Assembly (NCBI GenBank): GCA_040902745.1
Contig: JBBDWR010000012.1
Location: 44,171 to 108,170 of the forward strand
Length of the DNA stretch: 64,000 nucleotides
From: Actinomycetota bacterium
Lineage (GTDB): Bacteria > Actinomycetota > UBA4738 > HRBIN12
Direction of reading: 5' to 3'
Below, piece by piece: positions 1 to 64,000 of this stretch. Under the pieces are notes generated by a model. It was not told where the DNA came from and did no database searches. It saw only the letters and a program-made list of their open reading frames with translations. Both the position numbers and the translations under genes were made by a program. How positions within the stretch are numbered: position 1 is the first letter of the stretch; every line of letters begins with the position of its first letter.

Positions 1-207
1 CGAGTGGCTTTCGGCACTGCCAGACCTCCTGATTGGCCCCGGCTGCGGAAGTCGATGTAGGTGACATCGCCTAGTCCAGGGGTTGCCCGGGTGAGAATAG
101 TCTGGTCACGATGGGCTCCCCAATAGGCCATTCGACGAGGATCCCTGGCAGAAGACCTATTCGGCCCAGATCCGGCCGATCTGAGCGGTGGTATCCGCCG
201 AGCGGGC

Positions 208-1023
208 TCAGCAGCTCGGGCCGAGGACCCGATGCTGCAGGGCGGGGAGCGCCTCGCGCACCCGCCGGACCTCGTCGAGATCGAGGTCGGCGAGGATCAC
301 GCCGTCACCCTCCTGGGGACCCTCTGCGACCACGCGGCCCCACGGGTCCGCTATCAAGGAGTGTCCGAAGCACCGGCGTCCCTTCTCGGGCTCGCCCCAA
401 GGTCCCCACTGCGCCGGAGCGATCACGAAGCACTGGTTCTCGATCGCCCGCGCGCGCAGCAGGGCGTGCCAGTGTGCCTCTCCCGTCGTGAACGTGAACG
501 CCGACGGGACGAACACGATCCGCGCGCCGAGCGCCATCAGTCCCCGATACAGCTCGGGGAAGCGGACGTCGTAGCAGATCGACAGACCCACTCTGCCGAA
601 TTCGGTCGATGCGGTCACCAACTCGTGACCGGCCGTGTAGGCGGTCGATTCTTTGATCGGCGCCTGCCCCGGCAGCTCGACGTCGAACAGGTGGATCTTC
701 CGATAGCGCGCAACGAGCTCCCCGGAACGATCCAACAGCAGGCTCGTCGCGAAGGTGTCGTCCCCGTCGCGTTCGGTGACGCTTCCGGCCAGCACCCATA
801 CGCCGGCGGCACGCGCCGCCTCAGACAAGCGCTCGCTGACCGGGCCGGGGATCGACGAGGCGATCTCGCGGTGTCGGCGGAACGAGCCGTGGAACTCGAG
901 CACTTCGGGAAGCGCAGCGAGGTCGGCCCCGTCGGATCCGGCGCGGGCGATCTGCGCGTCTGCGAGGTCGAGGTTCGCCTCGAGATCCTCACCCGATCGC
1001 AACTGACACAGCCCAACGCGCAT
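208..1023 (-). CDS. carbon-nitrogen hydrolase (nitrilase/amidase superfamily)
   Basis: ORF 208..1083. Family-typical N-terminus MRVGLCQL. Glu/Lys/Cys triad contexts ALPEVLEF, YRKIHLFD, LSICYDVRFPE. Start trimmed to ATG 1021-1023. Confidence 0.85.
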   Translation of the reverse strand: MRVGLCQLRSGEDLEANLDLADAQIARAGSDGADLAALPEVLEFHGSFRRHREIASSIPGPVSERLSEAARAAGVWVLAGSVTERDGDDTFATSLLLDRSGELVARYRKIHLFDVELPGQAPIKESTAYTAGHELVTASTEFGRVGLSICYDVRFPELYRGLMALGARIVFVPSAFTFTTGEAHWHALLRARAIENQCFVIAPAQWGPWGEPEKGRRCFGHSLIADPWGRVVAEGPQEGDGVILADLDLDEVRRVREALPALQHRVLGPSC

Positions 1024-1651
1024 GGCGGCCATACTAGGCGCGATGCCTGCGGGTCGGTACGTCGTGATGGACGGCAGCGGCACCCCGGTCGGGACCGAGG
1101 AATTCCGTTGCGCTCCTGGGCCGATGGGGTGGCGCTACTTCGCGCAGATCACCACGCGCGAACCCACTATGCACGAGGAGGTCGTCGATCTCATCACCGA
1201 CGCCGACCACGTTCCGGTGCGCACACGGATCCACACGGGAGAACACGAGGTCTTGCTGATCGCCGAGGGCGACGCGCTGCGCGGGTTCCGTGACGGCGCT
1301 GCGATCGAGGTCGCTTGGGGCCCGCAGCGCCACCTCGACTACCTCTCCCCGGGATACAACGCGGTCACCGGGCTGCGTTTGGACGCGACGAGTGAGATCG
1401 ACGTCGTGTTCATCGACGCGGTCACCTTGGAACCTCGCGACGAGCGGCAACGCTACGAACTGCTCGGCGACGAGGATGTCGAGACCCCAGTGGGAAGGTT
1501 CGCGGCTCGCCGGTGGCGGTACACCGCGCTGAGCAGCGGGTGGAGCCGCGACCTGTGGATCGCCGGCGAAGTAGTGGTCCGCTACGACGACCTGTTCTCC
1601 CTGGAATGGTACGACCCCGGAGCCAGCGGCCCAGTCCCCGGCTCACCATGA
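1022..1651 (+). CDS. hypothetical protein (possibly DUF1089-like)
   Basis: 209-aa ORF with coding-like composition. Start uncertain: ATG 1022 overlaps the divergent gene's start, and ATG 1043 is an alternative. No motif I can name with confidence. Confidence 0.5.
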   Translation: MAAILGAMPAGRYVVMDGSGTPVGTEEFRCAPGPMGWRYFAQITTREPTMHEEVVDLITDADHVPVRTRIHTGEHEVLLIAEGDALRGFRDGAAIEVAWGPQRHLDYLSPGYNAVTGLRLDATSEIDVVFIDAVTLEPRDERQRYELLGDEDVETPVGRFAARRWRYTALSSGWSRDLWIAGEVVVRYDDLFSLEWYDPGASGPVPGSP

Positions 1652-1658
1652 CGGCCCG

Positions 1659-4600
1659 TCATTCCTCGCGAGCGAGCTCGAACCACACGCACACCTCAGC
1701 ATCGTCGCGCTCAACACCCCACCGGTCGGCGACCTGCTCGACGAGCCGTAGCCCCCAGCCGCCGGGCAAGCCTTCGAGTTCCACGGCCGACGCCTCGGCA
1801 CGGACGGGATCGAAGCCGACGCCGTGGTCGGCCACCTCGACCCGCACGTGTGCCTCTTCGATGTCCACGCGAAGCGCGATCAACTCGCCGCGACCGGCGC
1901 CGGAATGCCGGACGCTGTTGGTCACCAGCTCGCTCACGAGCAATCGCACGTCGTCGAGCACGCCCTTGCTGACACGGAAGCGGAGTTCTTCCATCGCGTG
2001 CCGCGCCTCGGGTACCGATGACGGCTCCGCGCGCAGCACCCGTTCCAGCACCCGGCCGAAGGGGCGGACCCGGAGCGCGAGCACGGTGATGTCGTCCTGC
2101 GGGTCCTCGGATCGGAACCCTTCGACCGCCGAAACGATCTGCGTGGCGATCTCGCCGGCGGTTCGACCCACGCTCGCTCGGAGCAGCTCCTCGAGCCGCC
2201 CTTGCCCGAACTCCTCGCCCCCAACGGCGTGCTCGTCGGTCACGCCGTCCGAGTACAGCACCAGCGTGTCGCCGGGTGACAGCTCGACGTCGACGTCGAC
2301 CAGCTCAGGGTCTGGCAGGATGCCGAGGATCGTCCCCGTGCATTCGATCTCGTCGACCTCGCCTCCGTGCCGCAGGACCAGCGGGGACGGATGCCCTCCG
2401 CACGACACGGTTACTCGCGCGACGTCGCCGCCCGGCCGAACCCGCGCGCAGGCGACGGTCGCGTAGCGCTCCGGGTCGGTCTGACGTAGCAGGGATTCAT
2501 TGAGCGTTCGCAGGATCTGACTTGGACGCTGCTGACCCAAGGCGGCCGCTCGGACGGTCTGGCGCGCAACCCCCATCACGGCGGCGGCGGCTGCACCTTT
2601 GCCCATGATGTCGCCGAGTGCAGCGACCCATGCGCCGGCCCACGATTCGAAAACGTCGTAGAAGTCGCCCCCGACCATCGCCGAGTCCATCGCGACGCGG
2701 AACTGTCCGGCGACCTCGATCCCGGGGATCTCGGGAAGGATCGGCGGCAGCAGGCTCCGCTGCAGGATGTCGGCCACCCGCCGACCCTCGGCGTAGAGGC
2801 GTGCGTTCTCGATCGCGGCGGCCGCGCGACGCGAAAGCTCCTGTGCGAGCGCGAGGTCCTCGGAGGAGTAGCGCCGATCGGGCACGGAAGAGAGCAACGT
2901 GATCGCACCGAACGGCCGCTCCCCGGTGGAGAGCGGCACGACGATCGCCGATCGCAGTTCCAGTGCACGGAGCACCTTCGCGATCTCCGGGGTGCGCTCG
3001 AGCGCGACCTCGACCAATCGGGCGGGGATCTCCTCGAGCAACTGGGACCGGTTGGATTCGATCGCCGCCCACGGCCCGAAGGTGTCGGTGCGGCTCGGAG
3101 GATGGCGCTCACGAAGTTCGCGGAGCCATCGCTCCTTCTCGGGATCCGCATGTGCCAAGGCCACGGACTGCAACGCCCCGTTCTCGTCGATCAACTCGAT
3201 CGAGCACATCGTCGCCAGCCGTGGGACGATCGTGCGCGCGACACTTTCGAGGGTCCGCTCGGATTCGATCGAACTCGCGAGCACGGCGCTGACCTCCGCG
3301 AGGAACGCCAGTCGTTCTCGTGCGACCTCGGCTTCGGCGCGAGCCGCGCGCTCCTCGTCGAGCAACCGCTGCCGCTCAGCCTCCGACGCCTTGCGTTCGG
3401 TCAGATCGAGCACGAACCCGATGCAACGGAACGGTTCTGCCTCGAGCAATGCGAGACCGAGCAGCACGGGGACGCGGGTACCGTCCGTGAGCAGATACTC
3501 CTTCTCGAAGGGTTCTGCTCTCCCCGTCGATAGCAGCCGCCGCACCGCAGCTGCGTCGATATCGGCGAACTCGGGTGGCGTCATCGCCGGCCAATCGATC
3601 AGGCCGGCTTCGAGTTCCTCGCGCGTACGGCCGATCATCTCGAGGAACGCCTGGTTCGCGTCGAGGATTTGTCGCTCACCCGCGACCACCGATCCGATAA
3701 CGTTCGACTCCATCAGCAGTCGCAGGCGGGTCTCGCGTTCCCGCTCCGCATCGAGGAGCAGCACTCGCTGTAGGGCGAGGGCGGACTGCCGGGCGATCGC
3801 GACGATCAGATCACGCGCCGCTGCATCGAACGACTGCTCGCTGTCGAAGACGAGGCCGAGGGCGCCGAGTGGCACGCCCCCGCTTTCCAGCGGGATCGAA
3901 GCCCACGAATCGGCGTCGAGCGCTTCTACGAGCGGGGCGAGCATCGGATACCCGCCGACGATCGCCTCCCGAGTCCCGAACCAGAACGGCTCGTGCCTAG
4001 CCACGGCGTCCGTCGCGGGCATGCCCCCTTCCCGGGTGATCCCGTGGGCGATCTCCAGGCCATGCGCGTCGACCGCGGTTGCGCCGGCGAGTTGGAGTTC
4101 ATCCCCGCGCGCCAGGAACACGAACGCCGCCTTCGCATCGAGGGAAGCTGGTCCCTCACGGAGCAGGATGTCGATGACCTGCTGCTCGGAGATCGCGGTC
4201 GCGAGCGCGGCCGTCAGATCCTGCAGACGCTCGGTCCGCCGGTGTGCGCGCTCGGCTCGCGCACGCGCCTCACGCTCGGCGTCGAACAAGAACGCTCGCT
4301 GCAGCGCCTGTGCTCCTGTCCGAGCGATCGACACGGTCATCGCCTGTTCGTCTTCCCCGAAGAGGTGCTCGCTCGCGAACCGAAGCGCGAGCGCGCCCAG
4401 AACTTGGCCGCGGACCGCCAGCGGCGCGACCGCGAGCGCGCCCGCATCGGGATCGTCCTCCGCCGCCACTACGGGGAAGGCGCGATGCACATCGTCCGCC
4501 GATGCGAGCCAGATCGGCTCACCCGACCGCAGGCACGCGGCGACGGGGACATCCGCCGAGGCGGGGAAGCGGGCCCATCGCGCCAACCGATCATCATCGA

Positions 4601-4805
4601 GCCCCGACGCGGCCAGCACGGAGATCTCTCCAGGGCCGACCGGAACCGAGACCGTGGCCTGCGCCGCGTCGAGCGCGACCCGCGACTCCCGCGCGAGCAC
4701 CTCCGCGACCTCTTCCGGTGTCCCGGCCTCCGCGAGCCCTGCTGACACGGCGTGCAAGCGGGCGATGCGCGACAGCACCTCTCGGTCATCAGCGCTCGGA
4801 TTCAC
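1659..4805 (-). CDS. multidomain sensor: GAF/PAS repeats - PP2C (SpoIIE) phosphatase - RsbW-type HATPase (Rv1364c-like, no STAS)
   Basis: ORF 1659..5105. PP2C signature GGDFYDVF..ALGDIMGKG..LVLYSDGVTDE. C-terminal LVSELVTNSVRHSG..GWGLRLV. 5' end trimmed to GTG 4803-4805 because the upstream part overlaps the better-supported gene 4911..5087. Confidence 0.8.
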   Translation of the reverse strand: MNPSADDREVLSRIARLHAVSAGLAEAGTPEEVAEVLARESRVALDAAQATVSVPVGPGEISVLAASGLDDDRLARWARFPASADVPVAACLRSGEPIWLASADDVHRAFPVVAAEDDPDAGALAVAPLAVRGQVLGALALRFASEHLFGEDEQAMTVSIARTGAQALQRAFLFDAEREARARAERAHRRTERLQDLTAALATAISEQQVIDILLREGPASLDAKAAFVFLARGDELQLAGATAVDAHGLEIAHGITREGGMPATDAVARHEPFWFGTREAIVGGYPMLAPLVEALDADSWASIPLESGGVPLGALGLVFDSEQSFDAAARDLIVAIARQSALALQRVLLLDAERERETRLRLLMESNVIGSVVAGERQILDANQAFLEMIGRTREELEAGLIDWPAMTPPEFADIDAAAVRRLLSTGRAEPFEKEYLLTDGTRVPVLLGLALLEAEPFRCIGFVLDLTERKASEAERQRLLDEERAARAEAEVARERLAFLAEVSAVLASSIESERTLESVARTIVPRLATMCSIELIDENGALQSVALAHADPEKERWLRELRERHPPSRTDTFGPWAAIESNRSQLLEEIPARLVEVALERTPEIAKVLRALELRSAIVVPLSTGERPFGAITLLSSVPDRRYSSEDLALAQELSRRAAAAIENARLYAEGRRVADILQRSLLPPILPEIPGIEVAGQFRVAMDSAMVGGDFYDVFESWAGAWVAALGDIMGKGAAAAAVMGVARQTVRAAALGQQRPSQILRTLNESLLRQTDPERYATVACARVRPGGDVARVTVSCGGHPSPLVLRHGGEVDEIECTGTILGILPDPELVDVDVELSPGDTLVLYSDGVTDEHAVGGEEFGQGRLEELLRASVGRTAGEIATQIVSAVEGFRSEDPQDDITVLALRVRPFGRVLERVLRAEPSSVPEARHAMEELRFRVSKGVLDDVRLLVSELVTNSVRHSGAGRGELIALRVDIEEAHVRVEVADHGVGFDPVRAEASAVELEGLPGGWGLRLVEQVADRWGVERDDAEVCVWFELAREE

Positions 4806-4910
4806 GGGTCGGTCGCTCCCGCTCGCCGGGGCAGACACGCCGACATGTTTGGCCGTTCCGGAGGTCGGGAAACATCTCGGTGCAGCCACGCCAACCGAGG
4901 GGGACCCGAC

Positions 4911-5087
4911 ATGCAGCTCGCAATGCTTGCAGCGAATTCCGGCGGCGCGACGATCCTGTGGATCATCGCCGCCATTTTGGTCGTCGCGGGGATCGTGACC
5001 TTGATCCGTGGCGCCGTGGTCTTCGGCATCGTCCTGATCGTCGCCGGACTGCTCGTGGGTCCCGGCGGGGTCAGCATCTTCAGCTGA
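4911..5087 (+). CDS. small two-helix membrane protein
   Basis: ATG 4911 preceded by GAGGGGGA. 58 aa with ILWIIAAILVVAGIVTLI and VVFGIVLIVAGLLVG hydrophobic helices. Confidence 0.6.
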   Translation: MQLAMLAANSGGATILWIIAAILVVAGIVTLIRGAVVFGIVLIVAGLLVGPGGVSIFS

Positions 5088-5104
5088 CGTAGTTCCGGAC
5101 CACA

Positions 5105-5120
5105 CCGCGCCCCGGCGCGG
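5105..5120 (+). terminator. GC hairpin downstream of small membrane gene
   Basis: CCGCGC-CCCG-GCGCGG, 18 nt after stop 5085-5087, in a convergent intergenic region. No U-tract. Confidence 0.3.
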
Positions 5121-5235
5121 CGGTGGCTCCCTCCCACCGGGTCGAGCCCGTGCGCCCGGACCGGGAGGGGGTCTCCCCCGCGCCGGGGCGGTTCCGTGTC
5201 CGATCCCGTCGCGGTGTGGGGGTGGTGCGCGCGCT

Positions 5236-6072
5236 TCACGCCTCGGACCCTTCCTGCGCGCCGGCGGACTCCCGCAGGCGCGCGAGGGTCTTCGAGAGCA
5301 GCCGCGAGACGTGCATCTGTGAGATCCCGATCTCCTCGGCGATCTCGCTCTGGCTGCGATCCTTGATGAATCGCAGGTAGAGGATCTTCCGCTCCCGCGC
5401 GGGTACCCGACGCAGCTCCTCCGCGACGCTCGCCCATTCCTCGATCAACTCGTAGGTTTCGTCCTCGTCGCCCGGATCGATGCCGGGCATCTGCTCGTCA
5501 CCGCCGGGCGCGGGCGCGTCGAGCGACGAGGTCGAATACGCCTCCGACGCATCCATCGCCTCGAGAACGTCGTCCTGGGTCACCTCCGCACGCCGCGCGA
5601 TCTCCTCCACGGTCGGCGACCGACCGAGTTCCTGGCCGAGATCACGGACCACCGAGTTCACCTGCAAGCTGAGTTCCTTCAAACGCCGGGGAACACGCAC
5701 AGCCCACCCCGTGTCGCGGAAGTGCCGCTTGAGCTCACCCACGATCGTGACCGAGGCGAACGTCGCGAATTTCACGCCACGGTCGGGATCGAACCGGTCG
5801 ACCGCCTTCACGAGGGCCATCGACGCGACCTGCTGAAGATCCTCCAACGGTTCGCCTCGGCCGGAGAACCGACGTGCGAGGTAATCGGCCAGCGGGCGGA
5901 ACCGCAGGACGAGATCATCCCGGGCGCCGCCGTCGTCGGCTCTGCGCGAGAAGCGTTCCGCCACCCACGCTTCGTCCGCGTTCGCGGTGCGCGCTGCTTC
6001 GGCGATCGCCTCGGCGTCGTCGGCGTCGACCGCTGTCGTGTCGGCCGATCGAACGGGCGGCTCGTCGGACAT
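5236..6072 (-). CDS. RNA polymerase sigma factor, SigB/SigF (group 3) type
   Basis: Region 2 DLQQVASMALVKAVDRFDPDRGVKFATFASVTIVGELKRHFRD. Region 4 HTH SQSEIAEEIGISQMHVSRLL. ATGA overlap with the upstream anti-sigma-like gene. Confidence 0.9.
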   Translation of the reverse strand: MSDEPPVRSADTTAVDADDAEAIAEAARTANADEAWVAERFSRRADDGGARDDLVLRFRPLADYLARRFSGRGEPLEDLQQVASMALVKAVDRFDPDRGVKFATFASVTIVGELKRHFRDTGWAVRVPRRLKELSLQVNSVVRDLGQELGRSPTVEEIARRAEVTQDDVLEAMDASEAYSTSSLDAPAPGGDEQMPGIDPGDEDETYELIEEWASVAEELRRVPARERKILYLRFIKDRSQSEIAEEIGISQMHVSRLLSKTLARLRESAGAQEGSEA

Positions 6073-6470
6073 CAGGCGTCTCGCGAGGAACCGAGCGGCA
6101 CGGTGAAGGTGACCGACGGGTGTCCGTCGTCGTCCGTGAACGCGAGGTCGTCGACCAGGGCCGACAGGATCTGCGCGCCGAAGGACCCGTGCTCCGTTGC
6201 GGGCGACCAGCCGTCCACACCCCCATCGGTGGCAACCCGCACCTGCACACGATGCTCGCGGGGGTCGATCGCCAGACTCAGCGTCGAGGCCGGCCCCACC
6301 GCGAGCATCCGTCCCGCGGCCTCGTCCACCGCAAGGCGGAGGTCCTCGATCTCGTCGAGCGTCGCATCCAACCGCGCGGCGACCCCGGCGGCGACGGTCC
6401 GGAGTAGGTGGACATGCTGAGGCGTCGCGGTGATCGTGACACTGACGAAGGGGTCGGCGACGGGGCTCAC
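6072..6470 (-). CDS. anti-sigma factor-like protein (UsfX/RsbW-like, no visible ATP-binding motifs)
   Basis: 132 aa, GTG start. Sits immediately upstream of, and translationally coupled to, the sigma gene. IEDLRLAVDEAAG motif resembles the RsbW N-terminus, but N/G boxes were not seen. Confidence 0.6.
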   Translation of the reverse strand: MSPVADPFVSVTITATPQHVHLLRTVAAGVAARLDATLDEIEDLRLAVDEAAGRMLAVGPASTLSLAIDPREHRVQVRVATDGGVDGWSPATEHGSFGAQILSALVDDLAFTDDDGHPSVTFTVPLGSSRDA

Positions 6471-6586
6471 GCGCCGCCTATACTAGCTGCGCTTCGCGCC
6501 CTGCTTCGGACGGGCTCCGGCGCCACGATGGCCGCCCCGGCCGCGATCCGACGGTCGACGCGGCACCGACGCGAGAGGGGTCTCGG

Positions 6587-6907
6587 ATGGATCTCAAGAT
6601 CGATACGCAAGCCCAGGACGACCGAACCGTCATGACGCTCGAGGGTGAGGTGGATCTGTCCACCGCTCCCGCACTCCGACAGCAGCTCGCCTCGATCGTC
6701 GACGGCGGCGCCGACCACGTCGTGGTCGATCTCCGACAGGTCGGATTCATGGACTCGACCGGCCTCGGCGTGCTGATGGGTGCACATCTTCGGCTGCGCG
6801 AGCGAGACGGCGATCTATCGATCGTAGCCGAGGAGGGACCGGTGCTCCGCGTGCTCACGCTCGCGAAGCTCACCGACGTGTTTCCCGTCTCGAGCACCCT
6901 GCCGTGA
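6587..6907 (+). CDS. STAS-domain anti-sigma factor antagonist (RsbV/SpoIIAA-like)
   Basis: 106 aa. LEGEVDLSTAPALRQQL..VVVDLRQVGFMDSTGLGVLMG, with a conserved phosphorylatable Ser context (DSTGL). Confidence 0.9.
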   Translation: MDLKIDTQAQDDRTVMTLEGEVDLSTAPALRQQLASIVDGGADHVVVDLRQVGFMDSTGLGVLMGAHLRLRERDGDLSIVAEEGPVLRVLTLAKLTDVFPVSSTLP

Positions 6908-7284
6908 GCGCTGCCTCACTCGGCGAAACCGAATCCATGGGTGCCACGCTCCGGCTTCGACCCGACCCCGCACTGGCGGCGACCGCCAGGCTCTTCGCTG
7001 CCGCCGTGGCGCGGCGAGCCGGTGTCGGCCAGGAGCGCATCGACGACCTCAAGCTCGCCGTCACGGAGGCGTGCGCCGCGGCGATCGACGCGGGGAGCGC
7101 GGTCGAGATCGACGTAGCCGCCAACGATGGTCGTGTCGCTGTCGTCGTGCGTGCGTCCCGCATCGGCGAGGATCGCGCGAGTGCCCCCGATGCCCCGATC
7201 GGACGTCTCGATCTGATCCGGGCCCTTTTCGATGACGTGGAGACCTCACCGGGGTCGATCAGCTTCTCCCTGTCCCCCACCTGA
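6904..7284 (+). CDS. anti-sigma factor-like protein, paralogue of 6072..6470
   Basis: GTGA overlap with the STAS gene. Shares the IDDLKLAVTEA motif with 6072..6470. No kinase boxes seen. Confidence 0.55.
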   Translation: MSAASLGETESMGATLRLRPDPALAATARLFAAAVARRAGVGQERIDDLKLAVTEACAAAIDAGSAVEIDVAANDGRVAVVVRASRIGEDRASAPDAPIGRLDLIRALFDDVETSPGSISFSLSPT

Positions 7285-7306
7285 CCTCCGGAAACACGCT
7301 CCGTTC

Positions 7307-7331
7307 GGTTGAGGCCCCGTCGAGTGGGTAT
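7307..7331 (+). promoter_or_regulatory. candidate SigF/SigB-type promoter (GGTT-N15-GGGTAT)
   Basis: GGTT 7307-7310 and GGGTAT 7326-7331, about 58 nt upstream of GTG 7389. Matches the GTTT-N14-17-GGGTA(T/C) consensus known for SigB/SigF. Confidence 0.4.
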
Positions 7332-7388
7332 CTCCCATGAGCCCGGAACGACGAGCACGGGAGACATACCATCGGAGGGAAGTAACTC

Positions 7389-7832
7389 GTGACCGTGGAG
7401 CTCGACATCAGCTTGCTGCCCGACACGATGGCCCCCGCTCGCGCACGTCGGGCGATCCGGACCCTACGCGGAACGGTTCCCCGAGACCGCGTCGAGGACT
7501 TGGAACTGCTGGTCAGCGAACTCGTGACGAACGTCGTGCAACACGCGGGCGGACGGGAAACCGTCGAATGGATCCGGATGCACGTTGCAGCCGCGACCGG
7601 CGCGGTCCGCGTCGAGATCTCCGACCCGGGCGCCGGAACCCCTGTTCAACGCGACCCGTACGACGGGCACGTTTCGGGCTGGGGGCTGACCTTCGTGGAT
7701 CGTCTCTCGACGCGGTGGGGTATCGACGAGGACCAAGGGAAAACGGTGTGGTTCGAACTGGATACCGCCGGCGCCGAACGGGGGGAGTCCCCCTCCTCGG
7801 GCCGGTCTGGGAGCGACCTCCGTTTGGGCTAA
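7389..7832 (+). CDS. RsbW-type serine kinase / anti-sigma factor (HATPase_c)
   Basis: GTG start with GGAGGG 10 nt upstream. ELLVSELVTNVVQHAG..DPGAG..GWGLTFVDRLSTRWG. Confidence 0.8.
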   Translation: MTVELDISLLPDTMAPARARRAIRTLRGTVPRDRVEDLELLVSELVTNVVQHAGGRETVEWIRMHVAAATGAVRVEISDPGAGTPVQRDPYDGHVSGWGLTFVDRLSTRWGIDEDQGKTVWFELDTAGAERGESPSSGRSGSDLRLG

Positions 7833-7847
7833 CCCGACAGCGGGTAC
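7822..7847 (+). promoter_or_regulatory. candidate SigF/SigB-type promoter (GTTT-N16-GGGTAC) upstream of csbD
   Basis: GTTT 7822-7825 and GGGTAC 7842-7847, about 80 nt upstream of ATG 7929. CsbD is a classic general-stress regulon member. Confidence 0.45.
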
Positions 7848-7928
7848 GCACAGCAGGTAAACGGTCACGAGCGGTGACCACCGCCATCGATCGGCCGGCA
7901 ACCAGCCGGGCCAACGAGGAGGAACGAC

Positions 7929-8114
7929 ATGGGCGAGAAGATGGACGAAGCCAAGGGCAAGGCCAAGCAAGCGGTCGGCGACGCCACCGACGACGACGAC
8001 CTCAAGCGCGAAGGCAAGATGGACGAGGTCGGCGCCAAGGTCAAGGAGAAGACCGGCGACGCGGTCGACGCGGTCAAGGACAAGACCAAGCAGCTGACCG
8101 ACGACGACCGCTAG
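7929..8114 (+). CDS. csbD: CsbD-family general stress protein
   Basis: 61 aa. KGKAKQAVGDATDDDDLKREGKMDEVGAKVKEKTGDAVDAVKDK repeat pattern. GAGGAGGA RBS. Confidence 0.9.
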   Translation: MGEKMDEAKGKAKQAVGDATDDDDLKREGKMDEVGAKVKEKTGDAVDAVKDKTKQLTDDDR

Positions 8115-8133
8115 GCCTTCACTCGGGCCCCCA

Positions 8134-8164
8134 AGAAGCCCCTGGCGCCATGTCGGGGGCTTCT
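8134..8164 (+). terminator. hairpin after csbD
   Basis: AGAAGCCCC (8134-8142) pairs with GGGGCTTCT (8156-8164), 9-bp stem. No clear U-tract. Confidence 0.45.
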
Positions 8165-8183
8165 GTCATGAGAGCATGCCCGC

Positions 8184-8732
8184 GTGACGAGTGATCAGGG
8201 CTCCGGCGACACCCCTCTCGACGAGGCAGTTGCCCGCGCGGACGAGGAGGAACCGGACGAAGATCCGAAGGAGCGCCTCAACCGCAAGCTGATCGAGGTC
8301 CTGAACGAGCTTCGCGTCGGATTGCCCGGCGTGCAGGTGCTGTTCGCGTTCCTGCTGACGCTTCCGTTCACCGCGGAGTTCGGCAAGATCTCGCCGTTCC
8401 AGCGCGACGTCTACGCGGTCAGCCTGTTCGCGTCGGCGGTGGCATCGCTGCTGATGATCGCCCCGGCCGCCTACCACCGGCATCGGTTCGCAACCATGCA
8501 GCACGAAACGGTCCAGGCGAAGCTCGAGATGCTCGTGACGCAGGGACGCCTCGCGATCGCAGGGCTCGCGACGTTTGCGATCTCGATGTCGCTGGTCGTG
8601 TTCCTCGTCTTCGATGTGATCTTGAGTCTGCGATGGGCGGGCCTCGGCGCAGGGACGCTCGCGTTGGGCTTCCTGTGGTTCTGGTACGGACTCCCGATCT
8701 CGCGCCGGCGTCGAGACCCGACACAGCCGTAG
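8184..8732 (+). CDS. DUF6328-like membrane protein
   Basis: GTG start. LNELRVGLPGVQVLFAFLLTLPF followed by further hydrophobic helices. Confidence 0.65.
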   Translation: MTSDQGSGDTPLDEAVARADEEEPDEDPKERLNRKLIEVLNELRVGLPGVQVLFAFLLTLPFTAEFGKISPFQRDVYAVSLFASAVASLLMIAPAAYHRHRFATMQHETVQAKLEMLVTQGRLAIAGLATFAISMSLVVFLVFDVILSLRWAGLGAGTLALGFLWFWYGLPISRRRRDPTQP

Positions 8733-9761
8733 TCAGGCCGTGAGGGACGCGCGAACAGCCGCGGCGGCCGCCTCGACGTCCGGATCGCCTACGTCGAGGT
8801 GCCAGACGAATCGAACCTTCCACGGCGTCGCGTCCGCGAGCAGTCCATGTTGCTCGAGTCGCTCGGTCGCCTCTTCGGTCGACCACGAACCGATCTGCGC
8901 GAACACCATGTTCGTCTCGACCCGGCTCGGCTCGACCTCGACCGACGGGATCTGCGCCAGCAACTCGGCGAACCTGCGCGCCCGCGCGTGATCCTCGGCC
9001 AGTCGCTGCACGTGATGGTCGAGCGCGTACATCGCCGCAGCCGCGAGAACACCGACTTGGCGCATCGCTCCCCCGAACTGCAGCCGATATCGGAGCGCAC
9101 GCCGGATCGTCCGTTCGTCGCCGACCAGCATCGAGCCGGCCGGTGCGCCGAGGCCCTTGGAGAAGCAGACGTTGATCGAGTCGAACGGCGCGGCCAGTTC
9201 CGCCAGCGACGCTCCCGTCGCGACGTGCGCGTTCCATAGGCGGGCGCCGTCCAGGTGCGTGCGCAGCCCGTGTCGGTCGGCGAGTTCTCGAACCCGCAGG
9301 GCATGCTTCGCTGAGAGCACCAGTCCGCCGCAGGCGTTGTGGGTGTTCTCGAGCGCGACGAGACGGGTGACCGAATCGTCGGCGTCCTCGTCGGTCTGGA
9401 TGAACGGCTCGAGTTGTTCGATCGGCAGCGTTCCGTCCTCGGAATCGAACCCGCGCAACTGCACGCCCGAGAGGGCAGCCGCTCCCCCCATCTCGTACAA
9501 CATCAGATGACTCCGTTGATGACAGAGGATCTCGTCGCCGCTGTTGCACTGGACACGTACCGCGACCTGGTTGCTCATCGTCCCCGTCGGGAACCACATC
9601 GCAGCGTCTTTGCCGAGCAGGTCCGCCACGCGCTCTTGCAGCGCATTGATCGTGGGGTCCTCGCCCGACTCGTCGTCGCCCACCTCGGCTTCGGCGATCG
9701 CTCGGCGCATCTGTGCACCGGGTCGGGTCTTGGTGTCGGAACGCAGGTCGATCGGTCGCAT
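8733..9761 (-). CDS. ltaE: low-specificity L-threonine aldolase (beta-eliminating lyase fold)
   Basis: MRPIDLRSDTKTRP..EVGDD..GEDPTINALQ..FPTGTMSNQ. ATG 9759-9761 with GGAGGAAT RBS. The longer ORF start at 9914 was rejected. Confidence 0.85.
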   Translation of the reverse strand: MRPIDLRSDTKTRPGAQMRRAIAEAEVGDDESGEDPTINALQERVADLLGKDAAMWFPTGTMSNQVAVRVQCNSGDEILCHQRSHLMLYEMGGAAALSGVQLRGFDSEDGTLPIEQLEPFIQTDEDADDSVTRLVALENTHNACGGLVLSAKHALRVRELADRHGLRTHLDGARLWNAHVATGASLAELAAPFDSINVCFSKGLGAPAGSMLVGDERTIRRALRYRLQFGGAMRQVGVLAAAAMYALDHHVQRLAEDHARARRFAELLAQIPSVEVEPSRVETNMVFAQIGSWSTEEATERLEQHGLLADATPWKVRFVWHLDVGDPDVEAAAAAVRASLTA

Positions 9762-9774
9762 CGAGATTCCTCCG

Positions 9775-9794
9775 CCGGAATGTCGACAGTATAC
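9775..9794. promoter_or_regulatory. palindromic operator site (15/20 to GTAGACTGTCGACAGTCTAC)
   Basis: CCGGAATGTCGACAGTATAC, in the ltaE / aminotransferase divergent promoter region. Confidence 0.6.
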
Positions 9795-9842
9795 AATCGC
9801 GCCCCAAGCGCACTGCGTGCGACCGGCAGATAGGGGTGCGAG

Positions 9843-11201
9843 ATGGGCAAGATCGCCAGGGGGCGACTCGAGGGATTGCTCCAGGACGAACAAGCGCGAT
9901 TCACTCGCGAGCACCCCCGCTCCGAGGCGTTGTTCGAACAGGCCAAGGGGTCATTGCTGGGAGGGGTGCCTATGCCCTGGATGACCGAGTGGGCAGGTCC
10001 TTTCCCCGTCTTCGTGACCGAGGCCGAGGGATCCCGGTTCGAGGACGTCGACGGCAACAGCTACGTCGATCTGTGCCTTGGCGACACCGGCGCGATGGCC
10101 GGGCATGCCCCCAAGGCATCGGTGGAGGCGATCGCCGCGCAGGCGGCCAAGGGGATCACCTTGATGCTCCCGACCGAGGACGCGATCTGGGTGGGCCGGG
10201 AGATGCACCGGCGGTTCGGGTTGCCGTATTGGCAGTTCTGCCTGACGGCGACCGACGCCAACCGGTTCACGATCCGCATCGCCCGTGAACTCACCGGCCG
10301 CGACAAGATCCTCGTCTACAACTGGTGCTACCACGGTTCGGTCGACGAGACGATGACGACGATCTCCGACGACGGGTCGCTCCAGCCCCGGCTCGGCAAC
10401 GTCGGACCTCCCGTGGACTTCGCGCTCACGACGCGCGTCGTGGAATGGAACGATCTCGATGCGCTCGAGGCGGCGCTCGCGCACGGGGACGTCGCCTGTG
10501 TGCTTGCCGAACCCGCGCTGACGAACATCGGGATCGTGCCGCCCGACCCCGGTTACCACGACGCCTTGCGAGAGCTGTGCACCAAGTACGAGACGTTCCT
10601 GGTGATCGACGAGACGCACACGATCTGCGCCGGTCCCGGCGGGGCGACCAGGGCCTGGGGGCTCGAGCCGGACTTCGTCACGATCGGCAAGCCGCTCGCC
10701 GCGGGTGTTCCCGCCGCCTCCTACGGCATGAGCGAGAGGGTCGCGCAGATGATCTACGACCGACCCCAGATCCTCGAGCGCTCGGACACGGGAGGGATCG
10801 GCGGCACGTTGTCGGGCAACGCGCTCTCACTCGCCGGGATGCGTGCAACGCTGGACAACGTGTTGACCGATGAGGCTTTCGATCGGATGTTCGCACTGGC
10901 CGAACGCTGGACGGACGGTGTACAGACCGGGATCGAGGCCCACGCCCTTCCTTGGACGGTGCAGCGTCTAGGCGCCCGAGCCGAGTACTGGTTCTGCGAT
11001 CCGACTCCCCGCAACGGTGGACAGGCGGCGGCCGCACACGACGCCGAGCTGGCCCGCTACACACATCTGTTCGCCCTCAACCGAGGGGTGCTCCTCACGC
11101 CTTTCCATAACATGGCGCTGATGAGCCCGGCGACCACGATCGCCGACGTTGACAGGCACACGGAGGTGTTCGCGGAGACCGCGTCGGCGCTCGTCGGCTG
11201 A
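9843..11201 (+). CDS. class-III PLP aminotransferase (glutamate-1-semialdehyde aminomutase-like subgroup)
   Basis: 452 aa. DVDGNSYVDLCLGDTGAMAGH..VIDETHT..TIGKPLAAGVP (PLP-Lys context). Confidence 0.8.
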   Translation: MGKIARGRLEGLLQDEQARFTREHPRSEALFEQAKGSLLGGVPMPWMTEWAGPFPVFVTEAEGSRFEDVDGNSYVDLCLGDTGAMAGHAPKASVEAIAAQAAKGITLMLPTEDAIWVGREMHRRFGLPYWQFCLTATDANRFTIRIARELTGRDKILVYNWCYHGSVDETMTTISDDGSLQPRLGNVGPPVDFALTTRVVEWNDLDALEAALAHGDVACVLAEPALTNIGIVPPDPGYHDALRELCTKYETFLVIDETHTICAGPGGATRAWGLEPDFVTIGKPLAAGVPAASYGMSERVAQMIYDRPQILERSDTGGIGGTLSGNALSLAGMRATLDNVLTDEAFDRMFALAERWTDGVQTGIEAHALPWTVQRLGARAEYWFCDPTPRNGGQAAAAHDAELARYTHLFALNRGVLLTPFHNMALMSPATTIADVDRHTEVFAETASALVG

Positions 11202-11254
11202 CGATGTGCCAGATGCTCGACGCGACGCGGCTGAACGCCCACGAATACGGGCCG

Positions 11255-11839
11255 CTAGGCGTCGTCCTTGCGTAGATGCAGCTCCGCATCGATCTCCAGC
11301 TGCACCTTCTTGCCGACGAGGAATCCGCCGGTCTCGATCGCGACGTTCCATGTCATCCCGAACTCCTCACGGTCGATCTCACCCTTCGCGGTGAACGCCG
11401 CCGTGGTGGTGCCGAACGGGTCGGGACTGACTCCCTCGAAGTCCGCGTCGAGGACGACCTGCCTGGTGACGTCCTTGATCGTGAGATCGCCGACCAACTG
11501 GAACTCGGTCCCTTCCTTCGGCCGGACCTCCTTGGAGCGGAAGGTCAGCTTCGGAAACTGCTCGATGTCGAGGAAGTCTGCGCTCTTGAGGTGCTTGTCA
11601 CGATCGGCGCTGTTGGTTTCGATGCTGGCCGCGTCGATCTCGACCTCGACCCAGCTCTTCAGTGGGTCCTCTTCGAAGTGCACGGCGCCAGAGATCGTGG
11701 TGAATCGACCGCGGGTCTTCGTCAGGACGTGGCGCGCGACGAACGCGGCACTCGTGTGCGCGGGATCGAGGTCCCATGTGCCGGCGAGCGGCGCGTCGAC
11801 CCCGTTCACCTGGCGTCCGGTAATGGTTTCGGTGCTCAT
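11255..11839 (-). CDS. YceI-family polyisoprenoid-binding protein
   Basis: GTWDLDPAHTSAAFVARHVLTKTRGRF..DAASIETNSADRDKHLKSADFLD. Confidence 0.85.
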   Translation of the reverse strand: MSTETITGRQVNGVDAPLAGTWDLDPAHTSAAFVARHVLTKTRGRFTTISGAVHFEEDPLKSWVEVEIDAASIETNSADRDKHLKSADFLDIEQFPKLTFRSKEVRPKEGTEFQLVGDLTIKDVTRQVVLDADFEGVSPDPFGTTTAAFTAKGEIDREEFGMTWNVAIETGGFLVGKKVQLEIDAELHLRKDDA

Positions 11840-11915
11840 GTGATCCCCCTTCTCTCCGGAGTCCTCCCGGTACCAGCAGGTAGGGAAGGAACTTCAGCTT
11901 CTGGGTGTTCTAACC

Positions 11916-11932
11916 GATAGTGAGCTACTATC
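11916..11932. promoter_or_regulatory. inverted repeat GATAGT-N5-ACTATC in the yceI/hxlR divergent region
   Basis: The only AT-rich patch of the window. 6-bp perfect arms. Plausible HxlR operator. Confidence 0.4.
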
Positions 11933-11952
11933 TATTCCAGAGTTACTAAGGA

Positions 11953-12390
11953 ATGTGGAGTCCCCCGATGCCCGACCGACAGCTCGAGACGAACCCCCTG
12001 CTTGCGACCCCTCCGGGAAGAACATCTGCGCGGATGCAACCCGTTCAGGACGAGACCGCCCCGGTGTGTAAGCACTTCCAGCGAGCAGCCGAGATCATCG
12101 GCAAGCGCTGGACAACGCAGATCATCCGCGCCCTGCTTCAGGACGTCAGCCGCTATACCGACATCCGAGTGGCCGTATCCGGCATCTCTGACCACTTGCT
12201 CTCCGAACGACTCAAGGAGCTCGAGTCCGAAGGCATCGTGGCCCGGTGCGTGACCCCCGACACCCCCGTCCGGATCGACTACCGCCTGACGGACAAAGGC
12301 AAGGACCTCACCGGCTCGATCGAGGCGCTCGCTGCCTGGGCCGAACGCTGGGCAGCCGCCGACCCCGGCGCAGCGCCGCCGGAGTCCTAG
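11953..12390 (+). CDS. HxlR-family transcriptional regulator
   Basis: CKHFQRAAEIIGKRWTTQIIRALL..ISDHLLSERLKELESEGIV. The true start may be ATG 12034. Confidence 0.85.
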   Translation: MWSPPMPDRQLETNPLLATPPGRTSARMQPVQDETAPVCKHFQRAAEIIGKRWTTQIIRALLQDVSRYTDIRVAVSGISDHLLSERLKELESEGIVARCVTPDTPVRIDYRLTDKGKDLTGSIEALAAWAERWAAADPGAAPPES

Positions 12391-13412
12391 TCCGGGACGA
12401 ACACCTCGGTGGTGTCGGTCGCTAGTCCCCCGCCCTGACGCATACCCCCGTCGGCGACGTACACACGCCCGCCCCGGACGACCGCCTGGAAGCCGTGGCG
12501 ACGAGAACGCATCGGTGCGAGCGTGCGCCACGTGTTGCCGACCGGGTCGTAGGCCTCGACTTTCCGGTACGCCTTCCCGTTGCCTTCGCCGCCGATCACG
12601 AGGATCTCATCACCGAGCAACGCCACGGCGTAGCCCCCCCGCGGGGTCGGCAACTCCGCGTAGCCGGACGTCCAGTCACCCGTCGACAGATCGAGCGCGT
12701 CGACGTAGCCGAACGGTGTCTGCGCCATCCCGGTCCTGCCGCCGATCGCCCACAGCATGTCGTCGACGACCACTGCTTGGAAATGATCCCGGGCCCTCGG
12801 CATGTCGGGGAGCGAGGTCCATTCGTCCGCGATCGGGTCATAGACGTCAACCCACGGGACGGCGATGTTCTCGCCCGAGATCGGCTCGGCGATCAGGCCA
12901 CCGACGTAGTAGATCAACCCGTCGTGTACGGCGACTCCGCCGGCGCCGCGCTCCCGCCCTTCGGGCATCGGGGCGCCAGAGTCGATCGAGCCCGAGGCGG
13001 GATCGTAGACCCATACCGAATCGGATGCGGGCTTGGGTCTCCCCGGCTGCATCACGAGCCCACCGATCCAGTAGATCCGTCGATCGAGCACCACCGCCTG
13101 GATGTGGTTCAGCACTGCCGGCAGATCGCCCAACGGCACCCAGACGTCGCGGCGGAAGTTGTAGCGCTCGAGCAACGTGCCACCCCAGCCGAGGTAGGCG
13201 AAACGACCGACGCGAGCCATCGCGACCTCGCCGCGGGCGAGACCCGTGCTCTCCCGAGCCAGCCACTGTCCCGAAGCCCCTGCACGAACGACCGCGTCTG
13301 CCTCGGAGCGATCGGCTGCAGGAGCCGCTGGCGGGAGCGTGAGGAACGTCGTCGCGAGCACCACGCACACGACGCCCGCAAAAGGGAGGGATATCCGGCG
13401 ACCCGGGTTCAT
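12387..13412 (-). CDS. secreted Kelch-repeat protein
   Basis: Signal peptide MNPGRRISLPFAGVVCVVLATTFLTLPPAAPAA. Repeated ..IYWIGG / IYYVGG / LWAIGG / ILVIGG blades. ATGA overlap with the upstream gene. Confidence 0.8.
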   Translation of the reverse strand: MNPGRRISLPFAGVVCVVLATTFLTLPPAAPAADRSEADAVVRAGASGQWLARESTGLARGEVAMARVGRFAYLGWGGTLLERYNFRRDVWVPLGDLPAVLNHIQAVVLDRRIYWIGGLVMQPGRPKPASDSVWVYDPASGSIDSGAPMPEGRERGAGGVAVHDGLIYYVGGLIAEPISGENIAVPWVDVYDPIADEWTSLPDMPRARDHFQAVVVDDMLWAIGGRTGMAQTPFGYVDALDLSTGDWTSGYAELPTPRGGYAVALLGDEILVIGGEGNGKAYRKVEAYDPVGNTWRTLAPMRSRRHGFQAVVRGGRVYVADGGMRQGGGLATDTTEVFVPD

Positions 13413-15811
13413 CGTTGTCTATCCGCTCTTGCGTTTCCTGCGGGAGACGCGACTGCCTTCAGTGAATCCCATACGGCTGGGAACGGTGGGCCGGACCCAG
13501 CCGAGGTGCAGAGCAATCCGACCGCGATCCCCTCATCGGCGTCGACCCAGGCGGTCGGCACTGCGACCGGGGGGCCGAGCCACTCGACCGGGCCGGCCGA
13601 CCCCTGATCGACGATGGCGTATCCGGACCGCACGGACGAGGCTTCGGGATCTAGCTCGACGATCAGATCGACGGCCTCCGGGCCGGGCAGGGTGAGATCG
13701 ATCGATCGTCGCGCACCGATCGAGCCCCCGAGTTCGCGCAAGAAGCTGACGCCCCGCTCGCCGAGAGACACCGCGATGTAGTCGTCCTGACCACCGGTAC
13801 CGAGCTGGATCCCGACCGCTTGACGGCCCACCGGCGCGGCTCCGCCGAAGGGCGCCAGGACCCGGGAACGGACCCGAAGTGCAGGCGATCCGGGGTCGAC
13901 GTCGATCCCGACCTGGAAGCCCTGATCCTGGGAGTTGGCGAGCCCGCGTGCCGTACCCGCGGTCGCATCGTCGATCGCGAAGGTTCCCGTCGCACTTCCC
14001 ACGGTCATGCCGGCAGGATCGAACCGATCCGAGTAGTCCGTGACCCCGTCGTTCATCAAGCCGGTGAACCCGCTCCCCAGCAGACCGCCCTGATCGTCCT
14101 CCCCGGGATCCCACGTGAGGCGCAGCGGCACAGCCGTGGTACTTCCGTTCTCAGGATCCACCGCGAATCGGTCGGTCCGGTCGTTTAGGCCGTCGTCGTC
14201 ATCGTCGAGGTCCAACGGATCCGAGGTGAAGTCGCCGTCCGCGTCCGCAGGAGTGTCGGCCGCGGAGCACGGGTCCGTGGCGTTCGCGACCTCGTCGGCG
14301 TTGTCGTATCCGTCTGCGTCTTCGTCGATCGCGGGGTCGTCGATCCCGGAGCACGATGGAGGCGCCCCTCCGTAGTCGTTCGGCTCGAAGACCACGATCC
14401 TGCTCGTCAGGTGATCGGAGACCCAGATCGTTCCCGGGAAGGGGCCGTCGTCCCCTTGCGCCCACACATCCAGTGGCTTCTTCGCGGCAGTGGAGAACAG
14501 CGTGTCGACAGAAGTGACGGCCGTGCCGTCCGGGGTCAGCTGGATCCGCGAAACCCGGTTGTCGAGTAGCGTCGCGACGAGCAGCTCGCCGGTCATGGCA
14601 CCGGCGAAGTTTGACGCGGTGTACTCCGCGATCCCGTTGGTGGATTCGGCGAAGGTCGCGAGCGAACCTCGCTCCGGGCCCGGGTCCAGAAAGGCGCACT
14701 CGACGGGATTGCCCGCCGGGACCGGCGATTGCCCGCCCCACACGTTGGCGGTGTTGGCTCGCGTCGGGTTCGGGGCACCGTTGTAGTCGCCGGGTCCCTG
14801 GACAAGGTGCAAGCTATCCGGTCGAGACTCGCCGGGCTCGCTGGGCTCGTCCGTGCAGATACCCGCCGGCCCTTCCTCCACGGGAAGCCCCCCTGCCCCC
14901 GCGTTCGGACCGTTGTCGGTGGCGTAGAGACGTCCGTTGGAGGCGAGCACGAGGTCGAAGGGGTTGCGGAACCCGGGCGAGTACACCTGCACGGGACCCT
15001 CGGGGACGATCCGAGCCTGGTTACGGCCGTCGTTGCCGCCGAACGGGTCGTTCGCGTCGATCGGGCCGGGCCGCGTGTGGTCGTTCAGCGTGGGGATGTC
15101 GTACGGGAGCTGACCGAGACCCGCGAGATCGACCGAAAGGATCGCACCGGACAGCGCGTACTCCGGAAGGTAGGCAAGCGAAGCGGACGGCGCTCCCATG
15201 TTCGTGTTCCCACCCTGCGCGACGAACAGCGTGTCGGACTCGGGATCCAGCGCGAGGCCGTTCGTCACGTGGACCTCCTCCGAGCGGGGCAATCCGCGAA
15301 CGAGCAGACGATGCACCCACTTCGACCCGTTCCATCGCAGCCTCGAGACGGTCCCGGAGTTCGTGTCGAGCCCCGTGTCGCCGATGTGCATCCCACCGCG
15401 AGGGTCACTGGACGTGACGAACAGCACCGGGTGTTCGGGCTTTCCGGTGACGAGTAGACCGGTCACGAGACGACCGGCTACCGCCGGGTTGGGAGTGCCG
15501 TCATCGTCGTGATTGGGGATCGTCGCGACCTTGACGATCGTCTCCGTTGCGGCCACGCGGAAGTCGTTCGGACCGTCGCGGACCACCGAATACACGTTGA
15601 TCCTTCCGTCGACTTGGCCGACGTAGAGTCGCCCGTCGGGACCGAACTGCAACGAGGTGGGCCGCACCGACACGTGAGCGGCGAGATCAACCTTGCCGAA
15701 GCCGATCGCCGCTCCGTCCAGCTGAGCAGAACCGGCCCCCAGAGTGCCGGCAGCGAGGAGGAACACGGTGATCCCTCGGCCAAGCCGGCGACCTCGGTGC
15801 GAATGGATCAT
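13409..15811 (-). CDS. secreted glucose/sorbosone-dehydrogenase-like beta-propeller protein with thrombospondin type-3 (Ca-binding Asp-rich) repeats and a C-terminal beta-sandwich-like domain
   Basis: Start trimmed to ATG 15809-15811 (MIHSHRGRRLGRGITVFLLAAG signal). SLQFGPDGRLYV, YSPGFRNPFDL, DEDADGYDNADE..DADGDFTSDPLDLDDDDDGLND. Confidence 0.75.
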   Translation of the reverse strand: MIHSHRGRRLGRGITVFLLAAGTLGAGSAQLDGAAIGFGKVDLAAHVSVRPTSLQFGPDGRLYVGQVDGRINVYSVVRDGPNDFRVAATETIVKVATIPNHDDDGTPNPAVAGRLVTGLLVTGKPEHPVLFVTSSDPRGGMHIGDTGLDTNSGTVSRLRWNGSKWVHRLLVRGLPRSEEVHVTNGLALDPESDTLFVAQGGNTNMGAPSASLAYLPEYALSGAILSVDLAGLGQLPYDIPTLNDHTRPGPIDANDPFGGNDGRNQARIVPEGPVQVYSPGFRNPFDLVLASNGRLYATDNGPNAGAGGLPVEEGPAGICTDEPSEPGESRPDSLHLVQGPGDYNGAPNPTRANTANVWGGQSPVPAGNPVECAFLDPGPERGSLATFAESTNGIAEYTASNFAGAMTGELLVATLLDNRVSRIQLTPDGTAVTSVDTLFSTAAKKPLDVWAQGDDGPFPGTIWVSDHLTSRIVVFEPNDYGGAPPSCSGIDDPAIDEDADGYDNADEVANATDPCSAADTPADADGDFTSDPLDLDDDDDGLNDRTDRFAVDPENGSTTAVPLRLTWDPGEDDQGGLLGSGFTGLMNDGVTDYSDRFDPAGMTVGSATGTFAIDDATAGTARGLANSQDQGFQVGIDVDPGSPALRVRSRVLAPFGGAAPVGRQAVGIQLGTGGQDDYIAVSLGERGVSFLRELGGSIGARRSIDLTLPGPEAVDLIVELDPEASSVRSGYAIVDQGSAGPVEWLGPPVAVPTAWVDADEGIAVGLLCTSAGSGPPFPAVWDSLKAVASPAGNARADRQR

Positions 15812-15878
15812 CCCGTCGGCCCTTCTCGTTCCTCCAGCGAACGGGGGGCGACCACAGGGGCTGCCGAAAGCGTCAAGA

Positions 15879-18266
15879 TCACGGTGCGCCGCCGACGAGG
15901 GACGTCGCCTTGAGCGAATCCCACACCGCGGGGAACGTCGGGGCCGGACCCTCGGACGTCGCGGTGACACCCACAGCGAGTCCCGCGGTCGCCGCGATCC
16001 AGCCGGCAGGAACGGATACGGGTGGGCCGAGGGCGATCGCCGGGCCGGCCGCTCCTGCGTTCACCGAGGCGTAGCGAGGCTGCACCGTCGACGCCGCCGG
16101 ATCCACTTCGAGGATGAGATCGACCGCCTCCGGACCCGGCAGGACGAACGGCGTCGATCGGCGCGCGCCGATCGTCCCATTGCGTTCGCGCAAAAAAGAG
16201 ACGCCATCGGCCGTGAGCGACAACTCCACGTAGTCGTCCTGGCCGCCGGTGCCGAGCACGATGCCCACGGCTTGGCCGGGTTCGGGAGCCTGATCACCGA
16301 ACGGAGCCACGACGCGGCCACGCAGCCGGAACGTGCCGCTGGTCGGCCCGATGTCGATCCCCGCCTGGAAGCCGAAGTCCTGCGTGTTCGCTGGGCCGTG
16401 GGAGGTTCCCTCTCCGGCGGCGTCGATCGTGAGCGACCCCGTGGCGCTGCCGACCGTCATGGCCGACGGATCGAAGCGATCCGCGTAGTCGCGCACGCCG
16501 TCGGACATCAGCCCGGTGAACCCGGAATCGAGCAGTCCTCCCGGGCTCGGATCGCCCGCGTCCCACGTGAGCCGCAGCGGCAGCGTGCTCGATCTCCCGT
16601 CGTCCGGATCCACCGCGAAGGCATCGACCTCGTCGCCGAGACCGTCGTTGTCGTCGTCGGGATCGGCACCGTCCGAGGTCAGATCGCCGTCCGCGTCGGG
16701 AGGAACGTCGGCGGCGGAGCACGGATCGGTCCCATTGGCCAGCTCGTCGGCGTTGTCGTAGCCGTCGCCGTCCTCGTCCAACGCGGGGTCGTGCAGGCCG
16801 GTGCAAGGCGGTGGCGTGCCGTCATAGTCGTTGGGCTCGAACACCGCGATCTTTCCCGACGGGTGGTCGGCGACCCAGATCGTTCCGGGGAACGGCCCCG
16901 AGTCGGGTTGCGTCGTCACGTCGAGCGGGCGCTTGGCCACCCCGGAGAAGAGGGTGTCGACCGAAGACGCCGTGCTCCCGTCGGTGGAGAGCTGCACCCG
17001 CGACACGAGGTTGTCCAGCAGGGTTACCAGGAGCAGATCGCCTTGCATCGCGCCCTCGAAGTTCGACGCGGTGTATTCGGCGATCCCGTTGGTCGACTCG
17101 GGGAACGTCGCGAGCGACCCGCGCGCTGGTCCCGAGTCCAAGAAGTCGCACTCCACCGGGTTCGCGCCGACCGCTGCGACCGGAGAGCGGTTCCCCCAGG
17201 TGTTCTCAGTGTTGCCGCGCGTCGGGTTGGGAGCCCCGTTGTAGTCATCCGGTCCTTCGACCAGGTGCAGGCTGTCGAACGCGGTCTCCCCCGGCTCCTG
17301 CGGTTCGTCCGTACACACGCCCCCGGGCCCTTCGCCCGCCGGGAGGCCGCCCGCGCCGGCGTTGGGCCCGTTGTCGGTCGCGTAGAGCAGACCGTTGGAC
17401 GCGAGCAGCACGTCGTACGGATTCCGGAACCCGGGCGAGTAGACCTGCACGGGACCGCCGGGCACGATCTTGGCCTGGTTCCGTCCATCGTTGCCGCCGA
17501 ACGGGTCGTTGGCGTCCGGGCTCCCGGGGCGCGAACGATCGTTGAGGGTCGGCAGCTCGTACGGACCGTTGCCCACAGCGACCAGGTCCACCGACAAGAT
17601 CGCGCCCGACAACGCGTACTCGGGCAAGAAGTTGAACGACGCCGAGGGCGCGCCCATGTTCGTGTGTCCACCCTGCGCGATGTAGAGGGTGTCGGATGCA
17701 GCGTCCACGGCCAAGCCGTTCGTCGCGTGCACCTCTTCGGATCGGGGCAGGCCCACCACGAGCACCCGGTGCCGCCAGCGCGTGCCGGTCCACGCCAGCC
17801 GCGAGAGGGAGCCCGAGTTCGTGTCCAGTCCGGTATCGCCGGTCTCGGAGTTCCCGATCCGCGGGTCGCTGGAGGTCACGTAGAGCACCGGGCGGACGGC
17901 CGTGCCGACCACGAGCATCCCGGTCACGAACCGCCCGGTCACCGACGGATTCAAAGTGCCATCGTCGTCGTGATTCGGGATCGAGCGGACCGCCGAGATC
18001 GTCTCGGTCGCGCCGACCCGGTACGTGTTGGGACCATCGCGGACGATCGCGTATGCGTAGATCTTTCCGTCGAGCTGAGCCACGTAGAGGCGTCCGTCGG
18101 GACCGAACTGCAGCGACGTGGGACGCTCCGAGCGCTCCAGAGACAGCAGGCCTTTGCCGAAGCCGATCGCGGCGCCCCCCGCGCGAACGGGCGCGGCGGC
18201 GAGCACCCCTGCGGCGAGCACCACCGTGAGGAACACCACCCCGACGTGTCGGCGGCGAGTTCTCAT
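15879..18266 (-). CDS. tandem paralogue of 13409..15811 (GSDH-like propeller + TSP3 repeats)
   Basis: Alignable by eye over its full length to the neighbouring gene (SLQFGPDGRLYV, YSPGFRNPYDV, DEDGDGYDNADE). ATGA overlap with the sulfatase gene. Confidence 0.75.
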   Translation of the reverse strand: MRTRRRHVGVVFLTVVLAAGVLAAAPVRAGGAAIGFGKGLLSLERSERPTSLQFGPDGRLYVAQLDGKIYAYAIVRDGPNTYRVGATETISAVRSIPNHDDDGTLNPSVTGRFVTGMLVVGTAVRPVLYVTSSDPRIGNSETGDTGLDTNSGSLSRLAWTGTRWRHRVLVVGLPRSEEVHATNGLAVDAASDTLYIAQGGHTNMGAPSASFNFLPEYALSGAILSVDLVAVGNGPYELPTLNDRSRPGSPDANDPFGGNDGRNQAKIVPGGPVQVYSPGFRNPYDVLLASNGLLYATDNGPNAGAGGLPAGEGPGGVCTDEPQEPGETAFDSLHLVEGPDDYNGAPNPTRGNTENTWGNRSPVAAVGANPVECDFLDSGPARGSLATFPESTNGIAEYTASNFEGAMQGDLLLVTLLDNLVSRVQLSTDGSTASSVDTLFSGVAKRPLDVTTQPDSGPFPGTIWVADHPSGKIAVFEPNDYDGTPPPCTGLHDPALDEDGDGYDNADELANGTDPCSAADVPPDADGDLTSDGADPDDDNDGLGDEVDAFAVDPDDGRSSTLPLRLTWDAGDPSPGGLLDSGFTGLMSDGVRDYADRFDPSAMTVGSATGSLTIDAAGEGTSHGPANTQDFGFQAGIDIGPTSGTFRLRGRVVAPFGDQAPEPGQAVGIVLGTGGQDDYVELSLTADGVSFLRERNGTIGARRSTPFVLPGPEAVDLILEVDPAASTVQPRYASVNAGAAGPAIALGPPVSVPAGWIAATAGLAVGVTATSEGPAPTFPAVWDSLKATSLVGGAP

Positions 18267-19681
18267 GCCGGGAAGGCGAAGCCCGGCGGAACCGGATCGC
18301 AGAGCTGGACCAGCCGCTGATGCAACGAGTCCACCTCGTCGGCGTAGCGGCTCCTGTTCACGACGTTCCGCAGCTCGGAGGGATCGCGATGCAGGTCGTA
18401 CAACTCGAGCTCACCGGTCTCGTACACGGAGTAGAGATAGCGCGGATCGCGGATCGCGCAGTAGGCCGGTACCTCCTTGTTGACGATCCCGAACGCCGCG
18501 TGCTCGATCAGGAACTCCTCACGCCAGGTCGGGTCGGTACCCGCCAACAGGGGCACCAGACTGGAGCCCTCGACCCCCGGCGCCGCGGTTCCGGCCACCT
18601 CTGCGATCGTGGGTGCGAGGTCCACGTTGAGCACGAACCGATCCTGCACGGTGTCCGCAGCGGTGATCGGGTCGTAGCGGATCGCCATCGGCACACGGAT
18701 GCTCTCCTCATAGGGAACGACCTTGCGGTCCCAGCGATGCTCTCCCCACAAGATCCCGTTGTCGGAGAGGAACACGACCAGCGTGTTCGACAAGCGTCCG
18801 GTGTCCTCCAGGGCGGTCAAGATCCGGTCGACCCCTTCGTCGGCGGCCAGCAGGCTCCGGTGCTGGTTGCGCCGGAACTCGTCCATCGCCGCCCGGGTCG
18901 CACCTCGCAGCCGCGATCGGGCACGGATGTACGCCGGCTTGTCGGCGATCCGGTCCTCGTTGTAGCTCGGCGGCCGCCAATCGGTCAGGTCGGAGAAGGC
19001 CGTCGCGTGCCGCGGCGCGGGCGTTGCCGGGCCGTGCGGTGCGTACGGGGTGAAGGTGAGGAACAGGGACTGCTCGGCGTCGGTCCCACGGATGAAGGAG
19101 GCGGCCTGCGCCGCGAGCACGTCTGTGGCATAGTCCTGCTCCGCGTCGCCGAATGCCGTGAGCACGCCGTCGTCCACGAGCGAGTAGTTGAAGTAGTCGG
19201 CGCGCTGGAACGCGAGCCAGCGGTCCCACCCCGGGGGCACGTACGGGCCCTCGTACTGGTTGAGGTACTTGCCGATCAGGGCGGTGCGATACCCCGCGTC
19301 GTGTAACCAGGTCGCGATCGTCGACGAGTCGTCGAACGCGGAGAACCCACCGAACGCACCGCCGTTCGAGTACACGCCCGTCGTGTGCGAGTACTTGCCG
19401 GTGAGGATGGTCGCGCGACTGGGACAGCACAACGGGTTGACGACGAAGGCGTTCGAGAATCCGATCCCCTTGTCGTAGATCTCCGAATGTACGGTCGGCA
19501 TCGTCTGCGGGGTGAGCGCCTCGTGGCGAAGATCGTCCATCACCACGAGGACCACGTTCGGTGGGGAGACAGGCAGCTCGCCCGCGCCGACGGGACCGGG
19601 CGCCGGCAACGCGAGCACGGCGACCACCGTCGCCGTCACCAGCGCGAGCGCGATATACGAGAAGCGTGCAGAGGAACGCAC
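18263..19681 (-). CDS. secreted sulfatase (formylglycine-dependent type)
   Basis: GTG start, signal peptide. NVVLVVMDDLR..NPLCCPSRATILTGKYSHTTG (C-x-P-x-R motif). Confidence 0.85.
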   Translation of the reverse strand: MRSSARFSYIALALVTATVVAVLALPAPGPVGAGELPVSPPNVVLVVMDDLRHEALTPQTMPTVHSEIYDKGIGFSNAFVVNPLCCPSRATILTGKYSHTTGVYSNGGAFGGFSAFDDSSTIATWLHDAGYRTALIGKYLNQYEGPYVPPGWDRWLAFQRADYFNYSLVDDGVLTAFGDAEQDYATDVLAAQAASFIRGTDAEQSLFLTFTPYAPHGPATPAPRHATAFSDLTDWRPPSYNEDRIADKPAYIRARSRLRGATRAAMDEFRRNQHRSLLAADEGVDRILTALEDTGRLSNTLVVFLSDNGILWGEHRWDRKVVPYEESIRVPMAIRYDPITAADTVQDRFVLNVDLAPTIAEVAGTAAPGVEGSSLVPLLAGTDPTWREEFLIEHAAFGIVNKEVPAYCAIRDPRYLYSVYETGELELYDLHRDPSELRNVVNRSRYADEVDSLHQRLVQLCDPVPPGFAFPA

Positions 19682-19774
19682 GGAGGTCCTCCGAGCAGGG
19701 GAGTCGTACGGGTCGAGACGGACGGTATCCCGCGATCGCTGTCCCCCGCAAGGGGGACCTTCGGCGGAGAGCCC

Positions 19775-20683
19775 TTAGTCGGCTCCGGCCGCCGAGCGAA
19801 CCTGCACGCCCGCGTCCTCCTCGAGCACGGTCACGAGCGCCGAATGATCGAGCTCCCCGCCGCCCGAGTCGACGAGCCGTTGCAGCTGCTCCACGACTCG
19901 TTCGAACGCCGGTGTCGGCACGCCGAGTTCCGCCGCGGTCTCCTCGATGATCCGGGCGTCCTTGCGATGGAGCCGGATCCGGAATCCGGGATCGAACGTC
20001 CCGGCGAGCATCCGCTGCCCGTGCACCTCGAGGATCTTGGAACCCGCGAAACCGCCCAGCAGCGCTTCACGAACCTTTGCGGGATCCACGCCGGCCTTCG
20101 CCGCCAGCACGAGCGCCTCGGCGACCGCCTCGATGTTCGCCGCGACGACGAGCTGGTTGCACGCCTTCGTCACCTGCCCGGCACCACTCGGCCCGACCAG
20201 CACGATGCTCTTGCCCAGCACCTCGAAGATCGGCATGGCCCGAGCGAAGTCCTCCTGGCGCCCCCCGACCATGATCGACAAGGCCCCCTCGATCGCACCC
20301 TTCTCGCCCCCAGAAACCGGTGCGTCTAGGAACCCCACCGCCTTCGCCGCGAACACCGCCGCCAGCTTCCGGGTAGCCCCCGGCGAGATAGAAGACATGT
20401 CGATGACCAACTGCCCCGCCCGCACCCCATCAACCACCGGATCCGGCCCCGACACCAACACCGCCTCCACATCCGGCGTGTCCGGCAACATCGTGATCAC
20501 CACATCAACCCGCCCCGCCACCTCCGCAGGACTCTCCCCCCGCTTCGCCCCCGCCGCGACCACCTCATCAACCGATCCCGCCGACCGCGAATGCGCCACA
20601 ACCTCGTACCCCGCCCCCAACAGATTCATCACCATGGGCTTGCCCATGATCCCCACCCCGACAAACCCCACCGTCTCCGTCAT
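19775..20683 (-). CDS. NAD(P)-dependent 3-hydroxyisobutyrate / 2-hydroxy-3-oxopropionate reductase family dehydrogenase
   Basis: VGFVGVGIMGKPMVMNLLGAGYEV Rossmann N-terminus. Family-typical length, 302 aa. Confidence 0.8.
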   Translation of the reverse strand: MTETVGFVGVGIMGKPMVMNLLGAGYEVVAHSRSAGSVDEVVAAGAKRGESPAEVAGRVDVVITMLPDTPDVEAVLVSGPDPVVDGVRAGQLVIDMSSISPGATRKLAAVFAAKAVGFLDAPVSGGEKGAIEGALSIMVGGRQEDFARAMPIFEVLGKSIVLVGPSGAGQVTKACNQLVVAANIEAVAEALVLAAKAGVDPAKVREALLGGFAGSKILEVHGQRMLAGTFDPGFRIRLHRKDARIIEETAAELGVPTPAFERVVEQLQRLVDSGGGELDHSALVTVLEEDAGVQVRSAAGAD

Positions 20684-20839
20684 TCAGCAACTCCCCATGT
20701 ACTCGATGTGATGTGGATCCCTCGTCGCTCCCAGATCACGGATCCCACGACCGGTCAGTAGAGCTCACGGACGAGGTGAGTCCGAGGAAGCCGGCGCCGA
20801 TGAGGCGACGGCGTTCGGGCCCACCTCGTCACGACCAGC

Positions 20840-22180
20840 TCAACCCCCGTCCATTGCCTGGTCCGCGATCTCCAGCGCCTTGTCCAAGACCTCGAACGCA
20901 GAAGCGAGCTCCTCCTCGGAGATGATCAACGGCGGGTTCGTCATGATCGTGTGCCAACGAACGAACGTCGCGACACCGTTGTCGAGAAGGAATCGATTGA
21001 TCGCGATCATCGTGTCGTTCATCGTGTTGAAGGGCGACAGCGGCTCCATCGTGTCGCGATCCTTCACGAGCTCGAGGATCCCGAACAGCCCGATGTTCCG
21101 ATGCAACCCGACGCTCGGGTGGCGCTCCGCGAGCTGCTCGTGATGACGCCGCAGCACCGGGTCCAGCTCGCGCGCGCGTTCGATCAGGTGCTCCTCCTCG
21201 AGCACCTCGATCGCCGCGATCGCCGCCGCGACCCCGAGCGGGTGTGTGTTGTAGGTCAGACCGCTCCAGAACACGTTGTCGGTGAAGTGGTCCGCGACCT
21301 CGGGCCGCAGGCCGACGGCGCCGAGTGGGGCGTAGCTCGATGTCAGCCCCTTCGCCGTCGTGATGATGTCGGGAACGACGTTCCATCGGTTCACGGCGAA
21401 CCACTCACCGCACCGGCCCCATCCGCACATCACCTCGTCGGCGATCATCAAGATCCCGTAGCGGGTGCACAGCTCGCGCACGCCTTCGAGGTAGCCGTCG
21501 GGCGGGATCAGGATCCCGTTGGTGCCAACAACGGTCTCCAGGATGAAAGCCGCGATCGTGTCCGGGCCCTCGAGCTGGATCGTCTCCTCGAGCAGACGCA
21601 GGCTCGTCTCGGCATCGTCCACCGGTCCCTGCGGCCCGTGGTACGGGTCGAGCACGTGCACGACGCCCGGCAATCCGGGCTCGTTCGGCCAGCGCCTCGG
21701 ATCGCCGGTCAGCGTCATCGCCCCGGTCGTCGCACCGTGGTAGCTGCGGTAGCGCGCGAGGATCTTGAACCGTCCGGGCCCCTGCACGAGCCGCGCGATC
21801 TTGATCGCGTTCTCGTTGGCCTCGGCCCCACCCAGGGAGAAGAAGGACTTCTCGATGTCTCCCGGCCAGAGTCCGGCGAGCTTGCGACCCAGGATCGCGC
21901 GCTCCTCGTAGGCCAGCAGCGGCGAGATGAACGGCAGCTTCTCGGCCTGGCGCTGGATCGCCTCGATCACCTTGCGGTTGCCGTGGCCGATGTTCACCGA
22001 CATCAGCTGGCTGTTCAGGTCCAGGTACCGCTTGCCGTCCACGTCCCAGAAATAGACGCCCTCGGCCTTGGCCACCGCGATCGGCGACGCCTTGGCCTGT
22101 GTCGTCCAGTCGTACATCGTGTACCGCTTGGAGAGTTCGACGATCTCCGTCGCGGACAGCGAGCCGCTCTGCTGGCTCAT
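20840..22180 (-). CDS. class-III omega-aminotransferase (beta-alanine/taurine-pyruvate type)
   Basis: Start ATG 22178-22180 overlaps the mmsA stop (ATGA). YFWDVDGKRYLDLNSQLMSVNIGHG..MIADEVMCGWGR..TTAKGLTSSY. Confidence 0.8.
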   Translation of the reverse strand: MSQQSGSLSATEIVELSKRYTMYDWTTQAKASPIAVAKAEGVYFWDVDGKRYLDLNSQLMSVNIGHGNRKVIEAIQRQAEKLPFISPLLAYEERAILGRKLAGLWPGDIEKSFFSLGGAEANENAIKIARLVQGPGRFKILARYRSYHGATTGAMTLTGDPRRWPNEPGLPGVVHVLDPYHGPQGPVDDAETSLRLLEETIQLEGPDTIAAFILETVVGTNGILIPPDGYLEGVRELCTRYGILMIADEVMCGWGRCGEWFAVNRWNVVPDIITTAKGLTSSYAPLGAVGLRPEVADHFTDNVFWSGLTYNTHPLGVAAAIAAIEVLEEEHLIERARELDPVLRRHHEQLAERHPSVGLHRNIGLFGILELVKDRDTMEPLSPFNTMNDTMIAINRFLLDNGVATFVRWHTIMTNPPLIISEEELASAFEVLDKALEIADQAMDGG

Positions 22181-23640
22181 CGCAACCTCTCTTCCACCTC
22201 GTGTCGGAACCATCGTGTCGTAGTGACCTTCGTTCGCGTGTAGAAGCGCCAGGCGTCCTCACCTTGGGTGTGCAGATCGCCGAAGAAGCTCCCCTTCCAT
22301 CCGGAGAAGGGGAAGGGTGCCATCGGGGCGGCGATACCGATGTTGACGCCGATCATGCCGGCCTCGGCGTGCCGCTTGAATCGCCGGGCATGATCGCCCG
22401 ACGTCGTGAAGATCGACGCCATGTTGCCGAACGAACTCGCGTTCATCAGTTCGATCGCAGCGTCGAGGTCGTCGGTGGTCGCCACCGAGAGGATCGGACC
22501 GAACAACTCGTCGCGCCACAGATGCGAATCGCTCGCCACGTCGTCGAAGACCGTGGGACCCAGATAGAACCCGTCGGAGCCGAGCAGATCCCGGCCATCG
22601 CGAACCAGGCGCGCACCACCGGCGATCCCCTGGTCGATGTAATCCGCCAGCTCTTTGCGGCGCTCGTCACGGATCACCGGCCCCATCTGGGTCGACGCGT
22701 CGTCGCCGGGGCCTACCTTCAGCTCACCCGCCGCGTCGGCCAGCTCGCGGGCGAGCACCTCTCCCACCTTGCCGACGCCGACGGCCACCGACCCCGCGAG
22801 GCAGCGCTGCCCCGCCATGCCGAAGGCGCTTGAGATCACCGCATCGATCGTGGGTTCGATCTCCGCGTCGTCCATCACGATCATGTGATTCTTGGCCCCG
22901 CCCAGCGCCTGCGAGCGCTTGCCGTGCGACGCCGAGGTCTCGTAGATGTACTTGGCCACCGGTGCGGAGCCGACGAAGCTGATCGCGTCCACGTCCGGGT
23001 GCGCGAGCAGCCGGTCGACGGTGTCCTTCGCGCCGTGCACGAGTTGCACGACCCCGGCAGGCAACCCCGCCTCGACCGCACATTCGACGAGGGCGACCGC
23101 CGACATCGGCGTGCGCTGCGACGGCTTCAGGATGAACGCGTTCCCCGCGGCGAGCGCGGGAGCCAGCATCCACAACGGGATCATCACCGGGAAGTTGAAG
23201 GGCGTGATGCCGGCTACGACGCCGACCGGGAACCGCGTGAGCTCCATGTCGATGCCCCGCGCGATCTGGTCCAGCCGCGGCCCTTGCAGGCCGGTCGGGG
23301 CGCCGCAGGCGAAGTCCACGACGTCGATCCCCCGTCGAACGTCGCCCCGAGACTCCTGCAGGGTCTTCCCGTTCTCCGCCGTGATGACCTTCGCGATGCT
23401 CTCGAGCTCGCGCTCCAGGATCTGCTTGAAGCGGAACAGCACCTGCGCTCGATCGGGCGCAGGTGTCTCACCCCAGTCGCGCTGCGCACGGACGGCCGCC
23501 TCGACGGCCGCGTCGATCTCCGCGACGCCGGCGTGCGGCAACTCGGCGATCTTCTGGCCGGTTGCGGGGTTCGGGATGTCTTCGACGGGTCCGGTGGCAA
23601 CGCGCCACTCGGATCCGATCAGGTTTGCGACGGTGTGCAT
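22177..23640 (-). CDS. mmsA: CoA-acylating methylmalonate/malonate-semialdehyde dehydrogenase
   Basis: 487 aa aldehyde dehydrogenase. The C-terminal FPFSGWKGSFFGDLHTQGEDAWRFYTRTKVTTTRW is typical of MmsA. Confidence 0.85.
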   Translation of the reverse strand: MHTVANLIGSEWRVATGPVEDIPNPATGQKIAELPHAGVAEIDAAVEAAVRAQRDWGETPAPDRAQVLFRFKQILERELESIAKVITAENGKTLQESRGDVRRGIDVVDFACGAPTGLQGPRLDQIARGIDMELTRFPVGVVAGITPFNFPVMIPLWMLAPALAAGNAFILKPSQRTPMSAVALVECAVEAGLPAGVVQLVHGAKDTVDRLLAHPDVDAISFVGSAPVAKYIYETSASHGKRSQALGGAKNHMIVMDDAEIEPTIDAVISSAFGMAGQRCLAGSVAVGVGKVGEVLARELADAAGELKVGPGDDASTQMGPVIRDERRKELADYIDQGIAGGARLVRDGRDLLGSDGFYLGPTVFDDVASDSHLWRDELFGPILSVATTDDLDAAIELMNASSFGNMASIFTTSGDHARRFKRHAEAGMIGVNIGIAAPMAPFPFSGWKGSFFGDLHTQGEDAWRFYTRTKVTTTRWFRHEVEERLR

Positions 23641-23667
23641 AGGTGGTGCACCTCCTGGGAACTTCGT

Positions 23668-24858
23668 TCAGTCACGAACGGCTGCCGACACGGTGCTCTC
23701 GGTAGCGGTTCCACCCCCCACGACATCCGCGGATCCGTCGATCACGTACGAGTGATCGGCAGCCCAGTGGATCGTCACGCGATCGCCCGTCCGCGGATCC
23801 TCGGCACCGACGCTGTCGTTCAAACGGTGCACCGCGAGGCGTTCACCGGTCGGAAGATCGACGATCAACTGGGTCACCGAGCCAAGGTACACAACCTCGG
23901 CAACCGTCCCGCTGACGTGCGAGGCGTCGGTCGCGGCGTCGGTACCGACCTCACCCGCGGCAAGCTTGATCCACTCCGGTCGTACCGTGATCTGCGCGGC
24001 CGGCGAAGCGACCCCGTTGTCAGGCGCCAGGATCCGCTGGCCGCCGCCGAGGTCCATCACCAGATACCCGGCCTCGCGGCGATCGACGCGGAGCGTGAGC
24101 AGGTTCGATGTCCCGATGAATCCGGCCACGAACGCGCTCGTCGGCCGCTGATACAGCTCGCGCGGTGTCGCGAGCTGCTCGACGACGCCGCCGTGCATGA
24201 CGGCGATCCGATCCGACATCGTCATCGCTTCTTCTTGGTCGTGGGTGACATAGACGAAGGTCGTACCGGTGCGTTGCTGAAGATCCTTGAGTTCCAGCTG
24301 CATCTCCTTGCGCAGCTTGAGGTCGAGCGCGCCCAGCGGTTCGTCCAGCAAGAGCGCCGCCGGCCGATTGACTAACGCGCGCGCCAAGGCCACCCGCTGC
24401 TGCTGTCCGCCGGACAGCTGGCCCGGGCGACGGTCCTCCATGCCCTCCAGCCGCACCGTGTGGATCACCTCGCGCACGCGTTCGTCGATGTCGCTGCGTC
24501 CCAGCTTGCGGATCTTCGGACCGAACGCGACGTTGTCGGCCACCGACATGTGCGGGAACAGCCCGTAGGACTGGAACACCATGTTCACGTTGCGCTTGGG
24601 CGGCGGAACGTTGGTCACGTCCCCGCCCTGCAGCACGATCCGGCCGGCGTCGGGTGACTCGAAGCCCGCGATCATCCGCAGCGTCGTCGTCTTGCCGCAC
24701 CCACTTGGGCCGAGCATCGAGAAGAACTCGCCGCCCGGGATCGTGAACGAGACGTCGTCGACGGCGGTAACGTCGCCGAACCGCTTGGTGACGGCCTCGA
24801 CGCGGATCTCCCCCTCGTGCTGGGTCGCCGCCACCGTCGTGTCGCTGTCGATCGCCAT
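23668..24858 (-). CDS. ABC transporter ATP-binding protein (PotA-like)
   Basis: Walker [10 protein letters not shown], signature [15 protein letters not shown], Walker B LLLDEP. C-terminal TOBE-like extension. Confidence 0.9.
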
Positions 24859-24878
24859 GGTCCGCTACCTTTCGCTGG

Positions 24879-25757
24879 TTACGAGGTCTCGATCTGATTG
24901 AGTTTCGCGAGGCGATACGCCACCAGGGCGAACACCCCCGTGAGCACGAGCATGATGAAGTTCAGAGCCGAACCGGCACCCCAGTTCACGTCCTGCAGGA
25001 TCAGGTCGCGCACGCGCTGACCCATCATGTACGAGTTGGTCCCACCGACGATGTCGGAGGTCACGAAGTCCGTGAGCATCGGGACGTAGACCAGGATCAG
25101 CGCGATGAAGATACCGGGCGCCGCCAACGGGATCAGGATCCTGCGAGCTTGTACCCACCACCCCGCACCCAGATCGGTCGCGGACTCGAACACGGTCGGA
25201 TCGATCGCCTTCATCGCCGCGTAGATCGGGATCGTCGTATACGTGATGTAGGTGGCGCCCAGCGTCAGGATCACGGCGAACTGGCTGAAGATCAGCCAGC
25301 TCACGGGCGGGCCGGGGATCAGCCAGTTCACGATCCCTTCTCTTCCGAGGATCACCTGCCAGGCGTACACCTTGACGATCGGCGCCAGCTCGTCGGCCAA
25401 CACGAGCGCGAGCAGGATCACCAGCTCGAGCCTGCCCGCCTTGAACACCATGTAGTAGGCGAGCGGGATCCCGACCACGAGCATCACCGCCATCGCGGTG
25501 GTCGCGATGAAGACCGTGCGTATCGCGATCTGCAGGTTGAGCGAATTGGTAAGCACCGACGGGTAGTTGTCGAGGCTGAACGCGGTGTCCAATGGCGGAG
25601 CGGCCTCGAAGCTCACCTTCACCATCAGCAGCATCGGCGCCAAAAACAGGATCAGGAGCAGGGTGACGGGCGTGAACAGGATGCCGAACGCGCCCCTTGC
25701 CGAGCTCCCCGTGCGCGACGGGAGCGGCGTCTCCAGGACTTCGGTGGCGCTGGCCAT
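24879..25757 (-). CDS. ABC transporter permease (PotB-like)
   Basis: Real start ATG 25755-25757 (MASATEVLE..), ATGA overlap with the upstream permease. EAA-type loop ESATDLGAGWWVQARRILIPLAAPG. Confidence 0.85.
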   Translation of the reverse strand: MASATEVLETPLPSRTGSSARGAFGILFTPVTLLLILFLAPMLLMVKVSFEAAPPLDTAFSLDNYPSVLTNSLNLQIAIRTVFIATTAMAVMLVVGIPLAYYMVFKAGRLELVILLALVLADELAPIVKVYAWQVILGREGIVNWLIPGPPVSWLIFSQFAVILTLGATYITYTTIPIYAAMKAIDPTVFESATDLGAGWWVQARRILIPLAAPGIFIALILVYVPMLTDFVTSDIVGGTNSYMMGQRVRDLILQDVNWGAGSALNFIMLVLTGVFALVAYRLAKLNQIETS

Positions 25758-26656
25758 CAGTGTCTCGCCGCCGCTTCGACGCCCTCGGTCTGCACGAGCG
25801 CGGCGGTCCCTCCACGCGACTTCAGCAACCACACGGCAAGTCCGATCATCCCGACCTGCAGCACCGAGATCAGCGTCGAGATCGCGTTCACGATCGCCGT
25901 GTGCTCGGGGTTCCGGACGTTGGAGTAGACCCACACAGGGAACGTCTGCTGGAACCCGAGCGTGAACGCGCTGATCTCGTAGTTGTTGAACGACCAGGTG
26001 AACGCGAAGATCGCCGCCGCCCCGAGCGCGGGAGCGATGTGCGGCAAGATGATATGGCGCAGTACTTGAAGCCGCGAGCACCCCAGGTCGATCGCGGCCT
26101 CCTCCTGCACCTTCTGGAACCGGAACAGCTGCGCGGCAACGATCGCTGTGACCAGCGGGAACGTGCAGACCACCTGTGTGGCGATGACCGTTCGCAGACT
26201 GAGGCTGACCTCCAGGCGGCTGTAGAACATCAACGCGGCGATCCCGACGACCAACCATGGCAACACGAGGGGGGCACCGACCAACCCGCTGACCGCGCCG
26301 TGCCCGCGGAAGCGGAAGCGGGTGATCCCGAACGCGCACAAGGTCCCGAGCACCAGGCATGCGGGCGCGACCACGAACGCGACCGCGAAGGAGTTCCCGA
26401 GCGCCTGGCGCAACAACTGGTCGTCGAAGGCGGCGCCGAACCAGCGCAGCGTGACCCCCTCCAACGGGAACGCGAGGATGCTCGAATCGTTGAAGCTGAA
26501 CAGGAACAGGATCAGGATCGGCCCGAACAGGAACACCGCGACCGCACTAAGGAACAGCCGCCACAGCCAGGTGTTCGCCACCTGGCGCGACGATCGCGCG
26601 TGTGCCGGTGCCGGGACGCTGATCCCGACACCGGCCGGTCGCGCGACGTCCGCCAT
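25757..26656 (-). CDS. ABC transporter permease (PotC-like)
   Basis: LFLFSFNDSSILAFPLEG.., EAAIDLGCSRLQVLRHIILPHIAPAL. ATG directly abuts the SBP stop TAG. Confidence 0.85.
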   Translation of the reverse strand: MADVARPAGVGISVPAPAHARSSRQVANTWLWRLFLSAVAVFLFGPILILFLFSFNDSSILAFPLEGVTLRWFGAAFDDQLLRQALGNSFAVAFVVAPACLVLGTLCAFGITRFRFRGHGAVSGLVGAPLVLPWLVVGIAALMFYSRLEVSLSLRTVIATQVVCTFPLVTAIVAAQLFRFQKVQEEAAIDLGCSRLQVLRHIILPHIAPALGAAAIFAFTWSFNNYEISAFTLGFQQTFPVWVYSNVRNPEHTAIVNAISTLISVLQVGMIGLAVWLLKSRGGTAALVQTEGVEAAARH

Positions 26657-27775
26657 CTAGCCGGCCTTCACCTCTGTCCACGCCGCCCGCCACGCCGACG
26701 GATCGTCAGGTGGGCTGGCGGGCAGAGCGTTCTCCAGATCGTAGAGCGAGTCCAGGGACGCCTCTTCGACCACCTCCGGCGGCACCGCGTCGATGATGCC
26801 CTGGTTGGAGGTGAGGTAGTTCCAGTTGGTCGCCGCGTAGATCTGTGGCGGTAGCGACGTGTAGTAGTTCAGCAGTGCGTACGCGGCGTCGATCGCGTCC
26901 GGGTTGGCCTCCGAGGAGATGCCGTACCCGCAGGTCCACAGCATCTGGCCTTCCTTTGCCGCCGCGAACTGCACGTTGACGCCGTCCTTGCGCAGTTGCT
27001 TGGCCGTCCCCGGGTACCCCGACGCGATCACGATCTCGCCGTTCTTGAACAGCGACTTCACCGCGGCCTCGCCCTTCCAGAACGTCCGGAAGTTGTCCTT
27101 GTGATCGATCAGGAACTGCTTGGTTTCCTCCAGCTGTTCGGGCGTCATCTCGAGCGGGTTCTCGATGCCGTTCGCGAGCGCGGCCACGTCGATCGCCGTC
27201 ACGCTGAGGTCTTCGAGCGCCGCGCGGCCCTGGTACTGCGGGTCGAACAGGTCCAGCCATGAGTCGGGCGGGGTCGTGATCTCGTCGGCGTCGTACATGA
27301 TACCCGCCGTTCCCGCGTCGACCGGCACGAGGTAGACCTGACCGTCCTTCTGGACACCTGGCATCTCCTTCATAGCCGGCCAGATCTCGTCCCAGTGCTC
27401 CAGTCTGCTGACGTCGAGCGGTTGGTACATGCCCAGGTCGACCATCTGGGCGGTCGCCTCCTCGACGCAGCTGTTCACGACATCCGCCTCGAACCCGGCC
27501 TGCAGCTGAGCGATCGCTTCGTCGCCGGAGCCGAAGGATTTTGACTCGAGCTGGACCTCCGGGTATTCCTCCTCGAAGGGACCGATGTACTCGGGTTCGA
27601 ATCCGTCGGCGTAGGAGAAGAGTCTGAGCGTGCCGGACGGCTCGCCGGGGGCCGCCGAGGCTCCGTCGTCGCCTCCGGCAGAGGGGTCATCTCCCCCACC
27701 GCAGGCCGCCGCGACGAGCGCGAGGGTGAACAAGAGTGCAACACCGATCAAGGTTCGCCGAGAGAGCCGGGCCAT
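26657..27775 (-). CDS. PotD-like periplasmic substrate-binding lipoprotein (paralogue 1 of 3)
   Basis: Start trimmed to ATG 27773-27775. Lipobox LVAAAC. Aligns by eye with 33537..34646 and 36492..37598. Confidence 0.85.
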   Translation of the reverse strand: MARLSRRTLIGVALLFTLALVAAACGGGDDPSAGGDDGASAAPGEPSGTLRLFSYADGFEPEYIGPFEEEYPEVQLESKSFGSGDEAIAQLQAGFEADVVNSCVEEATAQMVDLGMYQPLDVSRLEHWDEIWPAMKEMPGVQKDGQVYLVPVDAGTAGIMYDADEITTPPDSWLDLFDPQYQGRAALEDLSVTAIDVAALANGIENPLEMTPEQLEETKQFLIDHKDNFRTFWKGEAAVKSLFKNGEIVIASGYPGTAKQLRKDGVNVQFAAAKEGQMLWTCGYGISSEANPDAIDAAYALLNYYTSLPPQIYAATNWNYLTSNQGIIDAVPPEVVEEASLDSLYDLENALPASPPDDPSAWRAAWTEVKAG

Positions 27776-27849
27776 CGCGATACCCCTCCTTAGTGTGCCG
27801 GCCGAGCGACCGTACACGCCTTGTCGCCCGCACGGTAGGCAAGATGACA

Positions 27850-27869
27850 GTAGATTGTCAACCGTTAAC
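27850..27869. promoter_or_regulatory. palindromic operator site (15/20)
   Basis: GTAGATTGTCAACCGTTAAC, about 75 nt upstream of the SBP start at 27775. Confidence 0.5.
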
Positions 27870-28110
27870 CGAGCATCTCACCCTGCCCCCGTCCTCCACC
27901 GTGACCTCGGGTGACAACACGAGCGATCACCACACCGGCCGCGGCTCGCGTCAGATGCGCATCGTCTGCCCGCACCATCCCGACGATCCGGCCGTGTGTG
28001 TCGGGATCCGGTCCCATGTCGGTTGCTTCGGAGCCTTCGCCTCCAGCCATGCGACCCCCTCTCGTGATGCCGCGATCGTAGACGGGTCCGTTGCCGACGG
28101 TCGAACCGCC

Positions 28111-28824
28111 TCAGGAGCGCTCGGGGAGCTTCGCGATATACGCCGCGATCAGCTCGCCGGCCTCCTCGGAATGCGCCTCGAACAACGCGGTCGCCTTCGC
28201 GTCGTCACCGGCCTCGACCGCGTCCACCAATGGGCCGTGTTGCTGGCTGATCGCATCCGTGGAGGGTTGTACACGTTCGTCGAGCTGCAGCAGTGAGCGC
28301 AACATCGGCACGTACCGCTGGAACACTTCCAGCAGGCGTTCGTTGCCGGACAGCTCGCACACCACCTGATGGAAGTCCAGGTCCGCCTGCGAAATCGCCC
28401 GGGAATCGTTCGCCGCGGCCGCTCGCTCGATCGCGTCCGAGAGTGCGCGCAGCCGGCGGATCGACACCTCGTCACCTCGCTTCGCGAGGAGCTTGGCCGC
28501 ACGGCCTTCGATCGCCGCCCGCAACCCATAGATCTCGCGGACGTCTGCTTCGGTGATGCTGACGACGAAGGTTCCGCGCCTCAGTTCCTCCTCGAGCAGC
28601 CCTTCGGCGCGCAGCAATTTGAACGCCTCGCGTACGGGCCCACGGGAAACATTGAGCTGCTGGGCGATCCGGGCCTCGACGAGATGTTCGCCCTGCTCGA
28701 ATCCACCGGCGAGGATCTGCTCTCGGATGCGGTCGGCCGCATCTTCGGCAAGGGAGCGAGGTGGAGACAAGGGTCGCAATCCACCGTCGTCGGTTGCGGT
28801 CGTTCCGGAGCCTCGTTCGCTCAT
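28111..28824 (-). CDS. GntR-family transcriptional regulator (FadR/FCD subfamily)
   Basis: N-terminal wHTH LAEDAADRIREQILAGGFEQGEHLVEARIAQQLNVSRGPVREAFKLLRAEGLL. All-helical C-terminal domain. Confidence 0.9.
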   Translation of the reverse strand: MSERGSGTTATDDGGLRPLSPPRSLAEDAADRIREQILAGGFEQGEHLVEARIAQQLNVSRGPVREAFKLLRAEGLLEEELRRGTFVVSITEADVREIYGLRAAIEGRAAKLLAKRGDEVSIRRLRALSDAIERAAAANDSRAISQADLDFHQVVCELSGNERLLEVFQRYVPMLRSLLQLDERVQPSTDAISQQHGPLVDAVEAGDDAKATALFEAHSEEAGELIAAYIAKLPERS

Positions 28825-28903
28825 CGGTCGTTCCTGTCCCCGGGCTCATCGAGGGGCTACGGTAGGCCCCGCTACCTGCATTGACCGCCGCATCCTAGCA
28901 CCC

Positions 28904-28923
28904 CTAGACTGTCGACAGTCAAC
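28904..28923. promoter_or_regulatory. palindromic operator site (18/20), best match, in the GntR gene's own divergent promoter
   Basis: CTAGACTGTCGACAGTCAAC, between GntR (start 28824) and the aminotransferase (start 28988). Confidence 0.7.
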
Positions 28924-28987
28924 CGATGACGCTCCGCAGGGCGGCGCCCCGAGTGCGTGGCAGCGGGCACGAGGAGGTGCACTCTCC

Positions 28988-30454
28988 ATGGGCTCGTCGA
29001 GCCAGGAGCGCGCGGCGGAGAACACCCGCGACGCGACTATCGAATACCCGTCCGTCACGACCGACCTTCCGGGACCGCGCAGCGCGGAGCTGTTCGAGCG
29101 TACCGACGCGGTGCTGAGTGGCTCGCTCACCGACCACGACGAGGTTCCCTTCGTCGAGTCGCGCAAGCGGGGCTCGATCATCGAGGACGCGGACGGCAAC
29201 ACCTACGCCGACCACGTCTCCGCGTGGGGCTCCACCCCGCTCGGCGCCACCCATCCGCGCGTGATCGCCGCCGTGGGTGAGGCACAGGCCCGTTACGGAA
29301 TGGAGATCTCCGACTACATCCACAACGAGGAGACGGTGCTGTTGTCGGAGCGGCTCGCGCAGATCGCTCCTCGCGGCATCACACGATCGACCTTCGCGGT
29401 CAGCGGAACCCTCGCCGTCGAGGCGGGCGTCAAGCTCGCTCGCGAGGCGACGGGACGTCCGATGATCCTCACGTTCCACGGTCAATATCACGGTGAGGCC
29501 ACCTACCTCACGGCCGGCGCCAGCTCGGATCTCGCGGAGGTCACTACGCAGAGCGCCCAGTACGTCGCCGGGTTGGTCTTCGCCCCGTACCCCAACGCGT
29601 TCCGCGCTCCGTTCCACCAGGGACCCGGGCCCTACGACGACACGATGTACGCCGACTTCATCGAGGACTGGCTACTCGTGCACCAGGTCGAACCCGAGCA
29701 GATCGCGGGCGTGCTGATCGAGCCGATCCTCGGTGAGGGCGGCATCTTGATCCCCTCGCAGGCGTTCTGGGACCGGCTCACCGCGATGCGCGACCGGTGG
29801 GGGTGGAAGTTGATCCTCGACGAAGTCCAGACCGGCTTGGGTCGCTGCGGCCCGATGTTCGCCAGCCAGCGCTGGGAGAACCTGGATCCGGACATCGTCC
29901 TGCTCGGCAAGGGCTTCGCCGGCGGCGGCCAGCCGATCGCCGCGGTGCTCGGCACCGAGGACGTCATGGCCGACTCCGAGCTGCACCTCGGCGGAACGTT
30001 CGCGTGGACGCCCGCCGCCGCTGCGGGTGCGCGGGCATCGATCGACGCGATCCTCGAAGAGAACGTGCTCGACAACGTGTGGGAGATCGAACGCATCGCG
30101 CTCGAAGAACTCGGTCCCGTGGTGGACCGGGTCGAGCAGGTCGGCGCCGTCCGCGCCGCGGGAGCGTTGATCGGCGTGGAGTTCGTCCTCGACAAGGAGT
30201 CGATCGTGCCGGCGCCCGCGTTCCATCGGGACGTACACAACGCGGCCGTGCGCCGCGGCGTGCTCGGGATCACCCAATGGGGCAAGTGGGTCTACCGGAT
30301 GCAGCCGGCACTCAACATGCCGCCCGAGTTGTTCCGCTGGTCGTGTCGAACCCTGGCCGAGGTGATCGAGGAGGTCGCGAAGGATCCGCCCACCGAGCCA
30401 CCGAGCCTGCTCGACCGCGAACCTCCGGTCGAAGGCGGCAGCCGCCGTCGCTAG
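28988..30454 (+). CDS. class-III aminotransferase (4-aminobutyrate/omega-amino acid type)
   Basis: ATG 28988 after GAGGAGGTG. DADGNTYADHVSAWGSTPLG..ILDEVQTGLGRCG..LLGKGFAGG. The long 5' extension of ORF 28553.. was rejected. Confidence 0.85.
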   Translation: MGSSSQERAAENTRDATIEYPSVTTDLPGPRSAELFERTDAVLSGSLTDHDEVPFVESRKRGSIIEDADGNTYADHVSAWGSTPLGATHPRVIAAVGEAQARYGMEISDYIHNEETVLLSERLAQIAPRGITRSTFAVSGTLAVEAGVKLAREATGRPMILTFHGQYHGEATYLTAGASSDLAEVTTQSAQYVAGLVFAPYPNAFRAPFHQGPGPYDDTMYADFIEDWLLVHQVEPEQIAGVLIEPILGEGGILIPSQAFWDRLTAMRDRWGWKLILDEVQTGLGRCGPMFASQRWENLDPDIVLLGKGFAGGGQPIAAVLGTEDVMADSELHLGGTFAWTPAAAAGARASIDAILEENVLDNVWEIERIALEELGPVVDRVEQVGAVRAAGALIGVEFVLDKESIVPAPAFHRDVHNAAVRRGVLGITQWGKWVYRMQPALNMPPELFRWSCRTLAEVIEEVAKDPPTEPPSLLDREPPVEGGSRRR

Positions 30455-31624
30455 TCAGTCCGGGTTCGCGACGGACGGATCCGGCACGGCGTCGGGCACG
30501 CCGGGCAAGACGTATGTCCAGCGGGCATCCCAGGACACCCACGCCTGCCGTCCCACCGAACCCTCGGACAGCCGCGCGTCCAGCGGCGTGACGACCGCGA
30601 GCTTGGACGACTCGGGACCTTCCACCAGGTAGCGAACAACCGCGCCCTGGAACGTCTCCTCCAGCACACGCACCCCGATGCCCGCCTTGCCGTTGGGGCC
30701 TCCCTCGGCGCTGATCCGTAGGTGTTCGGGGCGCAGCAGCAACACACCGGGCGCGCCGGACACACAGCCGGGCGCGCCGCCTGCGACCTGCGCCCGGCCA
30801 CCACCGGGCAGCGTGACCGACCACCCCTCGCCCTCGCGCGACTCGAGCCGCACGGGCACGAGGCTCGCCTGTCCGATGAACCCGGCGACGAACAACGACG
30901 CGGGGCGCAGGTAGATCTCCTCCGGGCTCGCCAGGTGCTCGACCTGCCCTCGGTTCATCACCGCGATGCGGTCCGACATCGTGAGCGCCTCGCCTTGGTC
31001 ATGCGTCACGTACACGAAGGAGATGCCGACTTCGCGCTGGATCCGCTTCAGCTCGAACTGCATCTCCTCGCGCAGCTTCAGGTCGAGCGCCCCGAGCGGC
31101 TCGTCGAGCAACAGCACGGCGGGGCGGTTCGCAAGCGCGCGGGCGAGCGCGACCCGCTGCTGCTGCCCGCCCGACAGCTCACGCGGGTAGCGCTTCGCGA
31201 GGTCGCCGAGCTGCACGGTCTCGAGCGCCCCTCCGATCCGCCGGCGTGTGTCCTCCTTGCCGAGCTTCTTGCGCTCCGGACCGAACGCGACGTTCTGTTC
31301 CACCGTCATGTGGGGGAACAGCGCGTAACTCTGGAACACCAGGTTCGTGTCACGCCGGTAGGGCGGTAGGTCGCTCGCGTCGGATCCGTCGACGAAGATC
31401 TGACCCTCGGTGGGGCGCTCGAAGCCTGCGAGCATCCGCAGCGTCGTGGTCTTGCCACATCCGCTCGGACCTAGCAGCGAGAAGAACTCGCTTCGTCCCA
31501 CAGCGAAGTTCACGTGGTCCACGGCCGTCACGTCGCCGAAGCGCTTGACCACATCGCGCAGTTCGAGCGCGGGAGCATCGCCGCTCGACCGCGGCGCCGA
31601 TGCCTGCTCGGTGCTCGTGCTCAC
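30455..31624 (-). CDS. ABC transporter ATP-binding protein (PotA-like), second system
   Basis: GTG 31622-31624 after [38 protein letters not shown]. Confidence 0.9.
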   Translation of the reverse strand: MSTSTEQASAPRSSGDAPALELRDVVKRFGDVTAVDHVNFAVGRSEFFSLLGPSGCGKTTTLRMLAGFERPTEGQIFVDGSDASDLPPYRRDTNLVFQSYALFPHMTVEQNVAFGPERKKLGKEDTRRRIGGALETVQLGDLAKRYPRELSGGQQQRVALARALANRPAVLLLDEPLGALDLKLREEMQFELKRIQREVGISFVYVTHDQGEALTMSDRIAVMNRGQVEHLASPEEIYLRPASLFVAGFIGQASLVPVRLESREGEGWSVTLPGGGRAQVAGGAPGCVSGAPGVLLLRPEHLRISAEGGPNGKAGIGVRVLEETFQGAVVRYLVEGPESSKLAVVTPLDARLSEGSVGRQAWVSWDARWTYVLPGVPDAVPDPSVANPD

Positions 31625-31655
31625 GTTCGCTCTCCTTCCACCGTGCCGTGCGCGA

Positions 31656-32561
31656 TCACGCGCCTGCCTCCAGCTTCTTGATCCTCGCCGCACGGTACCC
31701 GCCGAAGGCTACTGCGGCCGAAAGCACGAGCAGCAAGAAGCTCATCGCCGAACCGATCCCCCAGTTGCCCGCCTCGAGCACTTGTTCCTGGATCGCGTTG
31801 CCGATCATGCTGCCGCTCGTGCCGCCCACGAGGGCGGGCGTCGCGAACTCGGAGAACATCGGGATGTAGACGATGATGATCGCGACGAATATCCCCGGGG
31901 CGGCGAGCGGCAAGAGGATCTTGCGGAAGCGCGTGGAGAAGCGCGCGCCGAGATCGTCCGCGGCCTCGAGCAGGTCGGGCTCCACAGCCTTCAACGACGC
32001 GTAGATCGGGATCGTCGTGTAGGGGATGTAGGTCGTCGACAGCACGATGATCACGGCGAGCTTGGAGAAAAGCAGCACGTCGATCGGTGCGTCGATGACT
32101 CCGATCGCCTGCAGCGTGTAGTTGATCACCCCTTCGCGGCCCAGCACCATGCGCCATGCATAGACACGGATCAGCGGATTCAGCTCTCCCGCCAGCACGA
32201 AGAGGAGCAACAGCAACAACTCGTAGCGGGCTCGCACGCAGAACGCCAACAGGTACGCGATCGGCATCGCGATCGCGAGCATCACCGCCATCGAGATCGT
32301 GCAGATCAGCACGGTGTTCCACGCGAACTTGAGGTAGGCCGGTTCGCTGAGGATCGCCTGGTAGTTCTCCAACGTGAACCCGCCCGTGCCAGTGATCGAG
32401 CGGTGTTGGAAGCTCATCCACAACAACAGGCCGAGGGGAACGCCGAACAAGACCAGCAGCCACATGCTCGGGGGGAGTGCGTACCCGAACACGCGCACCC
32501 CGACACGCCCGGTGGCCGCCGGTTTGCCCTGCGGATCGAGGCTGAGCTGCTCGGTCGCCAT
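31656..32561 (-). CDS. ABC transporter permease (PotB-like), second system
   Basis: Paralogous by eye to 24879..25757 (WLLVLFGVPLGLLLWMSF.., EAADDLGARFSTRFRKILLPLAAPG). Confidence 0.85.
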   Translation of the reverse strand: MATEQLSLDPQGKPAATGRVGVRVFGYALPPSMWLLVLFGVPLGLLLWMSFQHRSITGTGGFTLENYQAILSEPAYLKFAWNTVLICTISMAVMLAIAMPIAYLLAFCVRARYELLLLLLFVLAGELNPLIRVYAWRMVLGREGVINYTLQAIGVIDAPIDVLLFSKLAVIIVLSTTYIPYTTIPIYASLKAVEPDLLEAADDLGARFSTRFRKILLPLAAPGIFVAIIIVYIPMFSEFATPALVGGTSGSMIGNAIQEQVLEAGNWGIGSAMSFLLLVLSAAVAFGGYRAARIKKLEAGA

Positions 32562-33371
32562 CTACTTCACCTGCCCCGCGAAGACTCCGGCGACGGCGTC
32601 GGCGTCCAACGATCCGCCCGTTCGCTTGGAACCTGCCGCAAGCCGCCACGCGACCAGCACGATGACGACTTGCAACACGGAGACCAACGTGGAGATCGCG
32701 TTCACGATCGGCACATTCTGGGCGTGGCGCAGCGTCGAGAACACCCAGATCGGGAAGGTGATCTCGAACCCACCGGTGAAGAAGCTGATCACGAAATTGT
32801 TGAATGAGTAGCTGAAGGCGAAGATCGCCGACGCCGCGAGCGCCGGCATCACGTGCGGCAGGATGATGTAGCGCAACACCTCCCGCGGCGTGGCGCCCAG
32901 GTCGAGCGCCGCCTCCTCCACACGGCGGTCGAACCGCACGAGCCGCGCGCCGACGATCGCCGCCACGAGCGGGAACGCGACCGTGATGTGCATCAGCGTG
33001 ATCGTCTTGAGGCTCAGTGGCACGTTGATCCTGTTGAAGAAGATCAACGCGCCGACGCCGATCAGAAGCCACGGAACGACGAGAGGAGCGCCGATGAGAC
33101 CAGCAACCGGACCGCGGGCCTTGTAGCGGAACCGCGTCACGGCGAAGGCTGCCAGGGTCCCGAGCAGCAGCGACACCGGCATCACGACGAACGCGACCCC
33201 GACCGAGTTGCGCAGCCCCTCCAGCAACACGGGGTTCGATAGAGCGTCGGTGTACCACTGGCCCGTGAAGCCCTCGAACGGCAGCGCGATGATGATCGAA
33301 TCGTTGAACGAGAACAGCGCGAGGATCAGCAGCGGCCCGTACAGCAACAGCACGACGATCGCGAGGAACAC
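32562..33371 (-). CDS. ABC transporter permease (PotC-like), second system
   Basis: GTG start 33369-33371. No canonical start exists further upstream in frame. LALFSFNDSIIIALPFEG, EAALDLGATPREVLRYIILPHVMPAL. Confidence 0.8.
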   Translation of the reverse strand: MFLAIVVLLLYGPLLILALFSFNDSIIIALPFEGFTGQWYTDALSNPVLLEGLRNSVGVAFVVMPVSLLLGTLAAFAVTRFRYKARGPVAGLIGAPLVVPWLLIGVGALIFFNRINVPLSLKTITLMHITVAFPLVAAIVGARLVRFDRRVEEAALDLGATPREVLRYIILPHVMPALAASAIFAFSYSFNNFVISFFTGGFEITFPIWVFSTLRHAQNVPIVNAISTLVSVLQVVIVLVAWRLAAGSKRTGGSLDADAVAGVFAGQVK

Positions 33372-33453
33372 CAGGCGGAGGACGAGCAGTAACCCCGGCT
33401 TGTGTCGGAGGACGAACCGTTCGACCGAACTCGGCGGCCGGGACCGGTCGACC

Positions 33454-33481
33454 CCGGAGGATCCGCGGTCGATCCCTCCGG
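33454..33481 (-). other. stem-loop in the SBP-permease intergenic spacer
   Basis: CCGGAGGAT..ATCC(C)TCCGG imperfect 9-bp inverted repeat inside the 165-nt gap. Possibly an mRNA stability or processing element. Confidence 0.3.
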
Positions 33482-33536
33482 TCTGCGTCGACCGGACCAG
33501 CGTGTCGTCCTGGCTCAGCGCCTCACCCCGTCCCGC

Positions 33537-34646
33537 TCACGCGGCCTTGAACTCGCGCCACACCTGCTGCCAGGCATCGTAGTTCTCCGGGATCGTGTAG
33601 GGGATCGCGTTCTCGAAGCTCCCGGGATCCTCCAACCCGGCCTCCTCCACGATCTTCGGGTCGACCGCATCGAGCGTGTCCTGGTTGGAGACGAGGTAGA
33701 AGAAGTTCTCCGCCTGCCAGGCCTGCGTCTCGGGTTGCGCGTAATGATCGATCAACGCGTATGCCGCGTCGACATTCTCCGCGTTCGCGCCGATCCCGTA
33801 CCCGCAGGTCCACGTCAGCTGACCCTCGGAGGCGAGCGAGTACTCGACCGGCTCGCCCTCGGCCTTCAACGTCTCGGTCGATCCCTTGTAGCCGGGCGCC
33901 ACGACCACGATCTCGCCGGTCTTGAACAGGTTGGCTTGGTCCGCGTCACCTTTCACCAAGCTGCGGAGCAGTGGCTTCTTGTCGACCAGGAACTGCTTGA
34001 CCTGCTCCAGCTCCGCGTCGTCCAGGTCGAGCGGATCTTCGATGCCGAGCGCCATCGCAGCGACCGCGATCCCCGACAGTGGGTCGTCATCCAGGCCGAT
34101 CCGGCCCGAGTAGGCGTCGTCGAAGACGCTCGCGTACGAGTCGAACCCGGCGGGAACTTCTTCCTCGTTGTACATGATGCCGCTGGTGCCGCCGACCATC
34201 GGCGCGAGATACACCTCGCCGTCGACGGTGACCCCTTCTAGCTCCTTGAACGCCGGAAACATCTGGTCCCAGGCCTCGATCCGCGACGTGTCGATCGGCT
34301 GGAGCAGACCGAGGTTCACCATGCGGACGGTGTCCTCGACACACACGTTCACCACGTCTGCCTGGAACCCGCCCTGCAGCTTCGTCACGGTTTCATCCCC
34401 GCTCGCGAAGGCAGCGGTACGGACGTCCACGTCCGGGTTCGCCTCCTCGAACGGGTCGAGCAGCTCCGGCTCGAAGGCGTCCTCGTACGCGAAGAAGGTG
34501 AGGGAGCCCGAGACCTGTCCGGGATCGGCCGACTCTCCATCGCCGGACCCCGGCGCCGAGTCGCTGCTGCACGCCGCGGCCACCACCATCAGAACAGATA
34601 CAACGACGATCGAGCGCGCGGTCGTACGAGTACGTGGGGCAGTCAT
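33537..34646 (-). CDS. PotD-like substrate-binding lipoprotein (paralogue 2 of 3)
   Basis: Start ATG 34644-34646 (MTAPRTRTTARSIVVVSVLMVVAAAC lipobox). ATGA overlap with the M20 gene stop. Confidence 0.85.
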   Translation of the reverse strand: MTAPRTRTTARSIVVVSVLMVVAAACSSDSAPGSGDGESADPGQVSGSLTFFAYEDAFEPELLDPFEEANPDVDVRTAAFASGDETVTKLQGGFQADVVNVCVEDTVRMVNLGLLQPIDTSRIEAWDQMFPAFKELEGVTVDGEVYLAPMVGGTSGIMYNEEEVPAGFDSYASVFDDAYSGRIGLDDDPLSGIAVAAMALGIEDPLDLDDAELEQVKQFLVDKKPLLRSLVKGDADQANLFKTGEIVVVAPGYKGSTETLKAEGEPVEYSLASEGQLTWTCGYGIGANAENVDAAYALIDHYAQPETQAWQAENFFYLVSNQDTLDAVDPKIVEEAGLEDPGSFENAIPYTIPENYDAWQQVWREFKAA

Positions 34647-35785
34647 ACCGCTGTCTCCTTCTGGGTCGTCGGTGCCGCCGCCAGGGATCCGACGTCGGCG
34701 ATCAGTGCGGAGAAGACACGAGCACATCGGACAACCTCTCGGACGTCGATGTGCTCGTCTGGGTGGTGAGCCGTCCGCAGGTGTCCAGGGCCGAAGACGA
34801 TGACCTCGGAGTGCGACCGATCGGAGAAGCTGTGTGCGTCGGTCCACGAGGGCATCCGTGTGTAACCGGGCTCACGGCCGATCGCGCTTTGGCTCGCTCG
34901 TGCCAGCGCTCGCGGGAGCGCGGCTCCGGGGGAGGTCTCCCACCATCCGCCCGAGTCCTTGAGTTGGAACGTCGCGTCGGAGGCGGCGCAGCGCTCCTCG
35001 ATCTGGCGCCGCACCTCGTCCAGGCTCGGCTCACCGAAGACTCGGGCCGACAGGTAGAAGTCCGCTCGGTCCGGGATCGCGTTCACGGGCTGCGCGGAAT
35101 GCATCCGTTGCACCGAGGTCATGTTGCGCCCGGCGATAGGATGCTCGTGCGTCGTGAACGGCAGCGTCTGCAGCTCAAGGAGCAGACGGGCGGCCTTCTC
35201 GACGGCGTTGTCCCCCTCCTCGATCAGCGAGCCGTGCACCGACCGACCGCCGACCCGCACCCAACCGTCGACGAACCCGGTCTCGGTGAGCGCGATATCG
35301 AGCTCGGTGCCCTCCGAGGCGACCACGAAGCGCGGACGCAGGTTGTCGGCCATCGACCGCGACCCCTTGCCCCCGATCTCCTCGTCGACGACGAATCCGA
35401 GCGCCACGGGCAGACGCTCGAACTCGACGCCGCTCTCGCGCGCCAACACAGCACCGAGGAGGATCGCCACGGCGCAGCCTTTGTCGTCCTGTGCGCCGAG
35501 ACCGCGCACGATCGTCCCGTCGACCCGCGCGCGGCCCGCCCAGTCCCACGTGGGGACGATCGTGTCGATGTGCGCGGTCAAGAGCAGATCCGGACGATCG
35601 TCGTGACCGACCAGCACGTTGGGCCCGGCGCCGGCGACCGACTGCACCTGGACGGGGAGATCGAGCTGGGAGCACCGTCCGGCGAGGTACTCCATCGCCT
35701 CGTGCTCCTGGTCGGAAACCGACGAGATCTCGACCAGGCGGACGAGTTCCTCGGTTGCCCAATCGATCGCGGCCGCGTCTTCCAC
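34643..35785 (-). CDS. M20-family metallohydrolase (ArgE/DapE/amidohydrolase type), paralogue A
   Basis: GTG start after AGAGGGGGA. LLLTAHIDTIVP..GLGAQDDKGC..VVDEEIGGKGS..WTDAH. Confidence 0.85.
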   Translation of the reverse strand: MEDAAAIDWATEELVRLVEISSVSDQEHEAMEYLAGRCSQLDLPVQVQSVAGAGPNVLVGHDDRPDLLLTAHIDTIVPTWDWAGRARVDGTIVRGLGAQDDKGCAVAILLGAVLARESGVEFERLPVALGFVVDEEIGGKGSRSMADNLRPRFVVASEGTELDIALTETGFVDGWVRVGGRSVHGSLIEEGDNAVEKAARLLLELQTLPFTTHEHPIAGRNMTSVQRMHSAQPVNAIPDRADFYLSARVFGEPSLDEVRRQIEERCAASDATFQLKDSGGWWETSPGAALPRALARASQSAIGREPGYTRMPSWTDAHSFSDRSHSEVIVFGPGHLRTAHHPDEHIDVREVVRCARVFSALIADVGSLAAAPTTQKETAV

Positions 35786-35868
35786 GCCTGTCCCCCTCTG
35801 GAGGGGTGCCCGGCGCCGGTGTGAGCCGCTGCGGGTGCGCCCCTCTTCGCCCTGAAGGCGAGCCTAGG

Positions 35869-35888
35869 CCCGATTGTCGACAGTCAGC
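35869..35888. promoter_or_regulatory. palindromic operator site (14/20)
   Basis: CCCGATTGTCGACAGTCAGC, about 85 nt upstream of the M20 start at 35785. Confidence 0.5.
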
Positions 35889-35987
35889 AAGATAGGTGGG
35901 TGCCGGATCACGGTGGTTTCGGGGGCGAATAGTGCCGGATATCGCAGGTGGTCACGCGCAGCCCCTAGCGGGACTCGGCAGATATGA

Positions 35988-36479
35988 CTACTCCTGAACG
36001 AGCAGACGTGTCCAGCGGTAGCTGTGCTTGGCCACGTTGAGGATCGTGAACGTCTCGATCCCATCCACTCCGGGAGCCGTCCGAACACCCTCCTCGAGGA
36101 CGCGGAACATGTGATCGTTGTCGCGGCAGACGACCTCGATCAGCAGGTCGAACGAGCCGGTACACACGGCGATGTAGTCGACCTCGGGGATGTCCTGCAG
36201 CGCCTCGACCGCACCCGCCACCGATCCGCCACGCACCCGGATGCCGATCTCTGCGAAGACGAGCCCCAGTGCCAGCGCGTCCGACACGGCGACGACCTGG
36301 ACGACGCCACGACGCACCATCCGCGCATACCGGTTTCGCACCGTCGCCTCGGACAGCTCGAGGTTGCGGGCGATCTCGGTGAACGGCCAGCGGCCGTCCT
36401 GGTTCAGCTCCTCGATGATCTGGACGTCGGTCTCGTCCAGCGCCCCCCGCAGCACGGGCGTCACCTCCATAGTCGTCAA
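35988..36479 (-). CDS. Lrp/AsnC-family transcriptional regulator
   Basis: LDETDVQIIEELNQDGRWPFTEIARNLELSEATVRNRYARMV HTH plus a C-terminal RAM-like domain. Start is TTG 36479 or ATG 36470. Confidence 0.85.
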   Translation of the reverse strand: MTTMEVTPVLRGALDETDVQIIEELNQDGRWPFTEIARNLELSEATVRNRYARMVRRGVVQVVAVSDALALGLVFAEIGIRVRGGSVAGAVEALQDIPEVDYIAVCTGSFDLLIEVVCRDNDHMFRVLEEGVRTAPGVDGIETFTILNVAKHSYRWTRLLVQE

Positions 36480-36491
36480 CCGCCTCGAAGG

Positions 36492-37598
36492 TCAGGCGGC
36501 CTTGAAGGTACGCCACACCTCGAGCCACCGATCGTAGTTCTCGGGGATCTGCAGCGCGATCGCGGCATCCAGTTGTTCCGGCTGGTCCAGTCGGAGCTGC
36601 TTCACAAGTTCGGGATCGAGCTGGTCGAGCGTCTCCTGGTTGGAAACGACGTAGTTGTAGGTCTCCGCGTAGAACGCCTGCGCCTCGGGACTGGCGTAGT
36701 AGTTCAGCGCGGCGTAGGCAGCGTTCAGACTCTCCTCGGACACGTCGGCCCCCAAGGACATGCCGCACACCCACGCCATCGAACCCTCGGCGGACGACAT
36801 CGCCACGGGGATGTCCTCGCGCTGCATCGCGGCGACGTAGTCGTGGTAGCCGAAGCCCGCGACGATCTCGCCGGTGCGGTAGAGGTTCAAGAAGTCCGCG
36901 TCGCCCTTGAACAGCGTGCGCACCTGATCCTTGTGATCGAGCAGGTACTGCTGGATCTCGTCGAGGTCGGCGTCGTCCAGGTCGTAGGGGTCGGTGTGGC
37001 CCAGAGCCAGCGCGACCAGCGGGATCGTCTCCTGCGGACTGTCGCCCAGGGTGATCTTGCCCGTGAGGGCGGGATCTTCCATCAGCTGGCGGTAGGAAGT
37101 GACCTCGCCCGCCTCTTCGGGGTTGTAGATGATGCCGCTCGTGCCGCCGACGTTGGGGATCATGTAGACCTCACCGTCGTAGGTGATCCCCGACAGTTCG
37201 CGGATCTGTGGGAACAGCGAGTTCCACGCCTCGATCCGGCTCGTGTCGATCGGCTGGATCAGTCCGGCCTGCACCATGCGGGCGGTCTCCTCGGTGCAGG
37301 AGTTGATCACGTCGGCGTGGAACCCTCCCTGCAGCTTCGCCACCGCCTCGTCGTTGTCGGAGAAGTTCGCGGCACGGACCGTGACCTCGGGGTTGGCCTC
37401 CTCGAACGGCCCCAGCACCTCGGGAAGGATCACGTCCTCGTAGCCGTAGATGGTGATCTCGCCGCTGGGCTGACCCGCGGTCGTTCCGCCCTCGCCGCTC
37501 GCGTCCTCCGCGCCGTCGCCGTCGCCGGAACAAGCGGTCGCCACCAAAGCGAGGGCGAACATCACCACAGCGAGCCGTCCGAGTCTGAGTCCAAGCAT
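36492..37598 (-). CDS. PotD-like substrate-binding lipoprotein (paralogue 3 of 3, orphan: no adjacent permease/ATPase)
   Basis: Start ATG 37596-37598 (MLGLRLGRLAVVMFALALVATAC lipobox). Confidence 0.85.
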   Translation of the reverse strand: MLGLRLGRLAVVMFALALVATACSGDGDGAEDASGEGGTTAGQPSGEITIYGYEDVILPEVLGPFEEANPEVTVRAANFSDNDEAVAKLQGGFHADVINSCTEETARMVQAGLIQPIDTSRIEAWNSLFPQIRELSGITYDGEVYMIPNVGGTSGIIYNPEEAGEVTSYRQLMEDPALTGKITLGDSPQETIPLVALALGHTDPYDLDDADLDEIQQYLLDHKDQVRTLFKGDADFLNLYRTGEIVAGFGYHDYVAAMQREDIPVAMSSAEGSMAWVCGMSLGADVSEESLNAAYAALNYYASPEAQAFYAETYNYVVSNQETLDQLDPELVKQLRLDQPEQLDAAIALQIPENYDRWLEVWRTFKAA

Positions 37599-37664
37599 CC
37601 CCGTCCCCCTGTTTGCGCGAGCGCGTCCGCCGCTGCCGACGAACCTTGTGCGTTTCCTACACCG

Positions 37665-37684
37665 GTCGACGGTCGACTGTCTAC
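37665..37684. promoter_or_regulatory. palindromic operator site (17/20)
   Basis: GTCGACGGTCGACTGTCTAC, between the orphan SBP (start 37598) and the divergent SDR (start 37730). Confidence 0.6.
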
Positions 37685-37729
37685 CCACTGTGCTAGCGTC
37701 CGGCGCGCATCAGATGGGAGGCTGCAGCG

Positions 37730-38563
37730 ATGACTTCGGCACGGTTCGAGGGCAAGAACGTGATCGTCACGGGCGGTTCGCGCGGCATCGGTCGCGGGAT
37801 CGTCGACGCGTTCGTCGAGGAGGGCGCACGGGTCTTCGTCGTCGATATCCTCCCCGACGGGCTCCAACGCCTGCTCGCCGAACACCCGCAGGCGGACGCG
37901 TTGGAGACGTTCGTCTGCGACATGGGCGACGTGGACGCCGTGCGAGCGATGGTGCGCGAGGCAGTGGCCCGCATGGGCGAGGTGCACGTGCTCGTGAACA
38001 ACGCGGGCGTACAGCCCGAAGGGTGGGCCAAAGACTTCACGCCCGAGGCGTTCGACGTGTGTATGGCGGTGAACGCGCGCGGCCCGTTCTTCGCGATGCA
38101 GGAGCTGTGCAACGGCTGGGTCTCGCGCGGGACGGCTGGCTCGATCGTGAACATCACCAGCGCGAACGCATTCAAGAACGAAAGCCCGGAGTCCGTCTAC
38201 AACGCGTCCAAGGCAGCGCTGGGAGCGCTGACGAACGCCTTCGCGCACGAGTACGGCCGGTACGGGATCCGCGTGAACGCTGTGGCCCCCGGCGAGACGA
38301 TCACCCCGGAGGCCGAGGCGGAGCTCGCCGCCAACCCCGACGAGCGACGGCTCGTGCGTGAGTACCTACGCCGGATCCCCTTGCAGCACACGGGCGTTCC
38401 CCGCGACCAGGCGATGGCGGTGTTGTTCCTCGCCGGCGACGACGCACGCTTCGTGAGCGCACAGACCCTGATCGTGGACGGCGGCGAACTCGGCGGAGGC
38501 GACTGGTACGACGTCGCCGACGCCCCGCCGCTGCCGCCCGAGGATCGCCCGATCACGGGCTAG
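37730..38563 (+). CDS. short-chain dehydrogenase/reductase (SDR)
   Basis: VIVTGGSRGIGRGI, NNAG, S..Y..ASK triad context (YNASKAA). GGGAGG RBS. Confidence 0.9.
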   Translation: MTSARFEGKNVIVTGGSRGIGRGIVDAFVEEGARVFVVDILPDGLQRLLAEHPQADALETFVCDMGDVDAVRAMVREAVARMGEVHVLVNNAGVQPEGWAKDFTPEAFDVCMAVNARGPFFAMQELCNGWVSRGTAGSIVNITSANAFKNESPESVYNASKAALGALTNAFAHEYGRYGIRVNAVAPGETITPEAEAELAANPDERRLVREYLRRIPLQHTGVPRDQAMAVLFLAGDDARFVSAQTLIVDGGELGGGDWYDVADAPPLPPEDRPITG

Positions 38564-38579
38564 CCACGTCTCGCTTCCC

Positions 38580-38665
38580 TCGTCAACGTGTTGACGAACA
38601 TCTCGTCAAGACGCTGACGGTTCGTCGCCACCACCCCGCAGCAACAACTCGTCAACGTATTGACG
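38580..38665. repeat. three related inverted repeats (CGTCAA-N-TTGACG type) in a convergent intergenic region
   Basis: TCGTCAAC-GT-GTTGACGA at 38580-38597, CGTCA-AGACGC-TGACG at 38604-38619, CGTCAA-CGTA-TTGACG at 38650-38665. Confidence 0.6.
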
Positions 38666-38675
38666 GGAGCACCAC

Positions 38676-39539
38676 CTATGTGACGTCGGGACGGTGCAAG
38701 GGCTGCCCCTTCACACCCAGATCAGCGATCGCCAGGTAGTCCTCACCGACGTTCGCCGTCACCGCGCGATCGAGCGCGTCACCCACGAAGCACATGTTCG
38801 TCGGCGAGTTCAGCCGTTTCGCCTCCCAGTCGTCGACGACGACCTCGAGGGTGCCGTCCGGACGCAGCACGTCCAGGCGGTCGGGACGGTAGTAGGCGAT
38901 GTACATGTTCCCCTCGTTGTCGAACACCAAGCCGTCGGGCACCGTCCGGGCCATCTCCACGACCAACTCACCCGAACCCGCCGAACCGTCTGGCTCGATC
39001 GGGATCCGCCATAGGCGCCCACCCGTGTGCACCTCTTCGGGGTGCGATTGCGCGACCCACAGGGCCGACCCATCCGGCGCCAATGCGCACCCGTTGGGAT
39101 ACCCGCCCACGGCGTCCGACCACACGGACGTTTCGCCGCCCCCGGGCTCCACGCGGAACACCACGCCGTTCAGCGACGACGTCACGTACATGACCCCCGC
39201 CGCATCGAATACCGGCCAGTTCGGCTCGTCGATCGGCGTGCCGGGAGCTCCCGCCGTGTAGGTCTCGACCTTGCCCGTGTCGGGGTCGATCCGCGACACG
39301 TCCTGGCGCACGTAGTCGCACGCGTAGATGTGGCCCGCACCGTCGACCGCCACCCCGAGCACGACCCCGCCCGTGTTCGCCACCTCACGCGAGGACCCGT
39401 CCAGGCCAACCGAGTAGATCTGTCCTCCCTCGCCGCCACAGTAGATGCGGCCGGCGAGCGGATCCCAACACAGCCCTTCCGGGTGCTGCAGGTCCCCCGC
39501 CAACGGCGAGAAGACCTCCGGTGCGAACAGCGCGTCCAT
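38676..39539 (-). CDS. SMP-30/gluconolactonase/LRE-like beta-propeller hydrolase
   Basis: 287 aa. PEGLCWDP..GRIY..G.IY.., YPNGCALAPDGSALWVA, VPDGLVFDNEGNMYIA. Confidence 0.8.
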   Translation of the reverse strand: MDALFAPEVFSPLAGDLQHPEGLCWDPLAGRIYCGGEGGQIYSVGLDGSSREVANTGGVVLGVAVDGAGHIYACDYVRQDVSRIDPDTGKVETYTAGAPGTPIDEPNWPVFDAAGVMYVTSSLNGVVFRVEPGGGETSVWSDAVGGYPNGCALAPDGSALWVAQSHPEEVHTGGRLWRIPIEPDGSAGSGELVVEMARTVPDGLVFDNEGNMYIAYYRPDRLDVLRPDGTLEVVVDDWEAKRLNSPTNMCFVGDALDRAVTANVGEDYLAIADLGVKGQPLHRPDVT

Positions 39540-39564
39540 CGTCCCCGTTCCTCTCTCGCGACGA

Positions 39565-40023
39565 CTACGTCTCGCCGCGTGCCTTCTTCATCGCTGCCTT
39601 GACCTCGTCGGTGTCCAACGTCATCTCGAGGAACCCGACCTGCTCTTCGTAGACCGACGCATCGGCCTGCTCTTTCACCTCGTATTCGAAGATGTGCAAC
39701 ACGGAGAGCCCCAACTGGACTCCCGCCAACGGACCCACCCAGGCCGGATCTCCGTCCCGCACGGTCTCGGCCGCGACTTCGACCGCTTCCGCGTCGGCCG
39801 CGCCGAGCATCACGACGAGGTTCTCGTCACCGTGCTCGTCGACGATCCGTTTGATCAACGCCTGGTTCTCCGGGTCCATGGCGCCGGACGCCGTTCAGAC
39901 GAAGCACTCCGTGCGGACCTCGATCACCTCGGCGCCGGCGCTCTTCGCCACCTCGGCGATCGCCTCGCCGGGTACGGAGTCGCGCTCGCCGAGGGCGATC
40001 ACCTTCTTGCCTTTCAGCTCCAT
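39565..40023 (-). CDS. grdA: glycine/sarcosine/betaine reductase complex selenoprotein A (GrdA) with in-frame UGA = Sec43
   Basis: Reading through TGA 39895-39897 gives [83 protein letters not shown]. This matches the GrdA CFVUTAAGAMD core as I remember it. The ORF track shows only the post-UGA part, 39565..39879. Confidence 0.85.
39856..39886 (-). promoter_or_regulatory. candidate SECIS stem-loop downstream of the grdA UGA
   Basis: mRNA +9..+39 after UGA folds to a 10-bp stem (2 G-U pairs, one bulged A) with a 10-nt loop ACCCGGAGAA. An alternative is the 5-bp UCCGG/CCGGA hairpin. The exact fold is uncertain. Confidence 0.4.
39895..39897 (-). other. in-frame UGA selenocysteine codon of grdA
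   Basis: TGA sits in the conserved C-F-V-U-T context. The frame is continuous from ATG 40021-40023 to TAG 39565-39567. Confidence 0.8.
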
Positions 40024-40066
40024 GTCGGTTGCTTCACCTCCCCTCGTGTGCGTCTCACGCGCCACC

Positions 40067-40447
40067 TCAGGCGCCTTGGTCGCGAAGATGTTCGGGGACC
40101 GGCAGTCCCACGGCCGGTGCGCCGTCCAACAGTCGGCGGATCGCCGCTTCGATGTCGTCGGGCGTCGCGGCGTTGCTCGTGATGCGCTCCACCTCGACGC
40201 CGTCGCGCATCGTGATGTAGGCAGGCAGTCCCGCCACGCGAAGGTCCCGGCAGATCTTCCGGTTGTCCGGTGCGTTCACCTTCACGAGCGTCACCTCGTG
40301 CGCGTACTTTTCGCCGAGCGCCTCCACCGCGGGCATCAGCGCCAGACACGGCTGACACTCCGGTCCCCAGATGTCGACGAGGACGTGGCCCTCGTTGACG
40401 AGGTCGTCGAACTCCTCGACGGTCGCTTCGATCGCCATCGTGTGCAT
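40067..40447 (-). CDS. thioredoxin with atypical WGPECQPC active site
   Basis: ATG 40445-40447 after AGGAGGGGAGGGA. 126 aa. [28 protein letters not shown]. The long 5' ORF extension (to 41599) overlaps grdC and was rejected. Confidence 0.85.
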
Positions 40448-40473
40448 TCCCTCCCCTCCTCTTGGCCTTTCCT

Positions 40474-41793
40474 CTAGGCCTCGAGCGTTACGGACGCGCC
40501 GTCCCACAGCCGGGTGAGTCGGCCGAGGAACAGCGATCCCTTCGCGATCAACATCGTCGTATCGAGCTTGCCGGCCTGCATCCGCGCCAGCGCGTGCGGC
40601 AACCACGGCACCGCCGACGCGATGTGTCCCTGCGTCGGCGAGAACCCGGGCAACCCGTGCGCTCTCGCGAACCCGGCGATCTCGCTCTTGTCCATCTCGC
40701 CACGGACAACCCCGAGTCCCGCGAGCATCTTGTAGTTGCGGTCGGGAACGTCCCCGCCGCCCTGAGGCTCGGTGATCTCGGGGTTGTGGATCTCCACCGC
40801 GTACGTACCGATGTCGGAAACCCGCAGCCCCATCGCGTCCAGCGGCGCACCGACGAGCGACTCGAGCTGGCCCTGCTGCGCGTTGCCCACGCGCACCGGC
40901 ATGCGGCCGATCGCATCTGTGCGCAGCACGGGTCCGTTCGACCCGTCGGCCGGACCCAGCAGCACCGCCATCCCGGCGAGGACGTCCTCGATCACCGGGA
41001 ACCCCTTGTCGAGGGCGCCCTCGAACTTCATCCCGAGCTTGCCAAGCGACCCGCCCGCGACGAGCAGCACGCGCTCCTCGACCCCCGCCTCGATCAGGGC
41101 CGCGGCCACGGCCATCGCGTGCACGGGCGCGGCGCAGAACGACTTCACGTCGATCCCGCTGGCGTTCACGACCCCGCAGTGTTCGGCGACGGCCTTCGCG
41201 AGGTTGCCGCCTCCGCGCTGATAGCGATCGCCGATCGCCTCCTCTCCGCAGCCGATCGCGTGCGTGATCGACCCCGGATCCACGTCGCTGGTCTCGAGCA
41301 AGTGCCGCAGCGCATGCACGGCGCTCGCCTTGATCGTGTAGTTCTCCAGCAGCACGTGCGCCTGCAGCGATTCGTCGAGAGCGTGGGCGGGGGCGAACGC
41401 TCCCACGACCTCGCCGCCGGCGAACAGTCCGAGTTCGCCTTTGCCGGGATCGGGCTCGTCTTTGAGGCGCACCAACTCGAACTGATCGATCTCGGCGAGC
41501 AGCTCGTAGAAGCGGTTCTGCTCCATCACGTCGCCGAACGGTCCGGCCGGCGACGCGCCCTCGACGGGGTGTTGCCACCAGGTTCGCGGACGCTCCCACA
41601 GGTCATCGGGCGCCAGCGCCCCGACGAACACCTGGTTCGGCGGATAGGCGACCGCGTCCTCGTACGAGCGGAGCGCACCGAACAGTTCCGGCCACCGCGC
41701 CTGTTCGCGCCACGGCTTGGACCCGTACCGGACCAGATCAGGGACGTGCTCCAGCACGAACGACGCCGCGAGCACGGCGGCCCGTCTGCTCAC
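40474..41793 (-). CDS. grdC: glycine reductase complex component C, beta subunit-like (GrdC; thiolase/KAS-III-like fold)
   Basis: SFVLEHVPDLVRYGSKP..LRSYEDAVAYPPNQVFVG..GDRYQRGGGNLAKA..DVKSFCAAPVHA..LVAGGSLGKLGMKF..KGSLFLGRLT. GTG 41791-41793 (GGGAGG 6 nt upstream) overlaps the grdB stop (GTGA). ATG 41808 is an alternative. Confidence 0.75.
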   Translation of the reverse strand: MSRRAAVLAASFVLEHVPDLVRYGSKPWREQARWPELFGALRSYEDAVAYPPNQVFVGALAPDDLWERPRTWWQHPVEGASPAGPFGDVMEQNRFYELLAEIDQFELVRLKDEPDPGKGELGLFAGGEVVGAFAPAHALDESLQAHVLLENYTIKASAVHALRHLLETSDVDPGSITHAIGCGEEAIGDRYQRGGGNLAKAVAEHCGVVNASGIDVKSFCAAPVHAMAVAAALIEAGVEERVLLVAGGSLGKLGMKFEGALDKGFPVIEDVLAGMAVLLGPADGSNGPVLRTDAIGRMPVRVGNAQQGQLESLVGAPLDAMGLRVSDIGTYAVEIHNPEITEPQGGGDVPDRNYKMLAGLGVVRGEMDKSEIAGFARAHGLPGFSPTQGHIASAVPWLPHALARMQAGKLDTTMLIAKGSLFLGRLTRLWDGASVTLEA

Positions 41794-43097
41794 GCGGACA
41801 CCTCCCACACGGTCGCCGGCTCCACGTCGGTCTCAACCATCTCGAGCGCGCGTTCCACGATCTTGGTGCGCAGTGCCACTTCTTCCTCCTCGTCCAGCGA
41901 CGGATCCCCGGTCGGGTTCGTGATCGCCGGCCCTCGCACGATCCGGCTGGCTCCCGCCATCTGTGCGATCGTCGGCAACGACGTGATCGTCGCCACCGGG
42001 ATGCCTTTCCGTTCGATCTCTTTCGCAAGCGTCGCCCCGCAACGCGTCCCTGTGCCTCAGGTGCCGGTCAACACCACCGCCTGGACTCCGGCATTGACCA
42101 GCTCGGCCGCGATCTCCTGGCCGAAGCGCGTCGCGGACGCCACGGGCGTGTCCACGCCCGTCGTCGTGTAGAAGGTCGGATGCAACCGGCCGATCCGTCC
42201 CTGGGTCTCCAGCCTTCGCACCGCGTCCAGCGGCACGAGCCGATTGGGATCGGCATTCCCAGCGGTCGTGTCGAAACCTCCGTGGACGGTTTCGTAGGCA
42301 TCGGCCGACATTGAGGCCACTCCGTCGATGGGATAGGCCAGCCAGGCGTGCGCCCGGCGAGAGACGAGGTGATCCGGGTTGCCCTGGGGAACACACCCAG
42401 CCTCCGACACGAGCGCCACCAGCGCCTCGCTCACGTCCGGCACCGGCGACGCCGGCGGCACGACTTCGAACGCAGGCGCCACTTCTGTCTCGAAGGCCTC
42501 GCCGCGGAGCTTGGCGAGCACCAGATCGAGGGCCCGGTCGGCTCCCGACCGATCGACGACCTCGTTGCGTCGGATCCCCCGGGGCAGGTAGCCCGCCTCT
42601 TCTGGCGAGCCCGGGTCGCGCCCCTCGGCGAGCGCCACACCGATGGCGGCGAGCACGGGAAGCGCGTCCTTCATCCCCGCGACGTTCGCGGTGGTCGGAA
42701 CGACGTAGGCACCCCCCTCGGCGGCGATCACCCCGGGGTTCTCGGGGAACATCGCCGTCACGACGGGGATCCCACGTCGCGAGGCCTCGCGGGCGAGCAT
42801 CCCGCAGGCGTAGCCGTAGCGGCCCGAGTTGAAGGCGGGCCCGCACACGAGTACGTCGGGCGCCTCCTCCTCCAGCCAGGCAAGCAGGGTTGCGAGCGCG
42901 GGATCCTCGTGTTCGGCGAAGTAGTCGTCTCCGCACGCCAGCGTGACGTCGACGGGCAGTCCCAGCGGCGTCAGCCCTCGGCCGGGTCCCTGCGGCCCCT
43001 CGAGGCGCACCGGCTCGTGACCTGCGGCCTCCTCGGCACCGAGACCTGCGAAGAATTGGTTCATGTAGTGGACGACGCGAACCGCGGCCGGGCTCAT
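41790..43097 (-). CDS. grdB: glycine/sarcosine/betaine reductase selenoprotein B family (GrdB/GrdF/GrdH) with in-frame UGA
   Basis: MSPAAVRVVHYMNQFFAGLGAEE.. N-terminus. Read-through of TGA 42057-42059 gives ..AVVLTGT-U-GTGTRCGATLAKEIERKGIPVATITS..NPTGDPSLDEEEE... The ORF track splits it into 42057..44066 and 41790..41996, which are in the same frame. 435 codons, typical GrdB size. Confidence 0.85.
42029..42045 (-). promoter_or_regulatory. candidate SECIS hairpin downstream of the grdB UGA
   Basis: GCGUUGC-GGG-GCGACGC (7-bp stem incl. one G-U). The stem starts 11 nt after UGA and the G-rich apical loop starts at +19, consistent with bacterial SECIS geometry. Confidence 0.55.
42057..42059 (-). 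other. in-frame UGA selenocysteine codon of grdB-family gene
   Basis: TGA sits in the conserved LT(S/G)T-U-G-T-x-T-R-C-G-A-T context. Confidence 0.8.
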
Positions 43098-44377
43098 ATC
43101 GTCACTCCCCGCAGTCTGCCGTCCCCGAGTTGCGTCGCGGCGTCGAGGTAGTGCAGCACCGGCACCTGTGCCGGTGCTTCGTGATCCGTTTCGCCGATCA
43201 CGCTCGCGGGCGTCCAGCCGTCCGCGCGCTCCAGAACGTTGCCGGTCGACACCAGTGCGTCTGCTTCTGCGACGTGGTCGGTCAGGCCCCCCTCTTCCGC
43301 GACGATGCCCACGGCGCGAACGCCGAGTTGTTCGCACGCGCGCAGGGTGAGCATCGTGTCGGTGTGGGAGTTGCCCAGCGAATACGTCGTGCAGATCGCG
43401 GCATCCGCGCCGAGTTCCTCGGCTGCGATGTGCGCCGCGCCGTCCGCCATGCGCCGTTTGTCGTCCGCGTCGTCCAGGTATCCCTGGGTCAAGACCGCGC
43501 CGGGACACACCAGCGCGGTGCCGTGCTCGTTTAACAGGCGATGCAGCAAACGCGACCGTTGGATCGTTCCCGTGCTCACGCGCGCCGCGGGTGAGTCGTA
43601 CGCGCCCGCGGTCAAGGCACCATCGAGCAGCGCTCTCGGATCGACGGCGCAGGGACTCACAAGGTCCACGGGCGCTCCGCGCAGGTAGGTCGTCAGCCCC
43701 GGTCCCTCGGCCGTGAACTGCAGGATCGGCACCACCACGGGCAGCTCCCCGGCCACTTCCCCGAGCGCGAACACGGACTCGGTATCCGCGTCGCTGTCCT
43801 CGGCCGTAGCCGAGGCCAGATCCCGGGCCGCTCGGAGCAGTGTGCGGCGGGCGGCCGCGTCGACGTCGGCGAGAGAGGCGCCCTGCGCGGCTACCAGCTC
43901 CAGGACCAGGTTGATCGTCGATCCCCACGGGGTCAGAGATGCCCCCGATCCGTCCATGTCGACGTAGCTGGCCGGGATCGGATCGTCGGGATCGATCAGC
44001 GCTCCCATGTCGAGCGTCGACAACACCGCGATGCCGTCGAGCCGATCTGTTCGTCCCGTGCCGCATAGCGCGTCGGCGGGGCCGAGCACGCCGGGGAAGG
44101 TCGCCGCAGGATCGTCCGCCTTGACCGACGGCACGACGGCGTCGAGGACGTTCGCGATACGAACGGAGTCACCGGGACGAACGACGTGCGCGCGCAACGA
44201 GCCGAGCGCGGGTTCGTCGGAGCACAGGGACTCGACGACGTCGAGGTCGATCTCGAGGAGAGGATCGCCGGGAGTGCGAGAGACGCGCCCTTCCCCATGG
44301 CGCACCTCCCGCACCGCCCGGACGTCGAAAGCCGCGACGGTGAGCGGCGACGCAGAGATGGTACCCGGTCTCGGCAT
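43094..44377 (-). CDS. glycine/sarcosine/betaine reductase component B alpha/beta-type subunit (GrdE/GrdG/GrdI family), lacking the canonical Asn-Cys autoprocessing site
   Basis: ATG 44375-44377. 427 aa. RPGDSVRIANVLDAV.P..K...FPG, LLDGALTAGAYDS.., TQGYLDDADDKRR.., NSHTDTML. ATGA overlap with grdB. The long 5' ORF extension was rejected. Confidence 0.75.
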   Translation of the reverse strand: MPRPGTISASPLTVAAFDVRAVREVRHGEGRVSRTPGDPLLEIDLDVVESLCSDEPALGSLRAHVVRPGDSVRIANVLDAVVPSVKADDPAATFPGVLGPADALCGTGRTDRLDGIAVLSTLDMGALIDPDDPIPASYVDMDGSGASLTPWGSTINLVLELVAAQGASLADVDAAARRTLLRAARDLASATAEDSDADTESVFALGEVAGELPVVVPILQFTAEGPGLTTYLRGAPVDLVSPCAVDPRALLDGALTAGAYDSPAARVSTGTIQRSRLLHRLLNEHGTALVCPGAVLTQGYLDDADDKRRMADGAAHIAAEELGADAAICTTYSLGNSHTDTMLTLRACEQLGVRAVGIVAEEGGLTDHVAEADALVSTGNVLERADGWTPASVIGETDHEAPAQVPVLHYLDAATQLGDGRLRGVTI

Positions 44378-44379
44378 CC

Positions 44380-46035
44380 TCACACCATCCCCCGCTCGGG
44401 GTCCCTCTGTGGCCTGCGTCGCGACCTGCGAGCATCTCGGAGGACCTCCCGGGCGCAATTGCTCCCGTTCGCTCCGGTCACCCCGCCTCCCGGATGTGTC
44501 CCCGCGCCGCACAGGTACAGGCCGCGAACCGGCGAGCGGTACGCGCCGTAGCCGCGGATCGGTCGCAAGAACAGCAATTGGTCCGGCGACATGTCGCCGT
44601 GCATGTGATGGCCGCCGGTGAGCGCGAGCCTTCGCTCGAGATCGAGCGGCGACAAGACCTCGCGATGCAGCACCGATCCCAAAACGTTGGGGAACGCTTC
44701 GCCCACGCGTTCGATCACGCGGTCGGCGATCGCGTCCTTGCGTTCGTCCCACGTTCCGTCGGCCAGTCGGTACGGCTGTGAACGCACGCCGACCGTGACG
44801 ACGTGCTGTCCCGGTGGCGCGAGCGAAGGATCCGACACACTCGGGATACACAGCTCGATGTGCGGCTGGTCGGCCGGTTCGCCCGCCTTCGCGTGTGCCT
44901 GGTCCATGTCGAGGTCCCGCAGGGGCTTCGTGAGCTGGATCAATGCCCGGTGGTAGGGCTGCTCACGGGCCCCGGCGGCCGATCCGGCCCCCGGGAGATC
45001 GTCGAACCCGGCCAGGCGCGGCAGCTCGGAAACGCCAAGGTTGATCTTCATGCTGGCTCCGTCGGTGCGGTAGGAGCGGATCGCCCCGACCACCTCGTGC
45101 GGGAGCTCGCGCTCCCCCACCAGGCCGAGGAATGTCCGTTTGGGATCGGCGTTGGACAACACGAGGTCGGCAAAGAGCTCCTCTCCCGAGCCGGCCAGCA
45201 CCACGCCCGTCGCCCGGCCGCCGCGGATGACGATCCGTTCCACCTCGGCGTCGGTGCGGATCAACACGCCGCGTTCGGTTGCGGCCTCCGCCATGAGCCT
45301 CGTGACCTCTCCCATGCCGCCGCGGACGAATCCCCAGTTCTGCTGGCCGACCCCGCTCGCGTGATCGTGCAACAACACGTACGCGGTGCCGAAGGCCTTC
45401 GGCCCGGCGAGTGTGTTGCTGATCGACTCCCAACCCAGTGCGGATTTCAGCTCGTCGGACTCGAACCACTCGTCGAGGTACTGCGCCATCGAGGTGGTGA
45501 ACAAGAAGCTCAGCTCGGTCAGGCGCTTGCGGTTGCGCAGGCCGAGTCGCGCGAACCACGCGAGCGCCGAAAGATCCCGCCTGCTCGGCGCGCGCGGGTC
45601 GGGCGGGGTCCGGTCGAACACCGGCAGGATCGCCTCCGCGAGGCCGGCCAACCGCTCCTCGAACCGTGGGTAGGCGCGCGCGTCCCGTTTGGAGAACCGC
45701 GCGATCTCCTCGCTCGCCGCTCCAACGTCACCGTGCAAGAATAGGTGCGCGCCGTCCGGATACAGGTTCAGCGAAGGCGTGGCCGCGTCGACGTGCAGGC
45801 CGCGTTCCCGCAGCCGGAAGTCCCGCCAGATCGCGGGCCGCAGCATCGAGAGTACGTAGGCGCCCGGAGACGCCCGGAACCCCGGCGCGAACTCCTCCGT
45901 GGTGCACGCGCCCCCGACCAGCTCGCGACGCTCGAGCACGCACACGCGAAGACCCTCGCGGGCCAACGAGAACGCGGCGACGAGTCCGTTGTGTCCGCCG
46001 CCCACGATGACGACGTCGTAGCGGTTGGTCGTCAC
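44380..46035 (-). CDS. FAD-dependent oxidoreductase, CrtI/phytoene-desaturase-like (PYROXD2-like) paralogue 1
   Basis: GTG start. YDVVIVGGGHNGLVAAFSLAREGLRVCVLERRELVGGACTTEEFAPGFRASPGAYVLSMLRP.. and C-terminal GLYLCGAGTHPGGGVTGANG. Its stop is 2 nt from the grdE-like start. Confidence 0.8.
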   Translation of the reverse strand: MTTNRYDVVIVGGGHNGLVAAFSLAREGLRVCVLERRELVGGACTTEEFAPGFRASPGAYVLSMLRPAIWRDFRLRERGLHVDAATPSLNLYPDGAHLFLHGDVGAASEEIARFSKRDARAYPRFEERLAGLAEAILPVFDRTPPDPRAPSRRDLSALAWFARLGLRNRKRLTELSFLFTTSMAQYLDEWFESDELKSALGWESISNTLAGPKAFGTAYVLLHDHASGVGQQNWGFVRGGMGEVTRLMAEAATERGVLIRTDAEVERIVIRGGRATGVVLAGSGEELFADLVLSNADPKRTFLGLVGERELPHEVVGAIRSYRTDGASMKINLGVSELPRLAGFDDLPGAGSAAGAREQPYHRALIQLTKPLRDLDMDQAHAKAGEPADQPHIELCIPSVSDPSLAPPGQHVVTVGVRSQPYRLADGTWDERKDAIADRVIERVGEAFPNVLGSVLHREVLSPLDLERRLALTGGHHMHGDMSPDQLLFLRPIRGYGAYRSPVRGLYLCGAGTHPGGGVTGANGSNCAREVLRDARRSRRRPQRDPERGMV

Positions 46036-46038
46036 GTC

Positions 46039-46848
46039 CTAGGACGCCCTCACCGCACTGCCACGGCGCGCCACGTATTCGTCGCAGCGCGCGATCAGAT
46101 GGTCGCGCCCGAAGCTCGGATCGTGTCCTCCGTGAACCATGCGCACGGAGAACTCGCGGAGGCGCCGCATCGATGCCACGAAGTCGGGGATCGAGGAGTT
46201 CGGTAGCTCGTCCAGCAGTTCGTCGTCCCGATAGACGGTGTCGCCGGAGAACAAGGTCCCCGTCGCCTCGTCGAACAGCACCATCGAGCCCTGGGTGTGG
46301 CCGGGCGTGTGGAACACGGTGAAGGAACGGTCCCCGAGGTCGACGGTGTCGCCTTCGGTGACGGTGCGGGTCGGCTCGGTGGCGATCAGCGAATATGACG
46401 ACAGTTCGTAGCCGGGCGAGGGCACCGCGTCGATGAACGAGTCCGGCAACGGTGTGCCGTCCTTGGTCAGGGCGTCCTGGAAGTCCTGCGGCATCTCCGA
46501 GGGGATCAGCGTCCCTCCGTCTCGCGCGTTGGCCACGTCCGGAGCTTCCAGCTCGTGGGCGATCCGCTCGTCGAACTCGTGCAGTCCGCCCATGTGGTCG
46601 CTGTGCGCGTGCGTCACGACGGCGATGATCGGCTTGCCCGGATCGGGGCGCAGCGCGTCGACGAACGGCTTGAGCGGAGCGACACCGTTCGCCGTGTCGA
46701 CGAGCAGATCGGCGTCCCGGCCGGGAACAAGCCACACGTTGCCGCGGATCCATGCGTACATGTGCGGCTCGTTGATGCGGAACACGCCGGGCTCGACTTC
46801 GACGGCCTCGAACCACGCCTCGTCGACCGGCAGCGATGATGCGCCCAT
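46039..46848 (-). CDS. MBL-fold metallo-hydrolase
   Basis: ATG 46846-46848 after AAGGGAGG. THAHSDHMGG (HxHxDH), HTPGHTQGS. Confidence 0.85.
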   Translation of the reverse strand: MGASSLPVDEAWFEAVEVEPGVFRINEPHMYAWIRGNVWLVPGRDADLLVDTANGVAPLKPFVDALRPDPGKPIIAVVTHAHSDHMGGLHEFDERIAHELEAPDVANARDGGTLIPSEMPQDFQDALTKDGTPLPDSFIDAVPSPGYELSSYSLIATEPTRTVTEGDTVDLGDRSFTVFHTPGHTQGSMVLFDEATGTLFSGDTVYRDDELLDELPNSSIPDFVASMRRLREFSVRMVHGGHDPSFGRDHLIARCDEYVARRGSAVRAS

Positions 46849-46859
46849 GGCGCCTCCCT

Positions 46860-48032
46860 TCAGCGCGACCGGCCCGCGGGTGACGTGTCCCGCCGGCGGG
46901 TCGCATCGGCGACCAGCTGGTCGGAATCGGACAGCAGGTTCGCGAGCACGCGCGCGCACTCCACCACGTCGTGGAGGGCCACGTGCTCGTCGGGTCGGTG
47001 CGCATTGCGCAGGTGCCCGGATCCGAACACCACGGTGTCGGATCCGGCGATGTCGACGAAGTTGTGCGCGTCGGTCCAGGCGAGCATCCCGTGCTCGCCC
47101 GGCTCGGTACCCCGCACGGACGCGATCGCGCTTCGCATCGCGCCCGCCAGGGGGGCATCGGGCGGGGTCTCGAACGGCTCGGAGATCTCCACGACGTCGA
47201 TGCGGGCATCGTAGCCCGCGGCGATCGTTCGCACTTCGGTGAGCACGTCTGCCGCCGACGGGCCGCCGGCGGTCACCCGGATATCCACGTGGAGCTCGGC
47301 ACGCTCCGGAACGACGTTGAGCCGCTGTCCGCCGTGCAGTTCCCACAACATCGGGAAGTTGCGCCCGAGCGTGCGGTGGGTGTGGGAGGTGAAGTCGGCG
47401 CGCTGCAGGTCGGTCGCGAACGCGACGGCCTTCTCGAGAGCGTTGTCACCTTCCTCGCGCAGGGCGCCGTGCACGGCTCGGCCTTCGAACCGCGCCCAGA
47501 ACTCCGTGAACCCGGCCTCGGCGAGCCCGAGATCCAGCTCAGTGCCTTCGAGCCCGACAACCATCGCCGGACGCAGGTCGTCCGCCATCCGCATCGACCC
47601 CTTGCCACCGACCTCCTCGTCGACGCACAGGCCGATCCCCACGGGCATGTGTGCGAGATCGACCCCGTCGTCGAGCGCCATCTGGAAAGCCAGCATCGCG
47701 GCGACAACGCACCCCTTGTCGTCCTGGGCGCCGAGGCCGTAGAGGAGATCCCCTTCGAGGGTCGCGACCGGCGTGTGATCCCATTCCGGCCGGATCGTGT
47801 CGACGTGTGCGGTAAGCAGCAGTCCGGGAGACCGATCCCACCCGACCAGGAGGTTGTCCGCCGAGCCCTCCACCTGCTGGCGCGTGGACGGGAATCCCAG
47901 CTCCTTGGCCCGGCTCTCCAGGTAGGACACGATCTCATGCTCCTCGTCGGAGTACGAGGTGATCTCCACCTGGCGAACGAGCTCCTCACGTGCCCAATCG
48001 AGCGCGACCGCGGTTTCCACGGCAGATAGCAT
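46860..48032 (-). CDS. M20-family metallohydrolase, paralogue B
   Basis: Aligns by eye with 34643..35785 (LDWAREELVRQVEITSYSDEEH, LLLTAHVDTIRP, GLGAQDDKGC, CVDEEVGGKGS). Start is ATG 48032 or GTG 48020. No SD before either. Confidence 0.8.
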   Translation of the reverse strand: MLSAVETAVALDWAREELVRQVEITSYSDEEHEIVSYLESRAKELGFPSTRQQVEGSADNLLVGWDRSPGLLLTAHVDTIRPEWDHTPVATLEGDLLYGLGAQDDKGCVVAAMLAFQMALDDGVDLAHMPVGIGLCVDEEVGGKGSMRMADDLRPAMVVGLEGTELDLGLAEAGFTEFWARFEGRAVHGALREEGDNALEKAVAFATDLQRADFTSHTHRTLGRNFPMLWELHGGQRLNVVPERAELHVDIRVTAGGPSAADVLTEVRTIAAGYDARIDVVEISEPFETPPDAPLAGAMRSAIASVRGTEPGEHGMLAWTDAHNFVDIAGSDTVVFGSGHLRNAHRPDEHVALHDVVECARVLANLLSDSDQLVADATRRRDTSPAGRSR

Positions 48033-48048
48033 ACTGTCGACAATCGAC
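48029..48048. promoter_or_regulatory. palindromic operator site (16/20) overlapping the M20-B ATG
   Basis: GCATACTGTCGACAATCGAC, at the head of the M20-MBL-flavoprotein-grd operon. Confidence 0.6.
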
Positions 48049-48097
48049 CGTTGTGAACCCCCCTCGTGCACTCGGATCGAACGGATGCCGAGGAGCG

Positions 48098-49054
48098 TCA
48101 GCTGGGCAGGTATCGCTTCCGCAGGGCCGTGGTCGTGCGCGCAGGGAGAGCACCGGCGACGAGAAGCTCTTCGACGGTCACGGAGCAGAAGGTCGAGCGG
48201 TCCGCGAGTAGGCCTCGGTATCGGGCGCACGCGTCTTCGTAGTCCGTATTCCCGGCGGGGTGGACGACGACATACCGACCCCAACTCCACCTGCCGCTCG
48301 GATGCTGGAGCATCGACAGGAGCAAGAGATGCTCGAGCCACATCTCGGCGAGATCGGTTCTCCCTTTGACCGGCTCGATCGCTCCCGGCTTGAAGGCGCG
48401 CGACCTCTCGGCGACCTCGACATACCGCCGGAGGTTCCGCGGCTTCGGTGTCTCCGGCTTCGCTCGGTCGTGGTACCTGATGTCGAGACCCACGATCCCC
48501 TGCGTTCCGTCGCCGAGGTCGAGCGCGAATGCCGCATCGAACGAGACGAGGCTCCCGATGTACGCACGATCGAGGCGCCCCGGGGAGTGCTCGAAGATGA
48601 CGCCGGACACCGTGCCCGGCGCGTCCGGCCACCAGGTATGGACTGCTCGATCGGCGAGGTCGAGGTCGGCGGCCAGATCGCCGAACAGGTTGAAGGCCAT
48701 CGTCGGCGACCACAGCAGATCGGCCCACAGCCGCTGCCGATCGAACGTCTGGCGAGGTTCCTTGGTCGCCGTTCGAGCCGTCGCCGCGTTCCGTGCCCGG
48801 GCGGTCAGGAAGTTCGCGCCGGTCTCTCGGGCATAGTCGAGCGGGAGGCGGCTCCCGACCGGCCGCACGGCCCCTCCCTGCTTCGGCGCGATCGGCTGCG
48901 AACCGATCGGGTGCCCTTTTGCCTCACGCCACTGCGACTGGTGGTAGCGGACGCTGCGACGAAACTCGGTCATCTGCGGTCGCCCCGGCACCCGGTCGTC
49001 GGGCTGCCAGCAGTGCGCGACCTCGAGCTCCTGCCTCGACAGCTCCTCACCCAC
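48098..49054 (-). CDS. hypothetical protein (possible PD-(D/E)xK-like nuclease fold; weak)
   Basis: 318-aa ORF with normal codon bias. GTG 49054 or ATG 48973 start. No motif I can name. FEHSP..D..FDAAF..GLDIRYH is only suggestive. Confidence 0.5.
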   Translation of the reverse strand: MGEELSRQELEVAHCWQPDDRVPGRPQMTEFRRSVRYHQSQWREAKGHPIGSQPIAPKQGGAVRPVGSRLPLDYARETGANFLTARARNAATARTATKEPRQTFDRQRLWADLLWSPTMAFNLFGDLAADLDLADRAVHTWWPDAPGTVSGVIFEHSPGRLDRAYIGSLVSFDAAFALDLGDGTQGIVGLDIRYHDRAKPETPKPRNLRRYVEVAERSRAFKPGAIEPVKGRTDLAEMWLEHLLLLSMLQHPSGRWSWGRYVVVHPAGNTDYEDACARYRGLLADRSTFCSVTVEELLVAGALPARTTTALRKRYLPS

Positions 49055-49240
49055 GTCGCGATCGTACAGCGCTCCTTCGAGAGCATCCCGAGCGCCCTGG
49101 CCCGAACGCGCGGGCGCTCGACCGGTGCTTCGACGCGCTCGCCAGGGGTTCCGGAATGGATGAGGGTCGGCCGCCGAAGCGACCGACCCTCGAAGCTCGC
49201 GCGAGCTAGGAGGCCGCGCGAACGTTGCATGATCCTTGCG

Positions 49241-50716
49241 CTACAGGCCCAGCGACCCCCAAGGTCCGGTGATCGCACACGTGATGCCCGGCACCTGGAC
49301 GTTGACGAACAGCCACTTGCCGTCGGGACTGAAGCGCGGTCCCGCGAACTCCGCGTGACCGATCCCGTCGCCCGCAGACGCACCGTCATCGGGAACCGTC
49401 GGGTCGTAGATCTTGCCCGACGCCTCGATGTAGTGCAGCTGCACACCGACGAGGTTCTCCGCGACGTTGATCAACGAACCGTCGGGCATCAGCGCCCGGA
49501 CGAAGTTCGACGTCTCGTCGCCGTCCTCGGCGATCAGCACCGCACCGCTCGGGCTCGTCCCCATGTTGTCGGGGCCGTCGAGGTCGTCCTCGCTCGTCGA
49601 CTCGTACAGCAGCTTCAGGATGCCTCGCTCGTCGATCTCCCCGCGTCGGATCGTGGGCTTGTACTGCCAGACCTGCCCGAGACCCGCGTCGCCGCCGTCG
49701 GACGAACCGAAGACCACGGCGTTGTTCTGGGGCACCCACGTCGCGCCTTCACCACCGAGGAACTTCGCCGCGCCCTTGGCCCGGCCCAACTTGAAGACGG
49801 CGCTCGCGTCGTCCTCTGCGTTGGCCGGGTCGGGATCGTCGATCGGCACCCAGCGCACCGGCAGCTCCTGCCCGACGACCTGGCCGCGGATCGTGTTGTA
49901 CTTGGGCTCCCCCACGACCTTCAGCATCTGCAGGGCGCCGCCCTCCTTCAGCTTGCCGTAGGTATTCGGTACGAAGCGATAGAACCCGTCCGGGCCCTCG
50001 TCCTCGGTCATGTAGACGACACCGGTCTCGTCGTCGACCGCACCGGCCTCGTGGAGCATCCGCCCCATCGCCTTGATCGGCTGCTTGCGCACGGCCCCGT
50101 TGGCCATCGCCTTGACCTCGAACACGTAGCCGTGCGGCTTCTTGCAGCCCGCGTTCACGCCGGTGACGGTCTCTTCCATCGTGAGCCAGGTGCCCCACGG
50201 AGTCTCGGCTCCGGCGCAGTTCGTGTTCGTGCCGTTGAGCGAGATGAAGTGGTCGACGAGCTCACCGTCCGGCGTGACCTCGAGCGTCGTCGTGCCGCCC
50301 GGGGACTTGCGGTCGTAGGCCGTCGCCGGGTTCCCGATCACGCTGCCGGCGGGGATGTCGTTGCCCTCACCGAGTTCGTGGTTGCGGACGATCCGGTAGT
50401 TGCCGTTCGGTGCCGGGTACACACCCATCCCGTCGTGGATAGGCGGGGTGAGGAACCCGTCCGACATCGCCGAGCCGAACCACCCGAACGTCTTGTAGCT
50501 GAAGCCCGGCGGAAGTGCGAGCTCCGGGCCCGCCGGAACCAGTCCCGTCCCCGGCGTCGCGCCGTGGGTCCTCGCGATCGAATCGAACACCTCTGCCCCG
50601 GCGCCCTTCGACATCAGCGCGGCACCGGTCATCGCGGCGCCGATCACACCGGAGCGGATGAACGCGCGGCGGCTGACCGCCCCACGTCGTCCGGCCCCAT
50701 CCTGCTCGGCGCTCAG
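49241..50716 (-). CDS. PhoX/DUF839-family secreted phosphatase-like protein with Tat signal
   Basis: PPGFSYKTFGW..SDG..HDGMGVYP..YRIVRNHE. The twin-arginine motif SRRAFIRSG lies upstream of the only canonical start (GTG 50647). The 5' end is set provisionally at CTG 50714-50716. Confidence 0.7.
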   Translation of the reverse strand: MSAEQDGAGRRGAVSRRAFIRSGVIGAAMTGAALMSKGAGAEVFDSIARTHGATPGTGLVPAGPELALPPGFSYKTFGWFGSAMSDGFLTPPIHDGMGVYPAPNGNYRIVRNHELGEGNDIPAGSVIGNPATAYDRKSPGGTTTLEVTPDGELVDHFISLNGTNTNCAGAETPWGTWLTMEETVTGVNAGCKKPHGYVFEVKAMANGAVRKQPIKAMGRMLHEAGAVDDETGVVYMTEDEGPDGFYRFVPNTYGKLKEGGALQMLKVVGEPKYNTIRGQVVGQELPVRWVPIDDPDPANAEDDASAVFKLGRAKGAAKFLGGEGATWVPQNNAVVFGSSDGGDAGLGQVWQYKPTIRRGEIDERGILKLLYESTSEDDLDGPDNMGTSPSGAVLIAEDGDETSNFVRALMPDGSLINVAENLVGVQLHYIEASGKIYDPTVPDDGASAGDGIGHAEFAGPRFSPDGKWLFVNVQVPGITCAITGPWGSLGL

Positions 50717-50857
50717 GTCTTCGTCCCGACCTTCGAACGTGCCTTCCCGGACTGTCGCATCCGGCCACCTCCCGGCTCCGGTCGGGGGGAGTGCGAACCG
50801 CCGTTCGGAGCCAGACCGGCGATCCGTGCCCTACTGGACCCTCCCCTGTCCAATGGT

Positions 50858-50877
50858 GCAGACTGTCGACAATCTAC
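50858..50877. promoter_or_regulatory. palindromic operator site (18/20)
   Basis: GCAGACTGTCGACAATCTAC, between the PhoX-like gene and the divergent ORF at 51006. Confidence 0.65.
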
Positions 50878-51005
50878 AGAGCGCCCTCCGCTCCACGCAA
50901 GTGCGCAGGTGAGCATGGCCTGCGAGGATGCAACGGCCTGCCCTACCGCCGTCGACGTAGAAACTGTTATCTATTCCGATCTGGCATTCCGACTGGGAGC
51001 GACGA

Positions 51006-51599
51006 GTGACCGAACGTCTCGAAGGTGCCGATCCGATCCCTCCTGAGGCGATCGACGAACCCGACGAGACGTTCGGCGATGACTCGCAAGAGGTGCTGCT
51101 CGCGGCGATCGCGCTGCGTCACCTCCAGAGCGGTCGCGACGTGTGCGCGCGTCGCGGTTCCGTCGCTCTCCCCGTTCCCGAAACCGGCGAGGCGGCGAGC
51201 GCTCGTTCGGGGACCCCTGTGCTGATCTACGCCTCGGAAGCAGGAGACCGGAAGGTCCCCGCTGCGACCTGGCGCGCGATGTTCATCGGTTGGACGGCGG
51301 CGACCGAAGACGGCGGGCACCCTGCCGGCGACGACCACGTGCCGCCCACCGTGGTCGTCGACCGTGATCGTCCGGCCGACGAACCCGCCGACGACGCGCC
51401 GGAGCGAGATCTGGGAGACGAGCCCGATCCCGACCCGGACGACGAGTCGGACGGAGCCGCAGGCTTCCTCGAGGTGACGACGCTCGAACAACTCCCCGAA
51501 CGCGACTGGGTCGCGACGAACGAGCTCGTTCCCAAGCAGGAGCGACGCGCTCGATATTTCATGCCGCTCGGTCCGCGCCTCGTGCACCTGCCGCCGTAG
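51006..51599 (+). CDS. hypothetical acidic protein
   Basis: 197-aa ORF, GTG start, coding-like third-position GC. No recognisable motif. Confidence 0.45.
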   Translation: MTERLEGADPIPPEAIDEPDETFGDDSQEVLLAAIALRHLQSGRDVCARRGSVALPVPETGEAASARSGTPVLIYASEAGDRKVPAATWRAMFIGWTAATEDGGHPAGDDHVPPTVVVDRDRPADEPADDAPERDLGDEPDPDPDDESDGAAGFLEVTTLEQLPERDWVATNELVPKQERRARYFMPLGPRLVHLPP

Positions 51600-51641
51600 G
51601 CACTCACCGCGCAGGACGGATCGCGATCCACCCCGGTCCTC

Positions 51642-53264
51642 TCAAGCGCGGCGGCGCTTCACGTCGCGGAGCACCTCCCGGGCGCAGTTGCGTCCGTTCG
51701 CGCCGGTGACCCCGCCGCCCGGGTGCGTTCCGGCGCCGCACAGATACAGCCCCTGCAGAGGCGTGCGGTAGTCGGCCCAGCCGCGAACCGGACGCATGAA
51801 CAGCAACTGATCGGGGGACATGTCGCCGTGCAACGCATGACCGCCGGTGAGACCCAGCACCCGCTCGAGGTCGAGGGGCGAGAGGACCTGGCGATGCAGG
51901 ATCTTGTCCGGCAGGTCGGGGAAATACGTGGCGATCTGCGCAACGGTCGCGTCGGCGCGCTCATCGATGATGTCGTCCCAGTGCTCGGCGCCTTCCCGCA
52001 GGTTGTAGGGCTGGGAGTTCACGTCGATCGTCATGATGTGCGTTCCTTCGGGTGACAGCGAAGCGTCGTGCACCGTCGGGAAGCACACCTCCACGTGCGG
52101 ATGATCGGTCGCAGGAACGCCAGACCTCGCCTGCGCCTGCTGCAGGTCCATGTCGCGGATGAAGCCGGTCAGCTCCATGATCCCGGTGTGGTACGGCTGC
52201 ACCCCGCCGTCGGGTAGACCGCGCACGTACGGCAGATCCGACAGCGCGAGATTGATCTTGATGCTCGTTCCGATGCAACGATACGCTTCGAGTGCGCCGA
52301 CGAACTCCTCCGGCAACTCCGCTGGGTCGCACAGGTTCAGGAACGTGCGCTTGGGATCCGCGTTGCTCAACAGCCGCCGACCGTGCAGCTCCTCGCCCCC
52401 AGCCAGCGCAACGCCGAACGCGCGACCGTTCTCGGTCAGGATGCGCTCCACCTCGGCGCCGGTACGCACCTCGCACCCGGCCTCGCGCGCGGCGCCGGCC
52501 ATCAGTTCGGTCAGCGTGCCGATCCCGCCGCGGACGAAGCCCCACTGGCGCACGCCGCCGCCCGTTTCCTCGCCCGCGTGGTCGTGTAGCAACACATACG
52601 CGGTTCCGTTCTCGCTCGGACCGGCGACGCTGTCATTGATCGCGTGCCAGCCGATCGCCGCTCGCACGTGCTCGGACTCGAACCGCTCCCCGAGGAACTG
52701 GGACGCGCTGGTGGTGAACAGGAACGCGGCGTCCAGCAGCATCTTGCGGCTCTTCATCGCAAGCCGGCCGAGCTTGAGCATGCCGCGCAGGTCTTGCAGG
52801 TTGCGCACCCGCGGATCGGGCGCAGTCAGATCGAAAGCGGGAACGACGTTCTTCGCGAGCGCGGCGAGATGCTCCTCGAACGCCGGAAAGGCCTGCGCGT
52901 CCTTCTTGGAGAACCGCGAGATCTCCTCGAGGTTCGGGGCCATCTCGTCCCCGAGATACAGGTGCGCGCCGTCCGGATACAGGTTCAGGGAGGGACCGGC
53001 CGCGTCGACGTGTACCCCCCGGCGTTCCAGGTCCATGTCACGCCAGATCGCCTCGCGCAGCATGCTCAGGACGTACGCACCCGTCGAAGCGCGGAAGCCG
53101 GGAGCGAACTCCTCCGTGACGCAGGCGCCGCCAACGATGTCGCGGCGCTCGAGCACCACGGTCTTGAGGCCGGCGCGCGCGAGATAGAAGCCCGCCACCA
53201 GGCCGTTGTGTCCACCCCCGATCACGATCGCGTCGTACCGGCGATCATCGCTGCTGCTGGCCAC
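51642..53264 (-). CDS. FAD-dependent oxidoreductase, PYROXD2-like paralogue 2
   Basis: GTG 53262-53264 after GAGGAGGG. YDAIVIGGGHNGLVAGFYLARAGLKTVVLERRDIVGGACVTEEFAPGFRASTGAYVLSMLRE... Collinear with 44380..46035. Confidence 0.8.
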   Translation of the reverse strand: MASSSDDRRYDAIVIGGGHNGLVAGFYLARAGLKTVVLERRDIVGGACVTEEFAPGFRASTGAYVLSMLREAIWRDMDLERRGVHVDAAGPSLNLYPDGAHLYLGDEMAPNLEEISRFSKKDAQAFPAFEEHLAALAKNVVPAFDLTAPDPRVRNLQDLRGMLKLGRLAMKSRKMLLDAAFLFTTSASQFLGERFESEHVRAAIGWHAINDSVAGPSENGTAYVLLHDHAGEETGGGVRQWGFVRGGIGTLTELMAGAAREAGCEVRTGAEVERILTENGRAFGVALAGGEELHGRRLLSNADPKRTFLNLCDPAELPEEFVGALEAYRCIGTSIKINLALSDLPYVRGLPDGGVQPYHTGIMELTGFIRDMDLQQAQARSGVPATDHPHVEVCFPTVHDASLSPEGTHIMTIDVNSQPYNLREGAEHWDDIIDERADATVAQIATYFPDLPDKILHRQVLSPLDLERVLGLTGGHALHGDMSPDQLLFMRPVRGWADYRTPLQGLYLCGAGTHPGGGVTGANGRNCAREVLRDVKRRRA

Positions 53265-53290
53265 GTGCCCTCCTCTTTTCCCCGAACGGT

Positions 53291-54532
53291 CTACGCCGTC
53301 AGCCGGTCGTCGAAGTAGACCGCGTTCGCCGCCGGACGCAGCGTGTGCGCGGCGTACATCGCCTGGTTGTACCCGCCGACGGCGATCAGCGCGAGCAGGT
53401 CCCCTTCGTGCACCTCCGGCAGAGGGACGTCCTCCCCGAACAGGTCGTCTCCCTCGTTCACGTTTCCGCTCACCGTCACGCGTTGGGTCGGCTCGGCGTC
53501 GAGCCCGGTGGCGTGCACGATCGTGACCGGGTCGTCGTAGACGAAGCGGTCGTTGATCACGTTCCATCCCACATCGATACCTACGAAGGTCGTCCCCGCC
53601 CGATCGCTCACGGTGACGACCTCTGCGAGCAACACTGCCGACTCGTTCGCGAGGAAGAAGCCCGGCTCCGTTCCCACGACCACGTCGAGGGGACCCAGGT
53701 GCCGAGCGAGGATCGCAGCCCATCGATCCAGGTCGAGCGGTTCCTGACCGGGTTCCAGCGGGAGCCCCTGCCCGCCGCCGGTGTTCACCTCGCGGATCGG
53801 ACAGCCGGCGTCGAGCATTGTGCGCGCCATCCGAGCGACCTCGTTGATCGCGTGGTCCCAGGCTGGGAGATCCTCGGTGAGATAGCCGTCGCCGACATGA
53901 ACGTGCGCGGTGACGATCGACAGGTCGTGCCGGCGCGCGATCGCGATCGCGTCGTCGAGATCCTCCTCGTAGAAGCCGAACTTGGTGGGGCGCTTGGCGG
54001 AGTAGAGCGACTCGCTCTCGCCCCCGGAGGCTGCGCCCGCTCGGGGGTTGAGCCGGATGCCCACCTCCCGTCCCCGCGCGCGCCGTCCGAACCGATCCAG
54101 CTGGCTCGGAAGATCGAGGTTCACATGGAGCCCATCGAAGTCGAGCAGACGGTCGATGTCGCGCTCAGACAGGTTGGTCCCGGTGTGGCTGATCTCCCTC
54201 GGCTCGAACCCGCTCGTGACCGCGTGCTCCACCTCTCCCGGGGTGCATGCGTCGATCCCGACGCTCTCGGGCGAGCCGGGCGCTCCGAGCCCCCGCACGT
54301 AAGCAAGGACCGGCTCCTCGCGTTGGGCCTTCATCGCGAGCCGCACCTTCGGCGCGACGCCGGCGGCGCTCAGAGCGCGCTGCAGGTCCCGCGCCTGCTC
54401 ACCGACCCGCTGCAGGTCGAAGGCGAAGAGAGGAGTCCCGAGCTCGCGGGAGAGATCCGATGCCGATCTTCCGGCGATCTCGAGCTCGCCTCCGACCGAT
54501 CGGACCCCCTCCGTTTCCCACCACGTATCCAA
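53291..54532 (-). CDS. PLP-dependent Orn/DAP/Arg-type (fold III) decarboxylase, paralogue B
   Basis: TTG start. GTPLFAFDL, LAMKAQRE (PLP-Lys), HVHVGDG, NTGGGQGLP, GGYNQAMYAAH. Confidence 0.8.
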   Translation of the reverse strand: MDTWWETEGVRSVGGELEIAGRSASDLSRELGTPLFAFDLQRVGEQARDLQRALSAAGVAPKVRLAMKAQREEPVLAYVRGLGAPGSPESVGIDACTPGEVEHAVTSGFEPREISHTGTNLSERDIDRLLDFDGLHVNLDLPSQLDRFGRRARGREVGIRLNPRAGAASGGESESLYSAKRPTKFGFYEEDLDDAIAIARRHDLSIVTAHVHVGDGYLTEDLPAWDHAINEVARMARTMLDAGCPIREVNTGGGQGLPLEPGQEPLDLDRWAAILARHLGPLDVVVGTEPGFFLANESAVLLAEVVTVSDRAGTTFVGIDVGWNVINDRFVYDDPVTIVHATGLDAEPTQRVTVSGNVNEGDDLFGEDVPLPEVHEGDLLALIAVGGYNQAMYAAHTLRPAANAVYFDDRLTA

Positions 54533-54549
54533 GATGGTCGACAGTCTAC
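54530..54549. promoter_or_regulatory. palindromic operator site (16/20) overlapping the TTG start of decarboxylase B
   Basis: CAAGATGGTCGACAGTCTAC, in the 54-nt spacer between the two decarboxylase genes. Confidence 0.6.
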
Positions 54550-54586
54550 AGTCCGCCTGAAGGGACAGGGAAGAGGCTCTTCCCCA

Positions 54587-55861
54587 TCACACGGACGCCT
54601 GGCGAGCGCCGAAGAACACCGCCTTCGCAGGCGGTCGGAGGCAGTGCACGATCGACATCGACTGCGCATAGCTCCCACAGTTGAGGACGGCGATCACGTC
54701 GCCCTCATGAACCGCGGGCAGCGGCTCGTCTTCCCCGAACAGGTCGTCGCCCTCATTGATGTGGCCGGCGATCGTCACCCGCTGCGTGGGGGGCGCCTCG
54801 GCGGCCGAGGTGACTACGATCGCCTGGCGGCCGTGGTAGATGAATCGGTCGTTCACGAGGTTCCATCCGGCGTCGACGCCCACGAACGTGACGCCGTCGC
54901 GATCCTCCACAGTGACGACCTCCGCGAGCAGCACCGCGCTCTCCTTGGTCAGGAAGTCTCCCGGCTCGACGGCGACGACGACATCGAGCGGCCCGAGGTG
55001 GCGGGCCAACATCTCCGCGTAGGCAGCGAGGTCGAGCGGCTCGTCCGACTCGGTGATCGGCACGCCGAGCCCACCCCCGGTGTTGACCTCCTCGATCGGG
55101 CAACCCTGTTCCCGCAACCACCCGGTCATCTCCGCGACCCGTTGCACCGCCGCTTCGAAGCGCGGGATCTGATCGGTCAGGAATCCGTCCCCGACGTGGA
55201 AGTGCACCGTGTCGATCTCGAGGTCGTGACGACGGGCCGCCTCGAGCGCCTGCTCGAGCTGCTCCGGATAGATCCCGAACTTCGTGGGGCGGTCGGATCG
55301 CGCGTACAGCGTCTGTTCCCCGGTTGTGTATCCGGCCCCGGCGCGTGGGTTGACGCGCAGCCCGATCGTGCGGCCGGGCGCACGTCGTCCGACGCGTTCG
55401 ATCTGCGAAACGAGATCGACGTTCACGTGCACGGGGTGCGCCAGGATCACGTCGAGGTCGCGCTCGGAGACGTTGGTCCCCGTGTAGCTGATCTCCTCCG
55501 AACGCCAGCCCTGCTCGAGCGCGTACAACACCTCACCGGGAGAGCAGGCGTCGATGCCGACGCTCTCGTCCGATCCCGGCGGCCCCAGCCCGCGAAGCAA
55601 CGCGAGCGCTTCGGGCTCTCGCTGCGCCTTGAGGGCGAGCCGCACGAGCGAACGCGCGATACCGGCGCGCAGGTAGGAGGATCGGAGGGCTTCGACCTGC
55701 TCACGGATCCGCTCGAGGTCGTACGCGAACAGCGGGGTTCCGTGGTCGCGAGCGAGCTGTTCGGCATCGCGGCCGGCGATCTGCAGGCGCCCGTCCGTCG
55801 GCTCGAGGCCCGGGCGCGACCACCACGGCCTCGTTCTCGCAGCCGGATCTTTCGTCTGCAT
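54587..55861 (-). CDS. PLP-dependent Orn/DAP/Arg-type decarboxylase, paralogue A
   Basis: ATG 55859-55861 (MQTKDPAARTRPWW..). GTPLFAYDL, LALKAQRE, HFHVGDG, NTGGGLGVP. Confidence 0.8.
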   Translation of the reverse strand: MQTKDPAARTRPWWSRPGLEPTDGRLQIAGRDAEQLARDHGTPLFAYDLERIREQVEALRSSYLRAGIARSLVRLALKAQREPEALALLRGLGPPGSDESVGIDACSPGEVLYALEQGWRSEEISYTGTNVSERDLDVILAHPVHVNVDLVSQIERVGRRAPGRTIGLRVNPRAGAGYTTGEQTLYARSDRPTKFGIYPEQLEQALEAARRHDLEIDTVHFHVGDGFLTDQIPRFEAAVQRVAEMTGWLREQGCPIEEVNTGGGLGVPITESDEPLDLAAYAEMLARHLGPLDVVVAVEPGDFLTKESAVLLAEVVTVEDRDGVTFVGVDAGWNLVNDRFIYHGRQAIVVTSAAEAPPTQRVTIAGHINEGDDLFGEDEPLPAVHEGDVIAVLNCGSYAQSMSIVHCLRPPAKAVFFGARQASV

Positions 55862-55891
55862 GTGCGCCAGGCTACCCGCAGGTCGAGGAGC

Positions 55892-55925
55892 CGCAGGAGG
55901 GGCTCCTTCGCAGGAGGGGCTCCTT
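55892..55925 (-). repeat. perfect tandem duplication of a 17-nt hairpin unit (AAGGAGCCCCTCCTGCG x2 on the minus strand)
   Basis: Units at 55892-55908 and 55909-55925. Each contains an AGGAG-CCC-CTCCT hairpin. Starts inside the TAA stop of the RodZ-like gene. Confidence 0.7.
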
Positions 55926-56874
55926 AGAGACCGGTCACCTTGTTGCCGTTCCAACGCAGGGAGAGTTCCACGACCTCACCGTCGGAAGGCAGCGGAACCC
56001 GCTCGTCGTTCACGGTGAGTCGCACGCCGGACGCGTGACCCAGCACCAACTCGAGATCGTCGCGGGCACGGACCCGCACCCGGCGGCCGGCTTCGAGCGT
56101 CTCGGCGAGCTCGACGTCCCCGTCCGCCGTGGCCTCCACGTACGTGGCCTCGGCGACGCGCAGTTCGACGAGCACCCCGCGGAACACCGGCGGGGTCTCG
56201 CGCCCATCGGCCTCCTCGGGTGCGGCGGGCCCGGCCGGCTCTTCGGCGGGCGGAGCGACGACGGACGACACCGACGGCAGCGGAGCGTTCGGCGTCGCGG
56301 ACGTCCACGGTCGGAACGACACGACGATCGCGGCGAGCGCCGCGATCGCGAGCGCGACGACCACCTTGCCGCGCCAGGTACCACGCGGTCGCGGGGCGTC
56401 CGGAACGAGCGCGATCGCCGGCTCGTCTTCCCCGTCGCCGTTCTCCACGTCGAGCCGGCGCAGCAACGGGACATCGTCGAGCTTCAGCAGTCGCGCGTAC
56501 TCCCGTAAGAACGAACGCTCGTAGGTGCGTCCCGGGAAGGTTTCCGGTGGAGCGTCCTCCTCCAAGGCGTGGAGGTAGCGCTCGGGGATCCGCGTCGCGG
56601 TCGACGCCATCGAGATCGAGACGTCGTGTACGTGCCTCGCCTCGCGCAGCGTCGCCCCGATCGAATCGGCGTCGGGGATCGTGACGGGCTCATCGTCCTC
56701 CGACGGGGCGGTCGAGCCGGGCGCGACCAGCCGGATCTGCTCGGTCTCCTGCTCCGGTCGGTGGTGCGTCCAGCACGAGGGACAGCGATAGGTCTCGGTG
56801 GGCACGGCCAGCGCCGCATCGTCGACCGAGCCTCCACATGCGGGACATCGGTGATGTTCGTCCAACCGGTGCAT
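55924..56874 (-). CDS. RodZ-like cytoskeleton-associated HTH protein with N-terminal zinc-ribbon
   Basis: Start trimmed to ATG 56872-56874. CPACGG..CPSC ribbon, HTH GATLREARHVHDVSISMASTATRIPERYLHALEED, one TM helix, C-terminal DUF4115-like beta domain. Confidence 0.7.
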   Translation of the reverse strand: MHRLDEHHRCPACGGSVDDAALAVPTETYRCPSCWTHHRPEQETEQIRLVAPGSTAPSEDDEPVTIPDADSIGATLREARHVHDVSISMASTATRIPERYLHALEEDAPPETFPGRTYERSFLREYARLLKLDDVPLLRRLDVENGDGEDEPAIALVPDAPRPRGTWRGKVVVALAIAALAAIVVSFRPWTSATPNAPLPSVSSVVAPPAEEPAGPAAPEEADGRETPPVFRGVLVELRVAEATYVEATADGDVELAETLEAGRRVRVRARDDLELVLGHASGVRLTVNDERVPLPSDGEVVELSLRWNGNKVTGL

Positions 56875-57187
56875 GCGATCCCCCTCGGAACACACCGTCG
56901 CCACGATCGGACGGCGCCCCGGGACCGGATCGCGAGAGCCGGGGAAGGTCCGGGGGCCGTCGGACCGACATCTGAAAAGTTGCCCGTTCACCGTACCGCG
57001 TGTGCCCGCGCACGGGAAGGGCGCCCGAACCGCCTGCGGTGGTTGCCACAGGGAAGGCGTGTCATCTAGGCCTTTCGGCTAGGCCCTCCATCCTGCGAAG
57101 GACGGCATTGACTATCACCCACGTCAGGTCGCATGCTCTCCCCCGAACGTCCGACACCTCGCCCGTACGGGAAGGAAGGATCTGCGC

Positions 57188-58204
57188 ATGTCCCCCATCC
57201 GCAAGAGCCCCATCCGAACGGCGGCCATCGCTGCGTGTCTGCTCCTAGTGGTGGGAGCATCCGCGGCCGTAGCCGGCGCCTCACCCAATGGCTCCCCCGT
57301 AGCCCGGGGAACGATCGTCGGTGAAGCCGACCTGGGCATCTCACAGACCGACTCGCCCGACCCCGTGAACGCGGGCAACAACATCCTCTACACGATCGAG
57401 GTCGTGAACGCTGGCCCCGACGTCGCTACGAACGTGTACGTCAGTGGATTCCTCGACGACAACGCGGACCTCCTCTCGATCGAGATCGTCTACGACGACA
57501 AGGATGAGTTCGCTCGTCGCGGCGACGGCCCCTGCGGCAATGAGGGCAACCTTTACTGGTGCAACCTCGGCGATCTCTATCCGTTCGAAGACAGGACGAT
57601 CGAACTCGTCGCGGGCACCGACGACGACTCGATCCCCGAGACCTCCAACGACGTGTCGGTCGGGGCGGATCAGCCGGACGTGGATTCCAAGGGGGCCCTG
57701 CCCAACAACTCCGTCGAGGACACGACTGTCGAGCCGCGCAACCCGAACTCCGACACCGGCTACATCGAGCCGGAAGGTGGCGAGCTCACCACCGACCCCG
57801 GAACGGGCGCGACCGAAGAGGACACGACGGTCCTCACGATGAAGTTCCCCGAGGGCCCGGGCGGAACGGCGAAGGTCAAGGAGCAGAAGTGCGATGAGGC
57901 CGACCCGCTGTTCCCGTGCATCGGCAAGATCGGGAACTTCGTGCCGCCGGACGGCTACGACAGCATCGTCGCCGAGCTGATCTACGACCGTTCGATCACG
58001 CGCGGCCGTCGCCAGCTCCCGCCGGGCCGCAAAGCGTGGCAGGTCTGGTACCAGAAGTTCGACGGCCCGGTCTTCCAACTGCCGAAGTGCAGTGAGAACG
58101 GCAAGGTGGCCCCGTGCGTGCTGGGAGCGAAGCGACTCGAGGACTCCCACGACGTGCGGATCCGCGTGAAGATCAACTCCGACCCAAGGCTTACGACTCG
58201 CTGA
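57188..58204 (+). CDS. secreted DUF11 (conserved repeat) domain protein
   Basis: Signal peptide AACLLLVVGASAAVAGA. DLGISQTDSPDPVNAGNNILYTIEVVNAGPDVATNV. Confidence 0.75.
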   Translation: MSPIRKSPIRTAAIAACLLLVVGASAAVAGASPNGSPVARGTIVGEADLGISQTDSPDPVNAGNNILYTIEVVNAGPDVATNVYVSGFLDDNADLLSIEIVYDDKDEFARRGDGPCGNEGNLYWCNLGDLYPFEDRTIELVAGTDDDSIPETSNDVSVGADQPDVDSKGALPNNSVEDTTVEPRNPNSDTGYIEPEGGELTTDPGTGATEEDTTVLTMKFPEGPGGTAKVKEQKCDEADPLFPCIGKIGNFVPPDGYDSIVAELIYDRSITRGRRQLPPGRKAWQVWYQKFDGPVFQLPKCSENGKVAPCVLGAKRLEDSHDVRIRVKINSDPRLTTR

Positions 58205-61200
58205 CGATCGGTTGGGCCGACGTGCCGGCGATCTTCGGTAGCGCCCGGACGCCGAGTCGTCTGAGGGTGTCCATCCCCTCGGACAGACTCGGGTCCGGGT
58301 CGCGACCGTTCGCATCCGGCAGTTCCGCGATACCGAGCAGGGTCAGAGCGGCCTCGTAGTCCGCACCGCGCGCTCGGGCTGCCCGAAGGCTCTCGTCGAA
58401 GGCCTCCCTGGCGTTGTCGAAGTCGCCGACCTGGAACGTCGCGTAGCCCCGCACGCGGTGAAGCAGGGGTGCCTGCCGGCCCTGCCCCCCCATCTGTGCG
58501 TCGATCAGTAGCGCCGTGTCGGCCAACTCGAGCGCCTCTTTGGAGCGGCCCTCGAAGACGAGGCACTCGGCGATCAGCGCGTCCACCTCGAGCGCATCGG
58601 CCGCTGCCCCGACGTCGGTGAACAGGCGCGCGGCCTCCCGGAGCAATCGCATCGCCTCCTCGTATCGGCCACTCCTGGATTCCAGGCGACCGAGAAAGCT
58701 CGTCGCGAAGGCCACGCCTTGCGGGGTATCGGCGGCCCTCCACACTTGGAGCGCACGTCGGAACGCCGTCGTCGCTTCCTCGTACCGCCCCTGGTCGGAC
58801 TGGATCTCTCCGATGTTCAGCGTGCCGAACGCCGCCACCACCGGGTCTCCGATCCGTTCGCGGGCGTCTCGTCCGCGTTCGTACAGATCGACGGCGTCGT
58901 CCCAACGCCCCCGCCAGTACGCGAACGCACCCAGGTTGTTGTAGACGGCCGCCTGACCGACGACGTCGCCGAGATCCTCGTAGATCTCGAGCGCGCGGGT
59001 CGAATGATGCGCCTCATCGAGCCGCCCGAGTTCCACGTACGCCCAATCCAGGATGAAGAGCGCGTGCGCGAGCGCGTCCCGGTCACCGGATCGCTCCGCC
59101 TCATCGATCGCGCGTTCGCACCACGCGGCTGCATCCGCATACCGTCCCTGGTCCTGCCGGATCGCCCCCTGACACACCAGCAGTTGAGACCGACGCTTCG
59201 CCGCCACTTGTGAGTCGATCGACTCCAGCGTTCGGATCCCTTGATTGACGGCCCGGATCGCCTGCGGATAACGGCCGGCGCGCTCGGCGATCCAGCCCTG
59301 CTTGAGGAGATACTCGCCTTCGCGAACCGCGTCTCCACGAACGAGTCGGAGCGCAGCTTTGACCGATCGGGCGGCTTCGGCAAAGAGTCCTGCCCTATCC
59401 TGCGCATCGGCGAGGGTCGACCACACGGACGCGAGGTCATCCGTCGCAACGTCGGGAAGACCCCGAGCGGCTTCCAACGCTCTTCCGTAGAACTCCGCGG
59501 CCTGGATCGGGGCTGACTTCCCCCGTGCTCGATCGCCCGCGATCCGCGCGTAGCGCCACGCCGCCTCGAACTGACGCGCGTTGAAGAAGTGCAGGGACAA
59601 CAGCTCCGCCTGTTCCTCCGGTACCGGGGAGGTGCGCTCTATCGTTTCGCCGGCCCGCGCATGCAACTCGCGGCGGCGCCGGTACGGAAGAGCCTCATAC
59701 GCGGCGTCGCGCACGAGCGCCCGACGGAACGCCAGACTGCCGTCGGAGCGGACCTCCAGAAACTCGTCCAATCTGCGCCAGTCCTCGTCGCTCGAGGGCA
59801 GGGGATCTTCGTCGAGCAGATCGGCGAGCAGGCCAGGAGAAAACGAAAGGCCGAGCACCGATGCGCGTCGCAAGAGCGCCCGATCCGCAGGGGCCAACCG
59901 ATCGATCCGAGAGTTGACCAGTGCTTCCACAGTCGTCGGCAGGCCTTCCATGCTCCCGGCGGCTCGCACCGCGGCAAGCAGCTCGCGAGCCAGCATCGGG
60001 TTGCCCCCCGATCGTTCTGCAAGCACGCGAACCTCGTGGGCAGGAAGCGGGTCGTCCTCGGTGGCGGCCTCGAGCAGCGCGATGGTGTCCTCGAGATCGA
60101 GAGGAGTCGGGTGCAATCTGACGAGCGACTGCTGCTGCTCTTCCTTCGATTCCGCCTCGCCGTCGCCGTCTGGGCGTCGCATCACGGCCACGAACCACGG
60201 CCGCCCCTCGAGCGAACTCCCGAGTGAGCGCAAGAGATCCGAAGACGCCTCGTCGATCCACTGGGCGTCCTCGATCACGATCAATGTCGGAGCCGGCAAC
60301 AAGACATCCAGCAACTCACCCATGACCGCTTCCAGTCGGTCGCGACGGAAGCGATCGTCGAGCGCGGCCGTCTCCGGTGTCGCCGGCACCTCGATGTCGA
60401 GCGGCACGGCCAGCAAGGGGATCCACGCGACGAGCTGCGGCGCGTTCGCCGCCACGAGTTGATACAGCCGGGTAAGGGAGTCTCCCGCCTCCGCGTTCGA
60501 CGAGACGCCGAGCAGTCGCTCCAAGAGGGCCCTGAACGGCGCGTATGCGGTCGTGCGGCGGTACAGCTCGCACGTCGCCGTCAGCTCGATGAAGTCCTGC
60601 GCCTCGGCGGCGATCTCATCCATCAGCCGAGACTTGCCGATACCCGCCTCGCCGATCACCTCGACCATCCGTCCCTGCCTCGCCCGGGCGCACGCGAACG
60701 AGTCCCGCAGCACAGCAAGTTCCGATCGACGGCCGACGAACGGCGTGTGCATGCTCTCCACAGGCAGGTGCGTTCCGGCGGCCTCCCCCACGGCGAACGC
60801 GCGAACGGGTTTGGCCTTCCCCTTGACGTAAAAGGGTTCGAGTTCGTCGGTCTCGAACATCGTCGTCGAGTGCTCCAGGACGTCCGGCGACGCGAGCACC
60901 TGACCCGGCTCCGCGCGGGCCATCAGCCGGGCGGCGAGATTCACGGTGTCGCCCATCACGGTGTAGGTGCGTCGATACGCAGGACCGATGTCTCCGGCGA
61001 ACACCGCGCCTCGATGGACACCGATCCGCAGCGCGAGCGTGCGAGATCCCGAGGCGATCGCGCGCAGCGCCAGGAGCATCCGTTCCTCGTCGTTGCCGGA
61101 CGAGCGAGGAACGCCACCGGTGAGGATGATCTTGCCGCCACCTTCGTCCACGTCCGTTCCGAGGAAGCACAGCTCGCGTTCATCGACGGCGGTCTGCACG

Positions 61201-62054
61201 TCGCGCAGCAGTTCCTCGAGTGCGGCCGCCGCGACGTCTGGGCCGTCGCGCAGCAGCAACTCCTCCAGTCCCTCGAAACGCAGGAACGCCACCGTCGCTT
61301 GCCGATGCTCAGGGTCGTGCACGCCGGCGAGGATGTGTTCGCGGATCGCGACCGGGATACACGCAAGAAGGGCCTCGGGATCCGCCTCCGCGGCGAACTC
61401 CTCCGGCTCTGCGATCCGACCGGTCGGCACCCGTTTGAGCAACCGACCCGGGCCCTTCTCGGCACCCAGCACGCTCTGTGACAAGGCCGCGGCGGTCGCG
61501 TGGCTGACGACGATCTCTCCGGCATCGGCGGTGTGCTCCATGAGCACGGCGTGGCTCGCCGCCGGACCGGCGATCGTGAACTCCCGATGCGATCCGCCCA
61601 CCAAGAAGAACGCGAACCGCCCGCTGTGCACTCCCACCGACATCCGCAGATTCACCTTGCCGCCGGAGGTCTCCAACTTGCCGATGTCGCGCAGCGTGCG
61701 ACGCATCCAGATCGCGGCCCGGCATGCACGAGCCTCGTGATCGCGTCCGGTGAAGAACAACAACAGCGCGTCGCCGCCGAACTTCAGCAGGCTTCCGCCG
61801 TTGGCGTACGCCAGGGCGAGCATGCCGGTGAAACAGGAATCGATCGCCTCGGTGAGCTCCTCCGCGCCGACCCGTCCCTGTTTCGCGAGACGCTCGGACA
61901 GCTTGGTGAACCCCGAGACGTCCACGAAGCACACACTGCCTTCGACCTCTTCGACCGCGACCGCCGCCCGATCTGCCAGCCGCTGGATCAGCAGGCGCGG
62001 GACGTACGGCGTGACCGTTCGCGGATCCGGCGCCGCTCGGGTCGAGGAGGTCAT
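58191..62054 (-). CDS. tandem class III cyclase-homology domains + STAND/AAA ATPase + TPR array
   Basis: ATG 62052-62054 (ATGA overlap with the upstream cyclase). CHD1 VCFVDVSGFT..LKFGGDALLLFF. CHD2 ..RIGVHRGAVFAGDIG..YTVMGDTVNLAARL. P-loop GEAGIGKSRL. Long TPR-like C-terminus. No HTH. Confidence 0.8.
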   Translation of the reverse strand: MTSSTRAAPDPRTVTPYVPRLLIQRLADRAAVAVEEVEGSVCFVDVSGFTKLSERLAKQGRVGAEELTEAIDSCFTGMLALAYANGGSLLKFGGDALLLFFTGRDHEARACRAAIWMRRTLRDIGKLETSGGKVNLRMSVGVHSGRFAFFLVGGSHREFTIAGPAASHAVLMEHTADAGEIVVSHATAAALSQSVLGAEKGPGRLLKRVPTGRIAEPEEFAAEADPEALLACIPVAIREHILAGVHDPEHRQATVAFLRFEGLEELLLRDGPDVAAAALEELLRDVQTAVDERELCFLGTDVDEGGGKIILTGGVPRSSGNDEERMLLALRAIASGSRTLALRIGVHRGAVFAGDIGPAYRRTYTVMGDTVNLAARLMARAEPGQVLASPDVLEHSTTMFETDELEPFYVKGKAKPVRAFAVGEAAGTHLPVESMHTPFVGRRSELAVLRDSFACARARQGRMVEVIGEAGIGKSRLMDEIAAEAQDFIELTATCELYRRTTAYAPFRALLERLLGVSSNAEAGDSLTRLYQLVAANAPQLVAWIPLLAVPLDIEVPATPETAALDDRFRRDRLEAVMGELLDVLLPAPTLIVIEDAQWIDEASSDLLRSLGSSLEGRPWFVAVMRRPDGDGEAESKEEQQQSLVRLHPTPLDLEDTIALLEAATEDDPLPAHEVRVLAERSGGNPMLARELLAAVRAAGSMEGLPTTVEALVNSRIDRLAPADRALLRRASVLGLSFSPGLLADLLDEDPLPSSDEDWRRLDEFLEVRSDGSLAFRRALVRDAAYEALPYRRRRELHARAGETIERTSPVPEEQAELLSLHFFNARQFEAAWRYARIAGDRARGKSAPIQAAEFYGRALEAARGLPDVATDDLASVWSTLADAQDRAGLFAEAARSVKAALRLVRGDAVREGEYLLKQGWIAERAGRYPQAIRAVNQGIRTLESIDSQVAAKRRSQLLVCQGAIRQDQGRYADAAAWCERAIDEAERSGDRDALAHALFILDWAYVELGRLDEAHHSTRALEIYEDLGDVVGQAAVYNNLGAFAYWRGRWDDAVDLYERGRDARERIGDPVVAAFGTLNIGEIQSDQGRYEEATTAFRRALQVWRAADTPQGVAFATSFLGRLESRSGRYEEAMRLLREAARLFTDVGAAADALEVDALIAECLVFEGRSKEALELADTALLIDAQMGGQGRQAPLLHRVRGYATFQVGDFDNAREAFDESLRAARARGADYEAALTLLGIAELPDANGRDPDPSLSEGMDTLRRLGVRALPKIAGTSAQPIVSES

Positions 62055-63358
62055 CGCTCGGAGGACCCCCGACCCAACAGGAACCACGTCTTGGTCGGCC
62101 CCTTGCCCTTGATCTCAACCAGATGGGGCTCGGAGAACACGTAGCGGTCGCACAGTCGCTCGAACACCGAGTCGGAGACCTGGATGCGTCCCGGGACCCC
62201 GTGCGACTCCAGTCGGCTCGCCATGTTCACGGTGTCGCCCCACAGGTCGTAGGCGAACTTGCGCCTGCCGATCACGCCGGCGACGGCAGGACCCGACGCC
62301 ACGCCGACCCGTACGCCCATCTCGTCGCCGCTCGGCCAACGGGCGCCGATCAGACACTCGATCGCATCCAGCGCCATCTCGGCGGCGGCCTCGGCGTCGT
62401 CTTCTCTCGGTTCCGGCGCGCCGGCCACCGCCATGTACGCGTCGCCGACGGTCTTGATCTTCTCCAAGCCGTGGCGATCGGCCAACTCGTCGAAGCGCGT
62501 GAAGATCTCGTCCAGCGACGCGACCATCTCGGCAGGCGTGGTGCGTCCCGCCTGCTGGGTGAATCCGACGAGGTCGACGAACACGACCGTCACCTCGCCG
62601 TGACCTTCCGCGATGTACTCGGCATCAAGAGCGACGTCACGCTCCTTGAGCCGGTCGACGATGGCCCCAGGCAGGATGTTGCGCAGCAACCGGTCTCCAC
62701 GTTCGCGCTCGCGGTCCAGCTCCTGCTCGCGCAGGTAGAGGAGTCGAACGCCGCGTTCGATCCCGAACGACGCCGCCGTGCCGATCAGGAACGCCGACAC
62801 GAGGAAGAAGTCCGCGAACAACAGATCCACCGTGGAATCGTCGAGCCACGCCAGCATGACGAGGTTCGCATAGCCGATCGTCACGGCGCCGATCACTGTG
62901 GCCCACGTCCACGGGAGCCGGGCAAAGGTGAAGTTGAACGTCAAGATCAGCATCAGCCCGGCGAAACCCCATGCGGAGTCCGCCTCGTTCACGAACACCC
63001 GATAGGTTGCCCACACGACGGCACTCGTCAGCAGCACGAAGGCGAGTTGGGGCTTCCAATACTTCTCGAACGCCCGTGCATAGCTGAATGCGAGGCTCGC
63101 GACGGCGACCGGAACCGCGATCCCATAGCGGAGCAGCGAGTCGATCTCCACGTCGTTCTCGAGCACCAGCAGGGCGAGCAATCCGAACAGGATCCAGGTG
63201 GCGATGCCGAACACGTGGGCCACGCGGACGTACTGGAGGTTGTCTCGGAAGTACGCGTCCTGGAACCGTCGCTCGGTCTGCGGATCGACGAACCGGAGCA
63301 GCCATGGCCGCATCTCGGGGGCGGGTGCCACGAAATCGCGGATCGCAGCGCGGATCAC
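62051..63358 (-). CDS. membrane-anchored class III adenylate/guanylate cyclase (6 TM + CHD)
   Basis: Six hydrophobic helices, then VTVVFVDLVGFT..IKTVGDAYMAVAG..VRVGVASGPAVAGVIG..YDLWGDTVNMASRLES. Confidence 0.85.
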   Translation of the reverse strand: MIRAAIRDFVAPAPEMRPWLLRFVDPQTERRFQDAYFRDNLQYVRVAHVFGIATWILFGLLALLVLENDVEIDSLLRYGIAVPVAVASLAFSYARAFEKYWKPQLAFVLLTSAVVWATYRVFVNEADSAWGFAGLMLILTFNFTFARLPWTWATVIGAVTIGYANLVMLAWLDDSTVDLLFADFFLVSAFLIGTAASFGIERGVRLLYLREQELDRERERGDRLLRNILPGAIVDRLKERDVALDAEYIAEGHGEVTVVFVDLVGFTQQAGRTTPAEMVASLDEIFTRFDELADRHGLEKIKTVGDAYMAVAGAPEPREDDAEAAAEMALDAIECLIGARWPSGDEMGVRVGVASGPAVAGVIGRRKFAYDLWGDTVNMASRLESHGVPGRIQVSDSVFERLCDRYVFSEPHLVEIKGKGPTKTWFLLGRGSSER

Positions 63359-63542
63359 GGGCAGCTCCCGAACCGGGATGGGGAACGAACCAAGCGTCTC
63401 ACGCAGGCATCGTAGTGCGCCGATCCTGCCTCAGGCGAGGGTGGGATGGGGGGGTCCGCACTCCGACCGCGGTTTCCGGATCTCGGCAAGATGGTGCGAC
63501 TGGGTCTAGGTTGGACGTTCCGAGAGCGAGAGGTGGTCAACG

Positions 63543-63947
63543 ATGGCAGGATCGGAGCACCCGAACGTCACGCTGGTTCGCGAAGGGTTCGAAGCCATGA
63601 ACAGGGGCGACATGACCTGGATGCAGGAGCACGTCGCCGACGACATCGTCTGGCATGTGGGCGGAGACAACCGCATGAGTGGTGCCTTCAGGGGCAAGGA
63701 CAAGGTCATGCAGATGATGGGATCGATGGGGTCGGGCGAGATGACGGCGTCCACGCACGACATCGTCGGCAACGACGATCACGTCGTGGTGCTCGGCACA
63801 GCGAAGGTTAGCGCGGGCGACGGGGACACGGTCGAGTACAACTACGTGAACGTGTTCCACATCCAGGACGGCAAGGCCACCGAGGTCTGGGGCATGAGCG
63901 AGGACGACAGCAAGACCGACCCGGTCTTCGACAAGCTCGGCAGCTGA
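63543..63947 (+). CDS. SnoaL/NTF2-like fold protein
   Basis: 134 aa. VTLVREGFEAMNRGDMTWMQEHVADDIVWHV..VNVFHIQDGKATEVW. Confidence 0.7.
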   Translation: MAGSEHPNVTLVREGFEAMNRGDMTWMQEHVADDIVWHVGGDNRMSGAFRGKDKVMQMMGSMGSGEMTASTHDIVGNDDHVVVLGTAKVSAGDGDTVEYNYVNVFHIQDGKATEVWGMSEDDSKTDPVFDKLGS

Positions 63948-64000
63948 GCCGCTGCATGTCTCAGGCGTTCGATCCCGGATACGTGGAAAGCGATCTCGAT

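Follow-up and report, generated by a model that had tools for sequence, protein, structure and literature searches.

A conserved palindrome at gene 5′ ends marks a candidate regulon of a FadR-type GntR regulator in uncultured Actinomycetota

Genes and operons of the locus

The window, i.e. the whole stretch of 64,000 nucleotides analyzed here, contains several operons and divergent gene pairs. An ltaE-like gene for a beta-eliminating lyase/threonine aldolase (8733..9761, minus strand; Pfam PF01212) is located divergently to the class-III aminotransferase gene AT3_a (9843..11201, plus strand; Pfam). The ABC-1 operon (19775..27775, minus strand; Pfam/NCBIfam) comprises genes for a PotD/F-like SBP, two permeases, an ATPase, a CoA-acylating (methyl)malonate-semialdehyde dehydrogenase and the omega-aminotransferase AT3_b, followed beyond a 156-nt gap by a 3-hydroxyisobutyrate-dehydrogenase-like (HIBADH) gene as the last gene. 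Next to it lie the gene of the candidate regulator GntR (28111..28824, minus strand) and, divergently, another class-III aminotransferase gene, AT3_c (28988..30454, plus strand; Pfam/NCBIfam). An operon for the deacylase M20A and the ABC-2 transporter (SBP, two permeases, ATPase; 30455..35785, minus strand; Pfam) is followed by the operon of the orphan SBP3 and an Lrp/AsnC regulator (35988..37598, minus strand; Pfam) and by the gene of a short-chain dehydrogenase (SDR; 37730..38563, plus strand; Pfam).

The M20B...Grd operon (38676..48032, minus strand; Pfam/NCBIfam) contains, in this order, genes for M20B, a metallo-beta-lactamase-fold protein (MBL), the amine oxidase AO1, a GrdE-like protein, GrdB(Sec), a GrdC-beta-like protein, thioredoxin, GrdA(Sec) and an SMP-30/gluconolactonase-like protein (SGL). 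Both GrdB (42057-42059) and GrdA (39895-39897) have an in-frame TGA, and the originally predicted selenoprotein operon is therefore real. The gene of a PhoX-family protein (49241..50647, minus strand), whose true start is probably located further upstream than annotated, is divergent from a hypothetical gene (51006..51599, plus strand), which had no Pfam match and was recognized by its conservation in relatives. A minus-strand open reading frame overlapping the latter (50967-51587) was ruled out, since the plus-strand frame is the one conserved and divergent from PhoX in relatives. Finally, an operon encodes the PLP decarboxylase B (Orn/DAP/Arg family) and the flavin amine oxidase AO2 (51642..54532, minus strand; Pfam/NCBIfam).

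A 20-bp palindrome at eight gene 5′ ends

The original prediction listed eight copies of a 20-bp palindrome with the consensus GTAGACTGTCGACAGTCTAC. On recounting, all eight 20-mers were found in place with the numbers of matches given there (15, 15, 18, 14, 17, 16, 18 and 16 of 20 for sites 1 to 8), and the flanking genes, including those of the PhoX-like/hypothetical divergon, agreed with the Pfam assignments. Site 1 (9775..9794) separates the divergent genes ltaE and AT3_a, whose ATG codons (9761 and 9843) are 13 and 49 nt away, respectively. Site 2 (27850..27869) lies between GntR and the ABC-1 operon, with the GntR stop codon 240 nt upstream of it and the ATG of the ABC-1 SBP (27775) 75 nt downstream, and contains the −35-like hexamer TTGACA on the minus strand. 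Within the GntR/AT3_c divergon, site 3 (28904..28923) has the GntR start codon (ATG) at a distance of 80 nt and that of AT3_c (ATG) at 65 nt; its TAGACT (28905-28910) is the −10 hexamer of a predicted promoter (TTGACC-18-TAGACT). Site 4 (35869..35888) heads the M20A/ABC-2 operon; M20A begins 84 nt downstream of it, and the Lrp stop codon precedes it by about 100 nt. In the SBP3-Lrp/SDR divergon, site 5 (37665..37684) is separated by 67 nt from the start codon of SBP3 (ATG, 37598) and by 46 nt from that of SDR (ATG, 37730). Site 7 (50858..50877) belongs to the divergon of the PhoX-like and the conserved hypothetical gene.

Sites 6 and 8 overlap candidate start codons. Site 6 (48029..48048) is located at the head of the M20B...Grd operon, between −35 and −10 of a predicted minus-strand promoter (TTCACA-18-TATGCT). 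Since one possible start (ATG, 48032) is inside the site and another (GTG, 48020) only 9 nt downstream, the mRNA of this operon is probably leaderless. Site 8 (54530..54549), between the genes of decarboxylase A and decarboxylase B, heads the operon of decarboxylase B and AO2; it includes a TTG start (54532), a TAGACT on the minus strand and the perfect 13-mer GTAGACTGTCGAC.

Several counts within the window show that these sites are non-random. The core TGTCGACA occurs six times compared to 1.47 expected copies, and five of the six are in the eight sites. The sixth copy (14503-14510) is intragenic with flanks matching only 11/20, which bears out the claim that the sole other core lacks the flanks. 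With a palindromic position weight matrix (PWM) derived from the eight sites themselves, these reached 22.5–30.9 bits and were the eight best matches of the window; in leave-one-out matrices every omitted site was still among the top eight of the 64 kb. Eight hits of at least 17 bits compare to a mean of 0.13 in first-order Markov simulations of the window. All eight sites lie in the non-coding part, which makes up 5.1% of the window, or on a start codon. In an unbiased test for 8-mers enriched in non-coding DNA, pieces of the motif ranked top, with seven of the eight copies of ACTGTCGA being non-coding (p=4e-9). No extra sites were found within the window: the best unrelated PWM match (14.5 bits at 35338) and the sole further 13-mer match with at most two mismatches (33768) are both intragenic and were treated as chance matches.

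Conservation of the motif in relatives

Loci of relatives were gathered via the proteins GntR, AT3_a, M20A and PhoX as anchors, because a 14-base pattern would have yielded thousands of chance matches in 596 Gb. In total, 48 loci with GntR orthologs (50–81% identity) were obtained from metagenome-assembled genomes (MAGs) of uncultured Actinomycetota and Chloroflexota. For the independent anchors AT3_a, M20A and PhoX, co-occurrence could be checked only at the level of incomplete MAGs.

The GntR-ortholog loci contain 88 site clusters in 816 kb and the PhoX-ortholog loci 25 in 204 kb, while control loci of about 1.6 Mb gave three hits (0 in 115 kb, 2 in 862 kb and 1 in 624 kb). This difference supports the predicted GntR regulon by comparative genomics. 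The two hits in the 862 kb are those in L125 and L133, and the MAG of L133 carries a GntR ortholog. As in the window, where the comparison of intergenic and coding DNA placed 8/8 sites at gene 5′ ends, nearly all of the approximately 100 site clusters of the relatives are at such positions; only two weak 13-mer matches are intragenic. Despite shuffled gene order, nearly all hits precede orthologs of the window targets, and some of these targets are encoded on a different contig of the MAG from the one with GntR. The motif is non-random, restricted to 5′ regions and kept before the same gene families and the GntR gene across many genomes.

Upstream of the GntR ortholog, a site (13-mer, at most two mismatches) is present in 41 of the 48 loci, although adjacency to GntR is partly by construction because these loci were anchored on GntR. 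The near-universal presence of this site supports the putative autoregulation of GntR that had been suggested earlier. Orthologous operons are likewise preceded by the motif, as anticipated. Among 41 loci holding the ABC-1 SBP, 36 PWM sites of the GTCAACGGTTGACAATCTAC type were found upstream of this gene, and the order GntR, site, SBP ... AT3_b, HIBADH is kept in most relatives. All four orthologous M20A/ABC-2 loci have GCAGACTGT[CT]GAC[CG]GTTC approximately 70 nt before M20A; in three cases, GntR is encoded on another contig of the same MAG. For PhoX, GTAGATTGTC[GA]ACAGT[CT]CAC was detected 150–220 nt upstream in 14 of 18 orthologous loci (at least 58% identity), and three further loci have a site ahead of an AO2-PhoX operon; 62 distant PhoX loci lack the PhoX-side motif, the sole match being an isolated 18-bit hit elsewhere in L184. 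A GTAGACTGTCGACC-type site precedes AT3_a orthologs in three relatives (L114, L125 and L133). Sites were also counted at orthologs of GrdE (10–11 of 26, directly on the start codon), SDR (6–11 of 35, often in common with a divergent GntR) and AO2 (4–6 of 14); deC_A orthologs are also preceded by sites. As some GntR-carrying relatives have no site at a given target, e.g. AT3_a in L057 or PhoX in L146, membership in the regulon is variable.

In 58 unique sites, G8, T9, A12 and C13 are invariant and the information content is close to zero directly outside the 20-mer (positions −11..0 and 21..32). The motif of the relatives is strongest over 13–14 nt (GTAGACTGTCGAC[A]) and weaker over a third GTnnAC box. 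Nocardioides-type loci encode a GntR only 36–38% identical, which is also preceded by a ATTGTCGACAT core.

The GntR protein and known operator systems

The GntR protein has 237 amino acids with an N-terminal winged helix-turn-helix domain (wHTH; PF00392, residues 25-87, E=5.7e-16, 58.4 bits, cut-off 27) and a C-terminal FCD domain (PF07729, residues 97-219, E=1.6e-24, 87.1 bits, cut-off 24.3), placing it in the FadR subfamily. All of its nearest PDB chains are FCD-type GntR proteins (FadR); a literature search on PDB entry 7XP0 found nothing. The protein is a previously uncharacterized FadR-type GntR, which occurs almost only in uncultured soil Actinomycetota.

Operators of the FadR subfamily have the form NyGT-Nx-ACNy with TKGT/ACMA boxes and x = 2 or 3 (PMC4494728). 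The central core [C/T]TGT-CG-ACA[G/A] corresponds to this form with x = 2, in agreement with the pattern originally proposed for the core. A 2-nt GT/AC spacing is listed for PrpR, GntR, HpxS, HypR and MdcY (PMC4494728). For PrpR of P. aeruginosa, which is repressor-like and binds its own upstream region, the motif ATTGTCGACAAT has been predicted (PMC9765439). Pseudomonas PrpR shares with our system the GntR wHTH and FCD domains, the identical core TGTCGACA with TKGT/ACMA boxes and a site upstream of its own gene. However, the GntR of the window is not a PrpR ortholog, and its regulated units are without methylcitrate-cycle genes: none encodes the functions of prpB, prpC or prpD (methylisocitrate lyase, methylcitrate synthase and methylcitrate dehydratase) according to Pfam/NCBIfam. 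In addition, the PrpR motif has A/T flanks, whereas the motif of the window, 20 bp long, carries highly conserved GTAGAC/GTCTAC boxes instead, and the candidate regulon differs by its large size and by many candidate operators over leaderless start codons.

Weaker extra boxes 7–12 nt from the site center were described for 13 groups of the FadR subfamily (Suvorova et al. 2015, PMC4494728). The GTAGAC/GTCTAC boxes of the window, centered 7 nt from the palindrome center, resemble them, but at least one of the window boxes is conserved almost to the degree of the core (G1 0.95, T2 0.91, A5 1.0) and coincides with a −10-like hexamer.

The best-scoring named family of the GntR protein is the phosphonate-utilization-associated PhnR (phnR_burk, TIGR03338; E=2e-39, full-length alignment). 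In PhnR systems, too, an aminotransferase is associated with a PotD-like ABC importer. However, the score of 135.4 bits falls well short of the equivalog cut-off (271.5), none of the signature genes phnW, phnX and phnA was identified, and the function is not transferable; a literature search for a PhnR binding site gave nothing directly usable. With FadR of E. coli and other FadR-type repressors (LldR, PdhR, GlcC, NanR), the protein shares fold and domain architecture (PDB/NCBIfam, E=1e-9 to 1e-20). FadR-type repressors are typically bound over the promoter and released by an effector, a logic that the window GntR would share. These repressors differ from the window GntR by low sequence identity, and most have a 3-nt GT/AC spacing (PMC4494728).

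Probable assignment of the palindromes to GntR

The eight palindromes are very probably operators of the GntR regulator encoded at 28111-28824, as judged from sequence comparison. GntR is the only regulator conserved in the 48 loci. A different transcription factor as the cognate binder, with the local GntR gene being just another target, appears unlikely. Such a factor could be the Lrp/AsnC protein (35988-36479), which is encoded within the cluster and adjoins site 4, likewise in four relatives, or an unlinked GntR paralog or global nitrogen/amine regulator; FadR-type paralogs with similar cores do exist, e.g. the Nocardioides-type GntR mentioned above. However, an Lrp ortholog within 10 kb was found in 0/48 GntR loci, which carry the 88 site clusters, and Lrp is present only next to M20A. 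Lrp is therefore unlikely to be the binder, and GntR is favored over this alternative, which had originally been considered; Lrp itself would be one of the regulated genes. Sites typical of Lrp are A/T-rich, unlike the G+C-rich palindrome, and a separate direct repeat adjoining Lrp (35900-35940) is a better candidate for an Lrp site. The palindrome with its GT-N2-AC fits instead the GntR/FadR consensus (PMC4494728). Furthermore, the GntR gene is flanked by sites on both sides in most relatives, and over the 48 orthologs its DNA-binding domain is far more conserved than the ligand domain (wHTH 86% identical, FCD 54%).

It is less likely still that the motif is a promoter element, e.g. the recognition sequence of an alternative sigma factor, which marks co-transcribed genes without any repressor. 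The actinobacterial −10 pattern is TANNNT, and the outer boxes TAGACT, TAGATT and TATACT fit it; some sites include TTGACA, and the distance to the following start codon is often short and constant. A −10/−35 pair, however, does not need a two-fold symmetric palindrome with an invariant central GTYRAC, the distance from site to start codon varies from overlap to about 200 nt, and the sites take different places in predicted promoters (−10 at site 3, spacer at site 6, −35 at site 2). The motif also tracks the presence of the GntR gene. Very improbable is the explanation by structural or selfish repeats (REP/MITE-like elements, RNA hairpins or terminators, remnants of duplicated promoters) that have no regulatory role, although 20-bp palindromes in intergenic DNA and several paralogous targets (M20A/M20B, three SBPs, three aminotransferases) would suit it. 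The uninformative flanks of the 58 unique sites speak against a larger repeat unit or a common duplicated flank, by which mobile or REP-like repeats and duplicated promoter regions were ruled out, and conservation before the same gene families across 50–80% diverged genomes indicates selection. Terminators and RNA hairpins were ruled out because the sites are at 5′ and not 3′ ends and no T-run follows any of them; three terminator-like matches in the scanned regions are all away from the sites.

Proposed mode of regulation

According to the preferred assignment to GntR, a dimeric GntR would recognize the central T-GT-CG-AC-A core together with the flanking GTAGAC/GTCTAC boxes 7 bp from the center, with the 20-mer occupied by one dimer or two overlapping dimers. 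Binding of GntR to the motif, repression and relief by an effector are all inferred from sequence. Bound GntR would block RNA polymerase where a site covers a −10 or −35 hexamer, the promoter spacer or the start codon of a leaderless mRNA, and a small-molecule effector on the FCD domain would release it. The overlap of sites with −10/−35-like hexamers or leaderless start codons points to such repression by promoter occlusion. Only two sigma-70-like promoter matches were detected in the 18 kb scanned, and both overlap sites (sites 3 and 6). GrdE, AO2 and GntR of relatives have start codons whose first base is at motif positions 14–18, i.e. 7–11 nt after TAGACT, as exemplified by the promoter TTGACC-17-TACTGT-8-ATG. 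Given that sites 1, 2, 4, 5 and 7 are 45–200 nt away from start codons, activation instead of repression may occur at some promoters.

The regulon and its possible function

GntR would control its own gene and at least 11 transcription units with approximately 35 genes. These would encode two PotD/F-type ABC importers, three omega-aminotransferases, a (methyl)malonate-semialdehyde dehydrogenase, the HIBADH-like protein, two M20 deacylases, two flavin amine oxidases, a PLP decarboxylase, a threonine-aldolase-like lyase, an SDR, a PhoX-family protein, the Lrp regulator and the Grd-type selenoprotein reductase operon.

It is conceivable, though we hold it only tentatively, that this regulon delimits a hitherto undescribed catabolic pathway in soil Actinomycetota. 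PotD/F-type uptake, omega-transaminases, flavin amine oxidases, PLP decarboxylases and M20 deacylases would feed the Grd-type reductase, and GntR would sense a substrate or intermediate of the pathway. The substrate-specific B subunit of the reductase would have a new specificity; against sarcosine GrdG (cut-off 780), the GrdE-like protein reached only 118 bits, and against fluoroacetate FarE (cut-off 675) 69 bits. A literature search for Grd clusters in Actinobacteria gave nothing directly usable. Compatible with the pathway reading, and held with the same reserve, the 20-bp palindrome might be a self-contained bidirectional promoter-operator cassette, each outer TAGACT acting as −10 for leaderless transcription. 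Such a self-contained cassette would explain how genes join and leave the regulon.

While the regulatory logic is conventional for the GntR family, the conserved candidate operator and regulon of this FadR-type regulator are new and would tie the genes into one functional unit. The grouping is the best available handle on the Grd-type selenoprotein reductase and the co-travelling transaminase, amine-oxidase, decarboxylase and ABC-importer genes, and the locus provides clean examples of candidate operators over the −10 hexamer and start codon of leaderless mRNAs. Among cultured strains, Nocardioides bigeumensis JCM 16021, which has the PhoX-side motif and a related GntR, offers an entry point.

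Identification of the motif and of the genes it precedes

All eight 20-mers proposed as operator sites were recovered at their coordinates (sites 1–8, starting at 9775, 27850, 28904, 35869, 37665, 48029, 50858 and 54530), with the claimed 15, 15, 18, 14, 17, 16, 18 and 16 of 20 matches to the consensus GTAGACTGTCGACAGTCTAC. In the window, which has a G+C content of 67.5%, three sites carried ≤3 mismatches to the consensus compared with none in shuffled sequences, and the central core TGTCGACA occurred six times versus 1.47 expected; its sixth copy at 14503 is intragenic and lacks the flanks (11/20), as already described. A palindromic weight matrix (PWM) derived from the eight sites scored them at 22.5–30.9 bits, while the top unrelated position reached 14.5 bits. 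Each site omitted in leave-one-out runs ranked among the window's top eight, and first-order Markov simulations yielded 0.13 hits ≥17 bits per window. Independently of the earlier hand alignment, over-represented 8-mers were determined in the non-coding 5.1% of the window. The four highest-ranked words were all fragments of the palindrome, and seven of eight copies of ACTGTCGA were non-coding (p = 4e-9). We regard the palindrome as a real and strongly conserved predicted operator motif, which defines a predicted regulon, autoregulation included, of the FadR-type GntR regulator encoded at 28111–28824 (−). The original prediction stands, refined in that the Lrp protein is an unlikely binder, sites 6 and 8 overlap candidate start codons, conservation peaks over 13–14 nt and membership is variable. 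This kind of regulon is already well known; its moderate interest rests mainly on the pathway delimited by the motif.

The gene names were upheld by GC3 frame analysis together with Pfam and NCBIfam. Site 1 lies in a divergon of an ltaE-like lyase and an aminotransferase gene, site 2 precedes a PotD/F-like ABC-1 operon with MMSDH, omega-aminotransferase and HIBADH-like genes, site 3 lies in the divergon of the GntR+FCD regulator and an aminotransferase, and site 4 heads the operon of M20A and ABC-2. Site 5 is located in the SBP3-Lrp/SDR divergon, site 6 heads the operon of M20B, MBL, amine oxidase, GrdE, GrdB, GrdC-beta, thioredoxin, GrdA and SGL, site 7 lies in the PhoX/hypothetical divergon, and site 8 precedes decarboxylase B and amine oxidase 2. 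Sites 6 and 8 coincide with candidate start codons.

The PhoX gene is separated from the M20B-grd operon by a PD-(D/E)XK nuclease family gene (PDDEXK_13/REase-ARP; 48098–49054, −), which is missing at the equivalent position in the relatives examined and may have split the cluster by inserting into it. For the PhoX-family gene, the first canonical start is GTG 50647, and the DNA ahead of it (50648–50833, −) encodes a Tat-like signal, SRRAFIRSGVIGAAMTGAA, in a frame containing no ATG, GTG or TTG as far as the stop at 50833. This points either to a non-canonical start codon or to an error in the sequence.

Anatomy of the sites

Among 58 unique sites, positions G8, T9, A12 and C13 of the central box (G8 T9 [C/T] [G/A] A12 C13) never varied, one flanking box (GTAGAC) was conserved almost as well, and the third box was weaker (T16 0.74, A19 0.60, C20 0.74). 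Conservation was highest over 13–14 nt, and beyond the ends of the 20-mer the information content dropped to zero. A 20-bp palindrome and a set of three GTnnAC boxes at 7-bp spacing are equivalent readings of the element; additional boxes at a distance of 7–12 nt from the centre have been described for GntR-family sites (PMC4494728).

Conservation of the motif in related genomes

The GntR protein was searched against 185,579 species-representative genomes, which yielded 48 loci at 50–81% identity, nearly all from MAGs of uncultured soil Actinomycetes/Actinomycetota, with a few from Chloroflexia and Thermoleophilia. The window PWM (≥17 bits) detected 88 site clusters in 816 kb of these loci versus none in seven control loci with ≤35% identity to GntR. 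According to annotation by tblastn with the window proteins, hits preceded the substrate-binding protein gene of ABC-1 (36), GntR (24), GrdE (10), the flavin amine oxidase AO2 (6), SDR (6), the class-III aminotransferase AT3_c (2), decarboxylase A (1), PhoX (1) and unannotated genes (9), and none in the GntR-ortholog loci was truly intragenic. The 13-mer GTAGACTGTCGAC (≤2 mismatches) matched 122 times in these loci versus 16 times in 938 kb of control loci, with just two matches inside genes, both weak. Its presence upstream of the GntR ortholog in 41/48 loci, a set that favours GntR adjacency by construction, supports the predicted autoregulation. Gene order varies widely, with grd genes, AO2, PhoX, SDR and AT3_c permuted around GntR; despite this, the motif stays with the same gene families.

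Three further protein anchors were used, whose loci lie partly on the same contigs, so that counts are not fully independent. With AT3_a, another class-III aminotransferase, 80 loci were collected, mostly from Acidobacteriota, Chloroflexota and other phyla; the motif was present 68–94 nt upstream of AT3_a only in L125, L133 and L114, and the MAGs of the latter two also contain a GntR ortholog. M20A gave four loci, all with the order Lrp, motif, M20A-ABC-2 and the motif ~70 nt upstream. For three of them, the GntR of the same MAG is encoded on a different contig, implying a trans-acting factor. Among 18 PhoX loci with ≥58% identity, the motif was located 150–220 nt upstream of PhoX in 14, ahead of an AO2-PhoX operon in three, and was missing in one; distant PhoX loci (≤47% identity, n = 62, other phyla, 624 kb) contained one 18-bit hit. 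Taken together, the four anchors provide counterparts in other genomes for all eight sites of the window. Regulon membership differs from genome to genome: the AT3_a site is kept in few relatives only and is absent from L057, and L146 lacks the PhoX site. In the actinomycete loci L058–L071, which lack the GntR motif ahead of AT3_a, another conserved element (GTTTGACG ... CGCGAGGCT) is found 60–100 nt upstream of the AT3_a orthologs. Since this element is common to them, AT3_a seems to be controlled by a different system in these genomes.

Proposed assignment of the regulator

Besides GntR, the Lrp/AsnC protein encoded at 35988–36479 had been considered as binder. GntR is the only regulator kept across the motif-bearing GntR loci, and an Lrp ortholog was found in none of these 48 loci, which makes Lrp an unlikely binder. 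Within the GntR orthologs, identity was 86% in the wHTH versus 54% in the FCD domain, in agreement with the near-invariant motif core. As proposed, the core [C/T]TGT-CG-ACA[G/A] matches the FadR-subfamily consensus TKGT/ACMA with 2-nt spacing (PMC4494728); this spacing is rarer in the subfamily and is given for PrpR, GntR, HpxS, HypR and MdcY (PMC4494728). PrpR of P. aeruginosa has the predicted motif ATTGTCGACAAT and binds the upstream region of its own gene (PMC9765439). The named family nearest to the window GntR is a phnR-type model, with a score below that model's cut-off.

In Nocardioides-type loci, a GntR with 36–38% identity is itself preceded by TCTCATTGTCGACATTCGAC, and a GTAGATTGTCAACAGT site lies in the hypothetical/PhoX divergon. 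The cultured Nocardioides bigeumensis JCM 16021 (L164, NZ_BAAAQQ010000014.1) carries such sites at 701–720 and 4828–4847. Like the related MAGs L142–L144, L148 and L157, it has a FadR-type GntR with TCTCATTGTCGACATT[AC][TG]AC ahead; a GTAGATTGTCAACAGTT[AC]AC site is located in the hypothetical/PhoX divergon, which adjoins genes for an ABC importer and for an aldehyde dehydrogenase. The system is thereby open to testing in a culturable organism.

Between the stop codon of Lrp and site 4, immediately ahead of the M20A promoter region, a 9-bp sequence is exactly repeated in direct orientation at 32-bp spacing (35900–35908 and 35932–35940; GTGCCGGAT on the + strand, ATCCGGCAC twice on the −). Four orthologous loci (L136–L139) have another repeat, GGATTCC twice with about 33–34 bp spacing, at the same position. 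The Lrp/AsnC protein encoded next to the repeat is a candidate to bind it and may co-control the M20A/ABC-2 operon.

Promoter overlap and proposed mode of regulation

In 18 kb scanned around the sites, only two sigma-70-like promoter matches were found, both overlapping sites: TTGACC-18-TAGACT at site 3, with the −10 within the motif, and TTCACA-18-TATGCT at site 6, where the spacer contains the motif and the −10 is followed, 7 nt on, by GTG 48020. Furthermore, TTGACA is present in site 2, and TANNNT-type hexamers occur in sites 1 (TATACT), 7 (TAGATT) and 8 (TAGACT). GrdE, AO2 and GntR of relatives have start codons that begin at motif positions 14–18 (e.g. cTTGACC-17-TACTGT-8-ATG), leaving no space for a Shine-Dalgarno sequence. 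A protein bound at sites coinciding with core promoter elements would occlude RNA polymerase, and for this reason only repression would be expected at the overlapped promoters, to which this reading is confined; sites 45–200 nt from start codons fall outside it. Repression over the promoter agrees with general knowledge of FadR-type regulators.

Pathway content of the predicted regulon

The core conserved in relatives comprises GntR followed by ABC-1 with the omega-aminotransferase and HIBADH-like genes; the grd block (GrdE, GrdB, GrdC-beta, thioredoxin, GrdA) with SGL, SDR and AT3_c; and AO2 with or without decarboxylase, as well as PhoX. MMSDH scored above its NCBIfam cut-off (564 vs 448 bits), and its occurrence together with the omega-transaminase and the HIBADH-like gene suggests, judging from family names, catabolism of beta- or omega-amino compounds via (methyl)malonate semialdehyde.

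The designation as a selenoprotein operon was confirmed by canonical-context in-frame TGA codons in GrdB (...VLTGT-U-GTGTRCG; 42057–42059, −) and GrdA (ECFV-U-TASGAMD; 39895–39897, −). The thioredoxin gene (40067–40441) lies between the GrdC-beta-like gene and GrdA, and the operon is predicted to encode all parts of a Grd-type selenoprotein system in an uncultured lineage of soil actinomycetes with high G+C content. Because the GrdE-like subunit scored well under the sarcosine (118 vs 780) and fluoroacetate (69 vs 675) model cut-offs while GrdC-beta exceeded its own NCBIfam cut-off (509 vs 450), the reductase probably has an uncharacterised substrate.

Further genes in the window

At the edge of the regulon, a divergent YceI/HxlR pair (11255–12390) without the motif was found, which also adjoins the ABC-1 operon in nine relatives; synteny is kept and regulation is not shared. 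A cluster unrelated to the motif (5236–7832) consists of a sigma-70-family factor (5236–6072), small neighbouring ORFs and a HATPase_c_2 anti-sigma-type kinase (7389–7832), and an adenylate/guanylate cyclase is encoded at 62051–63358.

Follow-up and report, generated by a model that had tools for sequence, protein, structure and literature searches.

Classical glycine, sarcosine and betaine reductases, known from Peptostreptococcales and other anaerobes, are encoded in operons with the order grdX-trxB-trxA-grdE-grdA-grdB-grdC-grdD, as in Acetoanaerobium noterae (L085), one of the two reference loci used here; canonical GrdA carries the carboxymethyl group. The other reference locus, that of Enterococcus gilvus pCR1A (L084), is a betaine (GrdHI) operon with the order trxB-trx-grdA-grdC-grdD-grdI-grdH-BCCT. 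D-proline reductase (PrdAB) shares its superfamilies (Gly_reductase and GRDB) with these enzymes and likewise has selenocysteine (Sec) in its B subunit; Prd needs a pyruvoyl group and is not known to use GrdA or GrdC. In GrdE, an Asn-Cys processing site yields the pyruvoyl group, and GrdI and FarE, which are not proproteins, are without such a site (PMC10838667). FarEB, the fluoroacetate reductase of Synergistota, is a GrdE/GrdB-like pair lacking the pyruvoyl cysteines and with an altered CxxC beside Sec, whose operon includes an MFS antiporter and a radical-SAM protein and whose intermediate is predicted to pass to proteins A and C of the GR of the organism; non-amine X-CH2-COO- substrates are thus within reach of this fold (PMC10838667).

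The locus described here, found in a 64-kb window (the whole stretch of DNA that was analysed), encodes a Grd system that, judged from profiles and motifs, is a distinct, uncharacterised clade of glycine-reductase-type selenoenzymes. As in the classical complex, there are a CxxU GrdA, a GrdC, a dedicated CxPC thioredoxin and a GrdB-family Sec at the homologous codon, with a SECIS hairpin at the same position. Unlike the classical complex, the genes follow the order E-B-C-Trx-A, grdD, trxB and grdX are missing, GrdE' is uncleavable, GrdB' has the motif UxxGxxC, GrdC is shorter, and the hosts are Actinomycetota, with putative GntR control, PotD-like importers and amine-catabolic neighbours.

Gene layout and boundaries of the operon

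Third-position GC frame analysis and translation placed nine co-oriented genes on the minus strand, at positions 38676–48032, with intergenic gaps, from the first gene to the last, of 11, 3, 2, −4, −4, 26, 43 and 25 nt, in agreement with the range of −4 to +43 nt given in an earlier sequence-only reading of this DNA. Families were assigned with Pfam and NCBIfam profiles. The operon opens with an M20 (ArgE/DapE-type) metallohydrolase (46860–48032; Peptidase_M20, 88.9 bits, under every NCBIfam equivalog cut-off), a metallo-beta-lactamase-fold (MBL) hydrolase (46039–46848; Lactamase_B, 78.9 bits) and a CrtI/phytoene-desaturase-family FAD oxidoreductase (44380–46035; Amino_oxidase, 75.5 bits). These are followed by the GrdE-like subunit of protein B, GrdE' (43094–44377; Pfam Gly_reductase, 191 bits), the GrdB-like selenoprotein B, GrdB' (41790–43097; GRDB, 387 bits), GrdC, the protein C beta subunit (40474–41793; 439 aa, KAS-III-like plus DUF5940), a Grd-type thioredoxin with the motif WGPECQPC (40067–40447; Thioredoxin, 59 bits), the selenoprotein A GrdA (39565–40023) and, finally, an SGL (SMP-30/gluconolactonase)/NHL-type beta-propeller protein (38676–39539; SGL, 70 bits). 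The hydrolases and the flavoprotein share the orientation of the Grd genes, as had been claimed before; the start of the M20 gene, previously set at 48052, was corrected to an ATG at 48032 or a GTG at 48020, and the flavoprotein, previously labelled PYROXD2-like, belongs by profile to the CrtI/phytoene-desaturase family.

A promoter-like site (TTCACA-18 nt-TATGCT, minus strand, 48028–48057), the sole one on this strand within 38.4–48.4 kb, precedes the first gene, and a terminator-like hairpin with a T-rich tail lies 3' of the last one (minus strand, 38650–38665), so that the nine genes are bracketed by one site of each kind. If the promoter-like site is real, translation of the M20 gene may be leaderless from the GTG at 48020.

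Selenocysteine codons and protein families

Both in-frame TGAs, at 42057–42059 in grdB' (motif GTUGTGTRCG) and at 39895–39897 in grdA (CFVU), are, on comparative evidence, selenocysteine codons. The TGA of grdA is retained by all related loci compared (69 of 69) and that of grdB' by 79 of 83, with Cys instead in two (L001 and L009); reading frames are intact 3' of both, and the GC3 coding signal (0.82–0.87) persists beyond them. A true gene end or frame break at either TGA is contradicted by these orthologues, and the Grd-type module with two Sec codons postulated earlier is borne out by the profile assignments together with the TGA conservation. The SECIS hairpin of grdB' (GCGUUG-CGGGG-CGACGC, minus strand, 42029–42045) lies 11 nt 3' of the UGA; 99.5% of its cells are paired, two pairs show compensatory changes, and its score was reached by 0 of 500 shuffles. 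L001, a Cys variant, no longer has the hairpin. For a SECIS in grdA, covariation gave no support, and single-sequence folding energies were no better than those of shuffles. No Sec machinery was found within the 64-kb window; in the relative L018, tRNA-Sec (selC), selB and selD lie within 10 kb of the Grd genes.

GrdA and GrdC pass the cut-offs of their NCBIfam models (NF040748, 207 vs. 130 bits, and NF040746, 509 vs. 450 bits, respectively). GrdA shares 58% identity with its Enterococcus counterpart, and GrdC is 41% identical over its full length to Acetoanaerobium GrdC, from which it differs in being about 70 aa shorter, with a stretch of ~35 aa and the C-terminal tail missing. The best NCBIfam match of the thioredoxin is clostridial TrxA (86.8 bits). 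In contrast to GrdA and GrdC, the protein B pair misses all substrate-specific cut-offs (GrdB, GrdF, GrdH, GrdG and FarE models) by far: GrdB' passes TIGR01918 at 432 bits but remains below the GrdB (407 vs. 602 bits), GrdF and GrdH (370 vs. 775 bits) equivalog cut-offs, whereas GrdE' reaches 118 bits against the 780 of GrdG. The FarE model gives 69 bits (cut-off, 675), and the PrdA and PrdB models 18.8 and 82 bits (cut-offs, 700 and 300), the latter two setting the locus apart from D-proline reductase. GrdE' has no Asn-Cys self-cleavage site; Ala-Tyr stands there (motif AGAYDSP), and Gly258 and Tyr260 did not vary among 30 sequences sampled from the clade. GrdE-like proteins with x-Tyr/Phe at this point form a large uncharacterised radiation. 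All 75 unique sequences of the GrdB' family show UxxGxxC and not UxxCxxC. The pair thus resembles FarEB in lacking a pyruvoyl site and in the altered CxxC beside Sec, and differs from it in the FarE score and in having GrdA, GrdC and thioredoxin genes inside the operon.

GrdD, TrxB and GrdX were sought by tblastn with queries from the two Firmicutes reference operons, both of which the searches do detect. No match was obtained in the 64-kb window, in line with the sequence-only reading, or, at locus level, in any of the 83 related loci. We know of no precedent for a Grd system without GrdD, because the acetyl thioester classically sits on this protein; grdD could be located elsewhere in these genomes.

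Conservation among relatives and a putative GntR/FCD regulon

The five-gene core GrdE'-GrdB'-GrdC-Trx-GrdA was colinear in 66 of the 83 related loci, which come from different species-level MAGs, and GrdA and GrdC were invariably present. Nearly all core-bearing loci belong to uncultured soil Actinomycetota, and all close relatives are Actinomycetota MAGs, in keeping with the high-GC actinomycetotal host proposed at the outset. JGI and NCBI annotations label the relatives “glycine reductase”, and frameshifts were seen in some related long-read MAG loci. By gene order, the five-gene Grd core is the conserved unit, and the arrangement is a widespread clade and not a one-off recruitment.

The same accessory families surround the core in about 45 species, among which their order varies. 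The M20-MBL-FAD trio 5' of the core was found only in this genome and in L001, these genes being placed differently elsewhere. Homologues of the MBL hydrolase are encoded close to the core at 17 loci, the CrtI-family flavoprotein is present in 42 of 80, and the SGL/NHL propeller gene adjoins the core in 45 of 66; in addition, enolase-superfamily (racemase/epimerase-like) and Xaa-Pro-dipeptidase-like genes were detected near it in 14 and 12 loci, respectively. A paralogue of the CrtI-family flavoprotein is located at 51642–53723 of the window. Gaiellales-type loci have no such accessory genes around the core; these genes may therefore belong to a feeder pathway of particular lineages and not to the reductase itself.

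The operon starts, as described before, at a recurrent palindrome, the 12-bp putative GntR/FCD operator ATTGTCGACAGT (consensus AYTGTCGACART) at 48033–48044, which overlaps the promoter-like site and has three further copies in the window. These lie in the divergent promoter region of the GntR/FCD regulator gene (28908–28919), upstream of a second M20 gene (M20b) and ABC-importer genes (35873–35884), and upstream of a PhoX-like gene (50862–50873; gene at 49241–50647), so that the grd operon, the GntR/aminotransferase region, the M20b/importer genes and the PhoX-like gene have it in common. Of 86 sequences, 29 contained strict matches, 39 in all where about 0.1 would be expected, and in at least 15 other species the operator lies 5–35 nt upstream of grdE. 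The regulator of the window (minus strand, 28111–28824) is 65% identical to the core-adjacent regulator, whose gene adjoins the core in 33 other loci. The palindrome would thus tie the operon to a putative GntR/FCD regulon that includes PotD-like ABC importers, a class-III aminotransferase and the PhoX-like protein. The recurrence of the accessory families and the common operator support the earlier view of a reductive module inside a wider catabolic route, although its function is inferred. Since the operon is conserved with helper genes and a control site in dozens of soil Actinomycetota, it probably marks a still unnamed breakdown of a small nitrogen-containing (or similar) acid.

Candidate reaction and competing explanations

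The locus probably encodes, in one operon under a GntR/FCD repressor, a distinct Grd clade for the thioredoxin-driven reductive cleavage of a non-glycine substrate of the X-CH2-COO- type. By analogy with known Grd enzymes, the chemistry would be of the carboxymethyl-selenoether kind. Protein B (GrdE'/GrdB') would bind X-CH2-COO- or a closely related compound; since GrdE' lacks the site for self-cleavage, binding would not involve a pyruvoyl Schiff base. The selenolate of GrdB' would then displace X, and the carboxymethyl group would move onto the Sec of GrdA. The selenoether would be resolved by the GrdA Cys, GrdC would accept the two-carbon unit in the form of an acetyl thioester, and the CQPC thioredoxin would re-reduce GrdA. 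As no member has GrdD beside GrdC, acetyl phosphate is probably not released by the classical route, and the acetyl group could pass to CoA or water, or GrdD could be supplied in trans. Accessory proteins (PotD-like importers, a class-III aminotransferase, CrtI-like flavoproteins, M20/MBL/SGL hydrolases, an SDR and an Orn/DAP-type decarboxylase) may supply the substrate or trim it, or may use up the X-H that is set free. This substrate class is suggested only by the lack of a pyruvoyl site, together with GrdA and GrdC being encoded. Without that site, the cleaved bond need not be a Schiff-base-activated C-N, and a quaternary or tertiary N, or a non-N group, would be as likely a leaving group.

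A betaine reductase orthologous to GrdHI, forming trimethylamine and an acetyl unit, with accessory genes that either make betaine from a precursor or are unrelated, seems unlikely. The absence of the pyruvoyl site as in GrdI (SGSFMPC in L084), the score with the GrdH model and the Trx-GrdA-GrdC parts common to the canonical Enterococcus operon are in its favour. However, this score is less than half of the cut-off and under those of the GrdF and GrdB models, and GrdE' is equally far from GrdI (29% identity) and GrdE (30%), which are 39% identical to each other. The UxxGxxC motif and the lack of GrdD and TrxB at the locus also argue against it, as do the importers of the window, which are PotD/PotF-like, with no BCCT or OpuA-type betaine transporter present. 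Very little probability is given to an ordinary glycine (or sarcosine) reductase, for which the M20, MBL and other hydrolases would free glycine from N-acyl-glycines or peptides: the Ala-Tyr replacement throughout the sampled clade, the widely missed equivalog cut-offs and the lack of GrdD for acetyl-phosphate formation outweigh the facts that sarcosine-type GrdF and GrdG and glycine GrdB models give the top NCBIfam scores, that M20 enzymes include aminoacylases, and that databases annotate the relatives in this way.

Equally improbable is a protein B that, in the manner of D-proline reductase, would open or cleave a betaine-like amino acid, either alpha-substituted or cyclic, with GrdA and GrdC handling a non-acetate acyl product. 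The enolase-superfamily and Xaa-Pro-dipeptidase-like neighbours, the missing pyruvoyl site and the x-Tyr/Phe radiation would fit, but GrdA and GrdC are always present here, the Prd models score poorly, and this GrdA is close to the canonical carboxymethyl carrier. Finally, it is hardly conceivable that the genes interrupted by TGA are relics in decay or products of misassembly, in a locus without reductase function: the window without Sec machinery and the frameshifts in related MAGs could be read in that sense, but it is contradicted by the TGAs conserved at the same codons, the Cys found at exactly the Sec codon in two species, the covarying grdB' hairpin, the GC3 signal and the selC, selB and selD genes of L018.

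The nine-gene operon and its two selenocysteine codons

Raw ORF lists were uninformative because the G+C content of the window is 65–70% throughout; genes were called there by third-position GC (GC3) and frame-by-frame translation, and families were assigned with Pfam and NCBIfam. Nine genes with a strong GC3 signal run on the minus strand from 48032 to 38676, encoding an M20 metallohydrolase (46860–48032), an MBL-fold hydrolase (46039–46848), a CrtI-family FAD oxidoreductase (44380–46035), a GrdE-like protein (43094–44377; Gly_reductase, 191 bits), a GrdB-like protein (41790–43097; GRDB, 387 bits), GrdC (40474–41793; NF040746, 509 bits against a cut-off of 450), a thioredoxin with a CQPC motif (40067–40447), GrdA (39565–40023; NF040748, 207 bits against a cut-off of 130, and Pfam GRDA, 204 bits), and an SGL/SMP-30-type propeller (38676–39539). 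The gaps between them are, in order, 11, 3, 2, −4, −4, 26, 43, and 25 nt. The sequence-only reading, which had proposed nine same-strand genes spaced by −4 to +43 nt, was right in this respect, but its start for the M20 gene at 48052 has to be moved to 48032 or 48020. The flavoprotein, likened there to PYROXD2, came closest to the CrtI type in PDB and NCBIfam searches, a generic clue, and a literature search on PYROXD2 function returned nothing usable.

An in-frame TGA interrupts two of these genes, at 42057–42059 in the GrdB-like gene (in the context GT-U-GTGTRCG) and at 39895–39897 in grdA (CFV-U), where reading it as selenocysteine gives the redox motif CxxU in the form CFVU. Both codons were followed across 83 related loci (L001 to L083), 80 of them recovered when one genome per GTDB species was scanned with a profile, and three by assembly look-ups. 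The GrdA codon is TGA in all 69 sequences that contain the gene, counting the window, the related loci, and two Firmicutes references. At the GrdB codon, TGA is present in 79 of 83 sequences and TGC, encoding Cys, in two (L001 and L009), the remaining two being misaligned at frameshifts. In addition, a coding-type GC3 of 0.82–0.87 persists 3' of both TGAs. In the gene for GrdB' (GrdE' and GrdB' denote the clade-specific GrdE-like and GrdB-like proteins), a hairpin with a 6-bp stem, GCGUUG-CGGGG-CAACGC, lies 11 nt 3' of the UGA. Among 63 distinct sequences, 99.5% of its cells are paired, with compensatory changes at two pairs (UA to CG in 15 sequences, UA to AU in two), and its score was matched by none of 500 shuffles and by no slid register. 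This SECIS hairpin was also found in the Firmicutes references and has decayed in the Cys variant L001. For grdA, the signal was limited to a weak hairpin, with two candidates that lack covariation. Single-sequence thermodynamic folding of both SECIS regions did no better than shuffles and was uninformative in this GC-rich DNA.

Neither selA, selB, selC, nor selD lies within the 64-kb window, and tRNA and Rfam scans of it gave no matches. At L018, tRNA-Sec, SelB (TIGR00475, 292 bits against 242), and SelD (TIGR00476, 334 bits against 125) are encoded within 10 kb of the Grd core, at L018:6519–6615 and 17982–20829, with an acyl-CoA dehydrogenase of the Rv1679 type and a binding protein of the Rv1680 type encoded in between. 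TGA conservation, the grdB' hairpin, and the Sec genes of L018 therefore exclude that the TGAs are true gene ends in the relatives, and the two selenocysteine codons first read from the sequence are confirmed by the TGAs kept across relatives, the Sec/Cys swap at the GrdB codon, and the covarying grdB' SECIS.

The natural Cys variants of GrdB' (L001:12277 and L009:12169) offer an easy route to heterologous expression. In that of L001, the downstream Cys has been lost as well as the hairpin (GTCGTGSRSG). In five long-read MAG loci (L016, L019, L050, L075, and L079), the core genes are split into several tblastn fragments, most likely as a consequence of assembly frameshift errors rather than biology.

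Protein B and protein C compared with known reductases

Two annotated operons served as references, one from Enterococcus gilvus pCR1A (trxB-trx-grdA-grdC-grdD-grdI-grdH-BCCT) and one from Acetoanaerobium noterae (grdX-trxB-trx-grdE-grdA-grdB-grdC-grdD). GrdE has an Asn-Cys pair (SGN|CVSAC), the self-cleavage site that makes the pyruvoyl group, whereas GrdE' has Ala-Tyr there (AGAYDSP) and betaine GrdI has Ser-Phe; Gly258 and Tyr260 of GrdE' do not vary among 30 sampled sequences of the clade. Having no Asn-Cys and scoring 118 bits against 780 with the GrdG model, GrdE' does not fall among the GrdE/GrdG proproteins. GrdI and FarE also lack the pyruvoyl cysteines and are not proproteins (PMC10838667). 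With 30% identity to GrdE and 29% to GrdI, against 39% between those two, GrdE' is farther from both than they are from one another.

The selenocysteine motif of GrdB' is UxxGxxC in all 75 unique family sequences, in contrast to UxxCxxC in the references. GrdB' is recognised by the broad subfamily model (TIGR01918, 432 bits against 65) but remains below every substrate-defined equivalog: GrdB (407 against 602), GrdF (432 against 800), and GrdH (370 against 775). The equivalog cut-offs for fluoroacetate reductase FarEB (FarE model, 69 bits against 675) and D-proline reductase PrdAB (PrdA, 18.8 against 700; PrdB, 82 against 300) are likewise missed by far. No sequence relatives of GrdE' or GrdB' were found in the PDB. 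In an exhaustive HMMER search, the whole GrdE-like family came to only 602 representatives, one for each cluster at 50% identity. Asn-Cys is kept in only 3 of the 128 nearest representatives (P0121–P0269), most of which have Asn, Asp, or Ala followed by Tyr or Phe at the cleavage site; non-pyruvoyl protein B variants thus dominate among the closest family members, and GrdE' of the window is part of this large and uncharacterised radiation without the pyruvoyl site.

GrdC, a full-length orthologue with 41% identity to Acetoanaerobium GrdC, keeps the KAS-III-type Cys in FCAAP but lacks the C-terminal tail and one stretch of some 35 aa; its PDB matches were KAS III and thiolases only. No match to GrdD was obtained at E ≤ 1e-3 in the window or in the 83 related loci, whereas both reference operons matched. 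Hence GrdC with an adjacent GrdD, the pair expected of protein C, occurs at none of these loci. TrxB and GrdX were likewise missing from the window and from all 83 loci, with queries from the two reference operons that detect each other; the CxPC thioredoxin of the operon has no TrxB partner there, although a housekeeping TrxB may be encoded elsewhere. The lack of grdD, trxB, and grdX, first noticed in the window, thus extends to the related loci.

These comparisons bear on what the enzyme might otherwise be. An ordinary glycine or sarcosine reductase is contradicted by the missing cleavage site. A glycine-betaine reductase would share the non-pyruvoyl trait, but the missing pyruvoyl site is all that GrdE' has in common with GrdHI, and this assignment failed the GrdH equivalog, transporter, and motif tests. 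A Prd-like action on an alpha-substituted betaine is conceivable, though hard to reconcile with GrdA and GrdC, which are obligatory here. Finally, a reading of the genes as pseudogenes is contradicted by their conservation across loci.

Distribution, gene neighbourhood, and predicted regulon

GrdE' relatives are numerous in metagenomes; a single-protein scan of GTDB genomes with GrdE' gave no matches. The related loci all come from MAGs, largely soil long-read assemblies, assigned to "Actinomycetota", "Actinomycetes", Thermoleophilia, Gaiellales, one Streptosporangiaceae, and four Entotheonella/Tectimicrobiota. By tblastn mapping, the order GrdE'-GrdB'-GrdC-Trx-GrdA is found in 66 of the 83, most of the others being on short or truncated contigs. 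The four Entotheonella/Tectimicrobiota loci (L080–L083) have GrdE'-GrdB' alone, GrdC, Trx, and GrdA not being found within 10 kb of these homologues, and their Sec motif is ATUGTGTRSG, without either flanking Cys.

The window shares the order of all nine genes, and the flanks, with its nearest relative, L001 (GCA_040877085.1; 70% identity in GrdE'); these flanks comprise genes for an Orn/DAP decarboxylase, a second CrtI-like flavoprotein, a PhoX-like protein, an SDR, a PotD-like binding protein, AsnC, and a second M20. When all ORFs of 80 loci were clustered de novo, the most frequent neighbours proved to be a class-III aminotransferase (43 loci), a CrtI-like flavoprotein and SGL (42 each), a PotD-like binding protein (39), an SDR (36), a GntR/FCD regulator (33), a PhoX-like protein (18), MBL (17), an IclR regulator (15, in Gaiellales-type loci), an enolase-superfamily protein (14), an Orn/DAP decarboxylase (13), an amidohydrolase close to Xaa-Pro dipeptidase (12), and M20 (11). 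Since this set recurs while its order varies, the conserved unit is the five-gene core, and the hydrolase and flavoprotein genes are recurrent companions of it without a fixed frame.

A PD-(D/E)XK nuclease gene (PDDEXK_13, 218 bits; 48098–49054, minus strand) lies between the PhoX-like and M20 genes of the window and is missing from the otherwise syntenic L001; it may be an insertion. Downstream of the operon, a block of catabolic genes (19775–37688) looks like an amine/omega-amino-acid catabolic island. Two PotABCD-like ABC importers are encoded there, together with four binding proteins that are paralogues of one another; the other products are two class-III aminotransferases, an aldehyde dehydrogenase, a protein resembling 3-hydroxyisobutyrate dehydrogenase, an AsnC regulator, and the second M20.

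That the operon starts at a recurrent palindrome, as the sequence-only reading held, was verified: ATTGTCGACAGT occupies 48033–48044, one of four copies of the 12-bp palindrome AYTGTCGACART, with the others at 28908–28919, 35873–35884, and 50862–50873, all in the upstream regions of window genes. The window has four matches to the strict pattern A[CT]TGTCGACA[GA]T, and 39 were counted in 29 of 86 sequences, against about 0.1 expected by chance as estimated from base composition. Besides lying 5–35 nt upstream of grdE in at least 15 other species, the palindrome is found upstream of the PhoX-like gene, of a binding-protein gene, and of the divergent GntR/aminotransferase pair; AYTGTCGACART is kept in 28 other loci, upstream of the grdE, PhoX-like, and GntR/aminotransferase genes. 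In the window, the GntR/FCD regulator gene (28111–28824, minus strand) is divergent from an aminotransferase gene, with a copy of the palindrome between them, and its product is 65% identical to the regulator of 33 other loci and PhnR-like, below the NCBIfam cut-off. The palindrome, of the GT-n-AC type, is thus a putative operator of a GntR/FCD regulon.

A sigma-70-like promoter match at 48057–48028, the only one on the same strand in 10 kb, overlaps the operator, and a terminator-like hairpin (38665–38650) follows the last operon gene. Together with the shared palindrome, both support the prediction of a single, repressor-controlled transcription unit of nine genes within a regulon, which would comprise the grd operon, the importers, the GntR/aminotransferase pair, the second M20, and the PhoX-like protein. 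An inverted repeat, CGTCAACGTGTTGACGA / TCGTCAAGACGCTGACG, distinct from that hairpin, lies at 38581–38619 between the convergent SDR and SGL genes.

Candidate chemistry and significance

In the classical mechanism, the acetyl thioester sits on GrdD. Protein B binds the substrate and its Sec takes over the carboxymethyl group, which GrdA accepts as a Se-carboxymethyl selenoether; protein C converts the selenoether to the acetyl thioester and then to acetyl phosphate, and thioredoxin re-reduces GrdA (PMC13188914, PMC10838667). Because GrdA and GrdC are canonical and always present, the carboxymethyl/acetyl chemistry of known Grd enzymes would probably operate here too. The missing pyruvoyl site argues for a substrate needing no Schiff base, which might, like betaine, carry a quaternary or tertiary ammonium or, like fluoroacetate, some other good leaving group. 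In turn, the systematic absence of GrdD from the window and the loci argues for a different last step: the acetyl unit may pass from GrdC to CoA or water or, alternatively, GrdD could be supplied from elsewhere.

The accompanying proteins (PotD/PotF-like importers, aminotransferase, enzymes with a flavin amine-oxidase fold, decarboxylase, and deacylases) hint at a precursor rich in amines or derived from peptides, or else at continued breakdown of a released amine. The matches behind this are generic in both the PDB and NCBIfam (binding proteins PotD/PotF-like, SGL an NHL/lactonase-like propeller, aminotransferase of the acetylornithine/GABA type). We tentatively propose, as a possibility, that soil Actinomycetota and relatives (Thermoleophilia, Gaiellales) carry an unrecognised selenium-dependent reductive cleavage pathway with a non-pyruvoyl protein B and a substrate other than glycine, sarcosine, or glycine betaine. 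This substrate would derive from polyamine-like or peptide-derived material and could be a tertiary or quaternary N-carboxymethyl or alpha-betaine compound or else a non-nitrogen X-CH2-COO- compound; GrdC, acting without GrdD, would hand the acyl unit to CoA or water and form no acetyl phosphate. N-carboxymethyl-lysine or -cadaverine, N-terminal trimethyl-alanine, glyphosate, and haloacetates as substrates are speculation. A link to phosphonates, considered for the PhnR-like regulator, the PhoX-like protein, and the PotD-like importer, found no match at the level of PhnW, PhnX, PhnA, or PbfA and is kept as an idea.

Textbooks treat Grd-type selenoenzymes as markers of strictly anaerobic amino-acid (Stickland) fermentation in low-GC bacteria. 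Here purifying selection maintains a complete version of different build across at least about 65 species-level lineages of uncultured soil Actinomycetota, with its own regulator, importers, and feeder enzymes as predicted from the genes. Full-text literature searches turned up neither a Grd system described from true Actinomycetota nor a Grd operon without GrdD, and a 2006 survey placed GrdA and GrdB under Actinobacteria for Symbiobacterium only. The genes themselves are not unseen, because public annotation labels relatives "glycine reductase"; it is the distinct make-up, regulon, and distribution of these loci that appear to be undescribed. The variant is robust, widespread, and mechanistically puzzling, inside a known enzyme superfamily. 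Were its substrate identified, soil nitrogen and carbon turnover would gain a new reaction, selenium dependence would be extended to a phylum dominant in soil, and GrdC working without GrdD, a question in Grd mechanism, would be put to the test.

Elsewhere in the window, two adjacent paralogous genes on the minus strand (13409–15970 and 15879–18266) code for secreted proteins, each about 800 aa long and nearly identical in architecture, as judged by eye from the translations.

Follow-up and report, generated by a model that had tools for sequence, protein, structure and literature searches.

A predicted GrdA selenoprotein hidden by an in-frame UGA, and its non-canonical Grd operon, in an uncultured actinobacterium

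On the minus strand of the 64-kb stretch of DNA analyzed here (in the following called the window), the frame at 39565-40023 is very probably the grdA gene of a glycine/sarcosine/betaine-type (Grd) reductase complex, with the UGA at codon 43 being translated as selenocysteine (Sec). Taken by itself, this GrdA is ordinary, UGA-encoded Sec in GrdA being a textbook case of a selenoprotein that is already known, and its value is corrective; the greater novelty lies in the system around it. When all observations are taken together, they may be read as a Grd-type selenoenzyme that has not been described so far and belongs to uncultured soil Actinomycetota, in which protein B would lack both the pyruvoyl-forming and the resolving Cys, GrdC would occur without GrdD, and the grdA UGA would be decoded without a SECIS element of the consensus type. 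This joint reading is put forward tentatively, as a possibility to which we give somewhat less than even weight.

Reading Frame and Family Identity of GrdA

The mechanical ORF list of the window holds only 39565..39879 (104 aa, ATG start) at this locus. The longer frame starts from an ATG at 40021-40023, continues through the TGA at 39895-39897 and ends at the TAG at 39565-39567, which corresponds to 152 aa; re-reading of the coordinates from the sequence returned the frame, the ATG, the ribosome-binding site and the TGA as they had been given in a preceding sequence-only reading of the window. In the read-through product, residues 39-44 read E-C-F-V-U-T, with Cys40 encoded by TGC at 39904-39906 and U by the in-frame UGA. 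The resulting C-F-V-U conforms to the C-x-x-U redox motif, and CxxU is listed as the GrdA motif in a 2026 review of prokaryotic selenoproteins (PMC13188914).

For profile searches, Sec was substituted by Cys in the GrdA product. Pfam GRDA (PF04723) matched it over the whole model (positions 1-147 of 147; E 1e-60, 204 bits against a cutoff of 22) and the NCBIfam equivalog NF040748 over positions 1-149 of 151 (207 bits against a cutoff of 130), with the profile match running unbroken across the TGA codon. The N-terminal 42 residues, for which a likeness to GrdA had been predicted, are covered by this match, and the 152-aa read-through product is a full-length GrdA, as had been proposed. In addition, the codon-position pattern of the genes in the window (GC1 about 0.7, GC2 about 0.47, GC3 about 0.87) is seen on both sides of the grdA TGA. 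A sequence search of the PDB found no solved relative of GrdA.

The full-length family match, the size of about 150 aa, the position of C-x-x-U and the UGA-encoded Sec are the same as in classical GrdA, and so is the encoding alongside grdB, grdC and thioredoxin (PMC13188914). Identity to the recovered homologues from Firmicutes and Treponema amounts to about 55-59%. What differs from the classical GrdA hosts is the organism, an uncultured high-GC actinobacterium (67.5% GC in the window).

The sequence-only reading had also stated that standard ORF calling sees just the 104-aa tail of the protein, and this holds beyond the ORF list of the window. Among the 120 best protein-database relatives, 116 are C-terminal fragments of GrdA with a length of 103-106 aa, and in a public assembly (Logan, SRR27977660) the identical ORF is split into a 23-aa fragment and the 104-aa product. 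As GrdA of this clade is called as the 104-aa tail in nearly all public gene calls, its active site is lost from these entries. A window-wide scan for TGA-interrupted frames flagged three TGAs, the one in grdA included. The flagged TGA at 36492 looks like an ordinary gene boundary and the one at 2277 like an antisense artefact.

Conservation of Codon 43 and of the Upstream Segment

Scanning one genome per species yielded a set of 49 related loci. About 30 of them are uncultured Actinomycetota MAGs, mostly from soil surveys, with 78-89% GrdA identity; the others belong to Treponema, Chloroflexota, Symbiobacteriaceae, Clostridia and Deltaproteobacteria, plus one Bathyarchaeota MAG. Codon 43 is TGA in 48 of the 49 loci (six or more lineages), preceded by 42 intact and conserved codons, and Cys in the lone exception, the archaeal locus L044. 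Both the C-x-x-U motif with its UGA and the upstream frame, as postulated in the sequence-only reading, are thereby found conserved across phyla.

Over the 41 codons before the TGA, variability among the actinobacterial homologues is 0.058, 0.044 and 0.198 at codon positions 1, 2 and 3, respectively, i.e., position 3 varies 3.4-4.5 times more than positions 1 and 2, and pairwise codon differences comprise 4799 synonymous versus 2368 non-synonymous changes. As judged from these comparisons, the 42 codons preceding the grdA TGA evolve as coding sequence and are under purifying selection.

These data bear on the question of whether the TGA might be a true stop, with grdA having decayed or split and translation giving no more than the 104-aa C-terminal ORF, if anything. 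Mechanical ORF calling and the public gene calls do yield the 104-aa product, and no consensus SECIS follows the grdA UGA (see below). However, the recurrence of the same TGA at codon 43 in 48 of 49 loci from distant phyla, the purifying selection on the 42 upstream codons together with the conserved Shine-Dalgarno sequence and ATG, and the HMM match that runs unbroken across the TGA all speak against a stop, and the 104-aa product would be devoid of the CxxU active site. We consider the chance that the TGA terminates translation here to be negligible.

Variants of the Sec site were also encountered. Zhang et al. (2006) reported no Cys form of GrdA; the sequence ECFVCTAAG was found in three metagenome proteins (P0001-P0003) and in the Bathyarchaeota MAG (L044:369-815), and one homologue of the protein set P0001-P0004 carries Gly at the Sec site. 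In two MAGs (L045, L046, around 6001-6440), grdA, grdC and the grdE-like gene contain apparent frameshifts, which may be assembly indel errors or real decay.

A Second Hidden Selenoprotein With a Covarying SECIS in grdB

A second in-frame TGA (42057-42059, minus strand) is located within grdB and corresponds to U347. ORF calling joins the N-terminal part of grdB to an upstream extension, giving a 669-aa ORF, and loses the last 88 residues. For the mechanical ORF the family models end at position 345 of 431, whereas the read-through product covers positions 1-431. This TGA fell below the thresholds of the scan for TGA-interrupted frames and was established separately.

The bSECISearch-model consensus comprises a loop of 3-9 nt, a stem of at least 4 bp, a distance of 16-37 nt from the UGA and a minimum free energy of -7.5 kcal/mol or lower, in addition to a G in the first two loop positions (PMC13188914). 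The hairpin following the grdB UGA, with a 7-bp stem, a GGG loop, 18 nt from UGA to loop and -8.7 kcal/mol, fits every criterion. It occupies nt 14-30 after the U of the UGA, and at this position a hairpin that agrees with all four bSECIS criteria is present in 33 of 34 sequences. Covariation was evaluated on 26 distinct sequences from four phyla: 98.9% of the positions in the stem are paired, as compared to 24-60% with the partners slid, and two pairs are compensatory (G-C to U-A in 4 sequences, U-A to C-G in 8). The covariation score was reached by none of 500 shuffles, and the compensatory changes recur in Actinomycetota, Firmicutes and Chloroflexota. Since grdB combines a conserved UGA with a consensus SECIS hairpin that shows covariation, Sec appears to be decoded in this lineage in the SelB-type manner. 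For the operon to which grdA belongs, SelB-type decoding is thereby supported by direct comparative evidence.

The Stem-Loop Downstream of the grdA UGA

For grdA itself, the sequence-only reading had drawn a stem-loop downstream of the UGA (candidate H1). Such a structure can be drawn, 10-38 nt after the UGA, and it is the RNAalifold consensus of 29 actinobacterial sequences; a role as SECIS is unsupported with regard to consensus fit, covariation and excess stability alike. The covariation term is about 0, and nearly all paired positions are invariant coding positions, the single variable pair changing from G-C to G-U. Across phyla, 70.8% of the positions are paired, no compensatory change is observed, and the score was matched by 500 of 500 shuffles. 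The fold energy is not better than that of shuffled sequence (z -0.5 to -1.0), and an upper stem of 3 bp with a 10-nt loop beginning with AC fails the bSECIS criteria. H1 cannot be called a SECIS on present evidence.

A bSECIS-type hairpin after the grdA UGA was found neither in the window nor in any of 27 actinobacterial homologues, in a test that as implemented needs contiguous stems and could miss interrupted ones. In the same test, almost no grdA homologue of the Treponema or Firmicutes type has a qualifying hairpin. Chloroflexota and Deltaproteobacteria grdA do have a clear consensus hairpin (CUUGACCUGGAAGGUCAAG; 8-9 bp with a GGA loop in L032, L039, L040 and L043). The GGA loop triplet of this hairpin is kept in all lineages (grdA codons 44-56, alignments A1/A2, columns 30-32; 39869-39871 in the window), whereas the stem around it is lost in Actinomycetota, Treponema and Firmicutes. 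Across phyla, RNAalifold returned no consensus structure after the grdA UGA.

Two alternative hairpins, H2 and H3, begin merely 10-13 nt after the grdA UGA and, like H1, do not fit the bacterial consensus (PMC13188914). H2, a 4-bp CNGG/CCNG stem, is 81-88% paired in two registers and was rejected with its loop being too near the UGA; as the two registers are interchangeable, its covariation is ambiguous. Single-sequence folds after both UGAs gave z-scores between -1.0 and +0.8, which is uninformative in 67% GC sequence. Permutation of synonymous codons resulted in a mean z of -0.32 for grdB, the positive control, and -0.26 for grdA, and since the positive control also fails, fold-energy tests are powerless in this composition.

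A subset of bacterial selenoprotein genes is described as not fitting the SECIS consensus model (PMC13188914), and the classical grdA genes of Firmicutes and Treponema are known selenoprotein genes (PMC1794560). Because these known genes also fail the SECIS consensus, the failure of the actinobacterial grdA is no argument against Sec. Another conceivable explanation is that the UGA is read through by an amino acid other than Sec, e.g., Cys or Trp inserted via a suppressor or near-cognate tRNA. Such a read-through would be in line with the missing bSECIS-type hairpin, with the tolerance of Cys at site 43 that is indicated by the Cys-containing homologues (P0001-P0003, L044), and with the fact that Sec machinery was not found within the window: selA, selB, selC, selD, tRNA-Sec and trxB are all absent from its 64 kb, and Rfam at gathering thresholds and ARAGORN gave no matches over its whole length. 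Nevertheless, the adjacent grdB UGA with its textbook, covarying SECIS implies SelB-dependent Sec decoding in the same operon, and in the same test the strict consensus is not reached by the classical grdA genes of Firmicutes and Treponema either. Insertion of an amino acid other than Sec is regarded as highly improbable, and from the comparisons above we infer that Sec is inserted at the grdA UGA. The actinobacterial clade would also offer a natural test case for SelB reading a UGA without a consensus SECIS.

Organization and Neighborhood of the Operon

The operon on the minus strand comprises, in this order, a FAD oxidase-like gene, a grdE-like gene, grdB, grdC, a thioredoxin gene, grdA and an SMP-30-like gene, all of which are tightly coupled (Table 1). 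The FAD oxidase-like gene is probably the first gene of the operon, as its stop is located 2 nt before the grdE-like ATG. The stop of the grdE-like gene overlaps the grdB start as ATGA, and an alternative GTG start of grdC at 41793 overlaps the grdB stop as GTGA. The genes for protein B, protein C and thioredoxin, alongside which a grdA is expected to be encoded, are all found immediately upstream. In contrast to the classical order grdE-A-B-C-D, the order is grdE-B-C-trx-A, with no GrdD adjoining.

Table 1. Features of the grdA locus, with positions counted from the first letter of the window
Feature	Position	Strand	Basis
FAD amine-oxidase/CrtO-like oxidoreductase	44380..46035	-	Stop 2 nt before grdE-like ATG
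grdE-like (component B alpha/beta proprotein family)	43094..44377	-	Pfam Gly_reductase, 191 bits
grdB-like selenoprotein B, 435 aa, UGA at 42057-42059 read through	41790..43097	-	TIGR01918
Putative grdB SECIS hairpin, GCGUUGC-GGG-GCGACGC	42029..42045	-	Covariation and bSECIS criteria
grdC (component C beta subunit)	40474..41808	-	NF040746; Pfam DUF5940 and ACP_syn_III
Thioredoxin, 126 aa, active site C-Q-P-C	40067..40447	-	Pfam Thioredoxin
grdA Shine-Dalgarno sequence, GGGGAGGTG	40035..40043	-	GGAGGTGA-type motif before ATG in all actinobacterial homologues
grdA, predicted selenoprotein A, 152 aa with one UGA read through	39565..40023	-	Sequence; Pfam GRDA; NCBIfam NF040748
Predicted Sec43 codon (UGA) of grdA	39895..39897	-	TGA at same codon in 48 of 49 homologous loci
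Stem-loop drawn in the sequence-only reading (candidate H1)	39857..39885	-	RNAalifold consensus, actinobacterial sequences
SMP-30/gluconolactonase-like gene	38676..39539	-	Family match; 25 nt after grdA stop
Terminator-like hairpin after SMP-30-like gene	38650-38665		

GrdC reaches 509 bits on NF040746 (cutoff 450) and qualifies as GrdC on this basis. The operon thioredoxin, the active site of which is unusual (C-Q-P-C, within WGPECQPC), has its best NCBIfam match in the clostridial (Grd-associated) TrxA model at 86.8 bits, below the cutoff of 140, and is presumed to be the reductant of oxidized GrdA.

The order grdE-like, grdB, grdC, trx, grdA is kept in about 25 actinobacterial MAG loci. Conserved neighbors in the actinobacterial loci are genes for SMP-30-like, SDR and polyamine-type binding proteins, and in every case the actinobacterial Grd operon is accompanied by genes of the SMP-30-like, SDR, FAD-oxidase-like and polyamine-type transporter kinds. 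In L004 and L022 (1800-4000), the FAD-oxidase-like and SMP-30-like genes, grdC, trx and grdA are present with no detectable grdE-like gene or grdB between them. The operon of the window is surrounded by an island for nitrogen-compound catabolism (19775-37700 and 44380-48010). Among the genes of this island are two PotABCD-like ABC transporter sets, three class-III aminotransferases, an aldehyde dehydrogenase, a 3-hydroxyisobutyrate-dehydrogenase-like gene, two M20 deacylases (similar to YgeY), an MBL-fold hydrolase and an Lrp regulator.

Protein B, GrdD, and the Likely Substrate

As far as can be judged from the family tests, GrdA and GrdC are canonical while protein B is non-canonical. Full-length GrdB passed a single model, the subfamily model TIGR01918 (432 bits). 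It failed the glycine equivalog TIGR01917 (407 bits against a cutoff of 602) and the model for sarcosine GrdF (432 against 800). With regard to betaine reductase GrdH, it reached 370 bits (cutoff 775) and carries UxxGxxC instead of UxxCxxC. Sequence motifs for glycine-GrdB and GrdF have been published by Nobu et al. (2022; PMC9751293); the window GrdB matches neither of them, whereas Firmicutes-type controls (L028, L030, L031) match the GrdB motif. The Sec motif of the window GrdB (42036-42059) is U-G-T-G-T-R-C, as in all actinobacterial GrdB homologues, compared to U-G-T-C-T-R-C in the controls. Over the loci L001-L047, the actinobacterial form is UxxGxxC, the Chloroflexota form UxxSxxC and the canonical form UxxCxxC. 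The +3 Cys that is missing from the actinobacterial and Chloroflexota GrdB is presumed to be the resolving Cys.

Similarly, the GrdE-like protein is without the Asn-Cys autocleavage site: the canonical SGN-CVSACDKNTT aligns with AGAYDSPAARVST in the window and with NGAYDWPGVRNVT in its relatives, and the pyruvoyl-forming Cys is also absent from the actinobacterial and Chloroflexota GrdE-like homologues. The only models matched by this protein are those of GrdG, FarE and PrdA, all weakly (GrdG 118 bits against a cutoff of 780).

Searches by tblastn with two GrdD queries detected no GrdD in the 64-kb window (best E about 0.5). Nor did the queries detect one in the actinobacterial, Chloroflexota and Deltaproteobacteria loci at a distance of up to 6 kb from grdA (best E about 0.5), whereas GrdD was found after GrdC in the Firmicutes-type loci L028, L030 and L031. 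In the Symbiobacteriaceae MAG among these (L028:7849-10485), a single open frame of 878 codons spans GrdC and GrdD and may represent a fusion. An acetate kinase gene was not found in the 64-kb window.

The Grd clusters of Chloroflexota/Dehalococcoidia and Deltaproteobacteria (L032, L039, L040, L043), which were compared with Nobu et al. (2022; PMC9751293), share much of this organization. In these clusters, grdC immediately precedes grdA and GrdD is missing within 6 kb; their GrdB is without the +3 Cys (UxxSxxC in their case) and does not match the glycine-GrdB motif, and their GrdE-like protein is without the cleavage Cys. They differ in their GrdA, which is 44-54% identical to that of the window, and in the clear consensus SECIS of their grdA, which has been lost from the actinobacterial one.

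Since the protein B genes are non-canonical, the Grd substrate of the operon is probably not glycine. The absence of the cleavage Cys from the window GrdE-like protein follows the same logic as the unprocessed GrdI in the betaine reductase of P. acidaminophilum, the protein B of which (GrdH/GrdI) likewise uses the same GrdA and protein C. Andreesen (2004) reportedly describes this GrdE homologue of betaine reductase as not being processed to a pyruvoyl enzyme, on account of the good leaving group of betaine. If the actinobacterial complex resembles betaine reductase in this respect, its substrate may have a good leaving group in place of a primary amine.

Alternatively, the operon might encode an ordinary glycine reductase, with the missing GrdD and TrxB being encoded elsewhere in the genome. 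GrdA and GrdC do score above their equivalog cutoffs, GrdB and the GrdE-like protein fall into the right Pfam families, and Treponema grdA is also found apart from other grd genes. On the other hand, GrdB fails both the published glycine-GrdB motif that the controls pass and the GrdB equivalog, Gly takes the place of the +3 Cys of UxxCxxC in all actinobacterial homologues, and the GrdE-like protein does not possess the Asn-Cys site from which the pyruvoyl group, a requirement for the binding of primary amines, is formed. A glycine reductase of the ordinary kind is considered unlikely, and a substrate other than glycine remains the favored interpretation.

Proposed Mechanism and Significance

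The Grd reaction cycle is known from established biochemistry (Andreesen 2004; reviewed in PMC13188914). When transferred to the window, the pair of GrdE-like and GrdB-like proteins would, as protein B, transfer a carboxymethyl group onto Sec43 of GrdA, where it would form a selenoether. This selenoether would be reductively cleaved by Cys40 of GrdA, the acetyl unit would be handed to protein C (GrdC), and the Se-S bond left in GrdA would be re-reduced by the co-encoded thioredoxin. For the Grd complex of the window, the catalytic cycle as well as the substrate are predictions drawn from sequence, and the textbook cycle may not apply in full because protein B fails the tests that define a glycine reductase.

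In the literature searched, nothing relevant was found on Grd in Thermoleophilia, Rubrobacter or Acidimicrobiia or on systems without GrdD, nor a description of this Grd system with its non-canonical protein B.

Re-annotation of the operon would restore two selenoproteins, GrdA and GrdB, and would show the use of Sec in a widespread group of uncultured soil Actinomycetota. If the joint reading of the operon holds true, it would imply that the substrate belongs to a new class and is probably a carboxymethyl compound whose leaving group is good, not a primary amine, and the chemistry downstream of GrdA would possibly be different as well. The coupling of a conserved GrdA and GrdC to a protein B that passes none of the tests defining a reductase for glycine, sarcosine or betaine points to an unexplored reductive reaction in soil bacteria.
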